Shown here: piece by piece, positions 1-64,000 of the stretch
How positions within the stretch are numbered: the first letter of the stretch is position 1
Layout: each line of letters opens with the position of its first letter
Source: Escherichia phage ph0011
Length of the DNA: 64,000 bases
Sequence record: OP557969.1
Direction: 5' to 3' (one strand)
Position numbers and translations under genes: made by a program
The notes under the pieces: generated by a model
The model's input: the letters and a program-made list of their open reading frames with translations, nothing else
What the model was told of the DNA's origin: nothing
The model's database searches: none

Positions 1-51
1 AAAGTACACATACAGAGAAGTACTAAAACTTATCTCTATATAAGGTAATAT

Positions 52-240
52 ATGAACAATTTTGAGTACTACTTCAATAAACTAAATTCCATAGAACAAA
101 ATATGCACAAAACATATATTAAGTACTATCAATCATCTGCATCTGGAATTAAAAATATATCAATAAAGATTATCACTAACCGTGTACTGACACCTGAACG
201 TGATATGTATATTGATGTACTGAAACTCATCTCTGTGTAA
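52..240 (+). CDS. small hypothetical protein, divergent FamA-like
   Basis: 62-aa ORF; N-terminus MNNFEYY resembles the downstream KEYYT mini-protein array. Confidence 0.4.
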   Translation: MNNFEYYFNKLNSIEQNMHKTYIKYYQSSASGIKNISIKIITNRVLTPERDMYIDVLKLISV

Positions 241-250
241 GGAATAAACT

Positions 251-430
251 ATGAACAATTTCTATATAGAACACATAAACATTAAAGACCGTTTCATGTA
301 CGACACCTTCGTGAAGTACTACAACCTCGCAACTAACAGTACTAAAAATATTAATCTCAATAGCTGCATACACCAAGCACTAACAAAAGATAATCCCTTC
401 AGGGAAATCCTCGCTCTCGCATCTGTATAA
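251..430 (+). CDS. small hypothetical protein (about 59 aa), FamA-like N-terminus
   Basis: ATG shortly after upstream stop; N-terminus MNNFYIEH; below ORF-track length cutoff; coordinates hand-read. Confidence 0.35.
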   Translation: MNNFYIEHINIKDRFMYDTFVKYYNLATNSTKNINLNSCIHQALTKDNPFREILALASV

Positions 431-441
431 AGGAATCTAAT

Positions 442-1104
442 ATGAAACTTAATCAACACAGCAAACAATACCTTAAGCACTTTAAATACCTCAACAGTAT
501 TCAAGCAGAATCAGTTACATCATCTTATACGTATCACCCGAATATACTAAAGAAACGAAATAAAAAGAAAAAATCCAGAAATGTTCTCGTATCTAAGAAC
601 CTCAAATCGTACTTGAAGAAAAATAATATAGCTCTTGCTTTTATTAGTATCTATAATACTGATTTAAAAGTATTGAGTACTAATACCAGCACAAAAGCAC
701 TAAAGAATGCATCTATCTATATACACATTGATAATATCCCGTGCACTATAATTCTATCTTTCGGGAATGTATACTTCTTCGGGAATTGTAATAGCACCCA
801 TGATATCAGTACTGCACAATTCCAAATCGGAGATATGTACTGCATGGGTTCAGAAAAAATACACGATAACATGCACTTCTTCCAAAAGCAACGTACTAAC
901 GAAACTGATACAGTACTGCAATTCCTCAAAGAACTAGAACACAAAGAATTATCCGACGAAGAAGAATTCATGTACAGTACTGTAATCGATAATCCAGGAC
1001 TCTATAAAAACGCGTACAAACTAACAAAACATGTCCAGGAACTTATCAGTACTGATAAGAAATTTCATCACCTCATTACGTATATAACCTCTACAATGTC
1101 CTAA
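442..1104 (+). CDS. hypothetical protein (220 aa)
   Basis: Long ORF; RBS-like AAGGAA upstream; no recognisable domain. Confidence 0.5.
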   Translation: MKLNQHSKQYLKHFKYLNSIQAESVTSSYTYHPNILKKRNKKKKSRNVLVSKNLKSYLKKNNIALAFISIYNTDLKVLSTNTSTKALKNASIYIHIDNIPCTIILSFGNVYFFGNCNSTHDISTAQFQIGDMYCMGSEKIHDNMHFFQKQRTNETDTVLQFLKELEHKELSDEEEFMYSTVIDNPGLYKNAYKLTKHVQELISTDKKFHHLITYITSTMS

Positions 1105-1125
1105 CTCTAATATATAGATACTAAT

Positions 1126-1317
1126 ATGAAAAATCAATACAAAGAACTATACACAAAATATTTCCCCCAGTACCTGATCGAACACCTGGAACATACCAGA
1201 AACTTAAACACTAAAATTAATAAAGCAAGATTCATTATGTGCACTAAATCAGTAATAGATACTACCAACTATAATAGCGTACTATATCACATCCTGTACC
1301 TAACATTCGTGTACTAA
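1126..1317 (+). CDS. FamA mini-protein
   Basis: N-term KELYTKYFP, central MCTK, C-term LTFVY; tandem array. Confidence 0.55.
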   Translation: MKNQYKELYTKYFPQYLIEHLEHTRNLNTKINKARFIMCTKSVIDTTNYNSVLYHILYLTFVY

Positions 1318-1327
1318 AGAGAACAAT

Positions 1328-1510
1328 ATGCATAAAGAATACTACACAAATAAACTCCCTATGCATCTACAACACCTTATACCAATAAAACCTATTGGCA
1401 TAAAAGATCATGAAAAAATAATGTTCCAACAATGTACTAAGTACACCCTAATAGACGATGACAATCCATATATGCTGTACTATATAATAATGCTAACATT
1501 CAGGTACTAA
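1328..1510 (+). CDS. FamA mini-protein
   Basis: N-term MHKEYYT, C-term LTFRY. Confidence 0.55.
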   Translation: MHKEYYTNKLPMHLQHLIPIKPIGIKDHEKIMFQQCTKYTLIDDDNPYMLYYIIMLTFRY

Positions 1511-1511
1511 T

Positions 1512-1700
1512 ATGAATAACCACAAAGAATACTACACACAATTCCTCCCCAGCATTTTTGAACACTACGCCAGATATAAAGTCCCTCTGGATAACGAGTT
1601 GGCAGTACTCGGATTCAATAACTGCATAGAACGAAGTATAGAAAATAGTAGTACATATGACCAATTGTTTAACACTATCCTACTTATATTCAGGTACTAA
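1512..1700 (+). CDS. FamA mini-protein
   Basis: N-term HKEYYTQF, C-term LIFRY; 1-nt spacer to upstream stop. Confidence 0.55.
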   Translation: MNNHKEYYTQFLPSIFEHYARYKVPLDNELAVLGFNNCIERSIENSSTYDQLFNTILLIFRY

Positions 1701-1701
1701 T

Positions 1702-1890
1702 ATGCATAAAGAATACTACACAAAAGATTTTCCAATGTACCTCAAAACTAATCTATTAGATAAACCCCGCAACATCAATGCTCAAAACGATAAAGTGTAC
1801 TTTACTATGTGCACTAAAGCATGTATACTAGATTTTGATAGCTATCATCGAGTACTGTATCATACCCTGTACCTAGCTTTCGTGTACTAA
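1702..1890 (+). CDS. FamA mini-protein
   Basis: Start moved to internal MHKEYYT (track ORF 1657 reads through upstream gene); C-term LAFVY. Confidence 0.55.
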   Translation: MHKEYYTKDFPMYLKTNLLDKPRNINAQNDKVYFTMCTKACILDFDSYHRVLYHTLYLAFVY

Positions 1891-1900
1891 AGAGGCCAAT

Positions 1901-2107
1901 ATGAACGAACAGAAAGAATTTTACACCAAACACCTCAGTACATCAGAACAAATGTTTCTAAGGAGTGTATCACCTTTACGTTTAGATACACCACACGCCA
2001 GAGATTGCTTTAATAATTGTATACGTATTACTCTAGAAGCTTTAGAAAACAATAACAAAAATATTCAGTACTCAGGCGTAATGGGACTAATATTCTTCTA
2101 TGAATAA
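1901..2107 (+). CDS. FamA mini-protein
   Basis: N-term KEFYTKHLS..EQMF, C-term IFFYE. Confidence 0.55.
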   Translation: MNEQKEFYTKHLSTSEQMFLRSVSPLRLDTPHARDCFNNCIRITLEALENNNKNIQYSGVMGLIFFYE

Positions 2108-2288
2108 CAAAGAATTCTACTTAAACCATCTGGAACTAAACTCCCAAATGCTTATACCACTAAAACCAATAGATATCAAGGATAAGAAAAATACCAAACA
2201 ATTCCACTACCACACACTATGTGCTATCAACCCAGATTATAATACATATAAATTGTTCTACATCATCACCCTAATACTCAGGTACTAA
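2100..2288 (+). CDS. FamA mini-protein
   Basis: N-term NKEFYLNHL, C-term LILRY; overlaps upstream stop. Confidence 0.5.
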   Translation: MNNKEFYLNHLELNSQMLIPLKPIDIKDKKNTKQFHYHTLCAINPDYNTYKLFYIITLILRY

Positions 2289-2289
2289 T

Positions 2290-2475
2290 ATGCACAAAGA
2301 ATACTACACACAATTCGTTAAAGAAAACTACAAACACGCCGTACACATAAAACCATTAAATTCTAATGACCCAAATACCATATTCTTGTTTAAGGACGCA
2401 ACACGTACAGTACTCAATACTAAAGATGAACAGGTGCAGTACGTATTCTTACTATTACTTATATACAGACACTAA
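2290..2475 (+). CDS. FamA mini-protein
   Basis: N-term MHKEYYTQF, C-term LIYRH. Confidence 0.55.
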   Translation: MHKEYYTQFVKENYKHAVHIKPLNSNDPNTIFLFKDATRTVLNTKDEQVQYVFLLLLIYRH

Positions 2476-2480
2476 CTAAT

Positions 2481-2690
2481 ATGAATACAGAACATAAAGA
2501 ATTCTATTCCAAACACCTCAGCCCCTCAGAACAAATGTTTATAAGATCTACACCACCATTAAGTACTGATACATATTTCGGCAGAGTATGCTACAATAAA
2601 TGTGTACAAATGACTTTAAACGCAAACGACAATAATAACAGTACTAACATGTACTCAGGTATAATAGGTATACTATTTCTATATGATTAA
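2481..2690 (+). CDS. FamA mini-protein
   Basis: N-term EHKEFYSKHLSPSEQMF, close paralog of 1901..2107. Confidence 0.55.
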   Translation: MNTEHKEFYSKHLSPSEQMFIRSTPPLSTDTYFGRVCYNKCVQMTLNANDNNNSTNMYSGIIGILFLYD

Positions 2691-2865
2691 AGAACATAAA
2701 GACTTCTACATAAGAAAACTAACATTCGTCCCCGTAAAAATATACAAAGAATGCGACCCAAGATTATACCTGTGGCACTTCAATGAGTGCATAAAAGATT
2801 CTATATACCCTAAGAACTACAAAGAACAATTGTGCTCAGTACTAACACTAGTACTATCATATTAA
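2683..2865 (+). CDS. FamA mini-protein
   Basis: N-term KEHKDFY, C-term LVLSY; overlaps upstream stop. Confidence 0.5.
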   Translation: MIKEHKDFYIRKLTFVPVKIYKECDPRLYLWHFNECIKDSIYPKNYKEQLCSVLTLVLSY

Positions 2866-2878
2866 TAGAGATAATACT

Positions 2879-3082
2879 ATGAATAAAGAACATAAAAACT
2901 TCTATATAAGTAAACTAAAAGAAAATGAACAAGCATGGATTAGAACTATAATAATACTTCCATTTAATAGATACGCACTGAATAGATGTACACAGATTGC
3001 TATAGACCCTTATCCCATTGAAGAGGATGTACAGTACAATCAATACTACTATATCTTAATGCTTATATATAGACCTATATAG
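2879..3082 (+). CDS. FamA mini-protein
   Basis: N-term KEHKNFYISKL, C-term LIYRPI; RBS GAGA upstream. Confidence 0.55.
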   Translation: MNKEHKNFYISKLKENEQAWIRTIIILPFNRYALNRCTQIAIDPYPIEEDVQYNQYYYILMLIYRPI

Positions 3083-3098
3083 GAAATTACACAGGCGA

Positions 3099-3148
3099 AT
3101 TGTTAAAATTCAGCCTGCCATACGTCTGTATTGTTAAAATTCAGCCTG
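3099..3148. repeat. direct repeat ATTGTTAAAATTCAGCCTG x2
   Basis: Two 19-bp copies about 12 bp apart at start of non-coding hub. Confidence 0.6.
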
Positions 3149-3228
3149 GACAAATTCGATCACCAGGATTCTCTCCAGGCTAAACCACGTAACTCTACAG
3201 AGAAGCTATTAGCTTCTCTTTGTCATAT

Positions 3229-3460
3229 GTAGTCATAAGTAATCATATATAAACATTTAAGTAATCATTTATAATCACAGTAGTGAACAGTAGTGAGTAC
3301 TAGAGTACAGGAATGTGCACGTTTAATCAAGAACGTAGCAGTACTGATATGCCACTAAGTAGGCAGAGGAAGTCTGCCGTACTTTGTAGTTTCCAAGCTC
3401 CTTTTCCATTTTGCAAATTACATCAACTGTAATCAAAAGTAATCACATAATGATTAGTAC
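3229..3460. repeat. cluster of short direct repeats (GTAATCA about 5 copies, ACAGTAGTGA x2) and a GGCAGA/TCTGCC hairpin
   Basis: Seen by eye in non-coding sequence. Confidence 0.45.
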
Positions 3461-3489
3461 TGAATTATTACTTTCACCTTAATTTCAAT

Positions 3490-3560
3490 TACCCCTTTAC
3501 CCTTCGGGGTAAATGTATTTTTATCCATTTACCTTTGGGGTAAAATCCCATTACCCCTTG
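3490..3560 (+). other. cluster of consecutive short hairpins (TTACCC-TTCG-GGGTAA and variants)
   Basis: Three tandem GGGGTAA-containing inverted repeats, first with UUCG-type loop. Confidence 0.4.
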
Positions 3561-3744
3561 AGGCTCCAGCAAAAAGTTGGAAAGTACTCCATCGTAAATC
3601 TGGATCGTAAAAATTTTGGAGTACCTATGAAATAAAAGTTGGATCTTCGAAAGTTGAAATTTACGTTGGGACGTTTATGATTTGTGGGATATAATGAGTT
3701 TTGTAGCGATACAGTTTATACGATTTTAGAACTGCATAATGAAA

Positions 3745-3775
3745 GAAAGCTATTGACATTATGATTCAGTACTGT
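3745..3775 (+). promoter_or_regulatory. sigma70-type promoter with no ORF downstream
   Basis: TTGACA, about 16-bp spacer, TATAAT with TG upstream of -10. Confidence 0.5.
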
Positions 3776-4179
3776 ATAATGTTCTACATAGGGTGATGAC
3801 TTGCCGCAAACATTTCATTGACTCTACCTCCTGTCGTGAGACAGTACAGAAAAGATAGTTCCTCCTGTGGTGGTACATCTTTTTGAACCTCATGTAAAAA
3901 AACGTAATAACAGTACTGATATTAACAGAATGGTGTCAGTACTGACTTTAATCTAATACATTATGCCACCAGCACAAGCTGGTGGATTCCCTCTAACAGT
4001 ATTCAGTACTACATGATAGTCTTCATCCTCCTAGGGTAACATAGTGAGGGCTATTGTGGGAGTACTGAATACTCCTTTCAAAAGATAGAATAATGGTATA
4101 GTACCGACGGATTTTGGGCGTAGTTACCCTGGGTGGATTTTGGACGTAGATATGTCTAGCCCTCCAGAAGTCTGGAAGT

Positions 4180-4300
4180 AAAGATGGCTATCTATCTAGA
4201 CGGCTAAACGGCTAGATTTCTAGATGGCTGTATGGCTAGACGTTTGGATGGCTAAACGGCTAGATGGTTACACGTCTGGAAGTATAGACGGCTAAATCAA
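4180..4300. repeat. iteron-like array of GGCTA(GA) repeats
   Basis: At least 8 GGCTA copies at about 8-12 bp spacing, flanked by two GTCTGGAAGTA copies. Confidence 0.6.
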
Positions 4301-4634
4301 AATTTTTATTTTGTTTTTCCAATAGTTCCCCTACCGCGTGAGGATATTTTTCCCCGCAGTATCTGGAGTTAGATTTTTCTGAATCTGGAATCATTATCTA
4401 ATAAACTGGGGGCAATGTCAACCGCCTGGATGAATATTTTTAAAAAAATAATCTAGTACTGAATTTTGGGCGTAACTATGCACCCGGTGGGCTTGAGTCT
4501 TTCTCGACTTGATGGAACTATTATACAGTACTGAAAAAATAAAGCAATACCCTGGAAGCAAAAAAATTTTAATTAATTTGCTTGCTATTCTGGGCCGTAC
4601 TATGGTACTATTAATTCAGTACTGAGAAAGTGCT

Positions 4635-4722
4635 TTTACCTGCTAGGGTGCGGGAGTGTATCCTTTTTAAATTTTATGAATTTTGGGCAGATCTCCGCAC
4701 CCTGTGGGTTAGTGCCTTGTGT
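4635..4722. repeat. inverted pair of GGGTGCG-core element (AGGGTGCGGGAG ... CTCCGCACCCT)
   Basis: Arms about 45 bp apart; same core recurs at about 6530, 13520, 17240, 20520 and 23260. Confidence 0.5.
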
Positions 4723-4992
4723 CCGGCTTATGTAGTAATTATACGCTTTTTCAGTACTGAGTCAATACCTAAAAACAAAATAATTGAAAATAATTTAACG
4801 CGTTTAAACGGCCCGTAAAGCCCTGGAATGATTAGAATGGTGCAAATGTATAGCTTAGGTGTATTAATGCGTTAGAATGCGTCTGAGGCCGTTTTACGGG
4901 GTATAGGGATGATTTAGTGGATTGATTCAGTACTGAATAATAGTACTCCTATATAGAAAGAAAACTATTTTAAAAGTATTTGTAGAAAGTAC

Positions 4993-5051
4993 TTGCACCG
5001 TACTGATAAAAGCGTATAATGTTTTACATCGAGAGCGGGAACACTTCCCGC
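4993..5051 (+). promoter_or_regulatory. early promoter plus 5' leader hairpin cassette
   Basis: AGTACTTGCAC -35, TATAAT -10, GTTTTACAT, then GCGGGAA-cac-TTCCCGC hairpin, then RBS. Confidence 0.6.
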
Positions 5052-5075
5052 TACACATTAAGAGAGATTAAAACG

Positions 5076-5438
5076 ATGGCGACTCAAATCAATAAAATTA
5101 TTGCTAACCTGGTTAACTTCCGTGAAGAGATGAAAGGTCTTCCGGCTGAAACGGTAAAAATTCACATTTCAGCTTATCGGGAACTTATTGCAATGTTACC
5201 GCTTAAGCGTGAACAATACGCCGCTACCGTGATGCTTGATGCGATGATCAATAAGATGATCGCCAGTGATTTAACGATGGTTTATCAGTACATGGGCGAA
5301 AATTTCGCGGTGTCTGGTAAGCCAGTACCAGGGATGGCAACTACTGAGGAATTGCACGGTTTAAATTTAAAACAAGATGCATGGGATAATATGCCTCGTT
5401 TCCTGGTATGGGCTGACAGTGGCAAAATTTACAAATAA
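5076..5438 (+). CDS. hypothetical protein (120 aa)
   Basis: Start at MATQINK after hairpin and RBS AAGAGAG; track N-extension covers promoter. Confidence 0.65.
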   Translation: MATQINKIIANLVNFREEMKGLPAETVKIHISAYRELIAMLPLKREQYAATVMLDAMINKMIASDLTMVYQYMGENFAVSGKPVPGMATTEELHGLNLKQDAWDNMPRFLVWADSGKIYK

Positions 5439-5530
5439 GTTTAATAAAGTACTTGCATACTAAGTTAAAACAAGTATAATACTTTCTATCAGGTGGGGAA
5501 TAGTTCCCCACTATATAAGAGGATTAAAAA

Positions 5531-5770
5531 ATGGCTAAATCAAAAATGTTCTTAGGTCACAAAAACAAAACTCATTGGAATGTAAGCCTTTGGATTAATA
5601 ACGATGAATCATTATACCGGTTGGCCCTGGACTTTATTGCCGCCAATACTAATCGCAATGATGCGGCCCGTCATATGATGTTATTTTTAGAACAGACTGG
5701 ACAAGATAAAACACCGGACGGATTCAAATATAGCACTACTGCGATCCGTGCGGCGATGGTTGGAATGTAA
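5531..5770 (+). CDS. hypothetical protein, paralog of 7569..7808
   Basis: Shared GHKNKTHWNVSLWINN and TPDGFKYSTTAIRAAMVGM; own cassette. Confidence 0.7.
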   Translation: MAKSKMFLGHKNKTHWNVSLWINNDESLYRLALDFIAANTNRNDAARHMMLFLEQTGQDKTPDGFKYSTTAIRAAMVGM

Positions 5771-5860
5771 TAGAATAGAATTTATTTAAAGTACTATCAT
5801 TTTTTGCGATAGTACTTTATAATAGTGTTTTATTCATACACCAACGATAAGGGCAATAGC

Positions 5861-6127
5861 ATGAATATTAAGTATTTTGCGACGCGTGAACAAGCTCGGA
5901 AGGCGGCGAAAGTGGAAGGTGCAACGTTTAAAGATATGGGCATACAATCGGAACGTGGTAAACGTTGGGCCATTGTAAAGCGTAGTACAGCCAGATCATT
6001 ACAGTACTGGTTAGCGGCTTTAAAAAGTCCTGCTAGTGTATCGCGTCGAGTGGTAGAAATAAAGCTCGACCGTAAGGGGAATCGTGTTACCGTGTACCGT
6101 ACTAAAAAGATAGCAGTACTTGAATAA
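5861..6127 (+). CDS. hypothetical protein, paralog of 18547..18942
   Basis: Shared FYATRE..FKDMG..DRKGNRVTVY; start at MNIKY after RBS. Confidence 0.6.
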   Translation: MNIKYFATREQARKAAKVEGATFKDMGIQSERGKRWAIVKRSTARSLQYWLAALKSPASVSRRVVEIKLDRKGNRVTVYRTKKIAVLE

Positions 6128-6130
6128 AAA

Positions 6131-6195
6131 GTACTTGCAAACTATGCTTAAAAGCGTATAATACTTTATATCAGGGCGGGGGAATAGTTCCCGCC
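6131..6195 (+). promoter_or_regulatory. early promoter plus 5' leader hairpin cassette
   Basis: AGTACTTGCAA, TATAAT, GCGGGGGAA-tag-TTCCCGCC hairpin. Confidence 0.6.
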
Positions 6196-6214
6196 TATAA
6201 CCGGGAGTAATAAA

Positions 6215-6445
6215 ATGACTAATATGTATATGACTGAAGTTAAAACCGTAAAAGATACTACCACGAATAAAACTACTTACTTACAGCGGATCTGTGGTGT
6301 CTGGCAACGTATCAGCAAATCAAAGTACTTTAAATTAACATCATATGCCAATCGTTCGGATTCATTCAGTACTGAAATAAAAGGTAATAAAGTACACCAA
6401 TACGGCACTTATTATTATTATAGCCTGGACGCGATTGCAGTATAA
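6215..6445 (+). CDS. hypothetical protein (76 aa)
   Basis: ATG directly after hairpin and AGGAGT RBS. Confidence 0.6.
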   Translation: MTNMYMTEVKTVKDTTTNKTTYLQRICGVWQRISKSKYFKLTSYANRSDSFSTEIKGNKVHQYGTYYYYSLDAIAV

Positions 6446-6730
6446 GTAGTTTACAAATCTTTACAATTGCCGGTATTGACTTAAAATGTCAGTACTGGCA
6501 TAATGTATTCATTGGCAGATAAGCCGTGGCCCATAGGGTGCGGAAGTGTATCTATAGAAAAATTAGTTTAGTACAGTTACAATTGTGCACCCTGTGGGTT
6601 AGCTGTTGTCATGGGGTATATTATGCCAGTACTTGATAATGCTGTCAATACTTTTTTACTATTCAGTACTGAAAACTATTTGATAAAAAGTACTTGCAAA
6701 CTATGTTTAAAGGCGTATAATGTTTTACAT

Positions 6731-6803
6731 CAGGACGGGGAACGAAATAAGTAACTTCCCGTTAAGTAGCCCAGGAGTAAGGCATACGAAAAACTCCCCT
6801 GAT
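6731..6803 (+). other. structured about 75-nt leader element (copy 1), candidate small RNA or regulatory leader
   Basis: Starts at promoter +1 (CAGGACGGGGAACG...ACTCCCCTGAT), followed by a second promoter; near-identical copy at 17354-17424. Confidence 0.45.
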
Positions 6804-6871
6804 AAAATAGTTTGACAATTGTTTTTAAAAGCGTATAATACTTACATCAACTACTGAATGAGGGTTACAAA

Positions 6872-7483
6872 ATGAAAACTATCACTACTACTACTTATGT
6901 TATGGATTTTTCTGAATTGAACGCAGAACAAAAAACGTCAGCTATCGAACTGGTTCGGGAACGTGAAAAAAACTTAAACGACGATTATTTTTCTGAAAGT
7001 GAAATTGAATACTATAAAGAAACAGTACTACCGGAATATGGCATTAATGACGCAGAAATACAATTCAGTGGTTTTTGGTCGCAAGGTGACGGTGCATCAA
7101 TTAGTACTGACCACGTTGACGCAGTGAAGTTTTTACGTAAGGTAAGAGCATTAACTAAGTATCGCTCAATCCGTCACCTGCTGAATGAAGATGATTTGGC
7201 GATGAGTGTAAAGCGTTCTCACTCCCGCTACTCACATGAGAACACTGTAAGCGGGTACATTGAATCGGCTTACACTGATTTAACCGCAAAACAAGAAACG
7301 TTAGTTAATGAGCTTGAGGAACTGCTCACTGATACTATTCGTGAATTGTCACGCAAGTTATACCGTGATTTAGAGAATGCATATGAGGATCAATTCACTA
7401 CTGAAAACATCGTATCACTGATTGAGGGTAACGAATATCAATTCAATGTTATTGATGGCGTAGTAGAATCAATTGCATATTAA
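6872..7483 (+). CDS. hypothetical protein (203 aa)
   Basis: ORF with RBS GAGGG; tandem promoters upstream; no confident family call. Confidence 0.65.
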   Translation: MKTITTTTYVMDFSELNAEQKTSAIELVREREKNLNDDYFSESEIEYYKETVLPEYGINDAEIQFSGFWSQGDGASISTDHVDAVKFLRKVRALTKYRSIRHLLNEDDLAMSVKRSHSRYSHENTVSGYIESAYTDLTAKQETLVNELEELLTDTIRELSRKLYRDLENAYEDQFTTENIVSLIEGNEYQFNVIDGVVESIAY

Positions 7484-7485
7484 AA

Positions 7486-7550
7486 AGTACTTGCAAACTA
7501 AGTTTAAAAGCGTATAATACTTTATATCGAGGCGGGGAATGGTTCCCCGC
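7486..7550 (+). promoter_or_regulatory. early promoter plus 5' leader hairpin cassette
   Basis: AGTACTTGCAA, TATAAT, GCGGGGAA-tgg-TTCCCCGC hairpin. Confidence 0.6.
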
Positions 7551-7568
7551 TCAAACGAGGATTTAAAA

Positions 7569-7808
7569 ATGGCTAGTACTAAAACTTACAACGGTCACAA
7601 AAACAAAACTCATTGGAATGTTTCCTTATGGATTAATAACGGTGAGTCATTGTATCGGCTTGCTCAAAGTTGCATCGCACAATGTAAAACTAAAGATATT
7701 GCGGCCCAATGTATGTACCGCAGATTAAAAGCCAACGGTACTACTACAACGCCGGACGGATTCAAGTATAGCACTACGGCGATCCGTGCTGCAATGGTTG
7801 GAATGTAA
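7569..7808 (+). CDS. hypothetical protein, paralog of 5531..5770
   Basis: Start at MASTKTYNGHKNKTHW after hairpin and RBS. Confidence 0.7.
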   Translation: MASTKTYNGHKNKTHWNVSLWINNGESLYRLAQSCIAQCKTKDIAAQCMYRRLKANGTTTTPDGFKYSTTAIRAAMVGM

Positions 7809-7864
7809 CATTCAGTACTGAATCAATGGCGGGTGTGGTTCCCGCCTTTACTGAGGATTATCTA

Positions 7865-8146
7865 ATGAGTAAAGTAATTAACTATACAGTACTAAGCAAG
7901 TCATTATCTATTAGCCAGTGCACCGATGGTTTTTGGCTGTACGATGAAACGCGTGGTATGAATTTAGCTATGCAGGAGAAAACTCCTGATGCGGCATATC
8001 TTAAAGCACTGGAATACTACCAGAAGCGTTTAACGGAAGTAGAAAACAATTATCAGAATCTCAAAGAGAAAGTAGATAATTTCGTTGGTCAATTCGTTGA
8101 CGATGACGAAGGGCACTACTGCGACCGTTGCGGATCTTACAGTTAA
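7865..8146 (+). CDS. hypothetical protein (93 aa), C-terminal CxxC
   Basis: Start at MSKVINY after GGCGGG..CCCGCC hairpin and RBS GAGGAT. Confidence 0.55.
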   Translation: MSKVINYTVLSKSLSISQCTDGFWLYDETRGMNLAMQEKTPDAAYLKALEYYQKRLTEVENNYQNLKEKVDNFVGQFVDDDEGHYCDRCGSYS

Positions 8147-8163
8147 GTACTAAGGATTATATA

Positions 8164-8367
8164 ATGAGTGATTTAATTGAACGTATCAAAGAGCTTGAAG
8201 AAAAAGAATTACAGCTAATCGGCTTACAGAATAAAATCTATCATGATTTGGGGAGTTTTATCAATGCTTGGGATAGTGGCGATCCTGATGCGTTACCTGC
8301 TAACCGCCAGGCAATGATCAATGATGTGCGTGGTGTCTTTGAGTATGTTTTAAAGCAATTAAATTAA
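8164..8367 (+). CDS. hypothetical protein (67 aa)
   Basis: Start at MSDLIER after RBS TAAGGA. Confidence 0.55.
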   Translation: MSDLIERIKELEEKELQLIGLQNKIYHDLGSFINAWDSGDPDALPANRQAMINDVRGVFEYVLKQLN

Positions 8368-8370
8368 AAA

Positions 8371-8436
8371 AGTACTTGCAATTAGTTTTTAGTACTGTAT
8401 AATGTTTTACATAGAGGGGAGAAAATGGTTCTCCCT
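8371..8436 (+). promoter_or_regulatory. early promoter plus 5' leader hairpin cassette
   Basis: AGTACTTGCAA, AGTACTGTATAAT, GGGGAGAAA-atg-GTTCTCCC hairpin. Confidence 0.6.
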
Positions 8437-8454
8437 AGTAAAGAGGAAAATAAA

Positions 8455-8676
8455 ATGGCTAATATTACTACTCTTTCCCAACTTGAAGCACTGGTTAAAT
8501 CTATGCGGGAACATGCCGACAAAATCGGCGTAAAAGATCCAGCCGTTTGCTTTTGTGACGAATTGAATGATGATACATTGGTAATAGCAGAAGTCCAGGA
8601 CGTTTCTAACTATTCATCGCGTTACACTGGCGGCGTAGCAAATAAAGGTGACTTCTGTTTATACCTTACCAAATAA
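8455..8676 (+). CDS. hypothetical protein (73 aa)
   Basis: Start at MANITTL after hairpin and RBS AAGAGGAAA. Confidence 0.65.
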   Translation: MANITTLSQLEALVKSMREHADKIGVKDPAVCFCDELNDDTLVIAEVQDVSNYSSRYTGGVANKGDFCLYLTK

Positions 8677-8840
8677 CAACGCGGGGAGATAATAACTCCC
8701 CGTTACTTTTTCAGTACTGAATCATTTAATAGACGGATCTATGCACCCGGTGGGTTAGTGACTGTTTCGTCTTGATGTAGTAATTATGCCAGTACTGGAT
8801 GCGGTTGTCAAGAACTATTTTTCAAATACTTTTTACTAAA

Positions 8841-8906
8841 GTACTTGCTAATAGTTTTTAAACGCGTATAATGTTTTACATAGCAAGGGGAAACGGTTTC
8901 CCCTGG
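8841..8906 (+). promoter_or_regulatory. early promoter plus 5' leader hairpin cassette
   Basis: AGTACTTGCTA, TATAAT, GGGGAAAC-g-GTTTCCCC hairpin. Confidence 0.6.
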
Positions 8907-8924
8907 TAACTAAGGAATAAGAAA

Positions 8925-9161
8925 ATGATCGAACAAATCAAATCAACGTCTGCGAATGTAACGGGAACGGTATCACACTTTACTAGTGATGAATCGCGGG
9001 GCGTACCCTATTGTGCTGTACATGTAAACACTGAGGGTAACTACTGGTTTACGGTTTACGGATCATATTCATTTGGACGGCCAGGGCATCAAAAAATTCT
9101 GGATAAAGTACAGCCAACGGGTAAAAATATCACTGCTGAAATGTTTTATAAAAAATCATAA
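8925..9161 (+). CDS. hypothetical protein (78 aa)
   Basis: ATG after hairpin and RBS TAAGGA. Confidence 0.65.
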   Translation: MIEQIKSTSANVTGTVSHFTSDESRGVPYCAVHVNTEGNYWFTVYGSYSFGRPGHQKILDKVQPTGKNITAEMFYKKS

Positions 9162-9162
9162 A

Positions 9163-9228
9163 GTACTTGATAATAGTTTTTAGTATTGTATAATATTTTA
9201 CATCGCAAGGGGGAGCGGTTCCCCCTGG
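9163..9228 (+). promoter_or_regulatory. early promoter plus 5' leader hairpin cassette
   Basis: AGTACTTGATA, TGTATAAT, GGGGGAGC-GGTTCCCCC hairpin. Confidence 0.55.
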
Positions 9229-9245
9229 TAACTAAGGATAATAAA

Positions 9246-9545
9246 ATGAAAATTGCAATCATCGCCCTGGCTTTATCTGTTTCCTCTTTCGCTGTTAATG
9301 CGTCATTAGATGTAAGTAGTGAAAAATTCATTCAGTGCACTGTTGCAATGACCGATGAAAGAACTGGCGAGATTGTATTAAAGGATTTAGAGATCCAGCC
9401 GGAAGCATTTAAAAACGGCCCGTTCCATGAAGAAGACGAAAACGGTAGTACAACAATTTATTATGATGCTAGTACTAAACGCGGTTCGGTCACGGTTATG
9501 GATACTGAGAAAGTAACTCATACAGGCGTTATTAATTGCCGTTGA
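9246..9545 (+). CDS. small secreted or periplasmic protein (99 aa) with Sec-type signal peptide
   Basis: N-terminus MKIAIIALALSVSSFAVNA with AxA-like cleavage site; two Cys in mature part. Confidence 0.6.
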   Translation: MKIAIIALALSVSSFAVNASLDVSSEKFIQCTVAMTDERTGEIVLKDLEIQPEAFKNGPFHEEDENGSTTIYYDASTKRGSVTVMDTEKVTHTGVINCR

Positions 9546-9566
9546 TTGATACTACGGGGTAACATC

Positions 9567-9797
9567 ATGACTAAGCGAATAGTTTTACTTAACGCTGGAA
9601 GTACTACACAACTCCTTAACGCCGTGCATTATGATATTGAAACGAGCGTCAATCTTATCAGTACTGTAGTATTGTTGGACACTGGAAAGGTCGCAAATGA
9701 TAAAGCGATTGCAGGTATACTAACGGATCTTAAACCAGGTTGCAGTACTCCAATAACTTTAAATGATAAAGTGTTTAATATTTTACTAACTGATTAA
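9567..9797 (+). CDS. hypothetical protein (76 aa)
   Basis: ATG 22 nt after upstream stop; weak RBS; intrinsic terminator follows. Confidence 0.45.
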   Translation: MTKRIVLLNAGSTTQLLNAVHYDIETSVNLISTVVLLDTGKVANDKAIAGILTDLKPGCSTPITLNDKVFNILLTD

Positions 9798-9803
9798 GTA
9801 CAT

Positions 9804-9830
9804 AGCCCACCAGGTGGGCTTTTTTGTTTT
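9804..9830 (+). terminator. rho-independent terminator
   Basis: AGCCCACC/GGTGGGCT stem then TTTTTTGTTTTT. Confidence 0.75.
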
Positions 9831-9872
9831 TGTAGTATTGTAGTACTGAGATACTTTGAAAATAGTTTTAAA

Positions 9873-9915
9873 AAAGTAGTTGACATTACCGCAAAAAGGC
9901 GTAGAATGTATTACA
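9873..9915 (+). promoter_or_regulatory. sigma70-type promoter followed by long structured leader
   Basis: TTGACA, 17-bp spacer, TAGAAT; about 100-nt leader related to the 6731 element. Confidence 0.5.
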
Positions 9916-10030
9916 TCAAGACGGGGAGCACTAAGTAGACCGCCAGTAAGTCGAACGAAAAACTGGACACGTCGAGAAAACTTTGATACACTAATAAACG
10001 TAAACTAAACTTTAATTGAGGATTTATAAA

Positions 10031-10513
10031 ATGGCGAATGTAAAATCATTTCTGAAAGCACTGATTTCCAACGATACTGCTATTGCGGCTGAACTGCTGG
10101 CGGATCTGGATAACGATACCATGAAAGCAGTACGCAACAATTTTAACATTGCGTACAGTGAAGCTAAAGAACTGCAAGCCAAAAAGGTAGCAGAACTGGA
10201 AGAACAGAAAAAAGCCCGTGAAGAAGAACTACAAGCAACGATTGAAAGTATTCAGGCGGCAGTTGCTGGGTTGGATCTGGATGTAGTTGTAGAAATGGCA
10301 CATAAAGCCCTGGCAGTTAAGTACGGGGAAGATAAGCCAGTAGCTAAACCTAAAAAATGGATTCAGGAACGCGTAACGGTTGTTCTTGATAATGGCGAAG
10401 AACATTTAATTCCCGTGCGTGGTAACTGCATTGCGGTAGTTCTGGATGCTATCAAAGAAAGCGGATTGACTCGCGAGGAATGGATCGAAGCTCACCGCAA
10501 AATTGAAGCATAA
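10031..10513 (+). CDS. hypothetical protein (160 aa), coiled-coil-rich N-terminal half
   Basis: Start at MANVKSF after RBS GAGGAT; charged heptad-like segment EEQKKAREEELQ. Confidence 0.65.
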   Translation: MANVKSFLKALISNDTAIAAELLADLDNDTMKAVRNNFNIAYSEAKELQAKKVAELEEQKKAREEELQATIESIQAAVAGLDLDVVVEMAHKALAVKYGEDKPVAKPKKWIQERVTVVLDNGEEHLIPVRGNCIAVVLDAIKESGLTREEWIEAHRKIEA

Positions 10514-10534
10514 CAATTAAAGTACTGAATCACT

Positions 10535-10568
10535 AGCCCACTTCTTATAGTGGGCTTTTTTGTGTTTA
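10535..10568 (+). terminator. rho-independent terminator
   Basis: AGCCCAC/GTGGGCT stem then TTTTTTGTGTTT. Confidence 0.7.
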
Positions 10569-10788
10569 TCGTTTACCAGTCCACTAGCACCGCCTAGAGT
10601 CGATTCTAACGCATTAAACTGATTATCTGATGAATAGCCCTAGCTGGTGGCGTTAATGCCGTTAGAACGCGATTGAGGACGTTTAAAGTATTTTGCAAAA
10701 AGTAATAAAAAGTACTTGCACGATTAAGAGATTAGAGTATAATTAATTACATCAAGACAAGACACCTTAACTAACTGAGGATATAAAG

Positions 10789-10941
10789 ATGAATACTTAT
10801 GAACTGGATTGTTTCACTTTACAAGTAATGTCAGTATGCAGTAAAAAAGATTGGTCATCAAAGGAATTTAAAGCAGTTATTGCGTGTGCAAAACACGGCA
10901 AGACTATCAATGAAACGGCATCAATCATTGATAAACTTTAA
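10789..10941 (+). CDS. micro-protein (about 50 aa), Cys-containing
   Basis: Promoter (TTGCAC..TATAAT), RBS GAGGAT, ATG; below ORF-track cutoff; hand-read. Confidence 0.4.
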   Translation: MNTYELDCFTLQVMSVCSKKDWSSKEFKAVIACAKHGKTINETASIIDKL

Positions 10942-11012
10942 AAAATAGTTTGACAATAGTTTTAAGTACTGCGATAATACATACATCAACTACTGAATAG
11001 GAATAAAAAACA

Positions 11013-11240
11013 ATGGCTATCGTAATCACTCGCGTAACTGGTACTACTGGCACTGCTTCAACTGTTGCTGTAATTACTAATAAGAAAGGTGCAGAATTAC
11101 ATTTTGCAATGGATAAATGGGCCGTTAATGAGTTTGGTCAGTGGGCAAGTGTAGAATACATTGAAACCTATCAAGTGCCATCGATTAGCTTAACTGATTT
11201 AGGTGTAGAACGTATCCTTTGCCTGGATGAATTAAATTAA
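11013..11240 (+). CDS. hypothetical protein (75 aa), Thr/Gly-rich N-terminus
   Basis: Promoter TTGACA..CGATAAT upstream; RBS AATAGG. Confidence 0.55.
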   Translation: MAIVITRVTGTTGTASTVAVITNKKGAELHFAMDKWAVNEFGQWASVEYIETYQVPSISLTDLGVERILCLDELN

Positions 11241-11326
11241 AAAAGTACTTGCAAAGTAAATCAAATAAAGTATAATACATTACATCAAGGGGAGAAAATG
11301 GTTCTCCCCACTAAGAGGAAACTAAT

Positions 11327-11470
11327 ATGAAAACTTGTCAATGTGGTAAAAAATCTATTACGGGTTTGAAACGGGGCGTTGCACTTTGCCAGTATCATTA
11401 TAATGCTCAAGTATGGGGTAAAGAATGGGCCGACCAGGTGGAAGCAGCAAAGAAAGCAAAAAGTAAGTAA
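11327..11470 (+). CDS. micro-protein (about 47 aa), possible zinc-ribbon (CxCG ... CQYH)
   Basis: Complete cassette: promoter, GGGGAGAA/TTCTCCCC hairpin, RBS AAGAGGAAA, ATG; hand-read. Confidence 0.45.
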   Translation: MKTCQCGKKSITGLKRGVALCQYHYNAQVWGKEWADQVEAAKKAKSK

Positions 11471-11482
11471 AAATATTATCAC

Positions 11483-11520
11483 AGTACTATTGACATAGAT
11501 TGATAGTACTGGCATAATAG
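11483..11520 (+). promoter_or_regulatory. class-2 early promoter (AGTACTATTGACA ... AGTACTGGCATAAT)
   Basis: TTGACA, 17-bp spacer, CATAAT, AGTACT flanking both elements; same module at about 14366 and 22582. Confidence 0.55.
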
Positions 11521-11551
11521 ATTTTATCAAGACAACTAAGAGGAAATTAAA

Positions 11552-11896
11552 ATGGCTAACATCAATACTATAGCAGCACAAAATATCAACCTGTCTTCTG
11601 TTGAAGTTGTACACATTGCCGCCCGGCGTTGGTTCCAGGCGTCTTATGGTAATACTTATTTCTCTTTAACGGTAGATGTTGAAATCAATGGCGAATTTAT
11701 TGAAGTAGTAAACGTGCCGTTCCAATATGGCTACGGGGATCATTTTGACACTGTAGCAATGGAAGAATTTAGCAAGGTTATTAATATGGAAGGTAAAGAG
11801 TTTTTACGCGGTTCTTATCTTTCCCGTTTTTGCCGTGATAATAATATTACTGTTTATAGTTCTGTTAGTGATGTTAAACGCAAAAAAGATCTTTAA
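11552..11896 (+). CDS. hypothetical protein, paralog of 18128..18451
   Basis: Shared GNTY, YGYG and C-terminal DVKRKKD; RBS AAGAGGAAA. Confidence 0.7.
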   Translation: MANINTIAAQNINLSSVEVVHIAARRWFQASYGNTYFSLTVDVEINGEFIEVVNVPFQYGYGDHFDTVAMEEFSKVINMEGKEFLRGSYLSRFCRDNNITVYSSVSDVKRKKDL

Positions 11897-11976
11897 TTAG
11901 CTTTACTTTATGCAGATACTTTGATATAGTGTCTGCATAGGGGAAAGAAATTAAATCAACTTAAGAGGATAGTAAA

Positions 11977-12246
11977 ATGAAAAATATCAGTACTTTAATC
12001 GATGCAGGTACACATGTTCGTCGGTCTATGGTTGCAACCAGTTCTACAAAACAAGTAGCGAGCGGTTATCTTGTATTTGTGCACGATGGTAAACTCCTGG
12101 AACGTTCAATCAATTTTGATGTTAAAAACAATTGCCGTTTTATTATCTTTCGCCGTGAACAATATAAGATCGACATTCCAGCGAAGCCCATTAGCGGGGC
12201 GTACAACGTGCAATCATTGTTTGAGCGTCAACCATACACCTATTAA
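11977..12246 (+). CDS. hypothetical protein (89 aa)
   Basis: RBS AAGAGGA upstream. Confidence 0.6.
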   Translation: MKNISTLIDAGTHVRRSMVATSSTKQVASGYLVFVHDGKLLERSINFDVKNNCRFIIFRREQYKIDIPAKPISGAYNVQSLFERQPYTY

Positions 12247-12297
12247 TCAAAACAACGTTAGCGGTCGATTTAGGCCGCTTATACTGGGGATTATATA

Positions 12298-12570
12298 ATG
12301 AATACTAATCAAGTACTGAACGAGATTGAAAGCATCATTAAACCGATGAAGCGTACTGATGCAATGTTAACACCGGAAGAATGCCGCTTATATGAGCGTT
12401 ACAGCGTCGAACAAGTACAGGAAATGGCTATGGCTATCCCTGCCGTTCAACAGCCTGAGAACGCAGTACAGGACGTTACAGGGGATTATAACATCAATCC
12501 AGTACTAGGGAAGATTACACCAATTACCGAAGAACAAAAAGACTACTTAAGCCAGTACTTAAAAGGTTAA
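12298..12570 (+). CDS. hypothetical protein (90 aa)
   Basis: RBS GGGGA upstream; acidic. Confidence 0.6.
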   Translation: MNTNQVLNEIESIIKPMKRTDAMLTPEECRLYERYSVEQVQEMAMAIPAVQQPENAVQDVTGDYNINPVLGKITPITEEQKDYLSQYLKG

Positions 12571-12575
12571 TTAAT

Positions 12576-12785
12576 ATGCTTACTGTACAGGATAAGATCG
12601 ACATCTTAAAGGTTAATATGTATGTGATTGATGCCGTACCTGGTAAAGTATTTGCATACGATGACACCACTGTAAGCAATTTCTACTATAGCCAGGAAGT
12701 GGGGGATCTTTCTGTACAGTCGGTTATTGAAAACGTAGTTAATGCAGCGTATGAGCATTTACTTTCAAATAGTACTTGCAATTAG
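12576..12785 (+). CDS. hypothetical protein (69 aa)
   Basis: ATG 6 nt after upstream stop. Confidence 0.5.
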   Translation: MLTVQDKIDILKVNMYVIDAVPGKVFAYDDTTVSNFYYSQEVGDLSVQSVIENVVNAAYEHLLSNSTCN

Positions 12786-12833
12786 TTTTTAAACGCGTAT
12801 AATGTTTTACATGAAGGGGAGAAATAGTACTCC
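12771..12833 (+). promoter_or_regulatory. early promoter plus 5' leader hairpin cassette
   Basis: AGTACTTGCAA, TATAAT, GGGGAGAAA-tag-TACTCCC hairpin. Confidence 0.55.
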
Positions 12834-12853
12834 CACTAATTAAGGAATAGTAA

Positions 12854-13000
12854 ATGAAAGCATCAAAAAAGAGTACTAACAAGAAAGCACGTTCAACTTT
12901 AGATGGGGTATTCCCTTTGCGTTTTGTGGATGAAGTAGTTTCCTACCCGCTGGGCCTTACTCCTGAGATGGTAGAAAGTTTGCGTAAATCTAAAAAATAG
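12854..13000 (+). CDS. micro-protein (about 48 aa), basic
   Basis: Cassette (promoter, hairpin, RBS TAAGGA) then ATG; hand-read. Confidence 0.4.
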   Translation: MKASKKSTNKKARSTLDGVFPLRFVDEVVSYPLGLTPEMVESLRKSKK

Positions 13001-13081
13001 TACTTGCAATTAGTTTTTAGTACTGTATAATGTTTTACATGAAGGGGAGAAATGATTCTCCCCAAGAACAGGAGAAACAAA

Positions 13082-13234
13082 ATGAAACAATACAACGCTC
13101 GGTTTGATGTTACTATCGGCAACGGCAAAGGTCAATTCTCTTTCAGTACTCGTAAGAGTTATACAGAAAACTTCTTGCGTAATTGTGCACTGACCGCCGC
13201 ACAAATTAAACATTATTTTCAGGCTAAAAAATGA
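13082..13234 (+). CDS. micro-protein (50 aa)
   Basis: Start at MKQYN after hairpin and RBS AGGAGA. Confidence 0.55.
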   Translation: MKQYNARFDVTIGNGKGQFSFSTRKSYTENFLRNCALTAAQIKHYFQAKK

Positions 13235-13320
13235 AATCATTAGCTTATTATAGTTCGGCCCTGGTCGGTGCATTGATCGCGGCATTGTTAGTAGCTTATC
13301 TATTCTTTATGGTGATTTAA
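13231..13320 (+). CDS. tiny hydrophobic peptide (about 29 aa), predicted single transmembrane helix
   Basis: ATGA overlap with upstream stop; MKSLAYYSSALVGALIAALLVAYLFFMVI; hand-read. Confidence 0.35.
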   Translation: MKSLAYYSSALVGALIAALLVAYLFFMVI

Positions 13321-13458
13321 ATGAATCCTAACGGTATAATTTACAGTACTCCTAAAACGAAAGCAGATAAAGCCAAAGCACGTAAAGCGAAAGTAAAGGA
13401 GTACATCAAGCAAGGCATGACACGAAAGGCGGCAGTACTGAAAGCTAAAAATAAATGA
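13321..13458 (+). CDS. lysine-rich micro-protein (about 45 aa)
   Basis: ATG directly after previous stop; highly basic; hand-read. Confidence 0.35.
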   Translation: MNPNGIIYSTPKTKADKAKARKAKVKEYIKQGMTRKAAVLKAKNK

Positions 13459-13459
13459 A

Positions 13460-13565
13460 AAAAGTGGTTGACTTCGGTCAGCCATTTTGCTATTATATAT
13501 TCATTGAGAGATAGCTCACTAGCCCACGGGGTGCGGGAGTGTATCTATTATATAAGCATTGAGTA
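13460..13565 (+). repeat. GGGTGCG-core intergenic element with its own TTGACT..TATTATATA promoter
   Basis: Related copies at about 17190, 20460 and 23200. Confidence 0.5.
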
Positions 13566-13606
13566 CTGAAAACTATTTTAAAAGTATTTGTAGAAAGTAC
13601 TTGCAA

Positions 13607-13660
13607 ACTATCTCAATAGGCGTATAATGTTTTACATCAAGGGGGAAACGGTTTCCCCTA
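13607..13660 (+). promoter_or_regulatory. early promoter plus 5' leader hairpin cassette
   Basis: AGTACTTGCAA, TATAAT, GGGGGAAAC-g-GTTTCCCC hairpin. Confidence 0.6.
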
Positions 13661-13678
13661 GTAATAAGGAATAAAATC

Positions 13679-14020
13679 ATGACTATTGCAATTGTACAAT
13701 CTAACTTTGAAAACGAAATCATCGCCCAAGCACTGCGTTTAAATGATGGTCGGGCCGAAATTAATTACGGTTTCAATTCAGGCGGTTGTGAAAAATATCA
13801 GTACTTTATAACTGCTGATGGCGGTGTCCTGGGTATTAATACAGTTATTGTAAACATTCAGAAAATTAATTTCAATGATCCAGACGATAGCCAGTTTTAC
13901 ATTATAGGCGTAGACGTGAACTATGAGGATGACTCACTAACTGATGATTACACTGGCGAGAAGTTAGAAAGTGCATACGGTGAAGATGATTATCAGTCAG
14001 TACCGGAAGATTTTGAATAA
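13679..14020 (+). CDS. hypothetical acidic protein (113 aa)
   Basis: RBS TAAGGA after hairpin; Asp/Glu-rich C-terminus. Confidence 0.65.
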   Translation: MTIAIVQSNFENEIIAQALRLNDGRAEINYGFNSGGCEKYQYFITADGGVLGINTVIVNIQKINFNDPDDSQFYIIGVDVNYEDDSLTDDYTGEKLESAYGEDDYQSVPEDFE

Positions 14021-14143
14021 TATTAAAAAATAGTTTGACAATAGATTATAGTACTGTATAATATTTTACATGAAGGGCAACGGGAAGTTTTTAAAACTTC
14101 CCTATAGGGAGAATAGTTCTCCCACTAACAGAGAGAAAACAAA

Positions 14144-14356
14144 ATGGCTAATATCTGCACTGTACTGAAAAATGCAAAACAAGTTTTATTTTCTGATCAC
14201 GATCATTTAAACAAGGATATTACTGGCGTTCGGAATATCAAAGATGTAAAAAGTGTTATGGGCATCTATTGCAATATGAAACGTGTTGGAACGTTCGGTA
14301 ATAAATTTCTATACCAAGCGGGGGATTACAATTTTACACTGACTATCATTAACTAA
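14144..14356 (+). CDS. hypothetical protein (70 aa)
   Basis: Promoter, double hairpin, RBS AGAGAGA. Confidence 0.6.
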   Translation: MANICTVLKNAKQVLFSDHDHLNKDITGVRNIKDVKSVMGIYCNMKRVGTFGNKFLYQAGDYNFTLTIIN

Positions 14357-14438
14357 AAATATTATCACAGTACTATTGACATAGATTGATAGTACTGGCA
14401 TAATAGATTTTATCAATTACACTACTAAGGAATTAAAA

Positions 14439-14618
14439 ATGGCTATCATCGCAAAAACTGAAATCATCGGCCTGGATTCTATCATCATGACGTTTGAAGA
14501 TCAAAAAGGTATGTATGTAGTTTCCTATGGTGATTATGTTCGGGAGTATGAAACGGTAGACGAAGCCTTTGAAAGTTACATTCGCCAGGTGAATAAAGCA
14601 TACGACGATTACCGCTAA
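14439..14618 (+). CDS. micro-protein (about 59 aa)
   Basis: Class-2 promoter, RBS TAAGGA, ATG; hand-read. Confidence 0.45.
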   Translation: MAIIAKTEIIGLDSIIMTFEDQKGMYVVSYGDYVREYETVDEAFESYIRQVNKAYDDYR

Positions 14619-14731
14619 AATATATTACCAGTACTATTAAAGATATTGACAACGTTTGATAGTACTGGCATAATAAGTTTTATAAACAGTAGTCAAATAG
14701 TAGTTAACTTAACAAAAGAGAGAGAAACAAA

Positions 14732-14875
14732 ATGATCGCACTGGATTCATTCATCGATGCAGTTCTGGCAAAAACTGGCGAGGATCTGACCGCAGAACAA
14801 TACGCGATGATCGAGCAATGCCAGCAAGACGGTAAATCGGTGAAAGATACTGTTAAGATTATCCGCAAGATGTAA
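14732..14875 (+). CDS. micro-protein (about 47 aa)
   Basis: Class-2 promoter, RBS AGAGAGAGA, ATG; hairpin follows; hand-read. Confidence 0.4.
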   Translation: MIALDSFIDAVLAKTGEDLTAEQYAMIEQCQQDGKSVKDTVKIIRKM

Positions 14876-14981
14876 GATTATAAGCCCATTAGTTAACGCT
14901 GGTGGGCTTTAATCATTTACCCTATACAATGCCAGTACTAAACCGTTTATCTCGTTAGAATGCATTACAGGACGTTTGACA

Positions 14982-15179
14982 ATGATTAGCATGAAATCAG
15001 TACAAAAACAAATAGAAACATTATCAAAAATTAAACGTAAACAGTACTCATTAGAATATAATATCAATGGTAACTATCATCTAATGAAAGAGAATAATTT
15101 TATCGTCATTGATGAATCATTGCAAATTATTAGTATAGTACTGAAAGCATTAATTAATGATAGAAAAAGGTTAAAATAA
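14982..15179 (+). CDS. hypothetical protein (about 65 aa)
   Basis: Track ORF begins at a TTG; first ATG chosen; no clear RBS. Confidence 0.35.
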   Translation: MISMKSVQKQIETLSKIKRKQYSLEYNINGNYHLMKENNFIVIDESLQIISIVLKALINDRKRLK

Positions 15180-15436
15180 TGGCAGTAGGATTCGCGAAAG
15201 ATGGAGCCGAGCAAGATGAGATTAACGCAGTTATTCAAGCCGCCGTTAACCACGCTAGAAAGCAAATTAACGCACAAATAGAATCACTGATACATTGCCT
15301 CGACTGCGGCGATAAAATCCCTGAGAATCGCCGACAGGCTGTTAAGGGTTGTAAGTACTGCATAACTTGCCAGGAGGATCATGATAGTACTTTTAAACGT
15401 CCCCCGCGTAATTGTTGGCATAGATCTATGAGATAA
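15179..15436 (+). CDS. TraR/DksA-family C4 zinc-finger protein
   Basis: C-x2-C-GDKIPENRR ... C-x2-C spacing typical of TraR-like proteins; start overlaps upstream stop. Confidence 0.7.
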   Translation: MAVGFAKDGAEQDEINAVIQAAVNHARKQINAQIESLIHCLDCGDKIPENRRQAVKGCKYCITCQEDHDSTFKRPPRNCWHRSMR

Positions 15437-15500
15437 AAAGTAATTGACAGTACTGAAAGATAGTGTATAATGTTTTATATCTTAACTGAGGATAGAAATC

Positions 15501-15857
15501 ATGGGAATACAACATATCACGCGGACCACTGACAATGGCGAGATCACTGGTTATCAAGTACAGGGCAAAGTAGCACAATTGCAGTACTGGTTTGTTAAAC
15601 GTGGAATCATTGCACCGGATCTTGATTATGACCGTGTAGCGTTTATTGATTCTCTTTATGTTGATCCTGATAGTCGGGGCAATGGTGAAGGTAACGAATT
15701 AATGAATGCCTTTATTGATGCCGCCGATGATTCAGATTGTATCATCTTAGAATGCGATACGGGAGAAGATAACGCCTTTAATCTTAAAGAATGGTACGAA
15801 GGTTTCGGATTCGAGGTATTGATAGATAGTGAATATCCTATCATGATTTTATCATAG
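15501..15857 (+). CDS. probable small GNAT-family acetyltransferase
   Basis: FIDSLYVDPDSRGNGEGNELMNAF resembles GNAT motif A; 118 aa. Confidence 0.4.
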   Translation: MGIQHITRTTDNGEITGYQVQGKVAQLQYWFVKRGIIAPDLDYDRVAFIDSLYVDPDSRGNGEGNELMNAFIDAADDSDCIILECDTGEDNAFNLKEWYEGFGFEVLIDSEYPIMILS

Positions 15858-15936
15858 TACTTGCATTTAGTTTTCAGTACTGTTATAGTACTTGCATCAA
15901 GGGGAAACATCTTCCCCTACTAAGAGGAAATAAAAA

Positions 15937-16125
15937 ATGGAAAACTTATCAAGTATTTTAGTACAAGATGATTTCGGTAATCCTGGAAGTGCTATCATTG
16001 TTCGGGGCAATAAAGCAACGTTTGTTATTGCTGGTGGACCCGTACAGCGTAGCATTAAAAATAATGCTGTTACCATTAATAATGTACGCTATCGCTTAGA
16101 TAAAGAATTAATTCATAAACTGTAA
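15937..16125 (+). CDS. hypothetical protein (62 aa)
   Basis: Promoter, GGGGAAAC..TTCCCC hairpin, RBS AAGAGGAAA. Confidence 0.6.
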   Translation: MENLSSILVQDDFGNPGSAIIVRGNKATFVIAGGPVQRSIKNNAVTINNVRYRLDKELIHKL

Positions 16126-16152
16126 TATTAATTTAATAGAGGATAACAATAA

Positions 16153-16476
16153 ATGTACATTCATACTACTGTCACAAAGGAAGTCCGTTGCCAGTTCGAA
16201 AGTATTCCGGGCGTATGTTTCATCACTGGTACGTTTTCCCCTGGTGATCGTGATAATCCAGTACTGTTACAGTTACGCCATCCATTATGGGATAAAGCAT
16301 TTGATCTGCCGTTGAATGAATTCGCAACCACTGCTGATAAGTACATTAAAAATATTCGCGAGAATGATTGCCTATTCATTAATGCTTTTAGTGATGCCGC
16401 GTTAAGTGAGATCCATGCTGTATTGGTTGCAATCATGGAATCAATGGAGAAAACTATATTCAAACAAGGTGAATAA
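16153..16476 (+). CDS. hypothetical protein (107 aa)
   Basis: RBS AGAGGA upstream. Confidence 0.6.
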   Translation: MYIHTTVTKEVRCQFESIPGVCFITGTFSPGDRDNPVLLQLRHPLWDKAFDLPLNEFATTADKYIKNIRENDCLFINAFSDAALSEIHAVLVAIMESMEKTIFKQGE

Positions 16477-16481
16477 AAACT

Positions 16482-16542
16482 ATTGACAATGCAATCCAGT
16501 ACTGTATAATAGTTTACATGAAGGGGAGAAATGATTCTCCCC
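16482..16542 (+). promoter_or_regulatory. early promoter plus 5' leader hairpin cassette
   Basis: TTGACA, AGTACTGTATAAT, GGGGAGAA-atga-TTCTCCCC perfect palindrome. Confidence 0.65.
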
Positions 16543-16559
16543 ACTAAGAGGAAAGAAAA

Positions 16560-16772
16560 ATGCAAGGTCAACTAATCGTTCGTAAATGGTCTGATACTAA
16601 CGAAAAACCGTGGGATGTACAATACATCGCCCCAAATGGTGAATCCAGATATCAACCAGGTGTAACGCATAGTACTGAGCAATTCGCCGCCGCTCATCGC
16701 GAACGTCTGTTACAATCAATGCAGCACGGTTCCGGTGAAAAATTCATTCAGGATCATTGGCTGAAAGATTAA
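16560..16772 (+). CDS. hypothetical protein (70 aa)
   Basis: ATG after hairpin and RBS AAGAGGAAA. Confidence 0.65.
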   Translation: MQGQLIVRKWSDTNEKPWDVQYIAPNGESRYQPGVTHSTEQFAAAHRERLLQSMQHGSGEKFIQDHWLKD

Positions 16773-16858
16773 AAAGTACTTGCACAGTACTGAATAAAGT
16801 GTATAATGTTTTATATCGGAAGGGGAATAGTTCCCCTCCTAACAAAGAGGAAAGTATA

Positions 16859-17032
16859 ATGGTCCAGGTAGAATTAACAGTACTGAAAGATCTGTTTTAT
16901 CGGATTGGTACTACTGGCGAATATCCGAAGGGTGATAATGCAAAACTTTACGTATCACTCGACTTATGGCAACGCGAACAATTAGCAACGGCCTGGCGTA
17001 AAGGCAAAGCAGATAGCGAGGTGAAAGCATGA
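16859..17032 (+). CDS. micro-protein (57 aa)
   Basis: Start at MVQVEL after hairpin and RBS AAGAGGAAA. Confidence 0.55.
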   Translation: MVQVELTVLKDLFYRIGTTGEYPKGDNAKLYVSLDLWQREQLATAWRKGKADSEVKA

Positions 17033-17178
17033 AAGAATTCTTATTTGAAGTAGTGTTTCAAGGTGTCGGTAATAACCAACTGATTCGATCAAGTGGTTAT
17101 AATGTTAACCAGGCATGGAATAACATTAAACAAATGTACCCTAACGCTATCACATATCGCAACCCGAAAGAAGTTTAA
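17029..17178 (+). CDS. micro-protein (about 49 aa)
   Basis: ATGA overlap with upstream stop; hand-read. Confidence 0.35.
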   Translation: MKEFLFEVVFQGVGNNQLIRSSGYNVNQAWNNIKQMYPNAITYRNPKEV

Positions 17179-17189
17179 AAATATTTGAA

Positions 17190-17290
17190 AAAGGGATTGA
17201 CTCCGGTCAGTCCCTTTGCTATTATATACGCATAGAAACAAATCAGCCCACAGGGTGCATAAATGTATCTATTGTTTGCTGGTGGCTAGT
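17190..17290 (+). repeat. GGGTGCG-core intergenic element with own promoter
   Basis: GGGATTGACTCCGGTCAGTCCCTTTGCTATTATATA then AGCCCACAGGGTGCAT; near-identical 5' part at 20460 and 23200. Confidence 0.5.
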
Positions 17291-17353
17291 ACTGAAAACT
17301 ATTTTTAAAAAAGTACTTGCATTGTACTTAGAATCAAGTATAATGTTTTACAT

Positions 17354-17424
17354 CAGGACGGGGAACGAAATAAGTAACCCCGTTAAGTAGTCCAGGAGTA
17401 AGACATACGAAAAACTCCCCTGAT
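17354..17424 (+). other. structured about 75-nt leader element (copy 2)
   Basis: Near-identical to 6731-6803; between tandem promoters upstream of 17494. Confidence 0.45.
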
Positions 17425-17493
17425 AAAATAGTTTGACAATAGAAAGTAAACGAGTATAATACTTACATCAACCACTGATAAGGAAACATTAAA

Positions 17494-17769
17494 ATGCGGA
17501 CTTTACTTACAGCTAACGAAATCGAGCAAGTACTGACTACTAATCTGGAACAATGGAAACGTGAAGCAGATATCCAGGCGGTTCAATGCCTTAACGATAA
17601 GTTAACGCCAGATGACTTAAGCACGATTGTTGATCCACAATTTTATGAAGATATTCACGACACGTCTTTAAGCGTCGAGGATGTACTTGATAAGCACTAC
17701 ATTGATACTGATTTACATGTTTACGGTCGTAAAAACTTTATCACTATTCACGACATTTACAATACTTAA
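17494..17769 (+). CDS. hypothetical acidic protein (91 aa)
   Basis: RBS TAAGGAAA upstream. Confidence 0.65.
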   Translation: MRTLLTANEIEQVLTTNLEQWKREADIQAVQCLNDKLTPDDLSTIVDPQFYEDIHDTSLSVEDVLDKHYIDTDLHVYGRKNFITIHDIYNT

Positions 17770-17772
17770 GTA

Positions 17773-17836
17773 TTGACAAAGTATCTTAGTACTGTATAAT
17801 AGTTTACATCAAGTGAGGGGAAACGGTTCCCCTCCT
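17773..17836 (+). promoter_or_regulatory. early promoter plus 5' leader hairpin cassette (duplicate A)
   Basis: TTGACA, AGTACTGTATAAT, GAGGGGAA..TTCCCCTC hairpin; about 85-bp near-identical copy at 18044-18127. Confidence 0.65.
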
Positions 17837-17857
17837 AACAAAGAGAGAGAAATTAAA

Positions 17858-18040
17858 ATGGCTAAGTGCACTATCTGTAAGAAAGAAATCGTATTAGTTC
17901 CAAGTGCCCGTGAACGTGCCGCTCGGTTCGGTGGCAAAGCGTCAGACTATACAAAAATGTTTACTGCCCATGCAGCTTGTCAAGTAGCAAAACGTTCACA
18001 AGAAAGCGTAGAATTAATGCGTAAACTTTCCAAAAAATAA
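17858..18040 (+). CDS. micro-protein (60 aa), Cys/Lys-rich
   Basis: Start at MAKCTICKKE after hairpin and RBS AGAGAGAGA; start set from track frame. Confidence 0.6.
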   Translation: MAKCTICKKEIVLVPSARERAARFGGKASDYTKMFTAHAACQVAKRSQESVELMRKLSKK

Positions 18041-18043
18041 GTA

Positions 18044-18104
18044 TTGACAAAGTATCTTAGTACTGTATAATAGTTTACATCAAGCGAGGGGAATGGTTCC
18101 CCTC
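18044..18104 (+). promoter_or_regulatory. early promoter plus 5' leader hairpin cassette (duplicate B)
   Basis: Near-identical to 17773-17836. Confidence 0.65.
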
Positions 18105-18127
18105 CTAACAAAGAGAGAGAAATAAAA

Positions 18128-18451
18128 ATGGCTATGATCCTTACCCAGAAAGTAGAACTGAAAATTGTAACCTCCTTTGACATTAAAGTTAATCGGTGGA
18201 CTGATAGCCACGGCAATACTTACCACTCCTGCTACGTGTCCGCATTGATTGGTGATCGCTGGGAAGACCTGGGACACGAAACCTTTACATACGGTTACGG
18301 CACACAAGGCGAGTACACGGGTTTAGAAATCATTAAGGAAACTGTAATAGGTTTCAACCCGAAAGAGAAAGTACTACACAGAATTGAGAAAGAGATCAAC
18401 AAAGAAATTACAGTTCGCTACTACGATGTAAAACGTAAGAAAGACATGTAA
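18128..18451 (+). CDS. hypothetical protein, paralog of 11552..11896
   Basis: Shared GNTY, YGYG, DVKRKKD. Confidence 0.7.
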   Translation: MAMILTQKVELKIVTSFDIKVNRWTDSHGNTYHSCYVSALIGDRWEDLGHETFTYGYGTQGEYTGLEIIKETVIGFNPKEKVLHRIEKEINKEITVRYYDVKRKKDM

Positions 18452-18546
18452 TAGAATCCATTTAAAGTACTATTTGACATTGCCCAGATAGTACTTTATA
18501 ATAGACTCTAACTTGTAGTACTAACTTAACTAATAGGATGTATACC

Positions 18547-18942
18547 ATGATTACTAAATTCTACGCTACCCGTGAAGCTGCCCGTATTGTTGCACGCGAG
18601 GAAGGAGCAGCATTTAAAGACATGGGCAAAGATGCACCGAAAGGTCAACGCTGGGCCGTACAGTTCAAAGAAATCTCTGATATTGTGAATTCACCTGAGC
18701 CAGTACTGACAGCAGCAGAACTAAAACGAGCGGATATGCTGGCGGCAATACTTGACGCACAAGATGAGTTTATCGCTGATTCTGATATCAAAGTACAGGT
18801 AAACCACACCGCATGGACTCACGCGGATCACCTGGCAAACCTTAAGCGTCCAAGTGAACTGATTCGCAACCAGAAAGAGATCCGACATGATCGTAAGGGT
18901 AATCGTGTAACAGTATACAGTAAACGCCGCCAGGTTATCTAA
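18547..18942 (+). CDS. hypothetical protein, paralog of 5861..6127
   Basis: Start at MITKFYATRE (RBS AGGA 8 nt upstream). Confidence 0.6.
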   Translation: MITKFYATREAARIVAREEGAAFKDMGKDAPKGQRWAVQFKEISDIVNSPEPVLTAAELKRADMLAAILDAQDEFIADSDIKVQVNHTAWTHADHLANLKRPSELIRNQKEIRHDRKGNRVTVYSKRRQVI

Positions 18943-18964
18943 TAACTTGCAGTACTAACAACAC

Positions 18965-18990
18965 GGCGGGATCAGTTCCCGCCTTTTTTA
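18965..18990 (+). terminator. rho-independent terminator
   Basis: GGCGGGA/TCCCGCC stem then TTTTTTA; same stem type as leader hairpins but with a U-run. Confidence 0.7.
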
Positions 18991-19003
18991 TAGGACAAAC
19001 AAA

Positions 19004-19258
19004 ATGATTAAGGTTCAACTATATAAAGATAACATCTTACGGGTACACTATAAAGCACCGAAGAGAATCATCACAAAGGCCGTACAGCTTGCTAATGAGT
19101 TTATTAATGGTAACCTATTACCGAGGAAGTTAAGCAACGGGAAACTGCGTGTAATCGATGTGGACACTAACAACAGGATAGTAATCGAGAACACAGGAAA
19201 GATAAACCTTTATGAGCATCAACAATACAATAAGAAAATAAAACTAATATCACGTTGA
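19004..19258 (+). CDS. hypothetical basic protein (84 aa)
   Basis: RBS AGGACAAACAAA. Confidence 0.55.
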   Translation: MIKVQLYKDNILRVHYKAPKRIITKAVQLANEFINGNLLPRKLSNGKLRVIDVDTNNRIVIENTGKINLYEHQQYNKKIKLISR

Positions 19259-19311
19259 CAGTACTCAATTGTTTTAGTATTATGTACACATACCAACACG
19301 GGAGAAACAAA

Positions 19312-19530
19312 ATGAAATTATCTAAAATCGAAAAGAAAACTATTGATGAAGCAGTTAAGCACGGTTATACCTTTCGTAATGATTCACATTTTACCAATTT
19401 TCAACAAGGGTATCGTACTATTAAAAAACTAATTGACAAAGGTTTATTAGTTGAAGTCAATAACGGTAACGGTATCGAGTATCAACCAACACAGGACGCA
19501 TTTTATTTTAAGAAATATAATATTATCTAA
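19312..19530 (+). CDS. hypothetical protein (72 aa)
   Basis: Start at MKLSKIEKK after RBS GGGAGAAACAAA. Confidence 0.55.
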   Translation: MKLSKIEKKTIDEAVKHGYTFRNDSHFTNFQQGYRTIKKLIDKGLLVEVNNGNGIEYQPTQDAFYFKKYNII

Positions 19531-19588
19531 TTGACAGTACTCAAATGTTTTAGTACTATATGTACATACCAACACGGGGGGAAACAAA

Positions 19589-19831
19589 ATGATTACTTTA
19601 GAAAAACGTATCAAAGAAACTACATCGCTGGTGGAACTGTTAACAGTACTCAAATGTAAAACAACACCATTCAGCACGCCGGACTTTATTAATATGGTTG
19701 ATGTTAATGGTCGCTATCGTATCACGGTCGAACAAGGAGCGGCGAAAGTATTCAGTACTAAAAACACGAAGGAAGTGATCCACGCCGTTAATGTTAAAAA
19801 AGTAGTTGCCATTGATAGTAAAGTACTGTAA
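19589..19831 (+). CDS. hypothetical protein (80 aa)
   Basis: RBS GGGGGGAAACAAA; upstream module repeats that of 19312. Confidence 0.55.
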   Translation: MITLEKRIKETTSLVELLTVLKCKTTPFSTPDFINMVDVNGRYRITVEQGAAKVFSTKNTKEVIHAVNVKKVVAIDSKVL

Positions 19832-19862
19832 TATAGTTTCATTAACTCAAGGAGAACATGCA

Positions 19863-20447
19863 ATGCGTAATTATACTAAATTCATCCGTACACTGTCAGA
19901 AATGGAAACCAACAAAGAGATCCTTTCAGCTTGTCGGTTAGCTGGCCTGGAGATCATCGGTGCTGGTTCTTCCCGTATAGTTTTCGCTTTAAATGATCGG
20001 TTAGTGATTAAGGTCGCGAATTGTGATGCGGGTGTAGAACAAAATGAAACTGAATGTAAGGTATGGAATTTTTTAGACTATGACCGCCCTCAATTGAAAC
20101 AGTACTTTGCAAAGGTGCATATGCATTTATGCGATCCTGATAATATGTTTATCGTTATGGATCGGTTGAGTACTGCAAGCAAAGGCAGTGTGAAGCACGT
20201 AAACGCGTGCAATGAATTAAAGTACAATATTAAACGTAATGCAATCGAACGCCAGCACCGCTTTGCTGATGCACTACAACACGTTGATGATACATTATCA
20301 ACACTAACGATAAGAGATATCAGAAAACAGAATATCGGCCAGGATCGTAATGGACTTATTAAAGTACTTGATTACGGTTTAACCAGCAATATCTGGAATC
20401 AGTACTATAAAAAGCGTGATGTGGCAGCAAGTAAGGTAACACGATAA
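19863..20447 (+). CDS. minimal protein-kinase-like protein (about 195 aa)
   Basis: Gly-rich loop IIGAGSSRIVF, Lys motif LVIKVA, catalytic-loop-like IRDIRKQN, DFG-like LDYG in canonical order and spacing; RBS AAGGAG. Confidence 0.6.
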   Translation: MRNYTKFIRTLSEMETNKEILSACRLAGLEIIGAGSSRIVFALNDRLVIKVANCDAGVEQNETECKVWNFLDYDRPQLKQYFAKVHMHLCDPDNMFIVMDRLSTASKGSVKHVNACNELKYNIKRNAIERQHRFADALQHVDDTLSTLTIRDIRKQNIGQDRNGLIKVLDYGLTSNIWNQYYKKRDVAASKVTR

Positions 20448-20459
20448 AAAAGATTAAAA

Positions 20460-20560
20460 AAGGGATTGACTCCGGTCAGTCCCTTTGCTATTATATATCC
20501 ATTGAGAGATAACTCACTGACCCATAGGGTGCGGAAGTGTATCTATTATATAAGTATTCA
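20460..20560 (+). repeat. GGGTGCG-core intergenic element with own promoter
   Basis: GGGATTGACTCCGGTCAGTCCCTTTGCTATTATATA ... CCCATAGGGTGCGGAAGTGTATCTAT. Confidence 0.5.
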
Positions 20561-20667
20561 GTACTGAAAACTATTTTTAAAAAAGTACTTGCATTGTACT
20601 TAGAATCAAGTATAATGTTTTATATCGAGAGGGGGAATGGTTCTCCCTGGCAATAAGGAATAAAATC

Positions 20668-20889
20668 ATGACTACAATGACTTGCATTTACGCTTCTAAT
20701 CTTCTGAATGATGCGGCCTTTAATGTTGATTCAGAATATCAATGTTATCGGGATGAAAATAAAAAAGTTTTTGTAGTTGATAATAATGGTTTCCATATTG
20801 AATTACAATCCGGCTTCACTGGTGTTGATGGTAAATCAGTATGGGGCGTACAGGATGATAAAGGCACATATCATTTTAAACGTAATTAA
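20668..20889 (+). CDS. hypothetical protein (73 aa)
   Basis: Promoter, GGGGGAATGGTTCTCCC hairpin, RBS TAAGGA. Confidence 0.65.
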   Translation: MTTMTCIYASNLLNDAAFNVDSEYQCYRDENKKVFVVDNNGFHIELQSGFTGVDGKSVWGVQDDKGTYHFKRN

Positions 20890-20892
20890 GTA

Positions 20893-20951
20893 TTGACAAA
20901 GTATATCAGTACTGTATAATAGTTTACATCAAGGGGAGAATAGTTCTCCCC
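20893..20951 (+). promoter_or_regulatory. early promoter plus 5' leader hairpin cassette (duplicate C)
   Basis: TTGACA, AGTACTGTATAAT, GGGGAGAA-tag-TTCTCCCC; near-identical copy at 21385-21442. Confidence 0.65.
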
Positions 20952-20972
20952 GATACTAAAAGGAATAAAATC

Positions 20973-21377
20973 ATGACTACTACTAATCAAGCTCGGTCCA
21001 TCGCCAACGATAAAAATCATGCTGCAATGGTCGCTGGTTACATTGAAGCTATGCAATTCAGTACTGTACACAATGAGAACGGCGATTACCTGGAAGATTA
21101 TGAATTATCAGAGCAAGCCCATCAAGCGGCGGTGATTGCATGTTCTCGCTTCATTGAGAAACACGGTAATGATCTGGAAGTAGTTCGCGGTATGTTTATT
21201 GATTACGGTTATGAGCAAGCTGGTCATGATCTCTTTCTTACTCGCGAAGGTCACGGCACTGGTTTTTGGGATCGTGGTTTAGGTCACTATGGCGATGTAT
21301 TCACGAAGTACTGCGAAGAAATCAACGTTTGCGATCCCTATGTAGGCGATGATAATCTAATCTATATGGGCGAATAA
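20973..21377 (+). CDS. hypothetical protein (134 aa)
   Basis: RBS AAAGGA after hairpin. Confidence 0.65.
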   Translation: MTTTNQARSIANDKNHAAMVAGYIEAMQFSTVHNENGDYLEDYELSEQAHQAAVIACSRFIEKHGNDLEVVRGMFIDYGYEQAGHDLFLTREGHGTGFWDRGLGHYGDVFTKYCEEINVCDPYVGDDNLIYMGE

Positions 21378-21384
21378 AAGTATT

Positions 21385-21442
21385 TGACAAAGTATATCAG
21401 TACTGTATAATAGTTTACATCAAGGGGAGAATAGTTCTCCCC
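21385..21442 (+). promoter_or_regulatory. early promoter plus 5' leader hairpin cassette (duplicate D)
   Basis: Near-identical to 20893-20951. Confidence 0.65.
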
Positions 21443-21461
21443 ACTAAAAGGAAACAAAATT

Positions 21462-21734
21462 ATGTCTAGCTACTCCGCAACTATGATCATCAAAGATATG
21501 AATAACAATCCTACCGCCGCTGGTGGATCGTTCGGTAACATTAACCTAGATGGTCGGTTATCCATGCAATCAGCCATCGATGCAGCGAAAGAAGTTTTTA
21601 AGAATGAATGTACTGTTAGTAAGCTGGATTATATGGGTTTCGCTATCGAGAAAACTACTCGTTTTGTGAACTACAAAAATCCACTGATGATTGATACTAA
21701 CCTGAAAGCTAACGAAGTGGGGTACTTATTATGA
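21462..21734 (+). CDS. hypothetical protein (90 aa)
   Basis: RBS AAAGGAAAC after hairpin. Confidence 0.65.
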   Translation: MSSYSATMIIKDMNNNPTAAGGSFGNINLDGRLSMQSAIDAAKEVFKNECTVSKLDYMGFAIEKTTRFVNYKNPLMIDTNLKANEVGYLL

Positions 21735-21922
21735 CAGTAGAAGAAGTTAAAAAAGTACTGGCAGTACTACGATATCATAATCATTGCAAGGTGAAGAATG
21801 ATCCTGATTATCTTGATTCATCCCTGGAGGAAGACACCTTGAACGCTATAAGCCATATGCAGACATTAGCAAAGCGTATGACTGAAAAGAATATGCCGGA
21901 CTATATCGGAAATAAAATTTAA
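21731..21922 (+). CDS. hypothetical protein (63 aa)
   Basis: ATGA overlap with upstream gene. Confidence 0.5.
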   Translation: MTVEEVKKVLAVLRYHNHCKVKNDPDYLDSSLEEDTLNAISHMQTLAKRMTEKNMPDYIGNKI

Positions 21923-22009
21923 AAAGTACTTGCATTGTAGTTAGATTAACGTATAATGTTTTATATCGAGAGGGGGAAATGGTTTCCCCTCAAGTCCAGG
22001 AGATACACC

Positions 22010-22273
22010 ATGAACACTATCGAAATCACTATCAATGCACACGTATACGACAACGTAGTACTGCAAACTACTATGACCGCCAATGATACCAGTACTTTGC
22101 GGAATACTGTTATTAGTGCCGTATGTGCCGCTATCGGTGATGTCGCCCTGGAAAATGCAAAACACGTAAACGATGGTTTCACTATGTGCAAACGTGATAA
22201 CGCAAAACATATCATCGTGGAAGGTTACGGCGGTGTAGAATTTAATGTTTATATGAAAAAAGTACTTGCATAA
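22010..22273 (+). CDS. hypothetical protein (87 aa)
   Basis: Start at MNTIEIT after GGGGGAAA..TTTCCCC hairpin and RBS CAGGAG. Confidence 0.6.
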   Translation: MNTIEITINAHVYDNVVLQTTMTANDTSTLRNTVISAVCAAIGDVALENAKHVNDGFTMCKRDNAKHIIVEGYGGVEFNVYMKKVLA

Positions 22274-22340
22274 TAACTAAAACAAAGTATAATGTTTTGC
22301 ATAGGGGGAGATATCCTCCCCCACTAAAAGGAGTAATAAA

Positions 22341-22565
22341 ATGGCTAACTTTGATGAACTGATGCGGGAAGTAGCTAACCTGGCAGAAGAGAAGAAATCA
22401 TTCGATTCTATCTATAACACCGCTCACCGTGATTCAGTACTGGCATGTAACCAGGATCAAAAAGATGAACTAATCGCCACCTATCATGAAGCATGGAAGT
22501 ACTACCGACAATGGGAGAAAGAAGAAAGTGAGTCTACCATTGACGGCCTCAATAATCTAATCTAA
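22341..22565 (+). CDS. hypothetical acidic protein (74 aa)
   Basis: Promoter, GGGGGAG..CTCCCCC hairpin, RBS AAAGGAG. Confidence 0.65.
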   Translation: MANFDELMREVANLAEEKKSFDSIYNTAHRDSVLACNQDQKDELIATYHEAWKYYRQWEKEESESTIDGLNNLI

Positions 22566-22581
22566 AAGTTTTATTTCAGTA

Positions 22582-22615
22582 CTATTGACATAGCTTGATA
22601 GTACTGATGTAATAA
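22582..22615 (+). promoter_or_regulatory. class-2 early promoter
   Basis: AGTACTATTGACA ... AGTACTGATGTAAT. Confidence 0.5.
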
Positions 22616-22641
22616 CTTTACTAACTACAAGGGGAAACATA

Positions 22642-22899
22642 ATGGATCAGTTCACACAATATCGGGTAAATCCACAAGCTATGGCCTACGTAGAAGACCA
22701 TAAAACGTTACCAGTACTGCAACCAGTTAAAGGCCATATCTATCGTGCAATGTCGTGGTGTACGGCCCAGGATGGCTATAAAACCGTAGCCGTGGGTATG
22801 TATTGCGGTGATGGTGAATGGTTTGATCCAAATAATCCGGTAGCCATTGACAGTACTGAAAAAATGAAATGGGCCGACTACATCGAAGATATTTCATAA
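22642..22899 (+). CDS. hypothetical protein (85 aa)
   Basis: RBS AAGGGGAAA. Confidence 0.6.
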   Translation: MDQFTQYRVNPQAMAYVEDHKTLPVLQPVKGHIYRAMSWCTAQDGYKTVAVGMYCGDGEWFDPNNPVAIDSTEKMKWADYIEDIS

Positions 22900-22989
22900 A
22901 AACTATTTGACAGTACTAACCAGTAATGTATAATGTTTTACATAGAGCGGGGGAATAGTTCTCCCGCCAATAGTTTGGAGTAAAACATT

Positions 22990-23190
22990 ATGTCTATCGC
23001 TATCGCCATGGTTGAAGTACTGAAAGAAGCTAAAGCCAACCAGATCGACGTAAAGATCCAGGAACTACAAAACGGCTTAATCGGCTGTACTTGTACCGCT
23101 GGTGGAGCGGCAGACTATCGAGAACACGAATCACTCGAATCACTGGTTCGGTATCTTACCATGATCGTTGATGATTGGAGAATCATCTAA
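22990..23190 (+). CDS. hypothetical protein (66 aa)
   Basis: Promoter, GCGGGGGAA..TTCTCCCGC hairpin, RBS GGAG. Confidence 0.6.
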   Translation: MSIAIAMVEVLKEAKANQIDVKIQELQNGLIGCTCTAGGAADYREHESLESLVRYLTMIVDDWRII

Positions 23191-23199
23191 CAAAAAAGA

Positions 23200-23330
23200 A
23201 TAAAAAAAGGGATTGACTCCGGTCAGTCCCTTTGCTATTATATACGCATAGACAAAAACTAGCCCACAGGGTGCATAGGTGTATCCAAAATATATAGTTA
23301 ATAACGGTGAGTAACTATCTGCTGGTGGAA
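23200..23330 (+). repeat. GGGTGCG-core intergenic element with own promoter (longest copy)
   Basis: Same 5' part as 17190 copy with an insertion in the central region. Confidence 0.5.
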
Positions 23331-23435
23331 CTAAAACTATTAATAAAAAAGTATTGACAAAGTATATCAGTACTGCAATAATGTATCTCATAGGGCGGCA
23401 ATGGTGCGACGGCCCACAAAGTTAGGAGATTCAAA

Positions 23436-23768
23436 ATGACTACTTCAATCGCTATCGTTAAAGCTTTCATCCGTACTAATGTTTCCTCTGTATTCATCGA
23501 CGGCCTCGACCGTAACGTAGAATACTCAATCATTATCGCACAAACGGCAAACGGTTCTCGGTACATCCTGAATGATAGTGAAGCAAATCACTACTACTTC
23601 ACTAAAGCCACTGGCTTTAAACGCATCGATGCTGATGTAGTATACGCTAAGATGAATAAGCTGGTAGATAAGATTAACGCTAAAGGTACTATAGATTTAC
23701 AGTACTGGACCGAAACCGATCCAGAATATGGATCTCACCGCTACCTGAATCCAGGTATTAAAATGTAA
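23436..23768 (+). CDS. hypothetical protein (110 aa)
   Basis: Promoter, GGGCGG..CGGCCC hairpin, RBS TAGGAG. Confidence 0.65.
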   Translation: MTTSIAIVKAFIRTNVSSVFIDGLDRNVEYSIIIAQTANGSRYILNDSEANHYYFTKATGFKRIDADVVYAKMNKLVDKINAKGTIDLQYWTETDPEYGSHRYLNPGIKM

Positions 23769-23832
23769 AAAGTACTTGCATAGTACTTAGATTCATGTAT
23801 AATGTTTTACATAGAGAGGGGGAAATGGTTCT
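23766..23832 (+). promoter_or_regulatory. early promoter plus 5' leader hairpin cassette
   Basis: AGTACTTGCAT, TATAAT, GAGGGGGAAA-tgg-TTCTCCCTC hairpin. Confidence 0.6.
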
Positions 23833-23857
23833 CCCTCCTAAATTAAGGAGTTTTATC

Positions 23858-24259
23858 ATGACCTTCTCAATCACTTCCTTCGCTGACGTTTTAGTACTGG
23901 CTCGGACTTTTGGTAAAGATGCACTGGAGTACGCTGTAAGTAATGGCACTATCCAACCGGAACAGTGCCGCATCATTGGAAACTGCAAACGTTGGGCGGT
24001 TTCCAATACTATTGCACTGGAAAACTTCCACGATGGCAACAATGAATATTCTGTTGATGTAGTATTCGAAGCCGTTGATCTCGGCGGTATCTATAATACT
24101 AACCTGAATGATGTGCGTATCGTTCGCACTGGGTTCGGTGCTTATGATGTATCTATTCGTGAAGCTATGAACACCGGATACATTAGCAAGGACTTACTTG
24201 CTCACATCATGCAGCTGTGTACGGAACGTAACGAAGCACGCACTATCTTAGGGTTGTAA
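23858..24259 (+). CDS. hypothetical protein (133 aa)
   Basis: Start at MTFSITSF after hairpin and RBS AAGGAG. Confidence 0.65.
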   Translation: MTFSITSFADVLVLARTFGKDALEYAVSNGTIQPEQCRIIGNCKRWAVSNTIALENFHDGNNEYSVDVVFEAVDLGGIYNTNLNDVRIVRTGFGAYDVSIREAMNTGYISKDLLAHIMQLCTERNEARTILGL

Positions 24260-24327
24260 GCGTTACACATCATCAAACATCATAGGCCGCTCTCTAGCGG
24301 CCTTAACTATATCAGGAGTACATACAC

Positions 24328-24537
24328 ATGATCTATACAGTATACAACGTTCTAGGCACTATTGCAGGCGTACATGATAACGTCGATGGTGCTATGCGTA
24401 CAGTACTGCAACAGGTTCCACTAAAGCCTAAGACCATTAAGCAGATGACAGCACGACTAACCAGGGCGACGGCTGGCGTGGAAGTATGGCAGGACTATGG
24501 GGATACACAGATAATCGTAAGCGTAACGAAGGATTAA
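24328..24537 (+). CDS. hypothetical protein (69 aa)
   Basis: RBS CAGGAG; last gene before the FamB array. Confidence 0.6.
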   Translation: MIYTVYNVLGTIAGVHDNVDGAMRTVLQQVPLKPKTIKQMTARLTRATAGVEVWQDYGDTQIIVSVTKD

Positions 24538-24699
24538 TGCGTAAAAGGATTTAGTACTGATTCAGAAAAAAGTCAAGGCGTTTTTAAAATTATGCGTTAA
24601 AAAAATGCATAGGTAATCCCTTGACTTTTTTGAAATAAAAGGGATTGGACTATGGCAAAATGCGTAGGGGGCTAAAGGGCGGGTAACCTTAGCGACTTC

Positions 24700-24750
24700 G
24701 ATAAAGGGGTATTACGAATAAAATGTTATTGACTTTTTATATAAATCGTA
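24700..24750 (+). promoter_or_regulatory. sigma70-type promoter heading the FamB array
   Basis: TTGACT, about 17-bp spacer, TATAAAAT; no further promoter seen for several kb. Confidence 0.5.
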
Positions 24751-24756
24751 TAAAAT

Positions 24757-24984
24757 ATGATTGATAATAATTTTAAGGGAGTCCCTGTGCGTATTTTAAC
24801 TCAAGCAGAACACCACGAAAGACTTATTAACAATATGGCTATGATAATGTATAAGTCACATAAACGTGGTATTGCCTATAAGCATGAATTAGTACTGGAA
24901 CTATTCATTGGGACTAACTATCAGGAAAGGTATGTCAACGATTGGATTTGGTATTTAATTGAAGATATAACGAGTAAACTATGA
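24757..24984 (+). CDS. FamB small protein
   Basis: Motif FIGTNYQERYV; first array member. Confidence 0.55.
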   Translation: MIDNNFKGVPVRILTQAEHHERLINNMAMIMYKSHKRGIAYKHELVLELFIGTNYQERYVNDWIWYLIEDITSKL

Positions 24985-25175
24985 TAATTTTAACTAAAGA
25001 AGAATATCAATCACTGTTACGTAAAAACTACGTAAAGATTTACAATACAGACACACACGTAGAACGAATGGAGTTATACCTTTTGATTACATTGGGAACT
25101 AACTATCAGGAAAGATGGGTGATTCAATATATGGATACATTGAAAAATAAAATATTGTCCACGAGGAAACAATGA
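24981..25175 (+). CDS. FamB small protein
   Basis: LGTNYQERWV; ATGA overlap. Confidence 0.55.
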   Translation: MIILTKEEYQSLLRKNYVKIYNTDTHVERMELYLLITLGTNYQERWVIQYMDTLKNKILSTRKQ

Positions 25176-25381
25176 AAACTATAACACGAACCAAATCATT
25201 AGGTCTTATCTTGAAATACATGGACTTAATGGTGGATATCAGCAAAGACCTTCCTAAAACTGCAATTGAAGTTGCAAGAGCAGAGTACCGTCTATTAGCA
25301 GTACTGAATACTAACTACCAGGATGAATATGTTGACGATTGGATTCTATCATTAAAAAAAGATATAAAGAGTAAACTATGA
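25172..25381 (+). CDS. FamB small protein
   Basis: LNTNYQDEYV; ATGA overlap. Confidence 0.55.
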   Translation: MKTITRTKSLGLILKYMDLMVDISKDLPKTAIEVARAEYRLLAVLNTNYQDEYVDDWILSLKKDIKSKL

Positions 25382-25590
25382 TTTTTTTAACGCCAGAAGA
25401 ATATAAGAAACGTTTCAATTCTGTCCAGATTGACATTTTACTTATATACAATTCAAATGCAGACCTTGGCTTATCAAGGGTATTAGAAAAAGATTTACTT
25501 ATGGGTGCATTTTTGGATACAGACTTTCAGGTGTATTATGTAGGGGAATACTTAATTGCACTTCAGAATTACATTAAGAGTAAACTATGA
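25378..25590 (+). CDS. FamB small protein
   Basis: LDTDFQVYYV; C-term YIKSKL; ATGA overlap. Confidence 0.55.
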   Translation: MIFLTPEEYKKRFNSVQIDILLIYNSNADLGLSRVLEKDLLMGAFLDTDFQVYYVGEYLIALQNYIKSKL

Positions 25591-25799
25591 ATAGCATTAA
25601 CTCAAATCAATATACCGAACGCGTCGCTGCAAGGCAACTTGAAATCCTCATATTATATGAAGAGGCTGATGATTTGAACTTAGCATCAGTATTGGAAAAT
25701 GAAATACTATTGGGTGCATTCCTTGGTACTGACTATCAGGAGCATTTCTTGAATGAGTATATAGTTGCCCTCCAGAAATACATTAAGAGCAAACTATGA
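25587..25799 (+). CDS. FamB small protein
   Basis: LGTDYQEHFL; close paralog of 25378; ATGA overlap. Confidence 0.55.
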   Translation: MNSINSNQYTERVAARQLEILILYEEADDLNLASVLENEILLGAFLGTDYQEHFLNEYIVALQKYIKSKL

Positions 25800-26014
25800 A
25801 ACATTTAAGTAATTACGAGAAGAATAAAATTATCGTTGCTGCAATAAACAAATATTTTACACTTCCTCACACAGAAGGTTTATGTGTAAGGGAACACAGG
25901 ATAAACACCACCGATATACGCATGATGGCTGTACTGGGGACTAACTTTCAGGAAGAGTATGTTGTTGCACACATAGTTGCCCTCACTGATTTAATAAGGG
26001 ACAAATGCAAATGA
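25796..26014 (+). CDS. FamB small protein
   Basis: LGTNFQEEYV; ATGA overlap. Confidence 0.55.
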   Translation: MKHLSNYEKNKIIVAAINKYFTLPHTEGLCVREHRINTTDIRMMAVLGTNFQEEYVVAHIVALTDLIRDKCK

Positions 26015-26229
26015 AAGACATAAACACTCAAGAATATCTTAAACGATTAGAACAAGGGAAGAACTTTAGACTTCAAGTTTACGATGATGAATCACTAACA
26101 TCCAATGAAAAGTATGTTTTACTAACAGACTCATCATTAATACCATTTGTGGGAACGAACTATCAGGAGGTTATGGTAGACAACCACATCACGGCCTTAA
26201 AATGTTATGTCAGGGATTTAGGTAAATGA
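26011..26229 (+). CDS. FamB small protein
   Basis: VGTNYQEVMV; start set at ATGA overlap. Confidence 0.5.
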   Translation: MKDINTQEYLKRLEQGKNFRLQVYDDESLTSNEKYVLLTDSSLIPFVGTNYQEVMVDNHITALKCYVRDLGK

Positions 26230-26483
26230 AACACTTAACACTGGATGAATATGAAACTATAGTTCGTAAACTAACCCCTATAGCAAGGATAGTCTACGAT
26301 GACCCCAGCCTTACATGGAACCAAATGCGAGCTAAAGTTAATGAGCTATGGTTGTTGTACTTTATGGGGACTCAATATCAAGAGAAATATTGTACCGAGT
26401 ATATTGAACAACTAATGAATGTTATACAGGATAAACTAGATGATTATTGGCTCACAAAGCATGAAGATTTTATCAGGGGTTGA
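26226..26483 (+). CDS. FamB small protein
   Basis: MGTQYQEKYC; ATGA overlap. Confidence 0.55.
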   Translation: MKHLTLDEYETIVRKLTPIARIVYDDPSLTWNQMRAKVNELWLLYFMGTQYQEKYCTEYIEQLMNVIQDKLDDYWLTKHEDFIRG

Positions 26484-26727
26484 GTATCAGACTGCCCTCT
26501 TCTCTCTTCTAAACACCCTCCGCACGAACAATAAACTTTATAATTCCAGTACTGCTGATATTGTCAACGCTGATGTATATCTTAATAAATTTATAGGGAC
26601 TAACTATCAAGAACTGTTTGTTTTACGATATATCTCTACATTAAGAAACGAAATATCAGATAAAACCCGTCAAGCCAGAAGAGAATGGAAGAATGCGACA
26701 AAGACTAAATCACAAAATGTATTGTAA
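26461..26727 (+). CDS. FamB small protein
   Basis: IGTNYQELFV; start at internal MKILSGVEY. Confidence 0.5.
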   Translation: MKILSGVEYQTALFSLLNTLRTNNKLYNSSTADIVNADVYLNKFIGTNYQELFVLRYISTLRNEISDKTRQARREWKNATKTKSQNVL

Positions 26728-26944
26728 ACTATTACAGGAACTGGCACAGAAACACTATGATACAATATCTTCCATATTACCCTATGATATCATGCGTTTA
26801 ATTCATAGTGAGGCAGAGATGTTAGTACTGATGACCGGTACTGATAAAATAGCAATCACCAGATCGATAGAGCAATATATTGATGCACACTGTCAATGTA
26901 TTAGAACTGAGATATGGAGGCGAGTAAATGAAAGTACTGAATGA
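26693..26944 (+). CDS. FamB-like small protein (divergent)
   Basis: MTGTDKIAIT in motif position; start uncertain. Confidence 0.4.
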   Translation: MRQRLNHKMYCKLLQELAQKHYDTISSILPYDIMRLIHSEAEMLVLMTGTDKIAITRSIEQYIDAHCQCIRTEIWRRVNESTE

Positions 26945-27143
26945 GTTTCAGTATCATTGGAGGTTACAAGCAATAAGAGGGAAAGTTGTTAGTATTTCTT
27001 TAGACAAGTCTATTGCACAAGAGGACAAATGTGTTATAATAGCTGAAATGAAGTTGGGTGCTTTCGTAGGGACAAACTATCAAAACATCTACACAGACGT
27101 ATTATTAAGTGCCTTACGCAACAAGGTGTTATCCAGAGAATGA
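26928..27143 (+). CDS. FamB small protein
   Basis: VGTNYQNIYT. Confidence 0.55.
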   Translation: MKVLNEFQYHWRLQAIRGKVVSISLDKSIAQEDKCVIIAEMKLGAFVGTNYQNIYTDVLLSALRNKVLSRE

Positions 27144-27358
27144 GAAAATTAATAGGTTACGAATATGTTAAGCTTCTGAAAACCTGTAGTAGTAGCAGGG
27201 TAAAGATTCAATCTGATAAGAGCATCCCTGCCAACCTAAAACATGTAATGATAGCTGAACTCTATGCAGGGGCACTCATAGGGACAAACTATCAACAAAT
27301 GTATATAGACATGTGGGTTGATGCATTAGTCAAGGAGATCCGAAGTAAATGCAAATGA
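27140..27358 (+). CDS. FamB small protein
   Basis: IGTNYQQMYI; ATGA overlap. Confidence 0.55.
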   Translation: MRKLIGYEYVKLLKTCSSSRVKIQSDKSIPANLKHVMIAELYAGALIGTNYQQMYIDMWVDALVKEIRSKCK

Positions 27359-27567
27359 TTAATTTAAGTAAAGATGAATATTATGTTCGTCTTGCAAAAA
27401 CTTATCCAGCACGTAACGCCGTTTATAATAGTAACATTATTGAACGCTCAAAGAAGTTGATCGTAGTAAATGAGATTAAGATGCTTTCAGTCTTAGGAAC
27501 AAACTATCAAGAGAAAGCTGTACTGTTGTTAATTGATGCCCTCAAGAGAGAGATACAAAGTAAATGA
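27355..27567 (+). CDS. FamB small protein
   Basis: LGTNYQEKAV; start at ATGA overlap. Confidence 0.5.
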   Translation: MINLSKDEYYVRLAKTYPARNAVYNSNIIERSKKLIVVNEIKMLSVLGTNYQEKAVLLLIDALKREIQSK

Positions 27568-27800
27568 TTCATTTATCTTACCATGAATATCAAAAACGTT
27601 TAAATGCATCAAGGAATATAAGGATTCAAATCTTCAATAATAAAAGATTGAAATCTGAAGCCAAAAAAATCAAAATGATAGAAGCAGAGTTATGCAACTT
27701 CCTGGGGACGAACTATCAGGATGATAAGGTAACAAACTATCTTAGAGAACTAATGATTAGTATCAAGAGTAAATGCAATGCTTTGGAGAATAAAAAATGA
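27564..27800 (+). CDS. FamB small protein
   Basis: LGTNYQDDKV; ATGA overlap. Confidence 0.55.
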   Translation: MIHLSYHEYQKRLNASRNIRIQIFNNKRLKSEAKKIKMIEAELCNFLGTNYQDDKVTNYLRELMISIKSKCNALENKK

Positions 27801-28054
27801 TCAATTTAAGTAAAGATGAATATACCGAGCGTATGACAAAAATTACGCACAAACGTAATACAATCTATCACAACCAAGAAATTCAACACAGTAAGAAAAT
27901 GATCATGATGCGTGAGTTAAAGATGGGTGTATTCTTGGGAACAAACTATCAAGAGCCAGAAGTAAATCGCTTAATTGCTGAGTTACTAATGGAAATCAAA
28001 GGTAAGCTGTACTTTTATCAAATGACCCAACCACTGAGGTGTACTGAACGATGA
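27797..28054 (+). CDS. FamB small protein
   Basis: LGTNYQEPEV; ATGA overlap. Confidence 0.55.
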   Translation: MINLSKDEYTERMTKITHKRNTIYHNQEIQHSKKMIMMRELKMGVFLGTNYQEPEVNRLIAELLMEIKGKLYFYQMTQPLRCTER

Positions 28055-28311
28055 GTACTATGAGTACTATGAATAAAATTAATAACATCAGATTATCAGA
28101 AAGATTTGATAGAATTGGTGAAGCCAGTAGAAGATACAATAGGGAATATGGTCATTTAAGCTTTTCTTTGGAAAAGAGATATGAACTTGAAGCAGAGTTT
28201 AAAATGCAGAGTCTCTTAGGTACACAGTACCAAGATCATTATGTAGAAAATTGGATTTCACTTCTAATCCAATCAATTTATGTAAGGAGTATTAAATGCA
28301 AAATGGAATGA
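28051..28311 (+). CDS. FamB small protein
   Basis: LGTQYQDHYV; ATGA overlap. Confidence 0.55.
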   Translation: MSTMSTMNKINNIRLSERFDRIGEASRRYNREYGHLSFSLEKRYELEAEFKMQSLLGTQYQDHYVENWISLLIQSIYVRSIKCKME

Positions 28312-28526
28312 TATACTTAACCAACGAAGAATTTCAAGAAAAAATGATTAAATCAGGTAAGATTACTCTTGAACATATACCAAATCAATCAGTATATGAA
28401 GTAGCAGCGAATGTATTGTTTCAGAAGCTACCTTACTTTCTGGGAACAGATAAACAAGAATTTTTGGTACAAAATATGATTGAGCATCTTCTAATGAGTA
28501 TTAGGGAAAAAGTAAATGCAACATGA
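28296..28526 (+). CDS. FamB small protein (LGTDKQ variant)
   Basis: FLGTDKQEFLV. Confidence 0.5.
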   Translation: MQNGMIYLTNEEFQEKMIKSGKITLEHIPNQSVYEVAANVLFQKLPYFLGTDKQEFLVQNMIEHLLMSIREKVNAT

Positions 28527-28776
28527 AATTATATACTTAACACATGATGAGTTAAAAGAAAGACTAGATAAATCCAAAAGACTTACAAATCAACTTCCTC
28601 ACAACCCAAACCAAACCCCAGCGGAAAGGAGTGCAGAAGTTTTATTCCAGTCTTTGTCATACCTTCTTGGAACTGATAGGCAGGAGTATCACGTTGAACG
28701 TATAATTAAATATCTTAAAATTACTATTCAGGAAAAGATATATGAACATCAATATAAAAATCTTGACGGTCAATGA
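28516..28776 (+). CDS. FamB small protein (LGTDRQ variant)
   Basis: LLGTDRQEYHV; close paralog of 28296. Confidence 0.5.
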   Translation: MQHEIIYLTHDELKERLDKSKRLTNQLPHNPNQTPAERSAEVLFQSLSYLLGTDRQEYHVERIIKYLKITIQEKIYEHQYKNLDGQ

Positions 28777-28993
28777 ATATCATAATATTATAATGAAGAC
28801 TAATAGTGCAATTTCTAAAAAATCAAATCCAAAATACATACTGGAGCACACATTTGAAGAACGTCAATTAGCTTTAGTTGAAGCAAAACTTCTTGCACTC
28901 CTAGGAACAAACTATCAAGAAGAGTACGTTAGAAAACTAATATACCTTTTAACTAAACACATCAGGAAAAGAAATGCAGTACTTGACCGATGA
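28742..28993 (+). CDS. FamB small protein
   Basis: LGTNYQEEYV. Confidence 0.5.
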   Translation: MNINIKILTVNEYHNIIMKTNSAISKKSNPKYILEHTFEERQLALVEAKLLALLGTNYQEEYVRKLIYLLTKHIRKRNAVLDR

Positions 28994-29183
28994 CGAATAC
29001 GGTGTTATCATCCTTGATGTTATCAATAAAGAATACCACAGGAAACAACGTTACGCTTGTTATGAAGATAAGCAGCTTTCTATAGCTGAACAACAATTAG
29101 TTCATTTATTAGGAACAAACTATCAAGAACAATGCACTGAACGTTACCTGTATCTTCTGTCGAGGAAAGCACAAAGATTATGA
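28974..29183 (+). CDS. FamB small protein
   Basis: LGTNYQEQCT. Confidence 0.5.
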   Translation: MQYLTDDEYGVIILDVINKEYHRKQRYACYEDKQLSIAEQQLVHLLGTNYQEQCTERYLYLLSRKAQRL

Positions 29184-29395
29184 AAATTTTAAGCCACAGT
29201 GAACAAACAGAATTGTTAATCTTTAATACAAGTAAATTCTTAAACATAACATTGTCTGATATAGATGAGGATGAAAAAGAGTTACTTAGAGCAGATTTAA
29301 GAGTTCTTTTATATATTGGAACTAACTTCCAAGAGCAATTCGTCGAGGACTACATCGATGAACTAAAGTCTGCTATCCAACGGAAATACAAATGA
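29180..29395 (+). CDS. FamB small protein
   Basis: IGTNFQEQFV; ATGA overlap. Confidence 0.55.
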   Translation: MKILSHSEQTELLIFNTSKFLNITLSDIDEDEKELLRADLRVLLYIGTNFQEQFVEDYIDELKSAIQRKYK

Positions 29396-29628
29396 AAATT
29401 CTTTCAAGTTCTGAATACCACGAACTATTAAGTAGTTTAATTCTAAAGTTGTTTATAACAAAAAGCACAAAATTACCGGATGAAGAAGTACGTGTTCTAG
29501 TAAGTGAAGTATATGTTAAAGCTACTCTAGGAACTAATTATCAAGAATGTAATATTAATGATTATATCAATGATCTAAAAAGGTATATACAAAACAAATG
29601 CGAATCATTACCGAAGAAGAATACCTAA
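29392..29628 (+). CDS. FamB small protein
   Basis: LGTNYQECNI; ATGA overlap. Confidence 0.55.
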   Translation: MKILSSSEYHELLSSLILKLFITKSTKLPDEEVRVLVSEVYVKATLGTNYQECNINDYINDLKRYIQNKCESLPKKNT

Positions 29629-29834
29629 CAATCATAAATGGACTATTTTTGAAGTTATTTGCCATTAACACATCAAAAATACCAGATACTGATAAAATTA
29701 TTAAGTTAAATGAAATCTACGTTCAAGCTACTCTAGGAACTAACTATCAAGATGCCAATATGTATAATTACATTAATACACTCAAAAGGGTAATAAAATT
29801 AAAATGTACAAACAGCCAATACACAAACCTCTAG
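29598..29834 (+). CDS. FamB small protein
   Basis: LGTNYQDANM; close paralog of 29392. Confidence 0.5.
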   Translation: MRIITEEEYLTIINGLFLKLFAINTSKIPDTDKIIKLNEIYVQATLGTNYQDANMYNYINTLKRVIKLKCTNSQYTNL

Positions 29835-30034
29835 GAACAGCAGAATACATTGAACTAATGGCAGCAAACTTCTCATCCTTTCAGAAACTGATGCAAGAAT
29901 CAAATAATGATTTAGAATATCATATCAAAAGTTCAGATTTAAGATTGCTACTCACTCTAGGAACAGACAGTCAGTACCAATTCGTACAGGAACATATTAG
30001 AGCACTTTTAAATGGCATCAGGGATAAACTATGA
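29804..30034 (+). CDS. FamB small protein
   Basis: LGTDSQYQFV. Confidence 0.5.
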   Translation: MYKQPIHKPLGTAEYIELMAANFSSFQKLMQESNNDLEYHIKSSDLRLLLTLGTDSQYQFVQEHIRALLNGIRDKL

Positions 30035-30246
30035 AGGTAATATCAAACCAAGAGTACTTGGCACTATTCAGAAAAAATAGTCAAGAATTTCTGAATATTG
30101 ATATGAGGACTGATATAAGTGAACTTCAGAAAAATCTTTTGCGTTCAGAGATGATAGTACTGACACTCTTAGGAACACAGCATCAAGAGAGAACTGTTGA
30201 TTCATATATTGAGATTCTTAAGAAGCTTATACAGGAAAAACTATGA
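30031..30246 (+). CDS. FamB small protein
   Basis: LGTQHQERTV; ATGA overlap. Confidence 0.55.
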   Translation: MKVISNQEYLALFRKNSQEFLNIDMRTDISELQKNLLRSEMIVLTLLGTQHQERTVDSYIEILKKLIQEKL

Positions 30247-30464
30247 GAATCATAACACAAACAGACATATTTAAGTTAGCAAGGGAACATACATCTGAAA
30301 TTGATGCTATAGTATCAAAAAGTTACAATGACCCTTATACACAAGATGTACACTACAATGAATTATGGGTGTATATACTTTTAGGTACAAATTATCAAGA
30401 GTACGCATTACAGAAGTATTTGTTAGCTTTACGTGATGCTACTGCTAATGGAGTGATTGTTTAA
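30243..30464 (+). CDS. FamB small protein
   Basis: LGTNYQEYAL; ATGA overlap. Confidence 0.55.
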   Translation: MRIITQTDIFKLAREHTSEIDAIVSKSYNDPYTQDVHYNELWVYILLGTNYQEYALQKYLLALRDATANGVIV

Positions 30465-30465
30465 T

Positions 30466-30708
30466 ATGAAAGTACTATCTGAATTACAAATGGGACAGAG
30501 ATTTAATAAGTACTATCATTTACTGAAACCTATACAGAGGATTAAATGTTCTTATGATGAGAAACAGGTTTTAATTTATGAGCACAAGTTCTTTGTATCA
30601 TTAGGTACGAATCATCAAGAGTACTATTTGAAGTTGTACTTGATTACATTAATAGATTTAATTCACTATAAAACCAAACAAGCTAATAAAGAGAAATATG
30701 AAAACTAA
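30466..30708 (+). CDS. FamB small protein
   Basis: LGTNHQEYYL; start at MKVLSELQ after upstream stop. Confidence 0.5.
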   Translation: MKVLSELQMGQRFNKYYHLLKPIQRIKCSYDEKQVLIYEHKFFVSLGTNHQEYYLKLYLITLIDLIHYKTKQANKEKYEN

Positions 30709-31042
30709 TATACAACTCAAGGTGTATAAATCCTATGAACATATATATATCAAAAGTAGTCTATGTAGAGATGTAATGGACTACAAGGGTAAGCCATTCA
30801 CAATTACGTATGATTCTTATATTAATGATTTATATATATCATTTGTTAATTACGAAAATAAAATATACAAGCACGTTGATATTAAAGATTTAAGTACTTT
30901 ATCTGAAGAGGAATACTTTCAAGAATCATTAGTATGGGATTTAGAATTTCCTATGCCATTAGTACATAAAATGATAGTACTAATGAAAGAAGCTAAACAG
31001 AAGCCTAATGGTGATTATGAAGAACACATCGTTGAGTATTAA
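30698..31042 (+). CDS. FamC protein (short form)
   Basis: Motif SEEEYFQESLVWD; embedded at end of FamB array. Confidence 0.55.
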   Translation: MKTNIQLKVYKSYEHIYIKSSLCRDVMDYKGKPFTITYDSYINDLYISFVNYENKIYKHVDIKDLSTLSEEEYFQESLVWDLEFPMPLVHKMIVLMKEAKQKPNGDYEEHIVEY

Positions 31043-31258
31043 ATGAAAAGATTATCATACAAAGATTACACCAATCTTATCAGGACTTTACAACCAGAAA
31101 TTAGAAGAATTAATTCTCTTCCTATATCTAATGAAGAATGTTCAGTACTGAAAGATGAGTTAATCTTAAAACACACAGTAGGAACAAACTATCAAGCTGA
31201 TAGTGTTCGATATTTAATTTGGGGGTTGATGTGTCAAATAAAGTCCAAGTGCTATTGA
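31043..31258 (+). CDS. FamB small protein
   Basis: VGTNYQADSV; starts immediately after FamC ORF stop. Confidence 0.55.
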   Translation: MKRLSYKDYTNLIRTLQPEIRRINSLPISNEECSVLKDELILKHTVGTNYQADSVRYLIWGLMCQIKSKCY

Positions 31259-31322
31259 CAGTACTTGACGGAGCTTTTCATTACTGATATAGTACACTAA
31301 CGTTAATCATAGGGTAGAAATT

Positions 31323-31568
31323 ATGTTAAAATTTTTAAATTTCCTTATCGTCTTGTGTATTGTTCTTGGGATTGCACCGTTTGTACTGGTGTATATGGAT
31401 TCAGATGAAATGCAAAAGATGAATTGCACAAGGACAGGACAGAGTAGAGAAGAGACGATTCTTATGCCTGTTACGGTTATTGTTAACAACATGCCCATTA
31501 CAAACATGGTCCCTACCCTAACGACAACGTACCAGTACTCTTGTACAGACGGGGAGAGGTGGAGATAA
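31323..31568 (+). CDS. small membrane protein (81 aa)
   Basis: N-terminal hydrophobic helix LNFLIVLCIVLGIAPFVLVYM; RBS TAGGGTAGAAATT. Confidence 0.5.
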   Translation: MLKFLNFLIVLCIVLGIAPFVLVYMDSDEMQKMNCTRTGQSREETILMPVTVIVNNMPITNMVPTLTTTYQYSCTDGERWR

Positions 31569-31891
31569 TGCGTAAGTTCAATTGTATTGTACGTAAGAAT
31601 TCATGTTATATTGTAGTAGCTGATTTTAATACAGGTTCTGGGTTGAAGATATTTGAGTACAGAAAATGTAATAATTCTTTTCATTGGAAATTAGGTGCAA
31701 GAAAAACAAAAACAATTTCAGTACCGAATTTATGTTCTATCTCTGAAGAAGAAGAGTTTCAGTACATGTTAGTACATGATGTTTCTTTAGGATTTACATT
31801 TGGAGATATGAAGGAAGTACAAAAGCAGATGATTGCACATTGTCATCTTCCAAAGAATTTTGTTCAACACGTATGTGAATTCCACATATAA
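31568..31891 (+). CDS. FamC-like protein
   Basis: SEEEEFQYMLVHD; start at MRKFN after RBS GAGGTGGAG. Confidence 0.5.
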   Translation: MRKFNCIVRKNSCYIVVADFNTGSGLKIFEYRKCNNSFHWKLGARKTKTISVPNLCSISEEEEFQYMLVHDVSLGFTFGDMKEVQKQMIAHCHLPKNFVQHVCEFHI

Positions 31892-31900
31892 GAGAATAAT

Positions 31901-32212
31901 ATGAAATTTAATATAGCAAAAACATCGAGTATATGTATTTTTGGTTATGCAGAAGAGTTAGGTGATATTGACATTCTTTTGTACAAAAAGGATGGTGTTA
32001 TGCATTTCAAGTACCAAGATGAAGAGGCAGACAATTATCCTTTACCTAATTTAGTACAAATACAGGAAGAGGAATTATTCCAGTACAGTTTAGTATACGA
32101 CATTGATATTTGCACGATGCCAGTATTAATTAATATACAAAAAGTGATGCTCGATATGTATGATAAGCTAATACAAGGTATGTCAGGGAGGATCATTGAA
32201 ATCGATATATAA
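31901..32212 (+). CDS. FamC protein
   Basis: QEEELFQYSLVYD. Confidence 0.55.
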   Translation: MKFNIAKTSSICIFGYAEELGDIDILLYKKDGVMHFKYQDEEADNYPLPNLVQIQEEELFQYSLVYDIDICTMPVLINIQKVMLDMYDKLIQGMSGRIIEIDI

Positions 32213-32408
32213 GAATTTACCTAATGCATATATGTTGAAGTACAAAGAGTTTATTAAAGATGTATATGTAGATCCTTTCAATATAAAATTATCAGAGTTC
32301 GATGTATTATTTTATCTAGGGACAATAGTACAGGACCAATACGTTAATAATCTAATAAGGTGTTTGAAAAAGGAGATACAATGCAGACCCAAATGTACAA
32401 AAAAATAA
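32196..32408 (+). CDS. FamB-like small protein (variant)
   Basis: FYLGTIVQDQYV. Confidence 0.45.
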   Translation: MKSIYKNLPNAYMLKYKEFIKDVYVDPFNIKLSEFDVLFYLGTIVQDQYVNNLIRCLKKEIQCRPKCTKK

Positions 32409-32644
32409 ACCGTTATTTGTATGCATCAAAGTACAGGGATTTTTGTTTACAAGGAGGTGAGGACGATTTCGGTCTGAGGTTATCGGAATTTAATATGTTA
32501 TTTTATCTTGGTACATCCGTACAAGAAGAAATGGTTCAGAAATTTCTCAATAACCTTGTACAAAAAATTAATATTCAAATTATGATGCATAAATTACAGA
32601 ATGAGATAAATGAATATGAATCTAGAAATAGTTCAGGATCTTAA
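32381..32644 (+). CDS. FamB-like small protein (variant)
   Basis: FYLGTSVQEEMV; start at MQTQMYKK after RBS AAGGAG. Confidence 0.45.
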   Translation: MQTQMYKKINRYLYASKYRDFCLQGGEDDFGLRLSEFNMLFYLGTSVQEEMVQKFLNNLVQKINIQIMMHKLQNEINEYESRNSSGS

Positions 32645-33005
32645 AAAAGTAATATTTCTTTTGAATACAAGAAGCTCTTTATATAAGGAGTTCAAAGATA
32701 AGGATAGTTCTTTTAAACCAGTATGTATAGAATTCAATGATTTAATTACAGATGCATTGTTTGAATTTTCCGAGAAATATCAAGATACAGTGTTTGGTGT
32801 TAGGAATGCTATTCATCCAATTACAGGCACAAGGAAGATAACGTTATCTCATTTTACATTTGACAATAAAGATTTATTCAGTTATAATCCCAGTACATCT
32901 TTATATTTTATTCCAAAAGGAGACAAGAATAGTCCGATTCATTACGGATGGATTATATCTTATGTAGTGCAAGGAAAGGAGTATCCTATCAAATGGCACG
33001 ATTAG
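32610..33005 (+). CDS. hypothetical protein (131 aa)
   Basis: ORF overlapping upstream stop; no family motif. Confidence 0.45.
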   Translation: MNMNLEIVQDLKKVIFLLNTRSSLYKEFKDKDSSFKPVCIEFNDLITDALFEFSEKYQDTVFGVRNAIHPITGTRKITLSHFTFDNKDLFSYNPSTSLYFIPKGDKNSPIHYGWIISYVVQGKEYPIKWHD

Positions 33006-33145
33006 GACAGGAAGATTATAGTTTAAATATATTATTAAGAAATATTAATGCGGATTATTGTGTATGGGTTAAGAATCGAGACATGATGTATTATGATTTT
33101 TATTTAGATTATGCCATCAAACGCTTTTTAAGAGAAGAATATTAA
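32993..33145 (+). CDS. micro-protein (50 aa)
   Basis: Start at MARLGQEDY with RBS AAGGAG about 10 nt upstream. Confidence 0.35.
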   Translation: MARLGQEDYSLNILLRNINADYCVWVKNRDMMYYDFYLDYAIKRFLREEY

Positions 33146-33321
33146 TGAAAGTGGTTAATACAAAAGCAATAAATGATTTAAATGATTCTTTATTAGTAAG
33201 TATTAAGTTGTATTATAATATTCATTTAAAGGGTGGTATTAACGATTTTAGTTATTACTTAAGTGCAATATCACAAGAGCATTTAAATTATCAAGATCAT
33301 TTATTACATCCAAATCATTAA
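33145..33321 (+). CDS. micro-protein (about 58 aa)
   Basis: ATG overlapping upstream stop; hand-read, frame not verified. Confidence 0.25.
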   Translation: MKVVNTKAINDLNDSLLVSIKLYYNIHLKGGINDFSYYLSAISQEHLNYQDHLLHPNH

Positions 33322-33329
33322 GGCAAATT

Positions 33330-33890
33330 ATGAATGAGATAGAGTTATTATCACACAAGATTAGTACAATAGCTACAGTACTGAACAACAAAAATAAAGT
33401 ACATAGTTCCTTTTTAAGAATTAATAAAGTTGGTAGTAGTTTATATTTGGAAGTAAAAGCGGGTTTTGCAGGACAGTACAATGATAAAATCAAAGAAGAA
33501 GTTAAGGGAAATGAAGATGCTTTCATTGAGGTTTGTGCAACAGTTGGTTCAAATCCAATTTCAGTATCACCGTTAATGCGAAATGAAAATTCAGAATTTG
33601 ATTCCAGTTTCGAAGGTTATTTGTGGTACAATTATGGTGATAATTATTTTATATATCAGAATTCCAAAACGAATTATAGTGAAGAAGGTATAAAATTCAT
33701 TGATCCTTACAATGAAGCAGAAGTATTTCAGAAATCCCTAATATACAATACAAATCAAATGAAGTATCTTATGTTGTTTAGTACAATGCATTTGAATCCA
33801 TTGAAAGATAATTTAAAATTTTTCATTCGTTTAGAATTAGTTGATATTACTTATGATCTTTTAATCCAAGGAAGTAGTTATGAAGTATAA
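33330..33890 (+). CDS. FamC protein
   Basis: NEAEVFQKSLIYN. Confidence 0.55.
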   Translation: MNEIELLSHKISTIATVLNNKNKVHSSFLRINKVGSSLYLEVKAGFAGQYNDKIKEEVKGNEDAFIEVCATVGSNPISVSPLMRNENSEFDSSFEGYLWYNYGDNYFIYQNSKTNYSEEGIKFIDPYNEAEVFQKSLIYNTNQMKYLMLFSTMHLNPLKDNLKFFIRLELVDITYDLLIQGSSYEV

Positions 33891-34194
33891 AATGATGTAT
33901 ACACCATCATTAGTATATGTAGAATTAGAATCAAATGATAATGGGTGGAATTTCATTAAACATATCGATACCAATACATGGTACATGGCTCACTTGGATA
34001 ATAATGTGGTATCAGACCATTTTATGGATTTCAATATCTTAGATGAAGATGAATTTTTCCAAATGCAATTGGTGCTTGACACAAATGGTTTTGATATGGT
34101 ATTATTAAAGAATATACAGAAAGCTGTTGATGAATTAATAGCTGAACATAATTTGAGCGAAATAAGGATTAGTTATGACCTCGAAGTACTGTGA
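33880..34194 (+). CDS. FamC protein (short)
   Basis: DEDEFFQMQLVLD. Confidence 0.5.
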   Translation: MKYKMMYTPSLVYVELESNDNGWNFIKHIDTNTWYMAHLDNNVVSDHFMDFNILDEDEFFQMQLVLDTNGFDMVLLKNIQKAVDELIAEHNLSEIRISYDLEVL

Positions 34195-34525
34195 GTTTGA
34201 AATTAATAAGTTAAGAGAATGGTTTTATAATATTGAAATTGAGGCCATTCCTTATCATACATATGAACAAAGTGATTTACAATGTATTGATATTAGGGAG
34301 TTGTACAAATATTATCAAAGTGCGTTAGAGATGCATAAATTATTTTTGAGTACGGATTTCTTTATGCAGTATAATTTTGAGGAATATAATAATTATAACT
34401 TAGTACAGAAATACGTAGTAGCAAAGTACATGTACATTCAAGGTATTAAAGGTTGTATTGAATTCAATACTGTTCTTGCTTTAGTTGAGGTAATTTTATG
34501 TACAGCATGTGCATATCTAATTTAG
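34175..34525 (+). CDS. hypothetical protein (116 aa)
   Basis: ORF in array context; no FQ motif recognised. Confidence 0.45.
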   Translation: MTSKYCEFEINKLREWFYNIEIEAIPYHTYEQSDLQCIDIRELYKYYQSALEMHKLFLSTDFFMQYNFEEYNNYNLVQKYVVAKYMYIQGIKGCIEFNTVLALVEVILCTACAYLI

Positions 34526-35016
34526 AGTTTAGTTTAGATGCAGCCTTTAAATTTGCACATAAGATAGAAACAATATATAGTTTTTTTAGTGAAGTTTATG
34601 AAGTTTGTGCTAAACGATATATCGATACAATAGACATTAGCAATAAGTTCGATGTATGGCACAAAACAATCCAAAGCAAAAAGCAGTGTGCAGCAGTTTT
34701 TAGTGTTTTATCATTTAATCCCAGCAATTGTTACCCAGAGAAGCATGAACGTTATCCCAATGACGACATGTGGTTTGTGTACAAAGAAGATGCTGATATG
34801 TCGTCATTTGAAGTTCCTGATAATTTTGATATCAGTGATTTAACAGAAGAGTGGTGGTTCCAGCAGAATTTAGTACATGATGATATTGATTTATTTTTCT
34901 ATATCGTGTTCAAAATACTTTATCACAACAATATAGTTAAAGATAGTGTATCGTTTTCATGTCTATATATTGATGAGTTGTTCGAAGATATCAAAAATCT
35001 CAAGCCTGTATCGTAA
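34498..35016 (+). CDS. FamC protein
   Basis: TEEWWFQQNLVHDD. Confidence 0.55.
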   Translation: MYSMCISNLEFSLDAAFKFAHKIETIYSFFSEVYEVCAKRYIDTIDISNKFDVWHKTIQSKKQCAAVFSVLSFNPSNCYPEKHERYPNDDMWFVYKEDADMSSFEVPDNFDISDLTEEWWFQQNLVHDDIDLFFYIVFKILYHNNIVKDSVSFSCLYIDELFEDIKNLKPVS

Positions 35017-35070
35017 GATATGGGCTTTTTTGTTTGACTCAAGTACAAATGAATGGTACAATGTGAAATC
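35005..35070 (+). promoter_or_regulatory. internal terminator-like hairpin with U-run followed by sigma70-type promoter
   Basis: GGGCTTTTTTGTTTGACTC then TTGACT, 17-bp spacer, TACAAT. Confidence 0.45.
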
Positions 35071-35087
35071 ATTTTAAGGAGAACCCT

Positions 35088-35636
35088 ATGGAAAATTTTC
35101 AAATACCACAAGATTACGATACAGCGAAAGAGATGGTACACAAGGTTCATTACATTTTTAATGAATTAATTATTGCAAATTCATCCTGTATGCAAATTGA
35201 GTTAAAGGGTATTAATAGTGAAGAAGTTTTTTTGGCTTCTCCAAGTTCAATTATTCCGTTGTATGGTATGGACCGTTTATGGTTCATGAGAGATGCACCA
35301 ATTGACAGGTACAAAATACAAAAAAAATCAGAGAATGATTTTCTTTATGATTATTTTAATATTTCATTACAAGCACACGATATAAGTACAATGAGTGCAG
35401 AGGAATATTTTCAGCACAGTACAGTGTATAGTCCAGAAGAAATCTTTGTTGTTATGCTTGTTGCAAAATTGAGTACTGTTGATTTTGGGACGTACCCAAA
35501 TAAATCATTCAAGATTATTATTCCTGCATTTGTTGATCTTTATGATTTCATTGTGCACAAGAAAGAAAGTACAGTGTACGATATGCAGCGTTCAAATATC
35601 AGTTTAATTGCAGTAAGTGCAGGGGAATTAAAATGA
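35088..35636 (+). CDS. FamC protein
   Basis: SAEEYFQHSTVYSPEE; RBS AAGGAG. Confidence 0.6.
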   Translation: MENFQIPQDYDTAKEMVHKVHYIFNELIIANSSCMQIELKGINSEEVFLASPSSIIPLYGMDRLWFMRDAPIDRYKIQKKSENDFLYDYFNISLQAHDISTMSAEEYFQHSTVYSPEEIFVVMLVAKLSTVDFGTYPNKSFKIIIPAFVDLYDFIVHKKESTVYDMQRSNISLIAVSAGELK

Positions 35637-36241
35637 ACATAGACCAATTAATGAAGTACAGTAAAAGTACAGTTCCAGTACTAAGTAAAGTGTTAGATGC
35701 CTTCACTGCTAAGTACCCTGAAGGTTCAGAGTTAAATATTCCTTTTACTACACCAGGGATTGATGATACTTACATGGTACACATTGGTAGTTCAGGTATT
35801 GTTTTGAAGCAAAAGTACAGTGATAGTGAATATTATGGTTTGAAACTGGATAAAATTTCAGGAGAGAAGACACCTTTTGAGTTTTGGATTCCGAATAGTA
35901 TTGAATCATGGAATACACATATTAATAAGAGAGACGAAGGTAATATTTCTCTTGTAAATTATAAGGAAAAAAGATTTGACGTATTTTATTATTACAGTAC
36001 AGATACGTTTCCAGAAGAGATTTATTTAAATTCAGAGATGTATGAAGATATTGAATCATTTTTCTTTCAGTTATCATTGGTACATGATATCATGCCATTG
36101 CAAGCGTTCAGGGATGAAATAAATTTAGCGAAAGAGATTTCGGATATGTTACCTGAATTTAGTGTTCTTTATGGTAGTAGAGCTTTACCTGAAAATGTGT
36201 ATATAGAATTTATTTCTTGTGTTCAAGGATTGAATATATAA
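35633..36241 (+). CDS. FamC protein
   Basis: DIESFFFQLSLVHD; ATGA overlap. Confidence 0.55.
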   Translation: MNIDQLMKYSKSTVPVLSKVLDAFTAKYPEGSELNIPFTTPGIDDTYMVHIGSSGIVLKQKYSDSEYYGLKLDKISGEKTPFEFWIPNSIESWNTHINKRDEGNISLVNYKEKRFDVFYYYSTDTFPEEIYLNSEMYEDIESFFFQLSLVHDIMPLQAFRDEINLAKEISDMLPEFSVLYGSRALPENVYIEFISCVQGLNI

Positions 36242-36242
36242 T

Positions 36243-36437
36243 ATGAACGAAGATGATATCAAAAAAAGGCATACGAAGTTTGAACTGCTCCCTGACGAAA
36301 TCCACATTGATATAGTTAATTTTAACATCAAAGCGTCCTTGCATCCTATATCACAAGATGATTTTGACAACAGAGTGCTTAACATAGTGGTGATTTTGTG
36401 CTATAATCATTTCAGTGAATATTTTAACAAAAGATGA
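36243..36437 (+). CDS. small hypothetical protein (64 aa)
   Basis: ORF immediately after upstream stop. Confidence 0.4.
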   Translation: MNEDDIKKRHTKFELLPDEIHIDIVNFNIKASLHPISQDDFDNRVLNIVVILCYNHFSEYFNKR

Positions 36438-36444
36438 GGTACAT

Positions 36445-36966
36445 ATGTATCAGCACACGTACAATACATCATATGAGTATGGGTACAGCATTTTGAAGAT
36501 TATCAAAGCGTTAGAGGGTGGATTGCTTAGTCATAAGTACACCAGAGTAGGTGACAATTGGTTCAGAAATGATGATGATGAGTTCAGAAGTCATAAAATC
36601 GTTTACAGTAATAATTACAGTGCTAATTATCTTCAGGATGTGGTTATGTGCTTTGAATACGTGTTACAGTTCAGGGGTTCCATCAGACCAGAGTTAAGAG
36701 AACACATGTACATTCGATACCTACCAATGCTTGAGGATGAGAAATCAATATTCAATTCAGTACACCACAGAGTACGAGATAGAACATTCAGGAATATTTT
36801 GGAAGATGAAGCTGCCTATTTTCAGCGATCATTGATTGATGCTCCTGATGTGTTACAGATGCAGAATTTGTATAATGTATTAGATGCGAACATCGATACT
36901 GATATCTTTTTTTCCTTAAGTGATTATGAAACATGTTTGGAAGATTTAAAGGAAATAGGATTATGA
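36445..36966 (+). CDS. FamC protein
   Basis: DEAAYFQRSLIDAPD; start at MYQHTYN after RBS GAGGT. Confidence 0.5.
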   Translation: MYQHTYNTSYEYGYSILKIIKALEGGLLSHKYTRVGDNWFRNDDDEFRSHKIVYSNNYSANYLQDVVMCFEYVLQFRGSIRPELREHMYIRYLPMLEDEKSIFNSVHHRVRDRTFRNILEDEAAYFQRSLIDAPDVLQMQNLYNVLDANIDTDIFFSLSDYETCLEDLKEIGL

Positions 36967-37307
36967 GTGGATTTACAGTATATATAGTAAACGTCAGTAC
37001 AGATGGTAGTTTAATTGAATTTGATGTAGTTGATGACGATGATAATGCATATGGTATTAAGGTGCAAGACAATGTTGTGCAGTTCAGTACAAGAACAAAT
37101 TACGAAAATCCAGTTCCTGTTCCTAATTTCATAGAAGACGAAGCTGTACGATTCCAATACGAAACTGCCTTTGACAATATAGCGATGCATATTATTATGC
37201 AACACAGTTTAGTTCAATTAGTTCCTTTATTTAGACAAAATGTATATGTACATGAATTGTCGATTAATAACGTTCAAAGTTCCGTTTTGTTCGGCACAAA
37301 TATGTAA
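36963..37307 (+). CDS. FamC-like protein
   Basis: DEAVRFQYETAFD; ATGA overlap. Confidence 0.5.
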   Translation: MSGFTVYIVNVSTDGSLIEFDVVDDDDNAYGIKVQDNVVQFSTRTNYENPVPVPNFIEDEAVRFQYETAFDNIAMHIIMQHSLVQLVPLFRQNVYVHELSINNVQSSVLFGTNM

Positions 37308-37316
37308 GGAAGGATA

Positions 37317-37859
37317 ATGAGTTTATTAGATACCATAGAAAAAGACAGAAGTGCCATTAAGAGATTAAAAAATCTGGTTCTGTGTATTGTGAACAACGTT
37401 GAAAAGTTTGAAGTCCAAGGAAGAATTGGTGATATTTCACATACAGGAATAAAATCCCTGAAGTCAGATTTATTAATTCATAAGGAAGATAAATTATTAT
37501 TTGTATTGAGTTCAGATTTATTGGTTGCAAGTAATGGTTTCAATTCGGTATCAACACAAGATGGTAGTACTGGATTATATCTATCACAGGGTGTACAGAC
37601 GAATGAACATAAGTGTTTTAGTTCAAGAGTACAGAATCCCTTTAAGTTTAATACAGAACAAGCTACAGAGCTTTTTGAGGCTTCAGAAGAGATGTTATTT
37701 CAGTACAAAATGGTCTATACAGATTTTGAAATACGATGCCTATACGCTGTTAAGCATTATGTACAAGAGTTCGAAGATTTAAATTATCTTTTAGTTCGAA
37801 CGAATACGAAGAACATTGACATATTAGAAGATTACATTTCAACAGTTGTTAGTGTGTAA
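37317..37859 (+). CDS. FamC protein
   Basis: SEEMLFQYKMVYTD; RBS TAAGGAAGGA. Confidence 0.6.
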   Translation: MSLLDTIEKDRSAIKRLKNLVLCIVNNVEKFEVQGRIGDISHTGIKSLKSDLLIHKEDKLLFVLSSDLLVASNGFNSVSTQDGSTGLYLSQGVQTNEHKCFSSRVQNPFKFNTEQATELFEASEEMLFQYKMVYTDFEIRCLYAVKHYVQEFEDLNYLLVRTNTKNIDILEDYISTVVSV

Positions 37860-37863
37860 TGGG

Positions 37864-38034
37864 ATGTTGCTTATGAAGGAGTTATTTGATGAACAGTTCA
37901 ATGTATTAATGGATAATATTCTTTTTTATAGCCTTGGTAGTAAACGAGGAAATCGTGCTTACAATATAGATTACATATTAACTGTGTTGAGTTCACAGTA
38001 CACATATGCTGTGCAGAGGACATATTATGAATAG
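37864..38034 (+). CDS. micro-protein (about 56 aa)
   Basis: Start uncertain between several in-frame Met codons. Confidence 0.3.
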   Translation: MLLMKELFDEQFNVLMDNILFYSLGSKRGNRAYNIDYILTVLSSQYTYAVQRTYYE

Positions 38035-38212
38035 TTATAGTGGTGTTGCTAAGGAGAAGTTAAATTGTAGTTTAGATTTTGGCTTAAATGATTTTCTTAC
38101 GTGCACAATGTTCAGGAATGATGATTATGAACAATCCGTAATTTCGTTGTATAGATATTTTGAAATAATTTACACAAGATACCTTAGAAGGTTAGAGGGA
38201 TTGGAATTATGA
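38027..38212 (+). CDS. micro-protein (61 aa)
   Basis: ATGA overlap with upstream stop. Confidence 0.35.
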   Translation: MNSYSGVAKEKLNCSLDFGLNDFLTCTMFRNDDYEQSVISLYRYFEIIYTRYLRRLEGLEL

Positions 38213-38427
38213 TTTATGAACAAAAAGTACCAAGTGGTTATAGTGTTGATGGTTTTGAATTCATGATGGATTTGGTTTTAAAGAATACATTAGTAGTACA
38301 CCGTGCATTACCGGACCATGTAGATAGTGCGGTTCAACGAATAATGAATGTATACGAGATGACGAGTCGAAAGCTTTGTGCAATGAAAAGGATTGAAGAA
38401 ATCAAGCGTTCTAGGATGAATAATTAG
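38209..38427 (+). CDS. small hypothetical protein (72 aa)
   Basis: ATGA overlap; RBS GAGGGA. Confidence 0.45.
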   Translation: MIYEQKVPSGYSVDGFEFMMDLVLKNTLVVHRALPDHVDSAVQRIMNVYEMTSRKLCAMKRIEEIKRSRMNN

Positions 38428-38567
38428 AGACGTTTCGTATGATGTATTCAAACGTACAATAAAACAATACTATATAACTTTTTATAATTGATATTTTTTA
38501 AAAAATACACAATCACAACGTGCTCCTTTTATTGGAATTTACCTTATTAATTATAGTTGAGGGGAAG

Positions 38568-38945
38568 ATGGAAATGAAATATAAAGATTTTCATATAGGG
38601 ACATGGATGTACACTGGTGAGTTTATTACGTGCTGTAATTTATACAAGCGTGATTTAAACTACTCAAGGGAGAAGGTTATAAAGTTCGCAGATTCACAAT
38701 TTTATTTTATGGAGTTAAGTACTGGAATTCGTGTTAAATCAACCGTTATGCTGGATTATACAGTTCTGGATGAGGCACAATTATTTCAGGAGTCATTAGT
38801 ATTTGATAAGAAGTACAACTGTACATTAGAAGAGATAGTTGAAATCCAGCGTAGGATCAAATTTATTCACAAGGATTGTATCGATAAATGGTGTAAAACT
38901 GGTGAAACTAATTTTAGTAATTATTTCAATCTAGGGGAAGAGTGA
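38568..38945 (+). CDS. FamC protein (DKKY subgroup)
   Basis: DEAQLFQESLVFDKKYNCTLEE; start at MEMKYKDF after RBS GAGGGGAAG. Confidence 0.55.
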   Translation: MEMKYKDFHIGTWMYTGEFITCCNLYKRDLNYSREKVIKFADSQFYFMELSTGIRVKSTVMLDYTVLDEAQLFQESLVFDKKYNCTLEEIVEIQRRIKFIHKDCIDKWCKTGETNFSNYFNLGEE

Positions 38946-39301
38946 TGGAATTTGATTTTGTAATATCAGTACATTCTTTCAAGAATAGTTTTCAGTACTT
39001 TTGTAATTTAAACAAAGGTGATTTAATGCACAGTGCAAATGAGTATATTCATTACACTGCTGGTAAATTTACATTTATTGATTACGATTCATTACAGTAT
39101 CCACATCAGGATATGCCGGACTTTACATTAATGGATGAGGCCGAACTATTCCAAGCTGCATTAGTATTCGATAAGAAGTACTTGTGTACACTAGAAGAAG
39201 TAATTGCCATACAAAATGAAATAAAAGAGTATGCTGCTTTGAATAAATCCAATGTAAGTATTAATCAAGAATACAAATTCAATATAGGAATTACAGAATG
39301 A
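38942..39301 (+). CDS. FamC protein (DKKY subgroup)
   Basis: DEAELFQAALVFDKKYLCTLEE; ATGA overlap. Confidence 0.6.
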   Translation: MMEFDFVISVHSFKNSFQYFCNLNKGDLMHSANEYIHYTAGKFTFIDYDSLQYPHQDMPDFTLMDEAELFQAALVFDKKYLCTLEEVIAIQNEIKEYAALNKSNVSINQEYKFNIGITE

Positions 39302-39663
39302 CATTTGATTATTCGATATACGTTTGCAAGTCCAGAACGGGGTGGGATTTGTGCTGTAATCTTGTCAAGGGTGACTCGGAACATGAGTTGAGTTTATATA
39401 TTCAGTACTCGGATTTGTGTTTTAATTTTATTGATGTATTGTATGATGACTTCGACTATAACTCTGAAAGTATTACAGATTATACAGTACTGGATGATGC
39501 TGAACTATTTCAAGCTTCTTTGGTGTTTGACAAGAATAAGTACTCATGTACAATAGAAGATATGATTTTTATACAAAATGAAATGAAGAGATATGTCAAA
39601 GAAAACACCTTTGATACATCTACACCAACAACAAGTAATTATTATTTCAATACAGGTGAGTAA
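39298..39663 (+). CDS. FamC protein (DKKY subgroup)
   Basis: DDAELFQASLVFDKNKYSCTIED; ATGA overlap. Confidence 0.6.
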   Translation: MTFDYSIYVCKSRTGWDLCCNLVKGDSEHELSLYIQYSDLCFNFIDVLYDDFDYNSESITDYTVLDDAELFQASLVFDKNKYSCTIEDMIFIQNEMKRYVKENTFDTSTPTTSNYYFNTGE

Positions 39664-39664
39664 T

Positions 39665-40006
39665 ATGGAATATGATTTTTCTATTTATATGCCTATAATT
39701 AGTTCACAAGATGTGTATTGTAATCTTAATAAAGGTGATTACGAACACAAAATGGATCAGTACATTAAATTTAATGGTGCGTACTTTAGCTTCATTGATT
39801 ATCAGGCCAAAGGATCAGTTGTAGAAAATATGAAAGACTATACAACAGTACATGGTGAGGCTGAAATATTTCAAGAGTCATTAATATTCGACAAGAAGTA
39901 CTTGTGTACTCTAGAGGAAGTAATTGAACTCCAACAGAAGATGAAAGAATATAGAAGAATCTACACAGAGACTGGTTCCAAAGATAGGTATCGTTTTAAG
40001 CTATGA
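39665..40006 (+). CDS. FamC protein (DKKY subgroup)
   Basis: GEAEIFQESLIFDKKYLCTLEE; start at MEYDFSIY after upstream stop. Confidence 0.55.
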   Translation: MEYDFSIYMPIISSQDVYCNLNKGDYEHKMDQYIKFNGAYFSFIDYQAKGSVVENMKDYTTVHGEAEIFQESLIFDKKYLCTLEEVIELQQKMKEYRRIYTETGSKDRYRFKL

Positions 40007-40188
40007 ATAAAAAAGAACAAATGGAATCATTCATGAATACAATACTTCGACGATTCGTAATTGATATTAGACATAACAACATTACCAGGAATGACATGTG
40101 CTTCGGTACATATAATATTAGTGAATTGTATATAGCTAATATTCACATGGTGTACCGAGATTATATCCAGACACTACACGGGAGTTGA
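40003..40188 (+). CDS. micro-protein (61 aa)
   Basis: ATGA overlap. Confidence 0.4.
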   Translation: MNKKEQMESFMNTILRRFVIDIRHNNITRNDMCFGTYNISELYIANIHMVYRDYIQTLHGS

Positions 40189-40189
40189 T

Positions 40190-40660
40190 ATGAGTTTTGA
40201 AAGAGCATTAGAAATTGCTAAGTTAATTGATGTATGTAAAAAAGAAATAGTGCTCAACAGACTCAATGGGTATCTATTCAAGGAAGGTAAATCTTATTGC
40301 CGAATGATATACGATGACAGTAGTGAATATATTCACATGTATGAAGAAAATCTTGATGAATCTGAAACAACACTCACTGGGTGTGATGTTAATCTGGAAG
40401 ATAATTACATGTACTTCTGTCGTGATGCTGATATTTTAATACAAGAAACATCATATCAAACTGGGAATCCAGAGGTATATCTTCCATATTCAGTACTGGA
40501 TAATGACTGGGGAAGTGAAGAGTTCTACTTCCAGCAGAATACTATCTACGATGAAGATGTACTTGACAAGCTTGTCATTCTGTGGTACTTTAAGAACACT
40601 GATACTCCTAACTTCTATATAGATTTGGATCTACTAAGAGTTATTAATGAGGATATATGA
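40190..40660 (+). CDS. FamC protein (WYFK subgroup)
   Basis: SEEFYFQQNTIYDEDVLDKLVILWYFK; N-term MSFERALEIAK. Confidence 0.6.
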   Translation: MSFERALEIAKLIDVCKKEIVLNRLNGYLFKEGKSYCRMIYDDSSEYIHMYEENLDESETTLTGCDVNLEDNYMYFCRDADILIQETSYQTGNPEVYLPYSVLDNDWGSEEFYFQQNTIYDEDVLDKLVILWYFKNTDTPNFYIDLDLLRVINEDI

Positions 40661-41097
40661 GTTTAGTAAGTGCACTTGAACTGGCACACAAAATACACAA
40701 CTTCCATGATAAAATAAAAAGTGGGTTTTATGGTGATAACGTAAGTGAATTTGGTAATGAGTATTATCTATCAAGTTCAAATACATACGCTGATGATATT
40801 TTACTTATGGGTCATGATAAAGACAATACTATACAGTACTCTTCATGTAGTCAATATGCTAGTTTTATGGTATATATTCCAGGAACTAAGATTACTTTTG
40901 ACACATCAAATACACCTGTTGACTTCGGGGTACTTGATGGTCCATGGGGTACTGAAGAGTATTACTTCCAACAGAGTCTTATTTTTAGCCAAGAGATGCT
41001 TGATACCTTGGTTGTGTTGTGGTACTTTAAAGAATTGAATTTTGAACCATTCTTTCTTGACTGGGGAGCATGTGAGTATTTAAGTTCAGGAGAATAA
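40657..41097 (+). CDS. FamC protein (WYFK subgroup)
   Basis: TEEYYFQQSLIFSQEMLDTLVVLWYFK; ATGA overlap. Confidence 0.6.
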   Translation: MSLVSALELAHKIHNFHDKIKSGFYGDNVSEFGNEYYLSSSNTYADDILLMGHDKDNTIQYSSCSQYASFMVYIPGTKITFDTSNTPVDFGVLDGPWGTEEYYFQQSLIFSQEMLDTLVVLWYFKELNFEPFFLDWGACEYLSSGE

Positions 41098-41099
41098 TA

Positions 41100-41567
41100 A
41101 TGTCATTGCGAAGTGCATTGAAAGAAGCAAAGAAGATCCATAATTACATGATTATGGTACAAGAAGGTTCCGTGCCTGGTGTATATAAAACATCTGATAC
41201 TGAATTTTTCGTAAAAGATCGAGATGATTATGATGAGTCAGAGATATGTGCAGAAACGTTAGTACTGCACATTGATACGGATGATACTGATGACTGTGAA
41301 TATCAGATGCACAATCAATACCTTAGTTATTATAGGGATGAAGATATTATAATTTACACTCCTGATTACGATGATGATAACATAATCATTCCGTATTCAG
41401 TTCTGGAAGGTCCATGGGATAGTGAAGAATATTATTTCCAGCAAAGTACTGTGTATAATGAAGATGTTTTAGATGTTATTGTAATTATGTGGTACTTTAA
41501 AAGTATTGATTCTGACAGTTTCTATTTCGATTATGAATACGTAGAGAATACTGTAGGGGGAAGATAA
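41100..41567 (+). CDS. FamC protein (WYFK subgroup)
   Basis: SEEYYFQQSTVYNEDVLDVIVIMWYFK. Confidence 0.6.
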   Translation: MSLRSALKEAKKIHNYMIMVQEGSVPGVYKTSDTEFFVKDRDDYDESEICAETLVLHIDTDDTDDCEYQMHNQYLSYYRDEDIIIYTPDYDDDNIIIPYSVLEGPWDSEEYYFQQSTVYNEDVLDVIVIMWYFKSIDSDSFYFDYEYVENTVGGR

Positions 41568-42010
41568 TGTCATTACAAAGTGCTCTTGAAAAAGCAAAAG
41601 AACTTCATGCATATATTGAAGATATTAAGGCTGGGAAGTTCGAAGAAATATACAAAGCCGAGAATGGTAACTACTACAAGGATAGTGATTTTGCTACAAC
41701 TACAGTTATTCTTGGGTTGAATTCCAAAAGTCCAGTAGACTTTTCTCAATACAATCCAGATGCAGAATTTATTAGTTATGCTTATGGTGGCGAAATCCGT
41801 TTTTATAATCGCAGCAGACCTTTAAAATTGAACTTTGAAGTACTGAAAGGTCCGTGGGATAGTGAAGAGTACTACTTCCAGAATAGAACTTTGTATGATG
41901 ATGAAGTTCTAGATACTTTAGTTATTATGTGGTACTTTAAAAGTATTGATAGTACAAGATTTTATTTGGATTATGAATATGTACGTGAAGTTTATAAGGG
42001 TAAACGATGA
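41567..42010 (+). CDS. FamC protein (WYFK subgroup)
   Basis: SEEYYFQNRTLYDDEVLDTLVIMWYFK. Confidence 0.6.
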   Translation: MSLQSALEKAKELHAYIEDIKAGKFEEIYKAENGNYYKDSDFATTTVILGLNSKSPVDFSQYNPDAEFISYAYGGEIRFYNRSRPLKLNFEVLKGPWDSEEYYFQNRTLYDDEVLDTLVIMWYFKSIDSTRFYLDYEYVREVYKGKR

Positions 42011-42321
42011 AATTCTTATACAATATTCAGTACATTCCGGGTACAATTAGTTTAATGTATTTCTTCGACCATGATAATTTCCAACATCTTGCAGTTAGGA
42101 GATGTAATGAATCTTTAATGATCGAATATCTTCACGATTGTGATTATCTTCCTGACTTACTTGAATGTGATTACAGAGATGAGCATGAATCATTTCTGTT
42201 TCAGGAATCACTTGTATGGGACAAGAGAATAAATTTTTATGTTTTACTTGAGATACAAAAACAAGTAAAGTACTACTGGGATTACTTAATCACCCAAGAC
42301 TATATAGAGATTGAAATATAA
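42007..42321 (+). CDS. FamC protein (short)
   Basis: HESFLFQESLVWDKR; ATGA overlap. Confidence 0.55.
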   Translation: MKFLYNIQYIPGTISLMYFFDHDNFQHLAVRRCNESLMIEYLHDCDYLPDLLECDYRDEHESFLFQESLVWDKRINFYVLLEIQKQVKYYWDYLITQDYIEIEI

Positions 42322-42764
42322 TGTACGAAAGTGATCTTAAGCACGCTGAAGAATTAGTTAATATAGTAAAGTTCTTTCAAAATAATGTAAAGTACTTAGA
42401 CTATAAAGGGGCTTATATTAGTACTATAAGTGTTGGTACAGATATTCTAGGATTAGGCAATGAATATAAGTACGAGTCCCATGATTATGACTTGGAATTC
42501 AAGTACTTCGTATGGGATTCTGGAACTTTCTATTCTATAGATGAAGATGGCAAATATTTTGAATTCACAGAAGAAGAAGTTCTATTCTTAAATTCAGAAG
42601 ATGCTTACTTTCAATATAGTACTATATACCCAAACGCGGCGTTAAGAGCTTTAGTAGTTTTTAATGCATTTCTGAAAGAGAACTTTAACAATTCTATATT
42701 CATTGATTTAGATTATGTATATGAACTAAATCAGGTGATATATATGGAGTCCAGAAAAGAATGA
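42321..42764 (+). CDS. FamC protein
   Basis: SEDAYFQYSTIYPN. Confidence 0.55.
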   Translation: MYESDLKHAEELVNIVKFFQNNVKYLDYKGAYISTISVGTDILGLGNEYKYESHDYDLEFKYFVWDSGTFYSIDEDGKYFEFTEEEVLFLNSEDAYFQYSTIYPNAALRALVVFNAFLKENFNNSIFIDLDYVYELNQVIYMESRKE

Positions 42765-43216
42765 GTTATGAAAGTGCACTAAAAAAGGCTAATGATATTC
42801 TACGCGTTGTTCAGTTCTTAAAGGACTATCCTGTTTATGTAGATGATGAACGCAGAGAAGTTTCTAATGGCACGAAGATTACAATTGATTCTTTATTTGA
42901 CACTAGCAGCAACAACTGTAGTACTATTGAATTAGCATACGATTATATTTCATTGAACAGAAAATATGATGAAGTTACGATAGAGCGTCATGAGGATGAA
43001 GAATCTTTTAAAATTTCTGATATTTTATCCCTGAGTACTGAAGAAGGGTACTTCCAGGGAAGTACTCTTTATAATGAAGAAACACTTGACAATCTATGTA
43101 CATTTAGTGTACTATATCAGAAGTCAGTACTGGATATATTTTATCTAGACACTGAAAAACTTGATAGGTTAGTTGATTTCGTTACTATAGAAGAGGCATC
43201 CTTTGAGAAAAATTAA
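42761..43216 (+). CDS. FamC protein
   Basis: TEEGYFQGSTLYNEE; ATGA overlap. Confidence 0.55.
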   Translation: MSYESALKKANDILRVVQFLKDYPVYVDDERREVSNGTKITIDSLFDTSSNNCSTIELAYDYISLNRKYDEVTIERHEDEESFKISDILSLSTEEGYFQGSTLYNEETLDNLCTFSVLYQKSVLDIFYLDTEKLDRLVDFVTIEEASFEKN

Positions 43217-43739
43217 CATTAATGATTATGATGCATTACAAGATTTATCAAAAAAGATTCGCACTATCGTACCAGTACTGAAGAAATGCAGTACTGGATT
43301 AATCGATCCTAGTACAGTTATTAGTGAGAAGTACAATTTTCATAAACTGTTACAAGGGAATGGTGCATTCCAGAAGTGTGAGATACGTGAGACACACGTA
43401 ATTGATACATCATTGTTTTCTATTGGTGCACCTGTGTCGAATAATACTATTTTCCTAGACAACGCTGGAAATATTCAACAATTAACATTTAAGAAAAGGA
43501 AAAAGAACAATAACATTGGTGTGTATGCGATGAAGTGGGGTCAACCTGATTTGAAGCGTGAAATTCACATCCCTAAGTACAATTACAATGCATTTGACGA
43601 ACAGTGTTTTCAACTATCGTGTACTGACCCTGACTATGCTATCATTCAGTTCTATATGGAATTGCAGATTGCATTTAACAGTAATTTGTATATTAACTTA
43701 TTGGCGATGAACATCGATGAAGTATTCAAAAACATTTAA
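43203..43739 (+). CDS. FamC-like protein (divergent)
   Basis: FDEQCFQLSCTDPD. Confidence 0.45.
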   Translation: MRKININDYDALQDLSKKIRTIVPVLKKCSTGLIDPSTVISEKYNFHKLLQGNGAFQKCEIRETHVIDTSLFSIGAPVSNNTIFLDNAGNIQQLTFKKRKKNNNIGVYAMKWGQPDLKREIHIPKYNYNAFDEQCFQLSCTDPDYAIIQFYMELQIAFNSNLYINLLAMNIDEVFKNI

Positions 43740-43935
43740 TCGAATTGAATACATGAGAACTGTGAGTGCAGTGTGGGACATATGGTTCACTACTAAACCA
43801 AAAATGGATTACCATGACTTTAAGCTATTGTTCTTCGTTGGCTCTAACAAACAGGATGTTGCAATGAAGGGTTATATTCAGCACTTACAGGAACTAATCC
43901 AGAAGAGAATATATGAAAATAATAGACCAAGATGA
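43717..43935 (+). CDS. FamB-like small protein (variant)
   Basis: FFVGSNKQDVAMKGYI; start uncertain. Confidence 0.4.
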   Translation: MKYSKTFNRIEYMRTVSAVWDIWFTTKPKMDYHDFKLLFFVGSNKQDVAMKGYIQHLQELIQKRIYENNRPR

Positions 43936-44104
43936 TATTGCTAAACTATTCAATATATATTCTTCTAAAATGATGCAAATCGACTCATATAGTACTGAAT
44001 TCAAAGAATTAAAAGTACTGATGTATTTGGGTACACAACATCAGGAACAAGTTGTTAAAGAATATATTGATTCATTACAGAAGGATATACGTTATGTACA
44101 ATGA
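43913..44104 (+). CDS. FamB small protein
   Basis: LGTQHQEQVV. Confidence 0.5.
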   Translation: MKIIDQDDIAKLFNIYSSKMMQIDSYSTEFKELKVLMYLGTQHQEQVVKEYIDSLQKDIRYVQ

Positions 44105-44648
44105 GCTTGACTTAGCATTTGAACGTGTAAAAATCTTCATTGAAACTTATCTTATGCACAAAACTATATTGAAAACAAAAGGAATATGGTTCACTGATAA
44201 ATTTCTTACTATGGCTAAGAGAGATGGAATGGAACATCTTTACTGTACAGATAGTGCCAGAATTTCAGTACTGAATTATGATGAAAGTGTATCATCTGGT
44301 ACTAGTTTAATTTCGACATATAATGATAATATTACTAGTATTATGTATACTAAAAATTGTTCAAATGTTTCTGTATATAAAAACTGTGATAGTTCATTAT
44401 CGTACAATATCGATCAGTACTTTTATCCTAATACAGAAGAAAACATCTTTCAAAATAGTCTTATATTGGATGATACATCTAATAAATGTATATATCTTTA
44501 TAATAAATTAAAAGAGTACATTGATAACAGTTCAATTAGAACTAATACATTCAGTGTTTCTGTTTTAAATTATAATAAGGAAGATGTGTTTTATTATACA
44601 GAAATTGAAAGAATACATACAATGTATAAGGAACTACTATGTTATTAA
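44094..44648 (+). CDS. FamC-like protein
   Basis: TEENIFQNSLILDD; start at MYNELDLAF. Confidence 0.45.
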   Translation: MYNELDLAFERVKIFIETYLMHKTILKTKGIWFTDKFLTMAKRDGMEHLYCTDSARISVLNYDESVSSGTSLISTYNDNITSIMYTKNCSNVSVYKNCDSSLSYNIDQYFYPNTEENIFQNSLILDDTSNKCIYLYNKLKEYIDNSSIRTNTFSVSVLNYNKEDVFYYTEIERIHTMYKELLCY

Positions 44649-45241
44649 ATGCAAATAAATGTTGTAGTGCTGATGTTCATGTATATTTTAAGAAATTAGT
44701 CAATGATATCATCTATATGCAAGAAATCATTTATCACAAAAGAATGGACTTAGAAAAAGCATTAGCTCAGTTCTCTTTTAATCTAGATGGTGATATATCT
44801 TTAGATGGTGATGGGTTACGTATAACATTAGACAGCAATTCCAATAGAGTTTTCTTTTGGATAGATAATAAATTATGTTCCTCAATTTGTCGCACTTTTT
44901 ATAACCCTATTTCGGACTTGTATCAATTGGTTTATTCGAAAGGTGCGGTTGAAGCATCATATGGTGATAGTTTTGCACTAGGGAAGTCCATTCCATATAT
45001 GCAAACATTTGATATTGAATTAGTCAGTACTGATGAAGATGTAATGTTCACAAATGATCTAACGATGCAGCGTGAATCTGCAATGAGATATATAACAAAT
45101 TCAATGCATACCTTCTTTAAAATAGCAGAATTTGATAATGTATATATATCAAATGTAAATATTTTCACTGACTTGTGTCAGTTTTTGAGAAATATTTTTG
45201 ATTTTGATGAAAGATATTCTAAGTTTTATACTGAGGTTTAA
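44639..45241 (+). CDS. hypothetical protein (200 aa)
   Basis: ORF in array context; no clear FQ motif. Confidence 0.45.
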   Translation: MLLNANKCCSADVHVYFKKLVNDIIYMQEIIYHKRMDLEKALAQFSFNLDGDISLDGDGLRITLDSNSNRVFFWIDNKLCSSICRTFYNPISDLYQLVYSKGAVEASYGDSFALGKSIPYMQTFDIELVSTDEDVMFTNDLTMQRESAMRYITNSMHTFFKIAEFDNVYISNVNIFTDLCQFLRNIFDFDERYSKFYTEV

Positions 45242-45246
45242 ATCAA

Positions 45247-45606
45247 ATGAATACCATTAGTATTACGTACTACACAACTAAAAAATACGTTTGTTGTTTA
45301 CTTTCTTTGAAGACTAATGATGATATGTTCAATAATGTGGCATATACATTAGAATTGTCAGAAGATGGTTTTCAATGTCATGAAGCATACTCAAATACAC
45401 GTGAAGATACAATTGATACTACGCTCATGCAAGAGGATGAATTATTTCAAGAAAGTTTAGTATGGGATAAAAAGTACTATTGTGATTTTGATTTTCTATG
45501 TTTAATCCAGAAAGAAATGAAAAGGATCTTCGACAATTATCCAGTGAAGAGATTAAGTTCTGGACCAGAGCAGTACAGGAGGATGATATTCCGATATGAA
45601 GACTAG
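45247..45606 (+). CDS. FamC protein (DKKY subgroup)
   Basis: QEDELFQESLVWDKKYYCDFD. Confidence 0.55.
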   Translation: MNTISITYYTTKKYVCCLLSLKTNDDMFNNVAYTLELSEDGFQCHEAYSNTREDTIDTTLMQEDELFQESLVWDKKYYCDFDFLCLIQKEMKRIFDNYPVKRLSSGPEQYRRMIFRYED

Positions 45607-45931
45607 ATTAGTAAAAGTAATGTATGCTACACATATTAAACTACTTCTTGTGAAATTTGATTATAATAAAAAACACAATGAGTTTTATACTTTAATTCGT
45701 AATGAAGAATCATTTTCATTGAGATGTAATAATATACCAATGAAAATAAACGATTACACCACATTAGATGAGGGAGAACTATTCCAAGAATCATTAGTTA
45801 TTGATAGTAATATAAAAATAGATATAGAAATTATTAAGCAGTACCAGACGTTATTAAACAAAATTATGAATTGTTATCCCTGTAGAATAGAAGGTAATAT
45901 GCAATTTAAATCGAAAATGTACGAGTTGTGA
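45596..45931 (+). CDS. FamC protein
   Basis: DEGELFQESLVIDSN. Confidence 0.55.
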   Translation: MKTRLVKVMYATHIKLLLVKFDYNKKHNEFYTLIRNEESFSLRCNNIPMKINDYTTLDEGELFQESLVIDSNIKIDIEIIKQYQTLLNKIMNCYPCRIEGNMQFKSKMYEL

Positions 45932-45938
45932 GGTTTTT

Positions 45939-46475
45939 ATGTTAGATAAAATAATCAATACTGGAACACCATACAACCATCTTAAGTTGGATACATTTGA
46001 GTCAGCATTAAGTACTGCCCAAGATATAATTGATATTATTAAGTACATTAAAGAAAATAAGATAAAATGTTTAAAAAAGATAAATCATTCAATGTACAAA
46101 GATGACGACATTCATGTATCAGTTCTAAAGCCAAAAGATAAAGTAAATGGGAGAGATTTTTATAATAATAGTGGACAGTATGAATGCGAATATGACCCAG
46201 AATTTCGTGGCGGGTTCATGTGCTACAGTAAAAATGACACATCACATATTGAGATACGTACAATAAACGGTGGTATAACTAGATTGGAGTTCATTGATAT
46301 AGTTTTAAATCAGGAAAATTACTTCCAACAAACATTAATTTATCCTTCTTATTATGTAGGAGTACTATTCATGTACAAGTACTTCTATGTGCACTTAAAT
46401 GAAGATTTCTATATAGACTTAGAAGATTACCAATTAGTATGGGAAGAAATGATAGAACTTCGCAATAACACTTGA
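45939..46475 (+). CDS. FamC protein
   Basis: NQENYFQQTLIYPS; RBS GAGG. Confidence 0.55.
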   Translation: MLDKIINTGTPYNHLKLDTFESALSTAQDIIDIIKYIKENKIKCLKKINHSMYKDDDIHVSVLKPKDKVNGRDFYNNSGQYECEYDPEFRGGFMCYSKNDTSHIEIRTINGGITRLEFIDIVLNQENYFQQTLIYPSYYVGVLFMYKYFYVHLNEDFYIDLEDYQLVWEEMIELRNNT

Positions 46476-46477
46476 CC

Positions 46478-46530
46478 CCCACCAAATCTTTGTGATATAA
46501 TCTCTTTAAATTAATTGTAAAGGGTTATAT
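46478..46530 (+). promoter_or_regulatory. internal sigma70-type promoter
   Basis: TTGACC, about 18-bp spacer, TATAAT with TG upstream of -10. Confidence 0.5.
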
Positions 46531-46534
46531 CGCA

Positions 46535-47008
46535 ATGTCACCAGACCTCAATTTCGATAATGCACAAAAAATCGCACAATATATCATTAAACTTCATAAG
46601 TTTCTCATAACAGTTAAAGAGGATATAATTCTACCCAAAGGTAAACTTTATGTGGGCAAAAATTATTTGTCATATCGTGGAAATTTATTGTATACTACAG
46701 ATGAAAATTTCTGTGGTATTCGTGTAATTGACGATGTACCAACAGGAAACTTTATCTCATATTGTTTCCGTACATCTAGTCGTTTTAAGTACTATCATCC
46801 TAGATATGATGATGAACATGACACATTTGATGTTAGGACAGAAGAAGATTTTTTCCAGAACAGTACTTTACACGATGAGAGAATTGTGTTGAGTTCTACA
46901 ATTTTTACAGTTCTTAAAGATGAACTCAACGACGCAAATGATAGATTCTATATGGATTTAAACTTCGTAGATGAAATTATGGAGTACATGGAGACGAATG
47001 GTTTATGA
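46535..47008 (+). CDS. FamC protein
   Basis: TEEDFFQNSTLHDER; RBS AAAGGG. Confidence 0.55.
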   Translation: MSPDLNFDNAQKIAQYIIKLHKFLITVKEDIILPKGKLYVGKNYLSYRGNLLYTTDENFCGIRVIDDVPTGNFISYCFRTSSRFKYYHPRYDDEHDTFDVRTEEDFFQNSTLHDERIVLSSTIFTVLKDELNDANDRFYMDLNFVDEIMEYMETNGL

Positions 47009-47475
47009 TTACAACAACATATGATTACGATGGTGTTTTGGAATTTGCATCTAACATTCATCGCATTGCTAAGGAGTTCAGAAGTCCCGAACCGTTTGGT
47101 GGAATGTTCCATTATGACATGTTCAGTTCACCCAAAGGAAAACTTGCCTATAAAAATAATAAGGGTAATCAAGTATATGCTGAAATCTTTGACGATAATG
47201 ACTTTCACTACAAAGCCGAATACATTTCATATTGTCCTGGGTCTGATTTGAAGATTTATATTGATAGGGATAAAGAAAATGTATTTGTTCCATATACTGA
47301 TTTAGTCTTCATGTCAGAGGAAATGTACTTTCAGGAATCATTGATTCATGATATAAAAGTTCTTAATGCTATATTATTATATGGTACACTACTTAATTAT
47401 TACAAATACAATCAAAGATTCTTTTTAGATTTAGAAGTATACTATATATGCGTGGATTATTTGAATGCAAAATAA
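47005..47475 (+). CDS. FamC protein
   Basis: SEEMYFQESLIHDIK; ATGA overlap. Confidence 0.55.
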   Translation: MITTTYDYDGVLEFASNIHRIAKEFRSPEPFGGMFHYDMFSSPKGKLAYKNNKGNQVYAEIFDDNDFHYKAEYISYCPGSDLKIYIDRDKENVFVPYTDLVFMSEEMYFQESLIHDIKVLNAILLYGTLLNYYKYNQRFFLDLEVYYICVDYLNAK

Positions 47476-47827
47476 GAAAACAATTCAGTACATCACTGAT
47501 GGCAATGAATACTTTGCTTCAAGATATGAATTCAGTGAGGGTCATTTCGTAACTTATATACCTGAATATAATCAGTTTTATCTCCAGATTTACCAAAAAG
47601 ATTCCAATATAAATGAATTATATACCGAAATAAAAATCCCAGATTATAGTACTTTATCAGAAGAGGAATTGTTTCAGGAGAGCACGATCAGTACTGAAGA
47701 TGTATACGAACTAATTGAATATCAGAAGGTACTTAAATATTTCCATAAATCACATGATATAGAAATGGATATGGTTAAACCGTGGCGTTATAATACATAT
47801 GAGGTAAATTATGTTAGAAATGATTAA
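47465..47827 (+). CDS. FamC protein
   Basis: SEEELFQESTISTED. Confidence 0.55.
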   Translation: MQNKKTIQYITDGNEYFASRYEFSEGHFVTYIPEYNQFYLQIYQKDSNINELYTEIKIPDYSTLSEEELFQESTISTEDVYELIEYQKVLKYFHKSHDIEMDMVKPWRYNTYEVNYVRND

Positions 47828-48224
47828 AATCATACAACGCTGTCTTGTTGACAAATATGGTATATATGGATATAGTTTAAGTGCTCCTATTGACAAAAAC
47901 AAAACAACCTATGTAAGCTATAATGCAGTGCGTGGGTTTGATATATTCATTAGTACTAATCATCAAATTAAACAAGCTAAAGATGTGTCTATGATGGCCC
48001 CTGACGAGTTGTTTCAGTACAGCTTAGTTCTTCCTACATGTATCGATATACATCGTCTAGGAGCTATACAGAAGGTTTTACGTGAACATAAAATACTACC
48101 TAATAAAATTACACACATCCCAGAAACAATCTTCAAAACCATAGAAGTAGAAACCCCTGATTATATGTTAAGTGATGATGAGTTCTACGAGAAGCACTTC
48201 CCTGGTAAAGTTTGGAGAGACTAA
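47811..48224 (+). CDS. FamC protein
   Basis: APDELFQYSLVLPT. Confidence 0.5.
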   Translation: MLEMIKIIQRCLVDKYGIYGYSLSAPIDKNKTTYVSYNAVRGFDIFISTNHQIKQAKDVSMMAPDELFQYSLVLPTCIDIHRLGAIQKVLREHKILPNKITHIPETIFKTIEVETPDYMLSDDEFYEKHFPGKVWRD

Positions 48225-48691
48225 TGAACCGAAAGTACAGAGAAACTATGAAGTTCACTAAGGAGTGTTTAGAGGTAGTTGATTTCATTTTCGATAACAA
48301 AGACTCTCTGGGTCATCACTTCGTAATTACAAAGAAAGAAGATAAGAGATACAAGTGTCAAAGACTAGGATACAGTATTGAGTTCTCCTTAATGAGTGAT
48401 GGAATGATTAACTCCTTATATGAATGTGGGAAGACTGATTACATTTCATTTAGATCATGGAGTGATAATATAATGTTCTTGAGTCCTAATGGAAGTAAAT
48501 ATCCATTTCTTAATGATTTATCAGAAGAAAGTTACTTTCAAAATAGTTTAATTTACACAGAAAAAGAACTCAAGATGCTATTCATTATGTCGTACTTTAA
48601 AAAGTACTGCAAATTTAAATTATTATCTTTTGAGATTTCATCAATGAAAGTATTCATTAAAAATGTAAAAGAATTAAAGAGGGTTTTTTGA
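48212..48691 (+). CDS. FamC protein (YFKK-type)
   Basis: SEESYFQNSLIYTEKELKMLFIMSYFKK. Confidence 0.55.
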   Translation: MERLMNRKYRETMKFTKECLEVVDFIFDNKDSLGHHFVITKKEDKRYKCQRLGYSIEFSLMSDGMINSLYECGKTDYISFRSWSDNIMFLSPNGSKYPFLNDLSEESYFQNSLIYTEKELKMLFIMSYFKKYCKFKLLSFEISSMKVFIKNVKELKRVF

Positions 48692-49233
48692 TGTACATAG
48701 AAAATGATAATGTAAAATGCATTTCTGACATTTGTATAAAATTAATGAAAATTTTCATTAACCCAAAATACAAGACTCGTTTATTACGTCATAACATTGA
48801 TGAACATTGTGTAATTACTATTTTAGGTAGTATGCTTGATGTAAAGTACGATGGAAAAATTCTTTTTGGTATAAGAGAAGAAAAGATTGAAGATTCCTTC
48901 TTTACTCCTAAAGATAAATTTGAACCTTCTGATTATAAAGTAATTATTCGTGATGATACACTATACATTAGTAGTGATTATTCCAACTTTTTGGACCAAA
49001 TATATACTGAAAATGTTGACTACTATCATGAATTATTAGATTTACCAAAAACTGACATAGATATGGAGAGAATTAAATTTTCATTATCATATAATGAGTT
49101 CTTAGGTATACAAACATATTATTCACTCAAAGGAAAGATTCCACCTTCTATGTATATAAGGATTGAGATTGGTAATGTATTCAATGAAAAAGTTCTATCA
49201 ATTGCTGATAAAATATTGAGGGTTGAATTATGA
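48688..49233 (+). CDS. hypothetical protein (181 aa)
   Basis: ATGA overlap; no clear FQ motif. Confidence 0.45.
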   Translation: MMYIENDNVKCISDICIKLMKIFINPKYKTRLLRHNIDEHCVITILGSMLDVKYDGKILFGIREEKIEDSFFTPKDKFEPSDYKVIIRDDTLYISSDYSNFLDQIYTENVDYYHELLDLPKTDIDMERIKFSLSYNEFLGIQTYYSLKGKIPPSMYIRIEIGNVFNEKVLSIADKILRVEL

Positions 49234-49802
49234 ATATTATGAATTTTACAAATTACCAATTTCATAGGCTTGAATTTCGTCATTGTGTTGCATTTGCAAA
49301 AACATTGATGTGTATCATTGACACTCTTTCAAACAAATCATTTCTAAAGGATAATGATTTATTTCTGAAAAAAAATCGTGTGGCATCATCCGATGTCGGT
49401 GTCGAACTATATGTTGAGATCAGTGTTGATACGGAAGATAGTTCAAGAGTGGGGTGTATTGGCACTATTGGTACACATTGTTTTACATGGAATCCAAATA
49501 CAAGTCAAGTTCGTATTGATAGAAACAATTCACGTTGGGTTAATCTTAGTACTGAACCCGATTTAGAATCAGTAATGTTTCAGTTGAGTTTAATACACGA
49601 ACCTAATGAACTTCTTTATATTATTGTATTCAGTTATCTTTCACAAAATTACGATAAACCAACAGGGTTTTTCATAGAATCGGATATAGATGAAATTATG
49701 GAAGAGATTCCTAGTTTAAAGCATATTTTAGTACAGAAAGATTTCTATGAAGACTTCAGAGATTTATATGACATGCACTTAGGGTTATTTAAGAATGGAT
49801 AA
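49230..49802 (+). CDS. FamC protein
   Basis: DLESVMFQLSLIHEPNELLYIIVFSYL; ATGA overlap. Confidence 0.55.
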   Translation: MNIMNFTNYQFHRLEFRHCVAFAKTLMCIIDTLSNKSFLKDNDLFLKKNRVASSDVGVELYVEISVDTEDSSRVGCIGTIGTHCFTWNPNTSQVRIDRNNSRWVNLSTEPDLESVMFQLSLIHEPNELLYIIVFSYLSQNYDKPTGFFIESDIDEIMEEIPSLKHILVQKDFYEDFRDLYDMHLGLFKNG

Positions 49803-50313
49803 AGATGGTATTCTAATTAGACTAATTAAGAGTTTGATGAAGTTCACAAATAATGATGTCGATACATACAAAGTTGGGGATATTGAATTCAAATCATTTG
49901 GTATGTACGGTGAAGCCAAAACATATTATGCATCAATAAAATTACAAGAATCACACGAAATGTTAATATCGTTATCATACGAAGATGTTGACCCAAGATG
50001 GAGTTCCAGTATCTCGTTATCGAGAATGGTAATTCGTAATAATCACCGATACATTTCGTCAAGGAATACTCCTAACTTGTTTGATATTGTTTTGAATGAA
50101 AATACCAACCCTATATCTAAACATGATATCGTACCTTTAACTGATGAAGTTCGTTTTCAGTTGAGCACCATTTGTGACGAAGATGTAATATCATGTATGA
50201 AAATTTACGAGAAGGTTGGGAGTGATATTCCCATGAACTATTACCTAACCATCGATGGAACGTACATCCGAGATGATGTTCTTGTGTACATTGACAGTGT
50301 TTTACCAAAATAA
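49795..50313 (+). CDS. FamC protein
   Basis: TDEVRFQLSTICDED. Confidence 0.5.
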   Translation: MDKDGILIRLIKSLMKFTNNDVDTYKVGDIEFKSFGMYGEAKTYYASIKLQESHEMLISLSYEDVDPRWSSSISLSRMVIRNNHRYISSRNTPNLFDIVLNENTNPISKHDIVPLTDEVRFQLSTICDEDVISCMKIYEKVGSDIPMNYYLTIDGTYIRDDVLVYIDSVLPK

Positions 50314-50340
50314 AGACCCGTATGGGTCTTTTTGTGTTTT
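50314..50340 (+). terminator. rho-independent terminator
   Basis: AGACCC-gtat-GGGTCT then TTTTTGTGTTTT. Confidence 0.7.
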
Positions 50341-50345
50341 AGGCT

Positions 50346-50380
50346 TTACATAAGCATTCAGGTGTGTTATACTTGATTTT
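50346..50380 (+). promoter_or_regulatory. sigma70-type promoter
   Basis: TTTACA, 17-bp spacer, TATACT. Confidence 0.45.
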
Positions 50381-50400
50381 AAATAAAATTGGAGGAATAT

Positions 50401-50964
50401 ATGAGTACTGAATTAATTAAAGAAGTCACATTACTTCTGAAACATTGTTTTAAGTACATTCCTGATACTGGTTCACGCCAGTACATTAAAGTTAATGAGA
50501 AATATAACATTAATGTCTTAAAGAATGAAACCGTTAACAGTTATGCAAACATTGAGTTAGATGTTGAGGACAAATACACAGCATTACACATCATTTCGTC
50601 AGGCGATAGAAAACAAGATTATCGTTCTACATTTTATGATGAGAGTGTTACTGTTGGTTATAACTTTCATAAAAATAAAATTGCGTACAAGAATACATAC
50701 ACACATGAAGTAATTGAAGAGTACAATTATAAAATTAAAAAAGACGAGTACGATGTACTTTTATTCAATGCGAACCTCATACATAATGCTTGCACAGTTC
50801 GCAATCTTATGTTAGCATATGAAATTCCAAAGGTGATAGAAAGAAATGAATTGATAATCTTCAAAACTATTTTAAAATTCAGTACAGAAGAATTAGAAGA
50901 ACTAGTACTGGCTCTTAAGATGTTCATCAATGAATATGTGCCTGTTAAATTAGAGGACTTATAA
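50401..50964 (+). CDS. hypothetical protein (187 aa), possibly divergent FamC
   Basis: Start at MSTELIK after RBS GGAGG (track ORF begins at a TTG). Confidence 0.55.
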   Translation: MSTELIKEVTLLLKHCFKYIPDTGSRQYIKVNEKYNINVLKNETVNSYANIELDVEDKYTALHIISSGDRKQDYRSTFYDESVTVGYNFHKNKIAYKNTYTHEVIEEYNYKIKKDEYDVLLFNANLIHNACTVRNLMLAYEIPKVIERNELIIFKTILKFSTEELEELVLALKMFINEYVPVKLEDL

Positions 50965-51548
50965 TGCAAGCTGAACACATTCAAATTATGAATTTGATGC
51001 ATGACATTGCGGAACTATCTGATAAGTACGATATTACTGTTCATGAGTCTATTGGAAATTATCGACTTAAAGTTGAAAACAAATCACCACATCGTTTTGG
51101 TTCTGTGACACTGGAGTCTTATAAAGATTACGGTTATGGAACGGCAAAAAAGGGTTTCTGGGATACTATGGCAATGTATATACGTACATCAAGACGTAGA
51201 GAACAAATCGGTTCAATTACGCCAAATATGATATTTGTCAATGCTGTACACAGTGATATTAATCGAATTGTTGAATCTAATTTTGGTGACGTTGAGAACG
51301 ATACATATTTGGAAATTCCACCAGAACTAGACCAATGTGAAGACATTCGTGAAGCATACATTTTCCAGAGATCATTACTTAACAACTTCAATGAGTTTCA
51401 GTACTTGATGCTTTGTTATGAAGCTGCAAAAGCTATTAAGACTGGTGAATTGGTAATGTATAATAATTTCATTAACTGCAAATCCGATACACTTAAAGAG
51501 TTACACACTGCCATCAAAAACATCAAGGATACATATGAACGCTTATAG
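50964..51548 (+). CDS. FamC protein
   Basis: REAYIFQRSLLNNFNEFQYLMLCYE. Confidence 0.55.
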   Translation: MQAEHIQIMNLMHDIAELSDKYDITVHESIGNYRLKVENKSPHRFGSVTLESYKDYGYGTAKKGFWDTMAMYIRTSRRREQIGSITPNMIFVNAVHSDINRIVESNFGDVENDTYLEIPPELDQCEDIREAYIFQRSLLNNFNEFQYLMLCYEAAKAIKTGELVMYNNFINCKSDTLKELHTAIKNIKDTYERL

Positions 51549-52113
51549 TTATATGACAGAACGTCATCAGATATTATATGATATCAGTACTAAAATGTTA
51601 TCAATCGTTAATAGTGGAAAAGAAATTGAAAAACAATACCTCATCCGTGATGTAGCAATTTCATCTAAATGTTGGTCCAATGAATATTACAACCACGGTA
51701 TTCTTACGATTTCTGGTGCTAGAAATATTTGTATTGTAAAAAATAAAAACAAAAGTAATGAAGAGTGTGAGATTAGAACCGATATACAAATTAAGGATGA
51801 TGGAAGTTTTTCACACTACCCATTTCATATTAGTACTATTGGTGTTTTATATAATATTAAAGTACTATTCGGTGATGAAGAGTATAAGTTAAAATATATC
51901 GACCCAGAATCGAGTACAGTCCAAGAAGACCTGTTTCAGATGAGCACAATTATGCCCGAAGAAGTTCTTAGTACTGTTGTTTTTTGTAGTTTAATTTATC
52001 ACGAATACAAAAAGAACCAATTCGATTTCCACATGATAGGAACGTACATCTTCAATAATTTGAATGTAGATCGTTTAAAAGCATTAAATTCAGCAATGGA
52101 TAAGGTGCTATAA
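51535..52113 (+). CDS. FamC protein
   Basis: VQEDLFQMSTIMPEE. Confidence 0.5.
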   Translation: MNAYSYMTERHQILYDISTKMLSIVNSGKEIEKQYLIRDVAISSKCWSNEYYNHGILTISGARNICIVKNKNKSNEECEIRTDIQIKDDGSFSHYPFHISTIGVLYNIKVLFGDEEYKLKYIDPESSTVQEDLFQMSTIMPEEVLSTVVFCSLIYHEYKKNQFDFHMIGTYIFNNLNVDRLKALNSAMDKVL

Positions 52114-52541
52114 TGACAAGAGATGATTGTTTGTACATATGGGATGTAGTTGAAAATACACTTTCAAATCCAGAAAAATATAAAACACAAAAAAGACAGC
52201 GACATAAAACATGGATAGATTTGTTCGTTGAGGACATACACGCAGTGACTATTTGGGATTCACCGAGGGCATCAGCATCTACTCTATTGGACAATGAATG
52301 TATTGATTGCATTAATTCCACTTTTCATCTACACGGTTCTACAATTTTCGGTACATTTCTGGATATTGAAAATAAAGATGATATTGATTCACTTGCGTTA
52401 CAATATCAAGTACTGTATAATACTAAATTAATTTATGATTTAGTTCTAGCTTCTTATGTGTATAAATTAATGAAGAAATATAATTATATTTCTGTTTCAG
52501 TTTATACTAAGGATATTCTTTCATTAAGAGACAAAACATGA
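52113..52541 (+). CDS. hypothetical protein (142 aa)
   Basis: ATG overlapping upstream stop; no FQ motif. Confidence 0.45.
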   Translation: MTRDDCLYIWDVVENTLSNPEKYKTQKRQRHKTWIDLFVEDIHAVTIWDSPRASASTLLDNECIDCINSTFHLHGSTIFGTFLDIENKDDIDSLALQYQVLYNTKLIYDLVLASYVYKLMKKYNYISVSVYTKDILSLRDKT

Positions 52542-53047
52542 ATTTATTAAATGCACGCGAATTGGTTGAGATGTATGAGATATTGTCTACATATAAAAAT
52601 TCACCTGACGATGTAATTATCAACAAAAAGTTCCATGTCAGTGTTGATCATATGACAAATATAGATATGATTTCTTTGGTTGAAAGTAATAAGTCAGGTC
52701 TTGAACGTGATATCATGCGTTTGATTTATATTCCCAAACCATCATATCCTAATGATAGTTCAATTAGTAATGAGACTTTTATATATAATCCTTATACTGA
52801 TTGTACTTTAGTTTCGGTATCGAATCAGAAACAAGATACTTTTCAATTCATCTATACCAGTACTGATAACCTTGAAGAAATCGAATTCCAAAATAATACA
52901 TTAAGTCCATGTGGAAGTATTATTGCATTCATGTCATATCTGTGGTCAATCAAATCAGATACCATAGTATATAGTTCAAATTATACACAGGATTGTATTG
53001 TTGAATCATTTAAAGTTCTAAAGGAATACTATGAAAATAACAAATGA
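52538..53047 (+). CDS. FamC-like protein
   Basis: LEEIEFQNNTLSP; ATGA overlap. Confidence 0.5.
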   Translation: MNLLNARELVEMYEILSTYKNSPDDVIINKKFHVSVDHMTNIDMISLVESNKSGLERDIMRLIYIPKPSYPNDSSISNETFIYNPYTDCTLVSVSNQKQDTFQFIYTSTDNLEEIEFQNNTLSPCGSIIAFMSYLWSIKSDTIVYSSNYTQDCIVESFKVLKEYYENNK

Positions 53048-53612
53048 TTTTATTAAAAGTTTAGTACACCCTATGCTTAGTGTTATGAAAAAATCACAGT
53101 CTCTACCTGAAGATAACGATTACAAGTATAATCGTTTTGATTCAGATGTGTTTTGTATTGAAATGGAAATTAATAACAATCGTGATTTTTATTTAAAATT
53201 CAAAGAATCTTCAAGTTCGTACTACAATTTTGACATGAATTTCAAAATGGACACAAATATTGAAGAAAACGCAATTTCAAATCATATTAGTAGAAATGGT
53301 TTTATGTATAGATCTAATATGCATAATAATAAAAAAAGTGTTAGATCTAAATGGAACCAGCAATTCACTAAAATTTGTGAAATTGATAGCAGTACTTTTG
53401 GTGAAGAACAATATTTTCAATTAAGCACAATTCATGAACTACCACCATATGATTTTGTTAAAACATGGTTTGATATTCATAATATAATTGATGAAACAAT
53501 TGAACTTCCATTTAGTTTATCAATATCATATACTGCAACTAAAACGTTTATTTTTACTGAAGATATGATTATGAAAAAAATATGGGCAATGCTCCCTCTT
53601 ATGAGTGATTAA
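53031..53612 (+). CDS. FamC protein
   Basis: GEEQYFQLSTIHEL. Confidence 0.5.
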   Translation: MKITNDFIKSLVHPMLSVMKKSQSLPEDNDYKYNRFDSDVFCIEMEINNNRDFYLKFKESSSSYYNFDMNFKMDTNIEENAISNHISRNGFMYRSNMHNNKKSVRSKWNQQFTKICEIDSSTFGEEQYFQLSTIHELPPYDFVKTWFDIHNIIDETIELPFSLSISYTATKTFIFTEDMIMKKIWAMLPLMSD

Positions 53613-53624
53613 CGGAGAAACTAC

Positions 53625-54176
53625 ATGAATCAAAGTCATGATCTTTTTAAATTATGTGCATCCAAAGATGTTGAAGGATGGACAGATAAAGTCAATACAA
53701 TCATCAATAGATTCCGAGTCTTTAGTGCTCGTGCACGAAGTGATGGTTCTATGAATTTCAAATATTCAATGACAATTGATGGTGTTGTAATTCATGTAGA
53801 TGAAGAAAAACTATCTATTAATCTACATGATTCATGTGTATTTGCTATTCATCAAAAGATGGGTTCAGGATGGGGTTGCAACAACATGAACTCAAAAGCA
53901 TTCTTTTGGGTTGGTCATTACAATACAGTTCTTGATCCTTCCATCAAATCCAATCTATTAGTTAATAATATCGTTTATGATTTATCGTATCCAGAAGAGT
54001 CACATTTTCAATTGAGTACATTACATAATTTAGTCAAATATGAAGATTGTGTCAAAGCATTAGAATTATGTCATTCAATTGATCTTAAAGATAAGTTGAT
54101 ACAAATTTACCCGTTGTTCTTCCATGAAGAAGTACAATGCACACTTGAACATATTTTATATGGGTACGATAAATGA
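53625..54176 (+). CDS. FamC protein
   Basis: PEESHFQLSTLHNL; RBS ACGGAGAAA. Confidence 0.55.
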   Translation: MNQSHDLFKLCASKDVEGWTDKVNTIINRFRVFSARARSDGSMNFKYSMTIDGVVIHVDEEKLSINLHDSCVFAIHQKMGSGWGCNNMNSKAFFWVGHYNTVLDPSIKSNLLVNNIVYDLSYPEESHFQLSTLHNLVKYEDCVKALELCHSIDLKDKLIQIYPLFFHEEVQCTLEHILYGYDK

Positions 54177-54775
54177 GAAAAAGTTACCAAGAAGCTATTG
54201 ACCTAATTCGAGAAGTTATTAAGGTTGCACCAGGTGCAATAGCATTCAAGAAGTCTCTATATAAGAAATATGGTCCCATGTCAAGTATGTGCTGTCAAAA
54301 GAAACGTAGTAAATTCACTACGCAGTACTGGCATGACTCTATTATCTTGAGTAATGAACATCAGCGTATTTTAACAATCGAATCAGTAGATAATCAATAT
54401 GGGGAAGGATTGATTTGTATTCCTGACTATGATGAAATTAATTTCAATTGTGGGGATTATGAGACAACATTATTATTACACGAGGGTTATCCTGAAGGTG
54501 ATGTAATGGCAGAGTATAATCCAAAAACAAAAATACTGAAACGTGGTATACAGTTCAAAATCGATAACAAAGATGATGTGGAAGCTGCACTAATGCAACT
54601 GAGTACAAGCGAACCTATCTCTATTGATGTAGAAGAGTTATGGGGAATCATTTCAGTACTTAATGAGTGTTATAAAATTAAATCATTGCATAAGTACTCT
54701 ATAATTTTACATACTAATTGTGCAATGATAAAATGTAAGAACATACAAGAGATGGTGGTTCCAGATGAACTTTAA
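54173..54775 (+). CDS. FamC-like protein (divergent)
   Basis: EAALMQLSTSEP; ATGA overlap. Confidence 0.45.
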   Translation: MRKSYQEAIDLIREVIKVAPGAIAFKKSLYKKYGPMSSMCCQKKRSKFTTQYWHDSIILSNEHQRILTIESVDNQYGEGLICIPDYDEINFNCGDYETTLLLHEGYPEGDVMAEYNPKTKILKRGIQFKIDNKDDVEAALMQLSTSEPISIDVEELWGIISVLNECYKIKSLHKYSIILHTNCAMIKCKNIQEMVVPDEL

Positions 54776-55349
54776 AGAAATAGAAAGTAAAATTAAGTAC
54801 TTCAAAGATATCAAAAAACTTTGGGAAAAGTATAAAATTGTTTATCAATTCCAAGATGATGATACTGTTCAAACCATTGATATTAGTATTCGTGTGAAGT
54901 TCAAGAATGGTAGTTATGGTGAAGTTAAATTGAATTCTATGGGTGTATATCTTAGAGACTATGATGGTTCCACTCTTGCACAATTTGACTTCACACCTGA
55001 CCCTGATGATATGTTACTGAGTGAAATCAATGCGTATGACCTTGAGATGTTTGGTGGGAAACCTTTATTATTCCGCTTATCAGATGAATGGGATGAGGTT
55101 TACTACACATACAAAGATGGAGTGATTCGAGACGTGAATGATGAGGTTGTAAATGATATGGAAGAACGTCTATTCCAAGAATCATGTGTGTCATCTGAGT
55201 CATATACATACCAATACCTACTTGACATGTTCGATTTGTATAGTAAAATAGATTCAGAAATGGGTACATTGGGTATTCATTATCTCACAATAAATGACTA
55301 TGCTCAACTCGAAACCGCAGTGAAAGCATTATCTAAAGTTCTGAAATAG
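54765..55349 (+). CDS. FamC protein
   Basis: MEERLFQESCVSSES. Confidence 0.5.
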   Translation: MNFKEIESKIKYFKDIKKLWEKYKIVYQFQDDDTVQTIDISIRVKFKNGSYGEVKLNSMGVYLRDYDGSTLAQFDFTPDPDDMLLSEINAYDLEMFGGKPLLFRLSDEWDEVYYTYKDGVIRDVNDEVVNDMEERLFQESCVSSESYTYQYLLDMFDLYSKIDSEMGTLGIHYLTINDYAQLETAVKALSKVLK

Positions 55350-55358
55350 GAATGAATT

Positions 55359-55772
55359 ATGAAACTGTATCATGCGAGTACTGTAAAAATTGATAACTTT
55401 TATATCCCGTATGGTGGCCTTCATATGGGAGGTAAACACAGTGCACTTGAAGCTGCATTACGCAAGCTAAGAAGCCCACTGAACGTTGTTGCCGCTGATA
55501 CAGTATACTTGCATACTTTAGAAGTTGATGTTGACAACGTGCTTCTATGGGAGGATTTGGGTAGTGATGATGAGTGGCGTTCACTAATTGAACATTGTAA
55601 TTCTAAAGGTTACGATGCTGTTCAATACACAAATGAATACGAGCCGGATAATGTTCCTAGTTATATGATTTGGGATACGTCTAAGGTTCGCATTGTCGAA
55701 GTTGATGCTATGCATATGGATGATGCAGAAATGATCATCGAAGATTTCCTTGATGAATATGAAGGTGTATAA
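55359..55772 (+). CDS. hypothetical protein (137 aa), not FamB/FamC
   Basis: RBS TAGGAATGAATT; distinct composition (LYHAS, GLHMGGKH); no confident family. Confidence 0.55.
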   Translation: MKLYHASTVKIDNFYIPYGGLHMGGKHSALEAALRKLRSPLNVVAADTVYLHTLEVDVDNVLLWEDLGSDDEWRSLIEHCNSKGYDAVQYTNEYEPDNVPSYMIWDTSKVRIVEVDAMHMDDAEMIIEDFLDEYEGV

Positions 55773-56290
55773 TGATTGAACCTATGACAGTACTAGCACG
55801 TACTAAATTATTATTGAAGATTGGTGAGATATTAACTGATATTTTGTACAGTGAGATTGATATACATGAATTATGCATTATACAACCATGGGAATTAACC
55901 AAATTCTCTGCGTTCTATCGTTTATCATATAAAGGGGAAACAGTTCTGGACTGGAACCCCAAAGCCAGATTTATGGAGTATGCAGCTTTATATGGAACAT
56001 GTGGTGGAATAACAAATGATTTTAAAGAAATTAAAACTCAAACAGCGTCACATGAATTTAATGATTTATTATATCCAGAATTTAAGTTAACAGAAGAATC
56101 ATTATTCCAGCACTCATTAATTTTAAAAGATCTTAATGATTTAGAGTACTACAAAGAATTAGTAGATATTTTTATGAATACACGACTTTCAAAAGATATT
56201 GTGATATTCTGGTATACAGAGCATGTTACGGAGGAATTGCTTACTGAATTTCTTCTAAATATGACAGCTATAAAGGAGAAGTTATGTTAG
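55772..56290 (+). CDS. FamC protein
   Basis: TEESLFQHSLILKD. Confidence 0.55.
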   Translation: MIEPMTVLARTKLLLKIGEILTDILYSEIDIHELCIIQPWELTKFSAFYRLSYKGETVLDWNPKARFMEYAALYGTCGGITNDFKEIKTQTASHEFNDLLYPEFKLTEESLFQHSLILKDLNDLEYYKELVDIFMNTRLSKDIVIFWYTEHVTEELLTEFLLNMTAIKEKLC

Positions 56291-56757
56291 ATATTTTAGG
56301 AAACATCGATACTGCAAATTATTTTATCCAAGACGCACTGTTTAATACACTACAAAAAGGTTTAGAAGTTCGTCACAATGTATACCAAGGTGATGGTTAT
56401 TTCGTTGATATTATTGAGGCACGAAAGAATACGTTTAATCTTAACGTTACGACGCTTGGAAGACAGAACATTGCACGAATTTTAGTAAGTAAAGATGAAA
56501 TTGTATTAAGATACAGTGCTAAGTTTATGCTGACTTACAAGAAAAAAACTGACATGTTCAGTACTAATTTATTTGATGAGCCATTTGACCTTGAAGATAT
56601 TGAAGCTACTTTCTTCACTCAAAGTACTATGGTAAAATACACTGATGTTCAATTTTCAGCAGACGTTATGTCTGAAACATTACAAATGATCAAGGTATTA
56701 TTTTATGCTTTTGAGCAATTTAGAGAAGAAAGAAATAAGGTTAACAACCACAGATGA
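56284..56757 (+). CDS. FamC-like protein
   Basis: IEATFFTQSTMVKY. Confidence 0.45.
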   Translation: MLDILGNIDTANYFIQDALFNTLQKGLEVRHNVYQGDGYFVDIIEARKNTFNLNVTTLGRQNIARILVSKDEIVLRYSAKFMLTYKKKTDMFSTNLFDEPFDLEDIEATFFTQSTMVKYTDVQFSADVMSETLQMIKVLFYAFEQFREERNKVNNHR

Positions 56758-57118
56758 ACTAATAGAGGCGATTACTAAGGATTCAAAATACCATAAAGGG
56801 ATTCGTCTATACTTTATAGATACTGGCTCAATGGAAGGTACATACATTTATGGCTCACAATCTTTGTCTTATGTTGTAATACCAAATAAAAATGTAAAAA
56901 TCTTTTTAGGTTCAAGTAAAAAAGCGTTCTTGACAGTTAATGACAACAGTGTTATTATGAATTCCTTGGGTCATGACAAGGTAGAAATTGATCTAAACAC
57001 ATTAGAAGAAATGGATTTTTTTCAGTACGAGTGTTTAGGCGTTGACTTACATGGTATCAGTAGTGATATGATAAAATCATTAATTAAATATTTCAAGGGT
57101 GTTTATAAATGTATCTAA
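56705..57118 (+). CDS. FamC-like protein
   Basis: LEEMDFFQYECLG; start uncertain (53-nt overlap with upstream ORF). Confidence 0.4.
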   Translation: MLLSNLEKKEIRLTTTDELIEAITKDSKYHKGIRLYFIDTGSMEGTYIYGSQSLSYVVIPNKNVKIFLGSSKKAFLTVNDNSVIMNSLGHDKVEIDLNTLEEMDFFQYECLGVDLHGISSDMIKSLIKYFKGVYKCI

Positions 57119-57606
57119 CAAAATCGATGAAAAATTCATTTGATAAGATCAAGAGTGTTCTTGGTGGTGAGCATATTACTAGTGTGACTCAAACGGCTGA
57201 CCAAATTCAATGCAGTTCAAATGATTATACTGTAATTCTAGGTTTACATAGTCTACGTTTGACAATAGTAAATAATATTGACAACACTGCAATTGTAATA
57301 ACACCATGCCATATCAAAAATGAAAATGGTGTATATCTTCATCATATGGGAACAGTATTTCATATTTTTAATACAAATGAAAATATTGTTAAAGAATACA
57401 ATACACTTAATATTGATTCAGGTGAATTATTTCAAATGAGCACGTTGTACTCATGTAATTTTACAGATACTTCACGTATTTTACCATTCTTCTTAGAAAT
57501 TATTAAGAAAATGGAAAATTTAAAACGTGAATACAATAAAGAAATGGTTCCTGAAGCTATATTAAATATTACTAATGCTATAGAGAAGTATAATTCAGTG
57601 ACTTAA
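57109..57606 (+). CDS. FamC protein
   Basis: DSGELFQMSTLYSC. Confidence 0.5.
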   Translation: MYLTKSMKNSFDKIKSVLGGEHITSVTQTADQIQCSSNDYTVILGLHSLRLTIVNNIDNTAIVITPCHIKNENGVYLHHMGTVFHIFNTNENIVKEYNTLNIDSGELFQMSTLYSCNFTDTSRILPFFLEIIKKMENLKREYNKEMVPEAILNITNAIEKYNSVT

Positions 57607-57648
57607 TAAAAACGCACATGGAGTGCATGAGAAGATCAAGGATAGATC

Positions 57649-58122
57649 ATGGAGATTAAAACCGTTGAAAATGGGGAAATTGATGACATTTTAGAGTTGG
57701 ATGCCTTCAAAGTTCATGATATAATGTTCAATGTGAAAGACATTATTCAATGTCTGTTTTTGTGCAGCAAGACTATGCATGACTTTTTTCACAACCCAAA
57801 TACAAATGTTTTTATACTAACAATCAGTACTGAAAGCTCGTTCATCATGGGTATGCCTATGAGTACGAATGAACAGTATATTGATTGTGTTATTCGCAAT
57901 AACGATAGTATTACACCTCAATCTGAAGTACGTAAAAAGAAAAACACTTACACAATCAAAGATGATAAAATTATGATGTGCTGTAGTAAGGGGTTTATAT
58001 TAGATAATTTTATTGTCAAAGATAGTTATCATGACTTTAAAGTTTCCGAAAACCAATCTAATGTAGTTCTTTATGCAAGTGACATAGAAAGTCTAACAGT
58101 AAAAGATCCCAGTTTGGAGTAA
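57649..58122 (+). CDS. hypothetical protein (157 aa)
   Basis: RBS AAGGATAGATC; no clear FQ motif. Confidence 0.5.
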   Translation: MEIKTVENGEIDDILELDAFKVHDIMFNVKDIIQCLFLCSKTMHDFFHNPNTNVFILTISTESSFIMGMPMSTNEQYIDCVIRNNDSITPQSEVRKKKNTYTIKDDKIMMCCSKGFILDNFIVKDSYHDFKVSENQSNVVLYASDIESLTVKDPSLE

Positions 58123-58124
58123 TT

Positions 58125-58256
58125 ATGTCGAAGAAAGTTAATAATTTCGTACAGAAACACATGAATGAGTTTAATAAACCTCAAACACATGTGGATCGTA
58201 AAAAAGAAATGAAAAATGGTAAAGTAAAACATAAGTCGAGATTTATTCTCGACTAA
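58125..58256 (+). CDS. basic micro-protein (about 43 aa)
   Basis: RBS GGAGTAATT; C-terminus runs into terminator hairpin; hand-read. Confidence 0.3.
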   Translation: MSKKVNNFVQKHMNEFNKPQTHVDRKKEMKNGKVKHKSRFILD

Positions 58257-58262
58257 TTTTTT
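58235..58262 (+). terminator. rho-independent terminator
   Basis: GTCGAGA-tttat-TCTCGAC then TAATTTTTT. Confidence 0.55.
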
Positions 58263-58285
58263 GTCCAAATTTATGGAGATTGTAT

Positions 58286-59134
58286 ATGTTAGATAGTACA
58301 GAATTTCGCAACTTCAAAAAGTATTCAGTACTTGAACATATCAACGAATTTCTGAATTCTCCAACACCATTTGGTATCAGTACATCAGATTCATACGATG
58401 GATATAGAATCTTCACATGTAATGACTTTCAAATTTCTGTCAAAAAAGGTACTTCAAAAGAAGTTGCAATTCGTGATGTAGTACTGTATAGCGATTCTTC
58501 CATTTCTTACTGTCATGATGTGAACAATTTTGAATCTCTTTCAACACCTAATTGTTCATACTACAAATCCCATGACACGATGATGTATAAAGAACAACAT
58601 ATCAATGGCGTTTCGTTCTATAAAACTAGCAGTGATAAATCATATACATCTAGAGATGATTTTGGAAAATACACATGTACTATGTACACGGATAATGAAA
58701 AAACAAATTACACTCATTCATTCGAGTCCAAATTCAAAGAAAGTGAAGTTTCAAATATCACTATACAAGAACAGGTATCAGAAGGCATTGTTTATCGTAG
58801 CACTGCATTCTTTCGCATGAAAGATATTGAATCTGGTAGGCCAATGATGTATAATATTGATATATACATGCAAGGTGAAATATCTGAAGTAGTGATTAGT
58901 GTTGGATATCGTACTAGCTTCACATTTACGATAAACTCACCAGATGCATCATTGGTACACCTCTTTGACAAATTGTATACATTCCAAGTTGAGTTTTGTC
59001 TCAATTCAAACGAATATCAAATATTCGATATATTAAAAAGTAATATCATTAATAAATTAGAATATTACTATAAGTTGGGTGGGAAGATGAGTATAGTTAA
59101 TACAATGATACATAATATAAAAGAAACATTATAA
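58286..59134 (+). CDS. hypothetical protein (about 283 aa)
   Basis: Start at first ATG after RBS GGAGATTGTAT (track ORF begins at a TTG). Confidence 0.6.
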   Translation: MLDSTEFRNFKKYSVLEHINEFLNSPTPFGISTSDSYDGYRIFTCNDFQISVKKGTSKEVAIRDVVLYSDSSISYCHDVNNFESLSTPNCSYYKSHDTMMYKEQHINGVSFYKTSSDKSYTSRDDFGKYTCTMYTDNEKTNYTHSFESKFKESEVSNITIQEQVSEGIVYRSTAFFRMKDIESGRPMMYNIDIYMQGEISEVVISVGYRTSFTFTINSPDASLVHLFDKLYTFQVEFCLNSNEYQIFDILKSNIINKLEYYYKLGGKMSIVNTMIHNIKETL

Positions 59135-59150
59135 ATCTGGAGGATTTGGT

Positions 59151-59444
59151 ATGGATACTAAATTCAAAATTATTTTTAAAACGAAGCCGTATATACCATA
59201 TACTGCCGAACGTTTTATACCACCTGGTGCAGAGGAAATTATTCACCAAGATGGTACAAAGTTATATCTAGTTCCATGTTCATATGAACGTGCAGTAGAA
59301 ATGCTACTCATGAATTCTAAACTATGCACAAATAAGTATATTAGTTACCTATATAATGAACATATCTTAGAGTTCAATGATGAAAATATGTTTATTCTTG
59401 CAATTGAAGATTTTAATAAATGGTTTGAATTTATTAAAGTCTAA
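59151..59444 (+). CDS. hypothetical protein (97 aa)
   Basis: RBS CTGGAGGATTTGGT. Confidence 0.6.
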   Translation: MDTKFKIIFKTKPYIPYTAERFIPPGAEEIIHQDGTKLYLVPCSYERAVEMLLMNSKLCTNKYISYLYNEHILEFNDENMFILAIEDFNKWFEFIKV

Positions 59445-59455
59445 TGAAAAAAATA

Positions 59456-59500
59456 ATGTGGACAAATTAAATCCCTGTGATATAATGTTCGCATCTTTTT
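59456..59500 (+). promoter_or_regulatory. sigma70-type promoter
   Basis: TGGACA, about 16-bp spacer, TATAAT with TG upstream of -10. Confidence 0.5.
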
Positions 59501-59516
59501 GATAACGGAGATATAG

Positions 59517-59903
59517 ATGAATACAAGTTCAATCCTAAAAGCAATTGGTGGTGTTTTACTCATTGAGGTGAAAGGTGAACCAAAACTATGCTGTTTAGAA
59601 GATATGAAGAACACAAAACACTTCAGTACTGGTCAGATTTTCAATGCAATTCGCGTTCTGAATGACAAATCCATTGCTGATTATGGTAAAGTTTGGCCTG
59701 TATATCAAAATTCTGATGGTGAGATCAGTTCTGATTGGAAAACAATTGAAGAAGTTCGACAAAATTGTGATTGTGATTGGGACTTTATCGTTGAAGTATG
59801 TGACCAACTACAAGAAGATGTACCAGAAATCGTAGAACGAAAGGAAGTTCTGGCAAATCTAGAAAAATTCCGTAATGGAACACTCCAATACGACACAATC
59901 TAA
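59517..59903 (+). CDS. hypothetical protein (128 aa)
   Basis: RBS AACGGAGAT. Confidence 0.6.
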   Translation: MNTSSILKAIGGVLLIEVKGEPKLCCLEDMKNTKHFSTGQIFNAIRVLNDKSIADYGKVWPVYQNSDGEISSDWKTIEEVRQNCDCDWDFIVEVCDQLQEDVPEIVERKEVLANLEKFRNGTLQYDTI

Positions 59904-59952
59904 TCTGCTTATTTAAAAATAGCTAGTTAACATTATATAAAAGGAATTTAAA

Positions 59953-60258
59953 ATGGAAGACAATGGAATGAAATTTGATATGTTTGAGGGTGTGCCTGAG
60001 TTTGATTTTAACAAACTTGAAGAAGGTGAAGCCACTGAACTTGTCAGTGTTACGCTTAAAGCTGATACTAAAAAGAAATATTCACCATCAGTTCGTGCAC
60101 GCTCAAAAGAAGAATATGAAACATTTATTGAGAGTATTCATTATGAAACATTCTATCACAAAGATGGAACTCCATATGAAGTACGTGTAACAGTTCTGAA
60201 GCCTGAAGTAAACCCAATGGAAAATCTACGTCCTGTTTACTGCTGGGCAAGCCACTAA
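59953..60258 (+). CDS. hypothetical protein (101 aa)
   Basis: RBS AAAGGAATTT; terminator follows. Confidence 0.6.
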   Translation: MEDNGMKFDMFEGVPEFDFNKLEEGEATELVSVTLKADTKKKYSPSVRARSKEEYETFIESIHYETFYHKDGTPYEVRVTVLKPEVNPMENLRPVYCWASH

Positions 60259-60267
60259 TAAACCATA

Positions 60268-60298
60268 GGACGGGATATAATATCTCGTCCTTTTTTTT
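60268..60298 (+). terminator. rho-independent terminator
   Basis: GGACGGGA ... TCTCGTCC stem then TTTTTTTT. Confidence 0.65.
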
Positions 60299-60310
60299 GT
60301 CTGGAGATAT

Positions 60311-61159
60311 ATGAAACTTTATCTAATCGTTGACTACAGTAAGGGTTATTATGACTACGCAGAAGAATCTGAAGGGTATTGCTCGTCTACTAATGTCAAT
60401 GTACGCACCAGTAGTACACATGAGCATGAATCTATTACAAATCTAAAAGATTTTATTGCATATCGAGCATTTGAAAAGAATTTCTGTCGTAGTAGATATT
60501 CGAAGTTTGAGTACCCGTTAATTGATGTTCCTGATGAATTGATGTTCCAGTTAATGCTCACTGGAGTACAAGATTATGATTACATTGCGTACAATCACAT
60601 TACTAAGAAAATTTATATCGGTACGTCAACGCATGACATTTCTATGTATGCATCATGCCCCGATGATCGAATGAATGATAGAAAATCATACTATAGTGGT
60701 TCAGTTGGTTCAAATGTTCCATCAAATAAAAATTTATTCTTTGAGTACGAGTTTGATAATCATCGAGGGAAAACAGACCGAGAAGATTATTGTACTGAAA
60801 TTAATAGTTCAAATGGATATGAAGAAGTGAAAGAAGCAATAATGCCATATATCCTAGACAAGTACTACAAAGATTTTCAGTACTGTAGTAATTTTCTAAT
60901 CCGAAATTCTATCAAAATCGGTCGTCAAAGCACTGCATTCTCTAAGTACTACAATGATTCCCCTGTTGCTGAAAATGAATACTGTAATGTTCTCTCAATC
61001 CCACGTGAAGATATGGTATTCATGTTCACATCTTTCATTGAAGATGATGAGTTGTATGTAAAAAACAAGCACAGGTTCATGCTAAGTAATATTGAGGTTA
61101 TGAGAAGCTTAAGTGCAGATATATTAACGAATTTCACTGAAAAAACAGAATACAACTGA
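60311..61159 (+). CDS. hypothetical protein (282 aa), possible distant FamC relative
   Basis: RBS CTGGAGATAT; contains DVPDELMFQLMLTG resembling the FamC motif. Confidence 0.6.
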   Translation: MKLYLIVDYSKGYYDYAEESEGYCSSTNVNVRTSSTHEHESITNLKDFIAYRAFEKNFCRSRYSKFEYPLIDVPDELMFQLMLTGVQDYDYIAYNHITKKIYIGTSTHDISMYASCPDDRMNDRKSYYSGSVGSNVPSNKNLFFEYEFDNHRGKTDREDYCTEINSSNGYEEVKEAIMPYILDKYYKDFQYCSNFLIRNSIKIGRQSTAFSKYYNDSPVAENEYCNVLSIPREDMVFMFTSFIEDDELYVKNKHRFMLSNIEVMRSLSADILTNFTEKTEYN

Positions 61160-61189
61160 GACATACCATAAGTTTATGATATAATATAA

Positions 61190-61218
61190 GGTGACAGCAG
61201 AATATGTTGTCACCTTTT
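61190..61218 (+). terminator. rho-independent terminator
   Basis: GGTGACAG ... TGTCACC stem then TTTTTT. Confidence 0.7.
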
Positions 61219-61762
61219 TTAATCCTGAAAGGTTCCTTTAAAGGAAACGTTTAAAACCTAATCCACTCGAAAATGTAGAGGGTAGATGAGTAGTCCTTTC
61301 AGTACGAACAGCAGATGAAACCCGTTAGATGATGGCATAGTTTGAACCACTCACGGCAATGCGGCTGTATAAAGAACTCCAATAGGATAAAGAGAGTTCC
61401 TCGATAGACATATAAGGATCGCACCTTACCAATTATCTAAGGGAGATTTCATGAGAAATATGCGGTCGGAATTATACAATATAGTTGCGTCCAAATTTTG
61501 TGAAATCAAATACAAGTACTGGTCATATGGTATTTGTATTATGTGTTGGGATGTTTAAGACCAACGACCGTTGCTACAAGAACCGCGATAGAGAGAAACC
61601 GAGCAACCCGCTTTCGTCTCGTATGAGAATTCGTGATATGAACTATGTGAAGACCACCAGCGTCAAATTTTTTTGTTCTTTCCCCTGCGGGGGGATGAAA
61701 TATGCTCAAACAAACCTCGTCAATATTAATTAAAAGAATTATTATTACTTGTAGAATTTGAC

Positions 61763-62386
61763 ATGCGTAGCATGGATAATTCTACTGGTGTTGATGTAAT
61801 CAACATCACGTATATATTCATTGAAGTTTCCACAGGAATAATGATGGCATTTATTAAAAAACAAAAAACATTTACCTATAAGACTTTGGATTTTATTGAT
61901 TGCGAAAATCAAACACAGAATGAAGATAACTTTACTGGATTTGTTGTTATTAAAGAAAAAGGATGTATTTCGTATATCAAGGAATTACAAAATGGAATTG
62001 AAGTAACGTCGGTTAAATTACTTCCTACACAAAAGCCAACAATATCCAAAGCACAATATGGTAATTATTTTGAGGAAAGATATAGTAATAATTTAATAAG
62101 TGTTAAGGCTCATATTATAAAAGGAGAACTAGAAGGAGAATATAGAAAATTCAATCCACAAGGAAAATGTGTTTGGGTTAAATACTTCAATTCAGGAAAT
62201 GATGTAACATCTGAAATAATTGAGTTTTTAGGTTTAACATGTACCCCTGAAACTCTTCATGACTACAAATTTAATGCTGAAGAAGAGTTTAATCTGATGA
62301 TGCGTTATGGAACACATTTTAAATTTTTATATGAATATAACATTGACAGTGGTGTTTTTGATAGGATAGTACAAAACTGTCTTTAA
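61763..62386 (+). CDS. hypothetical protein (207 aa)
   Basis: Long ORF after promoter-like TTGACA; no clear RBS; no confident family. Confidence 0.45.
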   Translation: MRSMDNSTGVDVINITYIFIEVSTGIMMAFIKKQKTFTYKTLDFIDCENQTQNEDNFTGFVVIKEKGCISYIKELQNGIEVTSVKLLPTQKPTISKAQYGNYFEERYSNNLISVKAHIIKGELEGEYRKFNPQGKCVWVKYFNSGNDVTSEIIEFLGLTCTPETLHDYKFNAEEEFNLMMRYGTHFKFLYEYNIDSGVFDRIVQNCL

Positions 62387-62402
62387 CAAAAGGATTTATA
62401 AC

Positions 62403-62927
62403 ATGTCGAAGAAGGATACTTCGAAGAAAAAGCAATCAGTACATTTCAGTACTGGAAAAGATAACTGGACAACTCCAAAGGATTTCTTTGAAGAGTTGGA
62501 TGAGTTATGGGGATTCACACTTGATGCTGCTTGTGTTGATGAGACGGCATTATGTGAAAATTATTTTACACCAAATGACGATTCTCTATCACAGGATTGG
62601 GGAAAGAATATAGTTTGGTTAAACCCGCCATATAGTGATTTGAAAACATGGTTATCTAAAGCAGTAGATGCGTATAATAAAGGAGCAACAGTCGTAATTC
62701 TAGTTCCATCACGAACTGATACAATAGCCTTCCATGAATATGCTGCAAAAGTTTGTGATTGTATTTGTTTCATTAAAGGAAGATTACGATTTGGTATCCC
62801 AGAAGAACCAGAGAAGAAGACAGATTCAGCACCATTTCCTTCATGTCTTATAGTTCTTGATAATTACTTAACTACTGCTAAAATAAATTATCTTAAATCT
62901 ATTGGGTTGGTAATGAAGAAACTATGA
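62403..62927 (+). CDS. phage Dam-type DNA N6-adenine methyltransferase
   Basis: N-terminal W-x-TP...F..L......FTLDAA and catalytic NPPY motif, as in phage Dam-family MTases; RBS AAAGGA. Confidence 0.75.
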   Translation: MSKKDTSKKKQSVHFSTGKDNWTTPKDFFEELDELWGFTLDAACVDETALCENYFTPNDDSLSQDWGKNIVWLNPPYSDLKTWLSKAVDAYNKGATVVILVPSRTDTIAFHEYAAKVCDCICFIKGRLRFGIPEEPEKKTDSAPFPSCLIVLDNYLTTAKINYLKSIGLVMKKL

Positions 62928-63457
62928 AAGAAACATGTATTTTATCATTTATGAGATGTAACCCTGTACATAATGGACATGGTTTAGTTTTTGAAAAGGC
63001 CAAAACATTACAAGAACAGTACAATGCTGATTTGAAAATATATCTAAGTACCAGTACTGACAATATAAAAAACCAACTCCCACCTGAACTAAAAATGTAT
63101 TATACAGAGGGATTTTATCCTTCAGTACAAGAGAACATCTACACCGAAGACAATCTATTTGATATAATGAGAGAACTGGATGGAAAATACTTAGATGTAT
63201 TTTTCATATGTGGTTCAGACCGTATTGAATCTTTTCAGAAAACTCTTGACAGTTACAATGGGAAATTATATAATTTTTGTAATATAAAAGCAATTCAAGC
63301 AGGTATTGATCGCCAATCAAGTCAATATAGTTCAACACAAATGCGTAACTTCGCAAAAAATGAAGATTTTGATAATTTTCGAGAATTTTTACCAGGTAAT
63401 GATGAGGACTTAAAAATTCAATTATTTGAAGATGTTATCAAATACATGAGGAAATAA
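62924..63457 (+). CDS. HxGH-motif nucleotidyltransferase (NMNAT/NadD- or PPAT-like)
   Basis: N-terminal CNPVHNGH (H-x-G-H) and later SSTQMR (ISSTxxR-like); ATGA overlap with MTase. Confidence 0.6.
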   Translation: MKETCILSFMRCNPVHNGHGLVFEKAKTLQEQYNADLKIYLSTSTDNIKNQLPPELKMYYTEGFYPSVQENIYTEDNLFDIMRELDGKYLDVFFICGSDRIESFQKTLDSYNGKLYNFCNIKAIQAGIDRQSSQYSSTQMRNFAKNEDFDNFREFLPGNDEDLKIQLFEDVIKYMRK

Positions 63458-63459
63458 CT

Positions 63460-63753
63460 ATGACAGTACTGTTCAAAACTAATCCAGTTCTTTGGGAACA
63501 AAATGAGCAAGCAGGATTCCGTTCTATCCATGTTGAATACAAGGGTAACACGGTAGTTGCAATTATTGCTAATAAAACTTTAGGAAAATGGACTGCACAA
63601 GTTGTTCCTATGGGATATTCTTATACATCTGATGAGGTAGAATTTTTGGCTGATCTTTATCGTCAAATGCCTTTTATCATTAATGTTCTAGAACAAAGTG
63701 ATACATTAACACATGAAGATGTAATCAACTTTCTTGGAAACTTACATGTGTGA
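63460..63753 (+). CDS. hypothetical protein (97 aa)
   Basis: ORF 2 nt after upstream stop. Confidence 0.5.
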   Translation: MTVLFKTNPVLWEQNEQAGFRSIHVEYKGNTVVAIIANKTLGKWTAQVVPMGYSYTSDEVEFLADLYRQMPFIINVLEQSDTLTHEDVINFLGNLHV

Positions 63754-64000
63754 TGTGATTAATCTTACTGGATATTTTTTACAAGAATCAATGATTAAAT
63801 TTAGTGAACACTTTCCAGTACTGGATGGTATAGAAATGTGGCATGTTAAGCCACTTTTCAACTCTTTCAGTAAAGAGCACAAAATGTTATTGACAGAAGC
63901 GAGTAAATCTAATAACATATGTGAAATCAAGATTGGTGTGAATGTCTATAAAGGGTTGGTAATCTTTTTTGACAATAACAGCAATTATTTTTATATTGTT
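63746..64000 (+). CDS. hypothetical protein, 3'-truncated by window end
   Basis: ATG overlapping upstream stop; open frame to window end (MCDVINLTGYF...). Confidence 0.4.
   Translation, partial: MCDVINLTGYFLQESMIKFSEHFPVLDGIEMWHVKPLFNSFSKEHKMLLTEASKSNNICEIKIGVNVYKGLVIFFDNNSNYFYIV

Follow-up and report, generated by a model that had tools for sequence, protein, structure and literature searches.

Between the FamA array and the first early gene of Escherichia phage ph0011 (sequence record OP557969.1), an Asteriusvirus resembling the jumbo coliphages PBECO4, 121Q and G17, lies a region of about 2 kb that is dense in non-random repeats and has no evident gene. What purpose does such a region serve? 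The first-pass annotation described it as a gene-free regulatory hub at 3083-5018 with promoter-driven transcripts, and suggested a replication origin or a small-RNA locus. The window within which the hub is analysed here is the whole stretch of 64,000 nucleotides, to which all coordinates refer. That first reading overlooked a physical genome end within the hub, at 3357/3358, which is placed by the ends of five relatives.

The gene-free span and the genome end

The earlier view that the region has no credible reading frame is borne out. All 11 ORFs of at least 30 aa in the hub are disrupted in relatives; in most of the 12 relatives compared, stops or frameshifts interrupt every ORF of 30-62 aa in 3083-5075. 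A minus-strand ORF of 19 aa with a good AGGAGG upstream is also disrupted in relatives and was rejected as coding. Small “hypothetical protein” calls placed here in some records are probably spurious. The first early gene most likely starts at ATG 5076 rather than at 5019, a choice supported by the CDS annotations of relatives, so that the gene-free span becomes 3083-5075 and the right limit of 5018 gives way to a more probable 5075. A tRNA/tmRNA scan found none, and Pfam searches with the first early proteins and two FamA-side proteins gave matches to DUF7249 and DUF1033 or none.

The records of vB_Ec-M-J, BF17, fEgEco12 and E9.1, deposited independently of one another and of G17, all begin at position 3358, which is also where G17 ends. 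The termini of fEgEco12 were determined via PhageTerm and restriction digests, while the end of G17 is backed by read coverage. Since these five relatives share the end base, the hub straddles the left boundary of the terminal repeat. The comparison shows 3358 to be nucleotide 1 of a direct terminal repeat of about 21.3 kb (3358-24689), as transferred to the window phage from relatives that are 85-92% identical in this region. Outside the repeat are 275 variable bp, which are the last bases of the unique region, and inside it is a highly conserved leader of 1.7 kb; conservation is 0.85-1.0 on the repeat side and variable on the unique side. The left cut site reads CACTA/AGTAG (3353-3362, cut at 3357/3358). 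The right boundary of the repeat, at 24689/24690 (24680-24699, ...GGGTAACCT/TAGCGACTTC), is the same as the PhageTerm boundary of fEgEco12, where 24689 corresponds to position 20993, and again gives CTA/AG when read into the repeat. The only motifs that the two boundaries have in common are CTA/AG and GAAGTC(G/T)C, at unequal distances, and this likeness is suggestive but too short to rely on.

The flank on the unique side (3083-3357) has a conservation of 0.12-0.9, with indels, and contains a private 31-bp tandem duplication (3099-3148), GTAATCA at 3239 and 3261 and one CAGTACTG at 3339. The 19-bp direct repeat described earlier (3099-3117 and 3130-3148) is exact, but it is part of this private duplication and its first copy is 26% conserved. 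On the other side of the cut, the first 26 bases of the repeat form a terminal palindrome, AGTAGGCAGAGGAAGTCTGCCGTACT (3358-3383; fold -12.2 kcal/mol, z = -3.9), with AAGTC at +13 to +17, as likewise in phages Muenster and pEa_SNUABM_12. The GTAATCA repeats, already recognised at 3229-3460, comprise four copies (3239, 3261, 3429 and 3439), all on the + strand and making up half of the eight in the window. They stand on either side of the left cut site and are absent from the right boundary. The inner pair, with a 10-bp spacing, is accompanied by an inverted TGATTAG (3429-3457, + strand). These repeats may bind a protein and are candidate binding repeats for the terminase small subunit.

Promoters, a predicted structured RNA and dispersed repeats in the leader

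A strong host-type promoter lies 396 nt from the genome end and points inward. It is a consensus sigma-70 promoter, TTGACA-16-TATAAT (3753-3780, + strand), which matches at 12 of 12 positions and confirms the promoter proposed earlier at about 3745-3775. The -10 box and the adjacent CAGTACTG are identical in 13 aligned genomes, the -35 box is TTGAC in all of them, and Klebsiella phage Muenster has a counterpart at 272-300. The transcript from this promoter folds into hairpins (z = -4.1). Based on the folding and on compensatory changes, which the covariation check across related phages finds in 7 of 47 RNA pairs, a non-coding RNA of about 100 nt is predicted at 3786-3885 (+ strand). It consists of a 5' stem-loop (3789-3826), a GUGA-loop hairpin (3831-3844) and a terminator-like hairpin (3849-3884) that ends at a T-run (3880-3884), in keeping with the transcript end expected near a U-run at about 3870-3890. 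The consensus promoter and its structured RNA are thus supported, and the idea of a regulatory, promoter-driven, non-coding transcript holds. Two CCTCCTG motifs are present as described (3827-3833 and 3861-3867), but their reading as anti-Shine-Dalgarno sites is weak, because the second forms the 5' arm of the terminator-like stem (CCUCC:GGUGG) and phage JNE01 has lost the other. The U-run of the terminator is degraded in the most divergent relatives, and by eye the Muenster and Erwinia counterparts of the RNA are just loosely similar. The RNA could not be assigned to a known family: an Rfam scan of positions 1-12000 at a permissive threshold gave no relevant match and one chance-level Trp-leader hit elsewhere.

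Upstream of this promoter, a run of UUCG hairpins had been reported at 3490-3560. There is one true cUUCGg hairpin (3496-3513, + strand), but the second (3527-3544) arises from a private 31-bp duplication absent from most relatives and the third forms no hairpin. A highly conserved A/T-rich block (3566-3700, conservation 0.84-0.97) follows, with AAGTTGGA, AAATCTGGAT and TTTTGGAGTAC repeats; akin repeats occur at the matching relative position in Muenster and pEa_SNUABM_12. Beyond the RNA, at 3911-3985, is a CAGTACTG-N18-CAGTACTG hairpin or site pair (3911-3944) with an 8-bp hairpin (3966-3985). In relatives the hairpin loop is inverted or the stem is replaced here, and an ARNOLD terminator is annotated at the equivalent place in G17. 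Two GGATTTTGG(G/A)CGTAG repeats lie at 4109-4152 (+ strand), with more copies at 4461 and 4678.

The right half of the leader contains several more promoter-like sites. One, TTGACA-17-GATAAT (4393-4421, - strand; 11 of 12 matches), reads leftward into the 8-bp array discussed below. A weak one, TTGCTA-18-TACTAT (4582-4611, + strand), read from the sequence and not called by the promoter scan, points toward a long hairpin, and its Muenster counterpart is TTGCAA-18-TATAAT. From the other side, TTGACT-16-TATAAT (4738-4765, - strand), which also has a Muenster counterpart, is convergent on the same hairpin. The hairpin itself, AGGGTGCGGGAG ... CTCCGCACCCT (4638-4709, z = -3.0), is the inverted GGGTGCG-core pair of the first-pass annotation and is formed by two copies of a dispersed element, an eight-copy family confined to the terminal repeat. 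A highly conserved block including GCGTTAGAATGCG (4797-4900) precedes the first of 21 near-identical early promoters, AAGTACTTGCA-N17-TATAAT; a 5' hairpin (5034-5052) and then a ribosome-binding site separate this promoter from ATG 5076 (4987-5075 in all, + strand).

The many CAGTACTG sites noted earlier are present, eight of them in the hub, which is about 4-fold denser in them, but they are not specific to it: with 60 copies against 0.73 expected, the enrichment is a window-wide signal. An identity as SlmA sites was rejected, as just one site comes within 2 mismatches of GTGAGTACTCAC and the required G is disfavoured at the flanking positions.

The tandem 8-bp array

The “GGCTA iterons” of the first-pass annotation are a strict tandem array of 8-bp boxes, 793-936 nt from the genome end. 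By the published MetJ matrix, the array has 14 adjacent qualifying boxes (4182-4293) and two further in-register boxes at 4150 and 4166 (4150-4293 overall). The tandem arrangement was correctly seen, but its meaning as origin iterons is not upheld, as the boxes score as MetJ operator boxes. A MetJ operator is defined by at least two adjacent 8-bp boxes, each with at least one quarter of the consensus bit score (Augustus & Spicer 2011), and the run total has to reach the consensus score, a threshold of 12.58 bits. The 14-box array totals 99.7 bits, compared with at most 19.7 in 100 simulations, and is the sole qualifying site in 64 kb. As a positive control, the same scan of 45 kb of E. coli K-12 recovers the metJ/metB and metF operators only. 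The mean score per box is 7.1 in the phage and 6.2-7.8 in those natural operators. Box position 6 is distinctive, with G instead of T in about 60% of phage boxes versus 10% of natural ones, in a comparison whose boxes had been picked with the MetJ matrix itself; outside this position, variation among the boxes tracks the substitutions that the matrix tolerates. The array therefore passes the published operator thresholds, and binding of MetJ is predicted from its sequence. No array resembling it was found in the chromosomes of 5,426 E. coli genomes. A literature search on MetJ with phages found nothing relevant, which is no proof of novelty.

Every Asteriusvirus and Eneladusvirus genome checked has an array of 9-28 boxes, as do the T5-like phages AhSzq-1, Pontus and PR1. 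The boxes of PR1, at 9620-9690 within the left repeat (1-10461), come close to the consensus, and in the T7-like podovirus PGT2, a coliphage, a 9-box array occupies 38-109. In T5-like phages of Vibrio, Aeromonas and Providencia, arrays of this type lie close to the ends of repeats. MetJ is confined to five gammaproteobacterial orders, and 94 of the 95 phage records with an array carry host labels in MetJ-bearing orders, a correlation confounded by phage phylogeny. The hosts are Escherichia, Salmonella, Erwinia, Yersinia, Serratia, Pectobacterium, Cronobacter, Providencia, Vibrio and Aeromonas, with one record labelled Xanthomonas.

The layout of the hub recurs in the sister genera Alcyoneusvirus and Eneladusvirus, so that the module is conserved in at least three jumbo-phage genera. 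The PhageTerm repeat of Muenster likewise begins with an untranslated leader, of 1.3 kb, and a homologous block lies at a near-equal distance from the end in Muenster and the hub (1156 versus 1162 nt). Immediately after the array, an AT-rich run leads into the block TTTTTCCAATAGTTCCCCTACCGCGT (4294-4339, + strand; conservation 0.97), which comes after the array in three genera regardless of array type. The array itself can be exchanged. In a sister genus it is swapped for Fur-box-like repeats while the flanks are kept, and both Muenster and T5 have Fur-box-like arrays at the position of the MetJ-type array. The Muenster hub has 10 sites that agree with GATAATGATAATCATTATC in at least 13 of 19 positions, and the T5 injection stop signal (iss) has 5; in the ph0011 hub there are none, and Fur boxes were rejected there.

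Function of the region and relation to known systems

The hub probably acts in cis as the end region of a linear jumbo-phage chromosome, where the cut, the RNA and a MetJ block would each have a part. Terminase would cut concatemers at CTA/AG, and the phased GTAATCA repeats on both sides, together with the terminal palindrome, may guide the cut. After entry, host RNA polymerase would start at the consensus promoter and produce the structured RNA of about 100 nt. On the 14-16 boxes of the array, host MetJ-SAM dimers would assemble into a filament, most likely forming a nucleoprotein block at a fixed site close to the genome end. By analogy with the repeat arrays of the T5 injection stop region, of which the array would be the counterpart, this block might gate DNA entry, read-through transcription or end processing. 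The convergent promoters round the long hairpin and then the first early promoter would complete the hub. The leader is followed, inside the repeat, by about 21 early transcription units, which have near-identical sigma-70 promoters and are all directed away from the end. A wider generalisation is much more tentative. In three unrelated lineages of virulent phages with exact terminal repeats (Rak2-like jumbo myoviruses, T5-like siphoviruses and a T7-like podovirus), host-repressor “super-operator” arrays may sit no more than about 1 kb from a repeat boundary, with MetJ-SAM here and possibly Fur-Fe2+ or DnaA-ATP elsewhere, and through such a gate the metabolic state of the cell could be coupled to genome entry, to end processing or to the early programme.

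Other functions can be weighed against this reading of the hub as an end region. In a T5-type injection stop, the distal end (24689, in the right repeat copy) would enter first, the 21-kb repeat would be the first-step-transfer DNA expressing the early genes, and transfer would halt at the copy of the hub on the inner boundary. The topology fits, with an untranslated region at one repeat boundary, one copy of which is internal and the other terminal; array types are common to T5-like phages; and all 21 host-type early promoters are within the repeat. Even so, such a stop is rather doubtful. All genes of the repeat read away from the hub end, which fits a hub-first, transcription-assisted entry like that of T7 at least equally well, and the polarity of the array and the GCG block that follows it equals that of T5 entry only if the hub end goes in first. 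DnaA boxes (TTWTNCACA) are absent from both strands of positions 1-8000, and T5 A1, A2 and dmp have no credible match by tblastn in the 64-kb window, a test of low sensitivity; in T5, the second step of transfer depends on the pre-early genes A1 and A2. A literature search on first-step transfer in jumbo phages found nothing relevant. The lack of DnaA boxes also bears on the candidate origin of the first-pass annotation. At an origin of the iteron type, an initiator would bind the iterons beside an AT-rich unwinding element and flanking transcription would activate it. The AT-rich run at 4294-4320 right after the array, the promoter-like sites that converge on the region and a change of GC skew sign at about 3300-3500 speak for such an origin, yet the skew changes sign where one gene class gives way to another on one strand, the FamA array to the early genes. 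Furthermore, the iterons score as boxes of host MetJ, none of the flanking genes tested was recognisable as an initiator gene, Fur-like repeats take the place of the array in the sister genus, where the flanks are retained, and the same arrays in T5-like phages sit in the iss region while T5 origins map near the genome centre. The origin is not supported and is quite improbable.

The array could also act by titration rather than in cis. As a repressor decoy, it would sequester MetJ during replication and de-repress methionine and SAM synthesis, and the Fur-like arrays would do likewise for iron uptake. With 14-16 boxes and two arrays per genome, compared with 4 boxes at each of the two natural operators scanned, the numbers are in favour of this, as is the resemblance of the alternative arrays of Muenster and T5 to Fur boxes. 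However, the largest arrays are in T5-like phages, and T5 pre-early A1 is annotated for host DNA degradation and host gene shut-off, so that de-repression would be pointless there; that three unrelated phage families have the array at a fixed spot close to a repeat boundary also suggests a cis role, and a decoy is unlikely. Similarly unlikely is a binder other than MetJ, either a phage ribbon-helix-helix protein or another host protein of similar 8-bp specificity. Ribbon-helix-helix proteins of plasmids and phages typically bind contiguous arrays of short repeats, and since G is systematic at position 6 of the boxes, another protein of this fold could be the binder. Against it, box variation is otherwise of the kind that MetJ tolerates, the window contains no MetJ-like ORF or homologue, three unrelated phage families carry the array with no evident common protein, and their hosts are confined to MetJ-bearing orders with the one labelled exception. 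A hub that is chiefly a small-RNA locus, with the repeats as by-products, is highly improbable. It would account for the consensus promoter before a structured RNA with some covariation and for the convergent promoter-like sites around the long hairpin, but the RNA spans just 100-200 nt or so of 2 kb and has no Rfam match, the rest of the region is equally conserved, and location at a genome end explains more of the features.

With the genome end placed in it, an anonymous repeat-rich gap becomes a defined genome-end module, tied to the T5 injection stop region by array type and layout. If the iterons are indeed MetJ operators, and the T5 and Muenster arrays Fur boxes, host metabolic repressors would serve phages as structural components of the chromosome ends. 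Under the wider generalisation, the T5 injection stop signal, known for 40 years, would gain a molecular identity for its repeats. In the literature searched, the terminal repeats of these jumbo phages are on record, with no account found of their edge. For practical use, the exact coordinates allow collapsed Asteriusvirus assemblies to be re-oriented.

Four known systems come closest to the hub or to parts of it. The P1 pac hexamers and the lambda cosB R sites are terminase recognition repeats that flank the cut, and the hub likewise has short oriented GTAATCA repeats (10- and 22-bp spacing) flanking a precise cut, although its phage makes long exact terminal repeats rather than cohesive or headful ends. 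As in the MetJ operators of the gammaproteobacterial met regulon, the boxes are contiguous 8-bp tandem units near AGACGTCT, pass the published thresholds singly and as a run, and match metJ/metB and metF in score per box. In contrast to those operators, the hub has 14-16 boxes rather than 4, its array overlaps no recognisable promoter, G is frequent at position 6, and the array is on a virus chromosome. The left end of T7 has a terminal repeat of 160 bp, arrays of short repeats (CCTAAAG) and the host promoters A1-A3 before gene 0.3. Both that leader and the hub are gene-free (over about 1 kb in T7) and have short-repeat arrays beside the end, strong inward host sigma-70 promoters a few hundred bp from it and co-oriented genes downstream. 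The hub differs from T7 in that its repeat is 21 kb rather than 160 bp, there is no sequence similarity, and the CCTAAAG repeats are not metboxes.

By its layout and a shared array type, the hub resembles the T5 injection stop region, and two-step injection in these jumbo phages would be an analogy with T5. T5 differs in several respects: its injection stop signal has paired DnaA boxes in inverted repeats and GTGCAAATCCGACA repeats that the hub lacks, T5 itself bears Fur-box-like repeats rather than metboxes, and the unit of array and GCG block is inverted relative to the boundary. Nevertheless, the injection stop signal of T5 (Repeat Region 3), like the hub, is an untranslated region of 1.2-1.7 kb at one boundary of a long terminal repeat. 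Both overrun by about 270 bp into unique DNA, are conserved above the level of neighbouring genes, and have a tandem array, then a C-rich GCG block and then ATTTTGGG-type repeats. The 13-mer GCGTTAGAATGCG of the hub is also found, in extended form, at the start of the iss inverted repeat, and the T5-like Demerecviridae AhSzq-1, Pontus and PR1 carry the same MetJ-type array as the hub.

Edge of a long terminal repeat

The hub, the gene-free, repeat-rich stretch at 3083-5075 between the FamA paralogue array and the first early gene, is matched in 42 phage records at 80-99% identity (87-92% among the best matches listed). These are mainly Asteriusvirus phages of Escherichia or Salmonella (PBECO4, 121Q, G17, SP27 and others), whose genomes measure 348-386 kb. 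Several records of about 361-386 kb contain the region twice, which is a pointer to terminal repeats. In G17 (370,817 bp), positions 1-20668 equal positions 350150-370817, and read coverage of this phage was described as showing "terminal redundancies of about 20 kb". Reverse-complemented, the right end of G17 aligns with the window from exactly 3358 onward, and the other boundary falls at 24689. Four further records (vB_Ec-M-J, BF17, fEgEco12 and E9.1) have the same first base and the sequence AGTAGGCAGAGGAAGTCTGCC; that of vB_Ec-M-J is annotated with "Direct Terminal Repeats" at 1-21525. The ends of fEgEco12 were called by PhageTerm (20,993-bp repeats), a result that restriction digests confirmed, and its right boundary, between ...GGGTAACCT and TAGCGACTTCG, is identical to that between window positions 24689 and 24690. 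Mapped onto the window, the ends of these relatives delimit a repeat at 3358-24689 (21,332 bp), and homology to measured relatives places a genome end at 3358. The hub therefore consists of 275 bp outside the terminal repeat and 1.7 kb inside it. The first-pass annotation had read the region as regulatory and transcribed, a reading that is retained, and had missed its identity as a terminal-repeat edge.

Both cuts fall between CTA and AG when read from outside into the repeat, which opens with a palindrome of 26 bases (fold z = -3.9). The right boundary lies in a 220-bp gap (24536-24756) with three copies of AATGCGT(A/T), a motif that the hub contains twice (4866-4882); a GAAGTCGC motif 2 nt outside the right cut resembles GAAGTCTGC 11 nt inside the left cut. 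A terminal repeat of 8.3 kb has been reported for phage UE-S1 and was doubted in the fEgEco12 paper; since the hub lies at about 117.6-119.6 kb in the UE-S1 record, that record is not oriented on its physical ends.

The hub has no coding capacity: as had been claimed, it holds no credible open reading frame, none surviving comparison with 12 relatives. The 5-8 small 'hypothetical proteins' annotated within it in several GenBank records are not conserved and are probably spurious. A mechanical ORF at 5019-5438 begins inside a promoter; relatives annotate a 363-nt first early gene, which fits the ATG at 5076. The function of the first early proteins is not recognised. The 275 bp on the unique side are variable (conservation 0.12-0.9, many indels), and the repeat side is conserved at 0.85-1.0, at least as strongly as flanking coding sequence. 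All elements listed in the first-pass annotation are present in the hub, but its 19-bp direct repeat and the second hairpin of its UUCG run are products of private 31-bp duplications. These two separate tandem duplications (3099-3148 and 3494-3544) are private to this phage. GTAATCA, ATTTTGG and CCTCC are enriched in the hub (4 of 8, 5 of 10 and 4 of 13 window copies, respectively) and strand-asymmetric, the complement of each being absent from it.

Across the whole window, CAGTACTG occurs 60 times against 0.73 expected and AGTACT 248 times against 21, the latter both within genes and between them. In the first 24 kb the density of both is raised about 2.6-fold. AGTACT has a density of about 12.7 per 2 kb as far as the right repeat boundary and of about 4.8 past it. 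AGTACT is also frequent in the leaders of Klebsiella phage Muenster and of Eneladusvirus phages. The sequence on either side of it disagrees with the SlmA site GTGAGTACTCAC, and that reading was rejected. When 1-3400 is compared with 3400-12000, the GC skew has strongly negative values (-0.2 to -0.4) over the FamA array and turns positive exactly at the repeat boundary, although the direction of transcription is the same on both sides.

Promoters, predicted transcripts and layout

The consensus promoter proposed at about 3745-3775 is confirmed at 3753-3780, with 12 of 12 consensus matches. In all 13 aligned genomes its -10 box and the CAGTACTG next to it are invariant and its -35 box reads TTGAC, and it has counterparts in other genera. 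The 210 nt 3' of this promoter are predicted to fold into five hairpins (fold z = -4.1). Compensatory changes affect 7 of the 47 consensus pairs, and the GUGA-loop stem shows one such change. JNE01, EJP2 and A4 form the first stem from quite different sequences. The 8-bp hairpin at 3966-3985 has another stem in A4 and EJP2, and several phages carry its loop inverted: the 4 nt read ACAA in some relatives and TTGT in others, so the whole palindrome is flipped. The expected U-run and CCUCCUG motifs are both found, but in the third hairpin (3849-3884) the U-run is paired with an A-run and the second CCUCC is buried. The simplest product would be an RNA of about 100 nt; if the hairpin at 3966-3985 is a terminator, as ARNOLD predicts in G17, it would instead be about 200 nt.

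Three further promoter-like sites (4421-4393, minus strand; 4582-4611, plus strand; 4765-4738, minus strand) suggest leftward transcription into the iteron array and convergent transcription across a long hairpin. A second gene-free island (6446-6871) holds a paralogue of this long hairpin (z = -5.7), also flanked by convergent promoter-like sites. Early promoters of the form AAGTACTTGCA-N17-TATAAT occur in 21 near-identical copies, all on the plus strand at 4987-23803; in those read directly, a short 5' hairpin separates the promoter from the ribosome-binding site. Since they are confined to the repeat, the repeat is the host-polymerase early region, with which an analysis of RpoD-like promoters in the related phage CBB agrees. 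A dispersed element of about 27 nt, GATACACTCCC-GCACCCTGTGGGYTAG, has eight copies against 0.08 expected, all within the repeat. Its orientation switches from plus in the left half (4480, 4697, 6587 and 8743) to minus in the right half (13519, 17243, 20517 and 23259), where the copies lie between a terminator and the next early promoter.

By sequence comparison, the hub layout is older than the genus Asteriusvirus. In Muenster (Alcyoneusvirus), the PhageTerm repeat (1-20030) starts with a 1.3-kb leader, and the block homologous to window 4520-4661 lies 1156 nt from the end, compared with 1162 nt in the window. Muenster and the Eneladusvirus phages fHe-Yen9-04 and pEa_SNUABM_12 share one module order with the hub: AAGTC at +13 to +17 from the end, AAATCTGGA/TTTTGGAGTAC-type repeats, a consensus sigma-70 promoter, a tandem array, the block TTTTCCAWTAGYYMCCCTWCMGCGT, a promoter and long AGGGTGC...GCACCCT hairpin with convergent promoter, and the first early promoter. 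The hub region is strongly conserved across genera.

An array of predicted MetJ boxes

The GGCTA iterons of the first-pass annotation have a strict period of 8 bp and score as predicted MetJ operator boxes (metboxes). Under the half-box matrix and rule of Augustus & Spicer (2011), in which each box reaches at least one quarter of the consensus score and a run of at least two adjacent boxes at least the consensus total, exactly one site qualifies in the 64-kb window. It comprises 14 adjacent boxes at 4182-4293 (99.7 bits), with further in-register boxes at 4150 and 4166; the maximum in 100 first-order Markov simulations is 19.7 bits. In 45 kb of E. coli K-12, used as a positive control, only the metJ/metB (31.2 bits) and metF (24.9 bits) operators are found, each with four boxes. 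The per-box mean of the phage array, 7.1, compares with 7.8 for metJ/metB and 6.2 for metF. Substitutions in the boxes are those that the matrix tolerates (G at position 1, A at 2, T at 4), except for a frequent G at position 6, a comparison that is partly circular because the boxes were chosen with the same matrix. By these scores the iterons are of MetJ-operator quality. All Asteriusvirus genomes examined keep the array, with 11-15 boxes and lengths that differ mostly by 8-bp steps. A similar array is absent from 5,426 E. coli genomes, and no MetJ homologue is encoded in the window.

Similarity searches with the array matched 75-95 records. Among them are Rak2-like jumbo phages, many T5-like Demerecviridae (phages of Vibrio, Aeromonas and Providencia) and the T7-like coliphages PGT2 and phiKT. 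In the jumbo phage CBB a feature annotated "redundant repeat" covers the match. Adjacent boxes number 28 in AhSzq-1 (221 bits) and 15 in Pontus. PR1 has nine near-consensus boxes (GGACGTCT, AAACGTCT) at 9620-9690, within its left repeat (1-10461) and at the place of the T5 injection stop signal (iss), and PGT2 has nine at 38-109 from its left end. The same predicted array marks repeat ends in phages unrelated to one another. In the T5-like phages DnaA boxes come before it and CCCTC(C)TGCGCC after it, and the corresponding GCGC in T5 bears the major single-strand interruption. Hosts of array-bearing phages all belong to orders that have MetJ, except in one record labelled Xanthomonas, a correlation confounded by phage relatedness. 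T5 and Muenster have no metboxes at the array position and carry Fur-box-like arrays there instead (T5 9549-9718; Muenster 783-905, 1073-1097 and 1300-1324), with up to 16 of 19 matches to GATAATGATAATCATTATC. At a threshold of at least 13 of 19 matches, there are 5 such sites in T5 against about 0.2 expected and 10 in Muenster against about 1. In the Eneladusvirus phages, the long hairpin has a single Fur-box-like box in its loop. No connection of MetJ with phage genomes emerged from literature searches, and neither Fur nor MetJ comes up in a preprint that compares 25 T5-like iss regions.

Possible roles and comparison with T5

It can be inferred from these features that terminase may recognise the GTAATCA repeats and the terminal palindrome, that the hub promoter would produce an RNA, that MetJ would occupy the array, and that the resulting nucleoprotein block might act as a gate. 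Either end of the DNA could enter first. With the hub end leading, the hub would resemble the T7 leader in its length of about 1 kb and its strong promoter directed inward, and the array-then-GCG unit would then be oriented relative to entry as it is in T5. With the other end leading, the 21-kb repeat would serve as first-step DNA in the manner of T5, and transfer would stop at the hub copy on its inner edge. A role of the array purely as a decoy is less likely, since the largest arrays occur in T5-like phages, the T5 A1 protein being annotated for host DNA degradation and gene shut-off, and since the fixed place near the repeat boundary favours a function in cis. The first-pass suggestion of a replication origin is the least supported reading of the hub: GC skew changes sign at the end, where the class of genes changes too, and the origins of T5 have been mapped to other places.

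T5 Repeat Region 3, the iss, was described by Davison as a highly conserved, untranslated 1.2-kb cluster of repeats and palindromes, mostly within the left terminal repeat with a 270-bp overrun into unique DNA. The hub has the same untranslated topology across a repeat edge with an overrun into unique DNA, as well as the array and GCG-block unit, ATTTTGGG-type repeats and the 13-mer GCGTTAGAATGCG plus extension. In contrast to the iss, it is without paired DnaA boxes and GTGCAAATCCGACA repeats, and no A1 or A2 gene is detectable in the window. The hub is not a member of the iss by the T5 definition; by analogy it may work like the T5 iss, or is at least built like it. It belongs to an already known kind, the untranslated control regions that sit on the edge of long terminal repeats, and its chief content is a predicted super-operator of the host MetJ type that it shares with T5-like phages.

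Follow-up and report, generated by a model that had tools for sequence, protein, structure and literature searches.

What binds a dense array of short repeats in an untranslated part of a virulent phage genome, and what would such an array do there? The question is raised by a 64,000-nucleotide stretch of Escherichia phage ph0011 (record OP557969.1), the whole of which is referred to here as the window. On the evidence of the ORF list, the sequence and the annotation of relatives, an untranslated region of about 2 kb, the hub, extends over 3083..5075 (no strand assigned) between two runs of small plus-strand ORFs. A sequence-only reading of the window had reported at least eight copies of GGCTA in this hub, set at roughly helical spacing and bracketed by two copies of a longer repeat. 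We found seven exact copies, at positions 4186, 4202, 4210, 4234, 4250, 4258 and 4290, plus one GGCTG at 4226; four copies in the array read ACGGCTA and three read ATGGCTA. GGCTA occurs 29 times in the 64 kb, which gives an expectation of 0.05 copies per 115 bp, and the GGCTA repeat array is real, non-random and far beyond chance. Its spacing is not helical. Instead, the copies are separated by gaps of 16, 8, 24, 16, 8 and 32 bp and all fall in one phase modulo 8, for which the chance is about (1/8)^6, and periods of 8, 16 and 24 were reported for the array by a repeat search and by TRF. The array had also been called unlike the rest of the window, and this was borne out, as no second array of the kind was found elsewhere in the 64 kb.

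The array consists of contiguous 8-bp units from about 4150 to 4293, with no spacers in the core run (the features of the array, its flanks and the terminal-repeat boundaries given below are all on the plus strand). The core, at 4182..4293, is made up of 14 uninterrupted met-box-like units in the order AGATGGCT ATCTATCT AGACGGCT AAACGGCT AGATTTCT AGATGGCT GTATGGCT AGACGTTT GGATGGCT AAACGGCT AGATGGTT ACACGTCT GGAAGTAT AGACGGCT. It is preceded at 4150..4181 by a degenerate extension in the same phase, ATATGTCT AGCCCTCC AGAAGTCT GGAAGTAA, two of whose four boxes exceed the box threshold given below and all four of which are kept in relatives. The longer repeat, GTCTGGAAGTA, does occur just twice in the window, at 4170..4180, across the junction of two in-phase boxes, and at 4274..4284, in phase with the first copy. 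The two copies are 104 bp (13 x 8) apart, and each consists of two in-phase 8-bp units. The GGCTA at 4290 lies past the second copy.

Both flanks of the array are conserved. On the left, two GGATTTTGGRCGTAG repeats stand directly before the array at 4109..4149, and GAATTTTGGGYGTA stands ahead of the arrays of GAP32, Eneladusvirus and CBB. On the right, the last box is followed immediately by a 25-bp A/T-rich tract, AAATCAAAATTTTTATTTTGTTTTT (4294..4318), and in each of the three jumbo-phage genera discussed below the array is likewise succeeded by a T-rich tract. The conserved motif CCAATAGTTCCCCTACCGCG comes after it at 4319..4338, and its pattern CCAWTAGYTCCCCTWCCGCG was found beside it at 10 viral loci, on contigs of Asterius-, Eneladus- and Mimasvirus type.

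The place of the array in the phage genome could be fixed by comparison with relatives. Across the hub, identity to Asteriusvirus jumbo coliphages (121Q, PBECO4 and vB_Ec-M-J among them) is 87-92%, and the window is that of an Asteriusvirus, i.e., a 121Q/PBECO4-like jumbo phage. Five related records (vB_Ec-M-J, BF17, ELP-22, fEgEco12 and E9.1) start exactly at window position 3358. These record starts, the DTR annotation of OQ718158 and the alignment mark the physical left genome end, where the direct terminal repeat begins with AGTAGGCAGAGGAAGTCTGCC, a sequence containing a hairpin (3358..3378). In vB_Ec-M-J (OQ718158), the direct terminal repeat is annotated as 1-21,525, and homology to the annotated end of that repeat places the right boundary in the window at about 24,689 (24680..24700; ...GGGTAACCT / TAGCGACTTC). 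The hub thus straddles the terminal-repeat boundary at 3358, and the array is found 792-935 bp in from the left edge of a direct terminal repeat of about 21.3 kb, whose right edge is inferred by homology. Lying within the terminal repeat, the array is therefore present in two copies per packaged genome.

When the register of the array unit is moved by two bases, the unit reads AGAYGKCT, as in AGATGGCT, AGACGGCT, AAACGGCT, AGACGTTT, ACACGTCT and GGATGGCT, and this is the met-box consensus AGACGTCT; the met box is the 8-bp sequence recognised by MetJ, the methionine repressor. MetJ binds as one dimer per 8-bp box, and at least two adjacent boxes are needed for function (Augustus & Spicer 2011); co-crystal structures of MetJ with DNA are on record (e.g., 1CMA). 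We scanned the window with a symmetrised MetJ matrix and thresholds from Augustus & Spicer 2011 (at least 3.15 bits for a box and at least 12.58 bits for a site). As a control, the matrix was run over 16.5 kb of E. coli K-12 met loci, where it retrieved known operators only, with 2-4 boxes and 15-31 bits each: metB/J (4 boxes, 31.2 bits), metA (4 boxes, 27.1 bits), metF (4 boxes, 24.9 bits), metE/R (3 boxes, 21.1 bits), metC (2 boxes, 18.9 bits) and metK (3 boxes, 15.0 bits). In the window, the sole gap-free site was the core array at 4182-4293, all 14 boxes of which pass the box threshold and together reach 99.7 bits against the 12.58 required. Allowing single failing boxes extended the site to 4150-4293, with 16 of 18 boxes passing and a sum of 116.9 bits. 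The longest met-box run in 100 Markov-simulated windows was never above 4 boxes.

The specificity of the match was assessed with 5,000 randomised palindromic matrices of equal information, each taken in its best register. The real MetJ matrix outscored all 5,000 for the window array and for six of seven arrays from other phages; for the array of phage Pontus, a fraction of 0.001 of the randomised matrices reached the real MetJ score. Position by position, the bases follow the met-box profile, with A over G at position 1, G at 2, A at 3, C or T at 4, G at 5, C at 7 and T at 8. Position 3, the most informative in the matrix, is A in 16 of the 18 boxes of the window array. Position 6, which pairs with the matrix's most informative position, is T in nine and G in nine of the 18; G stands there in about half of the phage boxes and in 10% of host boxes. 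In the Vibrio phage array, A is also favoured at position 4. Because of the position-6 G excess and the position-4 A of the Vibrio phage, the binder could have a related but different specificity.

Similar to the E. coli MetJ operators, the phage array is built of adjacent 8-bp units with the consensus AGACGTCT and shares their tolerated variants (GGATG.CT and AAACG..T), and its boxes are of similar quality (7.1 bits per box, compared with 5-9.5 in the host). In contrast, the E. coli operators hold 2-4 boxes, and the phage arrays 14-18 in the window and up to 34 in other phages; host MetJ operators have up to 5 boxes. The setting differs as well, as the phage array lies off any promoter, not beside a methionine gene, and in the terminal repeat of a virulent phage. 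No promoter-like site was found within 4142-4293, and no met gene was found in the window among the 10 flanking ORFs and the 81 ORFs of at least 95 aa. With no overlapping promoter and no met gene nearby, the array is therefore not an operator in the usual sense.

Among jumbo phages, the array varies in a characteristic way. Eight Asteriusvirus genomes carry 12, 16, 17, 18, 18, 19, 19 and 24 boxes; their arrays differ in length by whole 8-bp boxes only, and substitutions avoid positions 7 and 8. A coding function of the array was ruled out by the 8- and 16-bp indels in relatives, which would shift the reading frame. Arrays of 12-17 boxes were found at the homologous place in Eneladusvirus (phages of Erwinia, Serratia and Yersinia) and in Mimasvirus (GAP32, CBB, XbC2 and Kaldavass). 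Their sequences have diverged, with only about 70% identity between arrays across the three genera, and they retain the same box profile and the same flanks, including the T-rich tract and CCAWTAGYTCCCCTWCCGCG after the array. Where termini have been determined, the array lies 650-810 bp from the left end; for XbC2, whose termini were assigned by PhageTerm as "long ends type T5", it is at 648-775. No blastn match to the array region was obtained in RaK2.

By blastn and a pattern scan, met-box arrays were also located in other phage families. Among T5-like phages, Aeromonas phage AhSzq-1 has 28 boxes (221 bits), Vibrio phage Pontus has an array in which 16 of 17 boxes pass, with about 30 relatives of Pontus also carrying arrays, and Providencia phage PR1 has nine near-consensus boxes (e.g., GGACGTCT and AAACGTCT) with a mean of 9.8 bits per box. 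An unclassified viral contig of 120 kb (L033) has 34 boxes, and the T7-like phages PGT2 and phiKT have nine. The lineages with arrays are three, i.e., Rak2-like jumbo myoviruses, T5-like Demerecviridae and the T7-like Ermolevavirus. The terminal repeat of PR1 is 10,461 bp long, and the array is about 0.8 kb inside its inner boundary, 8.1% of the way along the genome; in T5, first-step DNA transfer halts at 7.9% of the genome. In Pontus and AhSzq-1, DnaA boxes on one side and DRD-type repeats on the other enclose the array, in the region known from T5 as the injection stop signal. The PGT2 array, placed ahead of the first annotated gene, occupies bases 38-109 counted from the end and is present in both copies of the short terminal repeat. 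A scan of T5 itself with the MetJ matrix found no met-box array; T5 has repeats resembling Fur boxes in its injection-stop region instead. The array is thus not universal even among relatives, T5 having none and RaK2 giving no match.

The hosts of these phages were considered next to the distribution of MetJ, homologues of which have been reported only in five gammaproteobacterial orders. Blastn with the Aeromonas array matched 95 phage records, and 94 of the 95 organism names come from MetJ-bearing orders (the genera named being Escherichia, Vibrio, Erwinia, Aeromonas, Salmonella, Providencia, Pectobacterium, Cronobacter and Serratia). The E. coli host has metJ. XbC2, which has an intact array, has Xanthomonas vesicatoria as its reported host, and Xanthomonas is a genus that we take to lie outside the five MetJ-bearing orders. 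Kaldavass, which is 84.6% similar to XbC2, infects Erwinia, and for that reason the host identification of XbC2 may be at fault. A tblastn search of 50,697 phage records for a phage-encoded MetJ returned only three host-derived sequences, so any MetJ must be supplied by the host.

Neither 72,556 plasmids nor the E. coli chromosome yielded a counterpart of the array. As a taxonomic test, bacterial genomes and viral contigs were also scanned with a loose IUPAC pattern of five boxes; the matches listed were swamped by mostly monotonous exact 8-bp microsatellites from many phyla and told nothing about taxonomy, and met-box-like ones were present, again among the matches listed, in bacteria outside the five MetJ-bearing orders. 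For this reason, resemblance of the unit alone is not proof. The argument for MetJ, made from sequence comparison, rests jointly on box diversity, position-specific conservation, recurrence across phage families and host range. We found no prior description of met-box arrays in phage genomes in the literature searched, in which subscription journals were thinly covered.

Taken together, the array is probably a tandem run of 14-18 MetJ-type operators that would serve as a landing pad coated cooperatively by host MetJ-SAM. On each 8-bp box, a host MetJ dimer would sit with its co-repressor S-adenosylmethionine (SAM), and contacts between dimers would yield a continuous cooperative protein coat over 110-145 bp, with no phage gene product needed to load the array. 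The binding geometry is established for MetJ, and we infer that it applies to the phage array.

A different binder is conceivable, and the general idea of the sequence-only reading, a phased array of short protein-binding repeats, would hold in either case. The protein could be phage-encoded, such as a small RHH (ribbon-helix-helix) centromere or silencing protein, a terminase small subunit or an end-processing factor, with the met-box likeness being coincidence or mimicry. There is precedent for this in plasmid TP228, where one ParG dimer binds each 4-bp box of parH, the boxes being separated by 4-bp spacers, and where parH/OF arrays of 8-20 degenerate boxes with an 8-bp period are coated cooperatively, with avidity rising with box number. 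MetJ is an RHH protein too. The phage array likewise has short degenerate boxes (14-18) at a fixed 8-bp period, and this geometry is the part of the partition-site proposal that stood. The remainder did not. The parH box has another sequence, ACTC with an AT spacer; the genes for ParG and ParF adjoin their site, and none such were found near the phage array. Among the ORFs covered, 10 beside the array and 81 of 95 aa or more, no RHH, ParA or ParB Pfam families were detected; the array also lacks the plasmid counterpart that was sought. The departure of position 6 from host boxes, the reported host of XbC2 and the fixed distance from the genome end, which would suit a packaging factor, speak for a phage protein. 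On the other hand, three unrelated phage families would need to have a common protein or to have evolved the same specificity, and hardly any palindromic matrix could fit the arrays better than that of MetJ. We consider a phage-encoded binder unlikely.

The remaining explanations are less probable still. Were the repeats replication-origin iterons, an initiator would bind them and the adjacent A/T-rich tract would melt; a T-rich tract conserved in three genera, a large non-coding region and a local cumulative GC-skew minimum at the repeat boundary could be read in this way, and direct repeats beside an A/T-rich tract in non-coding DNA are also what plasmid and phage iterons present (P1, lambda ori). 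Iterons, however, are about 17-22 bp long and set in helical phase, the gene of the initiator that binds them lies close by, and DnaA or IHF sites usually accompany them; the phage array showed no such feature. Its units are 8 bp, contiguous and out of helical phase; the hub contains no DnaA boxes, IHF sites or strong Fur sites, and neither the 10 ORFs beside the array nor the 81 ORFs of 95 aa or more yielded a Rep or initiator family. Moreover, the GC skew mostly tracks gene orientation, being negative over minus-strand genes, and the arrays of other phages are poorly placed for an origin, with 38 bp separating the T7-like array from the end of the DNA, and with the arrays of T5-like phages in the injection-stop region when T5 origins are near the genome centre. 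An origin at this array is thus very unlikely. The sequence-only reading was right about a protein-binding repeat array, wrong about its spacing and probably wrong about its function. A functionless minisatellite, grown by replication slippage in non-coding DNA, would account for copy number shifting by whole units among close relatives, and simple 8-bp microsatellites are common in many genomes. The boxes are nevertheless diverse rather than monotonous, variation is limited to certain box positions, the array has been kept between conserved flanks in three genera despite the low identity of the arrays themselves, and the same box profile recurs near genome ends in unrelated phages, all of which makes slippage alone highly improbable. 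Hardly credible, finally, is action of the array as RNA or single-stranded DNA, in the form of a structured transcript or a sponge for a CsrA-type GGA-binding protein. The region folds well single-stranded (z = -5.0), some boxes read GGAUGG, and about 370 bp upstream (3753-3780) there is a perfect promoter of the sigma-70 type. Such folding is expected from quasi-palindromic units, though, and the long hairpin that was predicted would be lost in relatives, where whole boxes amounting to as much as 48 bp are deleted; the CsrA sponge or structured RNA was rejected. Terminator-like hairpins also lie between the promoter and the array, most boxes have AGA and not GGA, and the PGT2 array is so close to the DNA end as to precede the first annotated gene. 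The array had no Rfam match at permissive thresholds apart from a chance lncRNA match, and no tRNAs were found in the window.

We return to host MetJ as the probable binder. Assuming that it does bind, two roles in particular were considered. One, which we hold to be evenly balanced between true and false, is that of a block or marker tied to the end of the genome, the candidates being a pause in DNA entry, as at the T5 injection-stop region, and the step in which the repeat boundary is defined or processed. It is favoured because the position of the array is fixed relative to repeat boundaries in three lineages, because the T5-type injection-stop location is one where the proteins available are those of the host or the virion only, and because another repeat motif occupies this spot in T5. 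Its weak point is that the mechanism is undefined and that a tblastn search of the window found no homologue of T5 A1 or A2. The other role, possible but the more doubtful of the two, is a sink that would titrate MetJ as genomes replicate, so that host methionine and SAM synthesis would be de-repressed. The box number is excessive and variable, there is no promoter, and each genome has two copies, all of which favours a sink, as do the Dam-type methyltransferase encoded at 62403-62927 of the window and the heavy methylation in related jumbo phages, whose DNA is methylated at Dam and Dcm sites. T5-like and T7-like phages shut off or destroy host DNA, and the sink is therefore a weak explanation for them. 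That MetJ, if bound, has some other role altogether seems improbable.

The comparison with T5 bears on the first of these roles. The T5 injection-stop region (Repeat Region 3) is a long untranslated stretch packed with repeats at a terminal-repeat boundary, with proposed DnaA boxes. Similarly, the jumbo-phage hub is a long untranslated, repeat-rich stretch over a terminal-repeat boundary. The boundary in T5 is the inner right one, however, whereas that in the jumbo-phage hub is the left one; T5 is without met boxes, and the jumbo-phage hub is without DnaA boxes and A1/A2 homologues. In addition, two-step DNA transfer is not known for jumbo phages.

We propose, tentatively and with slightly less than even confidence, that a "super-operator" of 9-34 boxes was established close to the genome ends of virulent phages in each of three unrelated lineages, and that these phages co-opt host MetJ either structurally or as a titratable target. 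In the structural variant, MetJ would, for example, be part of the long-sought host factor in T5-type injection pausing or in repeat-boundary processing; in the metabolic variant, its titration would rewire host methionine and SAM metabolism. As judged from its sequence features, the locus is best described as a tandem MetJ-operator array in a phage terminal repeat and not as iterons, which suggests that these phages use the array to enlist or sequester a regulator of their host, and not as the mark of a replication origin. If MetJ coats the arrays, a textbook metabolic repressor would be in use by virulent phages outside any promoter, on arrays that are 3-8 times longer than any host operator and placed at genome ends. 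This would provide a concrete host factor for the stop and restart of DNA entry in T5-like phages and for the delimiting of long direct terminal repeats; alternatively, it would be a natural case of decoy-DNA titration of a transcription factor, tying infection to the SAM status of the cell. Either would amount to a DNA-encoded, protein-free hijack of a host transcription factor.

The met-box array is also a simple signature for finding termini and terminal repeats in jumbo and T5-like assemblies from MetJ-bearing hosts. Short-repeat arrays near a genome end are found in T7 as well, where the SRL and SRR arrays, for which we know of no host factor, reportedly flank the terminal repetition. Although their CCTAAAG-like unit is irregularly spaced and not met-box-like, they too are short-repeat arrays beside the terminal repeat of a DTR phage.

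The motif AGTACT occurs 248 times in the whole window, against approximately 21 occurrences expected from base composition, and the longer string CAGTACTG accounts for a count of 60 over the same stretch. Sigma-70-like promoters contain or adjoin the motif, for instance at 3753-3780 and at approximately 4980-5021; one such promoter has the form TTGACA-N16-TATAAT with CAGTACTG inside its spacer, and another reads AAAGTACTTGCA...TATAAT. The same AAAGTACTTGAC context is present in the untranslated hubs of the Eneladusvirus and Mimasvirus phages. AGTACT probably serves as an early-promoter element or an operator specific to the phage.

In phage T5, the DRC/DRE repeats of the injection-stop region (T5 positions 9470-9640) match 13-15 of the 19 positions of a Fur-box consensus, e.g., TTAAATGAGAATCATTATC, and they stand where T5 relatives have arrays of met boxes, the 8-bp MetJ-operator-like units. 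One Eneladusvirus hub contains GCGAATGAGAATCATTACC (L004, an Eneladusvirus sequence, 1042-1060). These observations hint that sites for different host regulators are interchangeable at this location.

Degenerate 8-bp arrays built from NNATGGCT/NNATGGTT units, in some cases arranged as inverted blocks, were also seen in several genomes assigned by their record titles to the Bacteroidota (contigs L069, L075, L152, L110, and L123). As met boxes these units are weak, at approximately 4 bits per box, and reported MetJ homologues are confined to five gammaproteobacterial orders. The Bacteroidota arrays may be binding arrays of an unrelated protein.

At the boundaries of the terminal repeat, the physical left genome end (window 3358-3378) opens with a hairpin, GGCAGAGGAAGTCTGCC, and the sequence just past the right boundary inferred by homology (window 24,680-24,700) is GCGACTTCG. 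The latter is the reverse complement of a CGAAGTCGC-type motif, which is found at the Eneladusvirus left end as CCTGAAGTCGC. The signal for end processing could be an inverted GAAGTC motif placed at the two boundaries of the repeat. To the left of the repeat, window 1-3300 has a strongly negative GC skew (-0.12 to -0.41) and an AT skew of +0.2, though its small ORFs lie on the plus strand, and at the terminal-repeat boundary the GC skew switches to approximately +0.1. In the related phage vB_Ec-M-J, the homologous stretch of ~5 kb immediately ahead of the right-hand repeat copy shows the same behaviour.

Just beyond the terminal repeat sits an exact 19-nt direct repeat, ATTGTTAAAATTCAGCCTG, at 3099-3117 and 3130-3148 (31 bp apart), followed at 3222-3296 by TAAGTAATCAT-type repeats with a 10-12-bp period. 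Four GRATTTTGGGCGTA-type repeats lie at 4109, 4135, 4461, and 4677, the last two each followed by a GCACCC-N-GTGGG hairpin. Equivalents of these elements are carried by the Mimasvirus GAP32 and by Eneladusvirus, and ATTTTGGGGGAT-like strings are present in T5-like hubs.

In the early region, a plus-strand ORF at 62403-62927 is predicted to encode a Dam-type N6-adenine DNA methyltransferase, by family match a SAM-consuming enzyme (PF05869, a phage family, E = 7e-33, a strong match; NPPY motif). In window 33,000-58,000, plus-strand ORFs of approximately 150-200 aa, nearly all lacking Pfam matches, follow one another head to tail in a long series; they may be an expanded paralogous family. In vB_Ec-M-J, 14 consecutive minus-strand genes, each bearing the annotation 'regulator of chromosome condensation' (RCC1-like), occupy 333-351 kb (26,100-44,600 of its sequence L054), and this run stops approximately 5 kb short of the right terminal repeat.

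Follow-up and report, generated by a model that had tools for sequence, protein, structure and literature searches.

The question raised by this locus is why a long row of small phage genes should share one module of promoter and hairpin, and what the hairpin does there. The window, that is, the whole 64,000-nt stretch analysed, shows 88-98% identity to Asteriusvirus genomes in megablast comparisons. Judged by these alignments the phage is an Asteriusvirus (121Q/PBECO4-like) jumbo coliphage, and not one of the T4-type phages to whose cassettes the initial annotation had likened it.

Promoters and cassettes in the terminal repeat

vB_Ec-M-J has an annotated direct terminal repeat (DTR) of 21,525 bp, whose first base aligns to window position 3358, and in JP4 window 24689 runs straight on into window 3358. 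For the genus Asteriusvirus, long terminal repeats of this kind, about 21 kb in length, are on record (PMC13070987). The cassette array had been placed at 4985-23835; it is found there, but it continues to 23857, where the last cassette ends, and the repeat that encloses it is longer:

3358..24689, no strand: DTR with the whole cassette array inside (vB_Ec-M-J alignment and JP4 junction)

Scanning the + strand of the DTR revealed 45 near-consensus sigma-70-like promoters, densely spaced and in one direction, compared with 2.5 +/- 1.4 in dinucleotide shuffles of the same strand (n=200). A second, independent scan found 11 perfect (12/12) TTGACA-N16/17-TATAAT sites. The reading of TGTATAAT as an extended -10 was not borne out, in that the canonical form is TGnTATAAT and the scan gave no TG before the second hexamer for all of them; true TGn is present in the weaker CATAAT, GATAAT and TATTAT subclasses.

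A G/C-clamped hairpin of 7-9 bp with a loop of 3-5 nt follows 23 of the 45 promoters. In 22 cassettes the -10 box is followed by the hairpin after 10-14 nt, and in 22 the hairpin ends 17-23 nt upstream of the ATG. The combination of promoter and hairpin was absent from the shuffles, from the - strand of the DTR and from the other 42.7 kb of the window. The module is thus real, but the earlier count of about 35 was too high:

4993..5075, +: canonical cassette; hairpin 5034-5052, AGCGGGAA-cac-TTCCCGCT; ATG 5076
5453..5530, +: canonical; hairpin 5492-5512; ATG 5531
6135..6214, +: canonical; hairpin 6174-6196, three G·U pairs; ATG 6215
7491..7568, +: canonical; hairpin 7531-7551; ATG 7569; left breakpoint of a three-gene replacement
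8376..8454, +: canonical; hairpin 8416-8436; ATG 8455; right breakpoint of the same replacement
8845..8924, +: canonical; hairpin 8886-8904; ATG 8925
9167..9245, +: canonical; hairpin 9208-9226; ATG 9246
11249..11326, +: canonical; hairpin 11289-11309; ATG 11327
13004..13081, +: canonical; hairpin 13044-13063; ATG 13082
13601..13678, +: canonical; hairpin 13641-13659; ATG 13679
14035..14143, +: two hairpins, 14082-14102 and the ribosome-site-proximal 14107-14123, 20 nt from ATG 14144
15861..15936, +: canonical, -10 TATAGT; hairpin 15900-15918; ATG 15937
16483..16559, +: canonical; hairpin 16523-16542; ATG 16560
16780..16858, +: canonical; hairpin 16821-16837; ATG 16859
17773..17857, +: canonical; hairpin 17815-17834; ATG 17858; recombines with 18044
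18044..18127, +: canonical; hairpin 18086-18104; ATG 18128
20589..20667, +: canonical; hairpin 20630-20648; ATG 20668
20893..20972, +: canonical; hairpin 20933-20951; ATG 20973; recombines with 21384
21384..21461, +: canonical; hairpin 21424-21442; ATG 21462
21930..22009, +: canonical; hairpin 21970-21991; ATG 22010
22266..22340, +: canonical; hairpin 22304-22322; ATG 22341
22907..22989, +: canonical; hairpin 22947-22967; ATG 22990
23776..23857, +: canonical; hairpin 23816-23837; ATG 23858; extends beyond the end first given for the array

The remaining promoters are about 15 without a hairpin, two with a long-loop hairpin, one with a decayed stem and five in a module without an ORF, separate from the gene cassettes. 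About ten genes have no promoter of their own. Since the following hairpin-less promoters are presumably active, the hairpin is presumably dispensable for expression:

5786..5860, +: degenerate, poor -35, TATAAT 5809-5814 (direct reading of the sequence)
6812..6871, +: consensus, ATG 6872 (scan)
9880..10030, +: long leader, without canonical hairpin (scan)
10716..10788, +: left breakpoint of the 10758-10998 indel (scan and relatives)
10950..11012, +: TGn extended -10; right breakpoint of the same indel (scan and relatives)
11490..11551, +: TGGCATAAT class (scan)
14376..14438, +: TGGCATAAT class (scan)
14646..14731, +: TGGCATAAT class (scan)
15444..15500, +: consensus, before a GNAT acetyltransferase gene named from relatives (scan)
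17433..17493, +: consensus; lone cassette flanking an extra gene in JP4 and 121Q (scan and relatives)
18474..18546, +: consensus (scan)
19255..19311, +: -10 TATTAT (scan)
19531..19588, +: -10 TACTAT (scan)
22585..22641, +: degenerate, TTGACAtag...gtactg class (direct reading of the sequence)
23354..23435, +: TGn promoter without canonical hairpin; lone cassette flanking an extra gene in 121Q (scan and relatives)

The variant cassettes and ORF-less modules are as follows:

12776..12853, +: cassette with decayed hairpin, GGGAG-aaatagta-CTCCC; flanks the indel gene 12854-13000
6694..6811, +: promoter and long-loop hairpin, ORF-less leader of about 85 nt, then a second promoter
17317..17432, +: second copy of the long-loop leader module
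13461..13560, +: composite without ORF: 12-bp hairpin over the -35 box, TGn promoter, conserved CCCAYNGGGTGC motif
17190..17290, +: composite hairpin-over--35 module
20459..20560, +: composite hairpin-over--35 module
23206..23300, +: composite hairpin-over--35 module
6476..6575, +: promoter for the conserved CCCAYNGGGTGC-module motif, convergent with the - strand copy at 6648
6540..6648, -: promoter and conserved CCCAYNGGGTGC-module motif
8700..8811, -: promoter and conserved CCCAYNGGGTGC-module motif
4655..4765, -: promoter and conserved CCCAYNGGGTGC-module motif

Recombination between cassettes

Comparison with five relatives gave about 17 distinct indel or replacement events, at least 11 of which have both ends within cassettes. 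Eight events left a single hybrid cassette, which can be aligned with each of the two flanking cassettes along 45-108 bp, and one crossover was located to the base, in the 20893/21384 cassettes. These two are near-identical neighbours, as are 12776/13004 and 17773/18044. The aligned genomes show homologous recombination at the repeated units, which provide 45-110 bp of homology and by which whole modules of unit and gene are deleted, inserted and replaced.

Judging from shared units, exchange is also found between unrelated phage families (Asteriusvirus and Justusliebigvirus). Justusliebigvirus muut has 91.4% identity over 514 bp to window 17338-17846 and 86% to the long-loop module at 6694..6811, and four gene units are common to it and the window in a different order. 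The repeated units are crossover points at which small early genes are gained, lost and swapped among phages.

The same modular shuffling was described for the promoter-early stem-loops (PeSLs) of T4-type phages by Arbiol et al. 2010 (PMC2839356), whom the initial annotation had cited correctly. It is the behaviour that defines PeSLs in evolutionary terms, and the comparison of close relatives shows it here, with indels and replacements ending within cassettes. PeSLs and the cassettes also have in common an AT-rich upstream region, a sigma-70 promoter and a G-run/C-run stem-loop, followed by the Shine-Dalgarno sequence and ATG of small unknown genes. The match holds for make-up and shuffling but not for the phage or for the place of the hairpin. 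In the described PeSLs the stem-loop is a terminator inside or upstream of the promoter (read as sitting in the -35/-10 spacer in RB49, directly upstream of the promoter in PST and nt-1), whereas here it is transcribed from the cassette's own promoter and the T-run is absent.

Position and structure of the hairpin

In the T7 record, promoter A1 is annotated at the A of ATCGAGAGGG, 8 nt past the -10 box. Several cassettes have these ten bases (A1 +1 to +10) at the same distance from the -10 box, and an A occupies the corresponding position in 73 of 75 distinct cassettes. By analogy, the predicted +1 is the A in CAT, at a distance of 8 nt from the -10 box. In the cassettes with ATCGAGAGGG it would lie four to seven nt before the stem. 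With this +1 the unpaired leader would be 1-6 nt (mode 5). None of the 23 canonical hairpins has a T-run, and the terminator scan called none of them. That the hairpin sits in the 5' end of the transcript without being a terminator, as had been claimed, is supported at the sequence level.

The distance to the ATG is also kept where there is no promoter. Four such genes have a G/C hairpin ending 18, 18, 20 and 24 nt before the ATG:

7828..7846, +: G/C hairpin without promoter, ending 18 nt before ATG 7865
12260..12279, +: G/C hairpin without promoter, ending 18 nt before ATG 12298
18965..18983, +: hairpin with T-run (terminator-like), ending 20 nt before ATG 19004
24284..24303, +: G/C hairpin without promoter, ending 24 nt before ATG 24328

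Because of this shared distance, the hairpin is coupled to the ribosome site. The proximal hairpin of the 14035 cassette is likewise 20 nt from the ATG though about 38 nt into the predicted transcript. That the distance is kept without a promoter had been missed in the initial annotation. The proposed resemblance of the G-rich arm to a Shine-Dalgarno sequence applies to the GGGGAGAA subset and not to the remaining hairpins.

Among the internal pairs of 46 distinct hairpins there are 18 G·U and no A·C (binomial p = 8e-6), and orthologous hairpins that differ in sequence average -11.5 kcal/mol compared with -8.2 after an equal number of random changes (Wilcoxon p = 2e-10), with the reservation that these p-values overstate independence since distinct hairpins are related by descent. 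Changes on both sides occur at six of eight stem pairs and the observed covariation was reached by none of 500 shuffles, while the 'percent paired' in this analysis is partly circular because the stems were picked with a hairpin finder. The G·U excess, covariation and ortholog stability point to selection on the + sense RNA. The stem top GGGRAA...UUYCCC, with the purine arm always 5', is conserved beyond the need of stability alone, which may reflect shared cassette descent or a sequence-specific partner.

Possible roles of the hairpin

Our preferred reading, held as a whole with moderate confidence, is that the array consists of early genes read by host RNA polymerase within the DTR of about 21.3 kb, carried in portable units that recombine and that can have a hairpin at the 5' edge of the cistron. 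Each unit of about 80 bp would serve one small gene. In it, a near-consensus sigma-70 promoter would follow an upstream element rich in A and T, the transcript would start with purine-rich sequence and optionally form a G/C hairpin of 7-9 bp, and a linker rich in A would lead to a strong Shine-Dalgarno sequence and the ATG. The hairpin folds in the + sense RNA, roughly between +5 and +27 of the predicted transcript, and is not a terminator; its position is set by the ribosome-binding site, with its end 17-24 nt before the ATG. It might mark and insulate the 5' edge of each cistron, so that neither the G-rich transcript start nor RNA read through from upstream could pair with the ribosome site, and the structured 5' end might slow 5'-end-dependent decay (RppH, RNase E). 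The effect would be the same for mRNA from the unit's own promoter and for mRNA cut from a read-through transcript, the cut being placed in AU-rich promoter RNA just upstream of the hairpin.

A role as 5' stabiliser is plausible, although the geometry is borderline with the predicted +1. Work by Emory, Bouvet and Belasco in 1992 reportedly puts a leader of 1-6 nt at the limit of what still lets a 5'-terminal stem-loop protect the mRNA, or past it. Protection by the hairpin merely as an obstacle is unlikely because simple orthogonal stem-loops are readily bypassed by RNase E scanning RNA (PMC9943677).

It is possible, though we doubt it, that the hairpin is instead a recognition element by which a sequence-specific RNA-binding protein of phage or host controls the early mRNAs jointly, for example by translation shut-off or targeted decay at the early-to-middle switch. 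RegA and RegB act in this way on T4 early mRNAs. The five loop-proximal pairs are near-invariant (GGGRAA/UUYCCC), the purine arm is 5' in every hairpin and, in the cassette hairpins compared, loops favour UAG, UGG, CGG and AUGG. The fixed distance to the Shine-Dalgarno sequence would allow a bound protein to block the 30S subunit, and a hairpin at only about half of the promoters is expected of a regulated subset. However, common descent and gene conversion can explain the conservation, as neighbouring cassettes are near-identical, and promoter-less hairpins at equal ATG distance have unrelated stems such as AGGCCGCT/AGCGGCCT. In RaK2, of another genus, the promoter-then-hairpin layout is alike but the inner stems are quite different (GGGGATACA-tag-TGTATCCCT and GGGAATGAA-tta-TTCATTCCC), which fits only a co-evolving partner. 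No candidate protein for the hairpin was identified.

Transcription attenuation, proposed for the T4-type PeSLs, is improbable here. Stem-loops of this kind would damp read-through and pile-up of RNA polymerase downstream, a real problem with about 45 co-directional promoters, and the RB49 PeSL stem-loop and the rrnB T1 terminator lowered lacZ expression to a similar extent (PMC2839356). A similar stem with a T-run, GGCGGGATCAGTTCCCGCC TTTTTT at 18965-18983, scored terminator-like in the scan, as had been anticipated. Against this, no T-run follows any of the 23 hairpins; they lie downstream of their own predicted start and as terminators would stop their own transcripts too; and spacing is conserved with respect to the ATG, not the stop codon upstream. 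Conventional terminators are already present at 18965 and at three further sites, besides the four terminator-like hairpins over a -35 box (scan):

8681..8703, +: terminator-like hairpin with T-run (terminator scan)
9804..9820, +: terminator-like hairpin with T-run (terminator scan)
10535..10556, +: terminator-like hairpin with T-run (terminator scan)

The near-identical neighbours, the hairpin-less promoters in the same array and the decayed hairpin at 12776 would suit a functionless passenger, persisting because the recombination-spread cassettes are young copies. We consider this very unlikely, since stem changes are compensatory or wobble-only, orthologs are significantly more stable than expected from random mutation and the layout is kept across genera despite different stems.

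Promoters of the N4 virion polymerase have three-nt loops on short G/C stems, and the hairpins here recall them. Least credible of all is a palindrome working as DNA. It could be the operator of a dimeric repressor just past +1, as lac O1 and other operators occupy the same place (+5 to +27); the PeSL authors speculated on a DNA-binding protein (PMC2839356). It could also be an extruded hairpin read by a recombinase or, as at N4 early promoters, by a phage polymerase. Against both, the 18:0 excess of G·T over A·C depends on the strand, has no meaning in double-stranded DNA and would make a template-strand hairpin less stable, half-site spacing varies with loops of 3, 4, 5 and 8 nt, stems covary instead of staying conserved, and promoter-less copies keep the spacing to the ATG.

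Promoters in the direct terminal repeat

When window 4985-23835 was used as a megablast query, 208 phage records were matched. The best matches are the Asteriusvirus (Caudoviricetes) jumbo coliphages CRJP21, vB_Ec-M-J, JP4, fEgEco12, 121Q and PBECO4, with 88-98% identity in many pieces, and none of the 208 records spans 80% of the query at one locus. The initial annotation had likened the region to cassettes of T4-type phages, but by these matches the phage is an Asteriusvirus and not T4-type. Base 1 of the 'Direct Terminal Repeats' feature (21,525 bp) annotated in vB_Ec-M-J aligns to window 3358, and in the JP4 record window 3358 follows directly after window 24689. The direct terminal repeat (DTR) therefore extends from window 3358 to 24689. 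For Asteriusvirus, experiments have confirmed terminal repeats some 21 kb long (PMC13070987).

The region 4985-23835 is essentially the gene-bearing part of the DTR. In annotated relatives the intergenic spacers are about 80-90 bp within the repeat, while the genes just outside it are tightly packed or overlapping, and a scan of the window found no promoter-hairpin units past 24.7 kb. The genes that follow the cassettes encode 47-134 amino acids and are nearly all annotated as 'hypothetical protein' in five relatives. The only names in the annotation of relatives that hint at action on the host are a DksA-like zinc finger, a GNAT acetyltransferase and a Ser/Thr kinase. The left 1.6 kb of the DTR (window 3358-4985) is gene-free, with a consensus promoter at 3753 that has no ORF behind it and an iteron-like tandem array at 4186-4267 (unit CTAGATGGCTAAACGG, period 8/16/24). 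These features may be replication or packaging signals.

Promoters were scanned for as TTGACA or TTGCAA and TATAAT, each with at most one mismatch, separated by 16-18 bp. The plus strand of the DTR has 45 such sites compared with 2.5 +/- 1.4 in 200 dinucleotide-preserving shuffles of the DTR, so the array of near-consensus promoters described in the initial annotation is real by this measure. Nine sites were found on the minus strand of the DTR and 33 in the remaining 42.7 kb of the window, both strands pooled. An independent scan tool reports 11 perfect 12/12 consensus promoters, every one on the plus strand. The cluster of small genes with strong predicted host-type promoters, about 45 in number and each ahead of one or two genes, coincides with the long terminal repeat 3358-24689. 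The -10 boxes had also been described as extended, but with TG at -15/-14, one base 5' of the hexamer, as the definition, this applies to a subset of them. TGTATAAT has its TG directly against the hexamer and so one base off, and the scan tool reports no TG. A true TGn is present only in the subclasses TGGCATAAT, TGCGATAAT and TGCTATTAT, which have the weaker hexamers CATAAT, GATAAT and TATTAT.

The start of transcription was predicted by analogy with T7. The A1 promoter is annotated in the T7 record at 498, the A of ...GATACTTACAGCC-A-TCGAGAGGGACACGG, 8 nt past the -10 box. Cassettes 4993, 20589 and 21930 (named by start coordinate) read TATAATGTTTTA(C/T)-A-TCGAGAG(C/G)GGG with the same spacing, and in two of the three the first ten predicted transcribed bases, AUCGAGAGGG, are identical to those of A1. 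Among 75 distinct cassettes from six phages, 73 have an A at this position. We infer that this A is +1, and the stem would then begin at about +4 to +8. Folding with RNAfold from that start leaves 1-6 nt unpaired at the 5' end (mode 5). T7 has three such promoters before one long operon whose transcript is then cut by RNase III, whereas the window has about 45 with one or two genes each.

Some 15 promoters have no hairpin at all, and their leaders are about 20 nt shorter, as if the hairpin were a discrete and optional insertion located after ACAUCAA and before the ribosome site. Hairpin-less promoters at 9880, 10716 and 11490, and at 8811 on the minus strand, read CATCAAGACaa or CATCAAGACGAaa, and these resemble the early transcript start CATAATacaccCATCAAGACGAg of phage RB49 (L008 14000-33000). 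BLAST gives no overall nucleotide similarity between RB49 and the window. The likeness could be convergence on a good start region for E. coli RNA polymerase, or a distant common origin.

The palindrome AGTACT occurs 248 times in the window compared with about 21 expected from base composition. Its density is highest in the DTR, with 134 copies compared with 6.9; CAGTACTG occurs 60 times. AGTACT is found in coding DNA and in both promoter flanks (AAAGTACTTGCA, CAGTACTGTATAAT), and also in the promoters of the Klebsiella phage RaK2. No explanation for the excess was found in the literature searched.

Hairpin cassettes and selection on the hairpin RNA

A hairpin was counted when the stem had at least 6 bp with at least four G-C pairs and started 8-22 nt past the -10 box. 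Such a hairpin follows 23 of the 45 plus-strand promoter sites in the DTR, and the combination was found neither in the shuffles nor in the rest of the window. The kind of module described in the initial annotation is therefore accurate and far beyond chance, but the canonical cassettes, with promoter, G/C hairpin, ribosome site and ATG, number 23 and not about 35. Their stems have 7-9 bp, their loops 3-5 nt and their free energies lie between -10 and -16 kcal/mol. The distance from the -10 box to the stem is 10-14 nt (mode 12) and that from the stem end to the ATG 17-23 nt, each in 22 of the 23 cassettes. Beyond the canonical set there are two long-loop variants (6694, 17317) and one decayed stem (12776). 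A different module that lacks an ORF accounts for five plus-strand promoters (6476, 13468, 17197, 20466 and 23213) and three on the minus strand.

Modules other than the canonical cassettes
6476-6575, plus strand, ORF-less module
13461-13560, plus strand, ORF-less module
17190-17290, plus strand, ORF-less module
20459-20560, plus strand, ORF-less module
23206-23300, plus strand, ORF-less module
4655-4765, minus strand, ORF-less module
6540-6648, minus strand, ORF-less module
8700-8811, minus strand, ORF-less module
L007:19225, 4623 and 3793, copies of the ORF-less module
6694-6811, long-loop leader module (promoter, ORF-less leader of about 85 nt, then a second promoter)
17317-17432, long-loop leader module of the same composition

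The promoter of the ORF-less modules is of the TGn type, its -35 box overlapped by a 12-bp terminator-like hairpin (AAAGGGATTGACTCCGGTCAGTCCCTTTGCTATTAT), and an invariant CCCAYNGGGTGC motif, conserved in RaK2, follows about 30 nt further 3'. The copies at 6476 (plus) and 6648 (minus) are convergent. A consensus fold of eight plus two CCCAYNGGGTGC modules gave no covariation, and the modules have no Rfam match. These modules are possibly small RNAs; the related phage PA5oct has two highly expressed non-coding RNAs in its DTR. The two hairpins of the long-loop leader are GACGGGGA...TTCCCGTT and CCAGGAG...CTCCCCTG, and besides the two copies in the window one is found in the unrelated phage Justusliebigvirus muut (L006:11555-11670).

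Selection on the hairpin is apparent when 138 promoter-hairpin cassettes with 47 distinct hairpins are compared in the window and five relatives. Internal non-Watson-Crick pairs, with both transition mismatches allowed, are 18 G·T and 0 A·C (binomial p = 8e-6, a value that is overstated because the copies are related). This asymmetry would be meaningless for a double-stranded operator and would weaken a hairpin in the complementary strand, and thus fits selection on the plus-sense RNA. On this asymmetry and the variable loop length, a double-stranded DNA operator and a template-strand DNA hairpin were rejected.

An alignment of whole cassettes with MAFFT was out of structural register, and an alignment of the arms only, anchored on the loop, was used instead. 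Changes on both sides occur at six of the eight stem pairs, for example at pair 4 (G-C/A-U, with G·U intermediates), pair 6 (G-C/C-G) and pair 7 (G-C/A-U/U-A/C-G). The observed covariation was matched by none of 500 shuffles and collapses when the partner is slid 1-3 columns. The 96.5% of positions that are paired is a partly circular figure in that the stems were picked by a hairpin finder, but the changes on both sides are not. The comparison of cassettes proposed in the initial annotation also brought out an invariant stem top and biased loops.

Orthologous cassettes that differ from the window have a mean folding energy of -11.5 kcal/mol compared with -12.6 for the window copies and -8.2 after an equal number of random substitutions (Wilcoxon p = 2e-10 for orthologs against random substitutions). 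This test of stability against simulated mutations replaced a position-by-position comparison of ortholog stems in BLAST alignments, in which 41 'breaks' and 31 'keeps' were unreliable because indels in the G-runs shift the register. Ortholog identity is 90.6% in the 5' arm, 89.8% at third codon positions and 95.8% in the 3' arm. A fast 5' arm and a conserved 3' arm fit the neutrality, in RNA, of A/G changes that face a U. The cassette layout is kept in RaK2 (Alcyoneusvirus) with different stems: GGGGATACA-tag-TGTATCCCT, GGGAATGAA-tta-TTCATTCCC, GGGGCAA-acaac-TTGCCCC and AGGAGGT-aataac-ACCTCCT. We conclude that the predicted hairpin structure is under selection, and in the transcript. An Rfam scan and a tRNA scan of the whole window gave no matches.

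None of the 23 canonical hairpins is followed by a T-run or passes a terminator scan, and at the sequence level the earlier claim that they are not terminators is upheld. The same scan detects conventional terminators at 8681, 9804, 10535 and 18965 and four of the 12-bp hairpins overlapping a -35 box. A terminator placed 3' of the start site would cut off the transcript of its own unit as well, which counts against such a role. Stems of 7-9 bp are too short for RNase III.

In the cassettes the distances from the stem to the promoter and to the ATG are both fixed and cannot be separated. However, four genes without a promoter (ATG at 7865, 12298, 19004 and 24328) have a G/C hairpin ending 18, 18, 20 and 24 nt upstream, with stems unrelated to those of the cassettes. 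Cassette 14035 has an extra hairpin, so that the canonical one lies about 38 nt into the predicted transcript, yet 20 nt still separate its end from the ATG. These five cases separate the promoter from the ATG, and what is constant is therefore the position just 5' of the ribosome-binding site and not the 5' end as such. The hairpin, about 6-10 nt upstream of the Shine-Dalgarno sequence, is thus a selected RNA element coupled to the ribosome site, which can be tested directly.

Recombination and exchange of cassettes

The DTR is mosaic between relatives. Junctions listed from chained BLAST alignments between the window and the five relatives give about 17 distinct indel or replacement events in the DTR, at least 11 of which have both ends inside cassettes, when cassettes are taken as 116-bp intervals (about 23% of the DTR). 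In eight events the arrangement cassette-gene-cassette of one genome is matched in another by a lone cassette, which can be aligned to either of the two, the alignments overlapping by 45-108 bp. Some enrichment of cassettes among the junctions would be expected simply because viable breakpoints in intergenic DNA are selected, but the overlapping alignments are specific to recombination within a repeat, and the eight events bear the mark of homologous recombination between two cassettes.

Genes present in the window but missing elsewhere through such hybrid cassettes are 8925-9161, 12854-13000, 17858-18040, 20973-21377 and 22010-22273, while extra genes in the relatives are located at window cassettes 5453, 17433 and 23354. 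The crossover at gene 20973-21377 could be resolved by a four-way alignment. In CRJP21 the single cassette joins an upstream flank and GATACT linker like those of cassette 20893 to a ribosome site, AAACAAAATTATG, and a gene that are those of cassette 21384, and the crossover is therefore between the hairpin and the Shine-Dalgarno sequence. Other events are a replacement of three genes, delimited by cassettes 7491 and 8376, and a deletion that runs from one hairpin-less promoter (10716) to another (10950). Cassettes are not involved in, for example, the events at 15168-15180, 9538|9814 and 16125|16475. The recombinational modularity of the cassettes is demonstrated by these genome comparisons.

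Some upstream genes finish inside the following cassette (22244-22273, 12770-12785 and 15855-15866); ...ATGAAAAAAGTACTTGCATAA, for instance, codes for the last residues of gene 22010-22273. Recombination between cassettes would therefore also exchange the C-terminal residues of the upstream protein.

A 106-bp cassette used as query matches 10-23 places per Asteriusvirus record among the matches listed that cover most of the query. Matches of 75-81% were found in RaK2-like Klebsiella phages, one of them within a predicted terminal repeat, and matches of 78-85% in coliphages of 142-152 kb including Justusliebigvirus (Stephanstirmvirinae), an unrelated lineage. Phage muut has four promoter-hairpin units in a row. 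Window 17338-17846, with a leader, promoter, gene and the next cassette, is 91.4% identical over 514 bp to muut L006:11576-12085. One muut block of four genes (L006:11183-12702) matches four window genes that are scattered in the DTR in a different order, including those at 5531, 11013 and 11552. Such shared units of gene plus cassette indicate exchange between unrelated coliphage families. When IMG/VR was scanned with exact patterns, arrays were found only in the 121Q contig and the other matches were isolated singles; the GGGGARAA/TTYTCCCC family is therefore narrow.

Relation to known systems and possible role

The initial annotation had compared the units to promoter-early stem-loop (PeSL) cassettes, which have been described in RB49/phi1, PST/T4 and nt-1/KVP40 (Arbiol et al. 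2010, PMC2839356; Comeau et al. 2014, PMC4122927). A PeSL has a strong sigma-70-like promoter, an AT-rich upstream region and a GGGG...CCCC stem-loop, and is found in hyperplastic regions upstream of orphan genes (PMC2839356). Its stem-loop has terminator activity, and when PeSLs recombine with one another genes are shuffled and mini-circles arise (PMC2839356). The comparison holds for composition, location and shuffling. Both kinds of unit are about 80-100 bp long with an AT-rich segment, an early promoter (in the window a predicted near-consensus sigma-70 promoter), a stem-loop of a G-run and a C-run, a Shine-Dalgarno sequence and an ATG. Both precede small genes without assigned function in the most variable part of the genome, and in both the endpoints of indels and replacements between close relatives fall in the units.

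The comparison fails for the position of the stem and for the phage lineage. PeSL phages are Straboviridae with PeSLs in scattered hyperplastic regions, while the units of this Asteriusvirus are packed into the terminal repeat. In RB49 the stems form five classes of position, the most 5' lying ahead of the -35 box and the most 3' immediately before +1 (PMC2839356), and in the RB49 sequence inspected, TTGACA-GGGGATCnnnGATCCCC-TATAAT, the stem is in the -35/-10 spacer. PST and nt-1 have it directly 5' of the promoter. The stem-loops of RB49, PST and nt-1, upstream of or within the promoter, are described as terminators, whereas those in the window are in the 5' UTR after the predicted start, 17-23 nt from the ATG and without a U-run. 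A terminator role for the stem-loops of the cassettes is thus doubtful on their sequence. Only the five modules with a hairpin over the -35 box have the stem in a PeSL position, and they are closer to the PeSL layout. The cassettes work like PeSLs as recombination modules, yet are outside PeSL in the strict sense.

In the literature searched, PeSL as a phage term is confined to the two papers on T4-like phages and passing mentions. Jumbo phages of the RaK2/121Q group have hundreds of genes without known function and an early programme that is essentially unstudied; the literature searched on the group at most predicts RpoD-like promoters and does not mention hairpins. No description of these hairpins was found in the literature on CBB, fEgEco12, RaK2, PA5oct and rV5, and for CBB only 18 RpoD-like promoters with UP-like elements are reported. 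The analysis provides a concrete map of the putative early array, with the terminal repeat being the array, and extends the idea of mobile regulatory cassettes past T4-like phages, including exchange between unrelated phage families.

Gene clusters with a similar arrangement are known from other phages. The first-step-transfer (pre-early) region of T5 is an early gene cluster in a terminal repeat, parallel to the arrangement in the window. We know of no regular hairpin close to the ribosome site described for this region or for the host-takeover module of SPO1. The latter has many small early genes, strong host-type promoters and a long terminal repeat like the window (PMC6873191, PMC10531801). 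Neither module has homology to the window array. Morons and integron gene cassettes are similar in that a gene moves singly, together with the signals for its expression, and is placed between genes already there. In contrast, mobility in the window appears to rest on homologous recombination of repeated promoter units, and no recombinase site is evident. The units are predicted to be compact, strong and apparently context-independent expression cassettes, of interest for phage engineering and synthetic biology.

With moderate confidence we suggest that the hairpin serves to seal each cistron at its 5' edge. It would sequester the start of the transcript, which is rich in purines and resembles a Shine-Dalgarno sequence, as the start of T7 A1 does too, and it would keep the ribosome site from pairing with read-through RNA that comes from upstream. 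It would also leave a structured 5' end, whether that end is the start from the cassette's own promoter or a cut in the AU-rich promoter RNA of a read-through transcript.

The stem-loops in the 5' UTRs of ompA and papA are reportedly stabilisers of E. coli mRNA (Emory 1992; Bouvet and Belasco 1992). As in the cassettes, a stable hairpin is near the 5' end of the mRNA and upstream of the ribosome site. On the A1 analogy, however, the unpaired leader in the cassettes is predicted to be 1-6 nt (mode 5), which would be borderline for a 5'-terminal stabiliser, and the hairpin here stays at its distance from the ATG also where it is not at the 5' terminus. For ompA and papA it is established, as far as the references listed in PMC3997798 indicate, that a near-terminal stem-loop protects against decay that depends on the 5' end.

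The main rival to a role at the cistron edge is that a specific RNA-binding regulator reads the hairpin, and the invariant stem top, the loop bias and the fixed purine-first orientation speak for it. A wider form of this reading is improbable in our judgement: that hairpin and ribosome site would be a post-transcriptional control element of a regulon of about 25 early genes, conserved in layout among Asteriusvirus, phi92-like coliphages and RaK2-like Klebsiella phages and exchanged between them along with the genes, and that a dedicated RNA-binding factor, from the phage or the host, would recognise it and so time or protect early expression. If true, it would be a new control system for early mRNA in jumbo phages and not a relocated PeSL terminator. 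The hairpin as a block to scanning by RNase E was dropped because the enzyme readily bypasses simple orthogonal stem-loops while scanning (PMC9943677).

Another short motif, CGTTAGAAYGC, has three exact copies on the plus strand at window 4870, 10660 and 14953, the last two directly 3' of terminator-like hairpins. A fourth match, with one mismatch, is at 55910 on the minus strand. The count is marginally above chance, with four matches reached by 3 of 100 shuffles.
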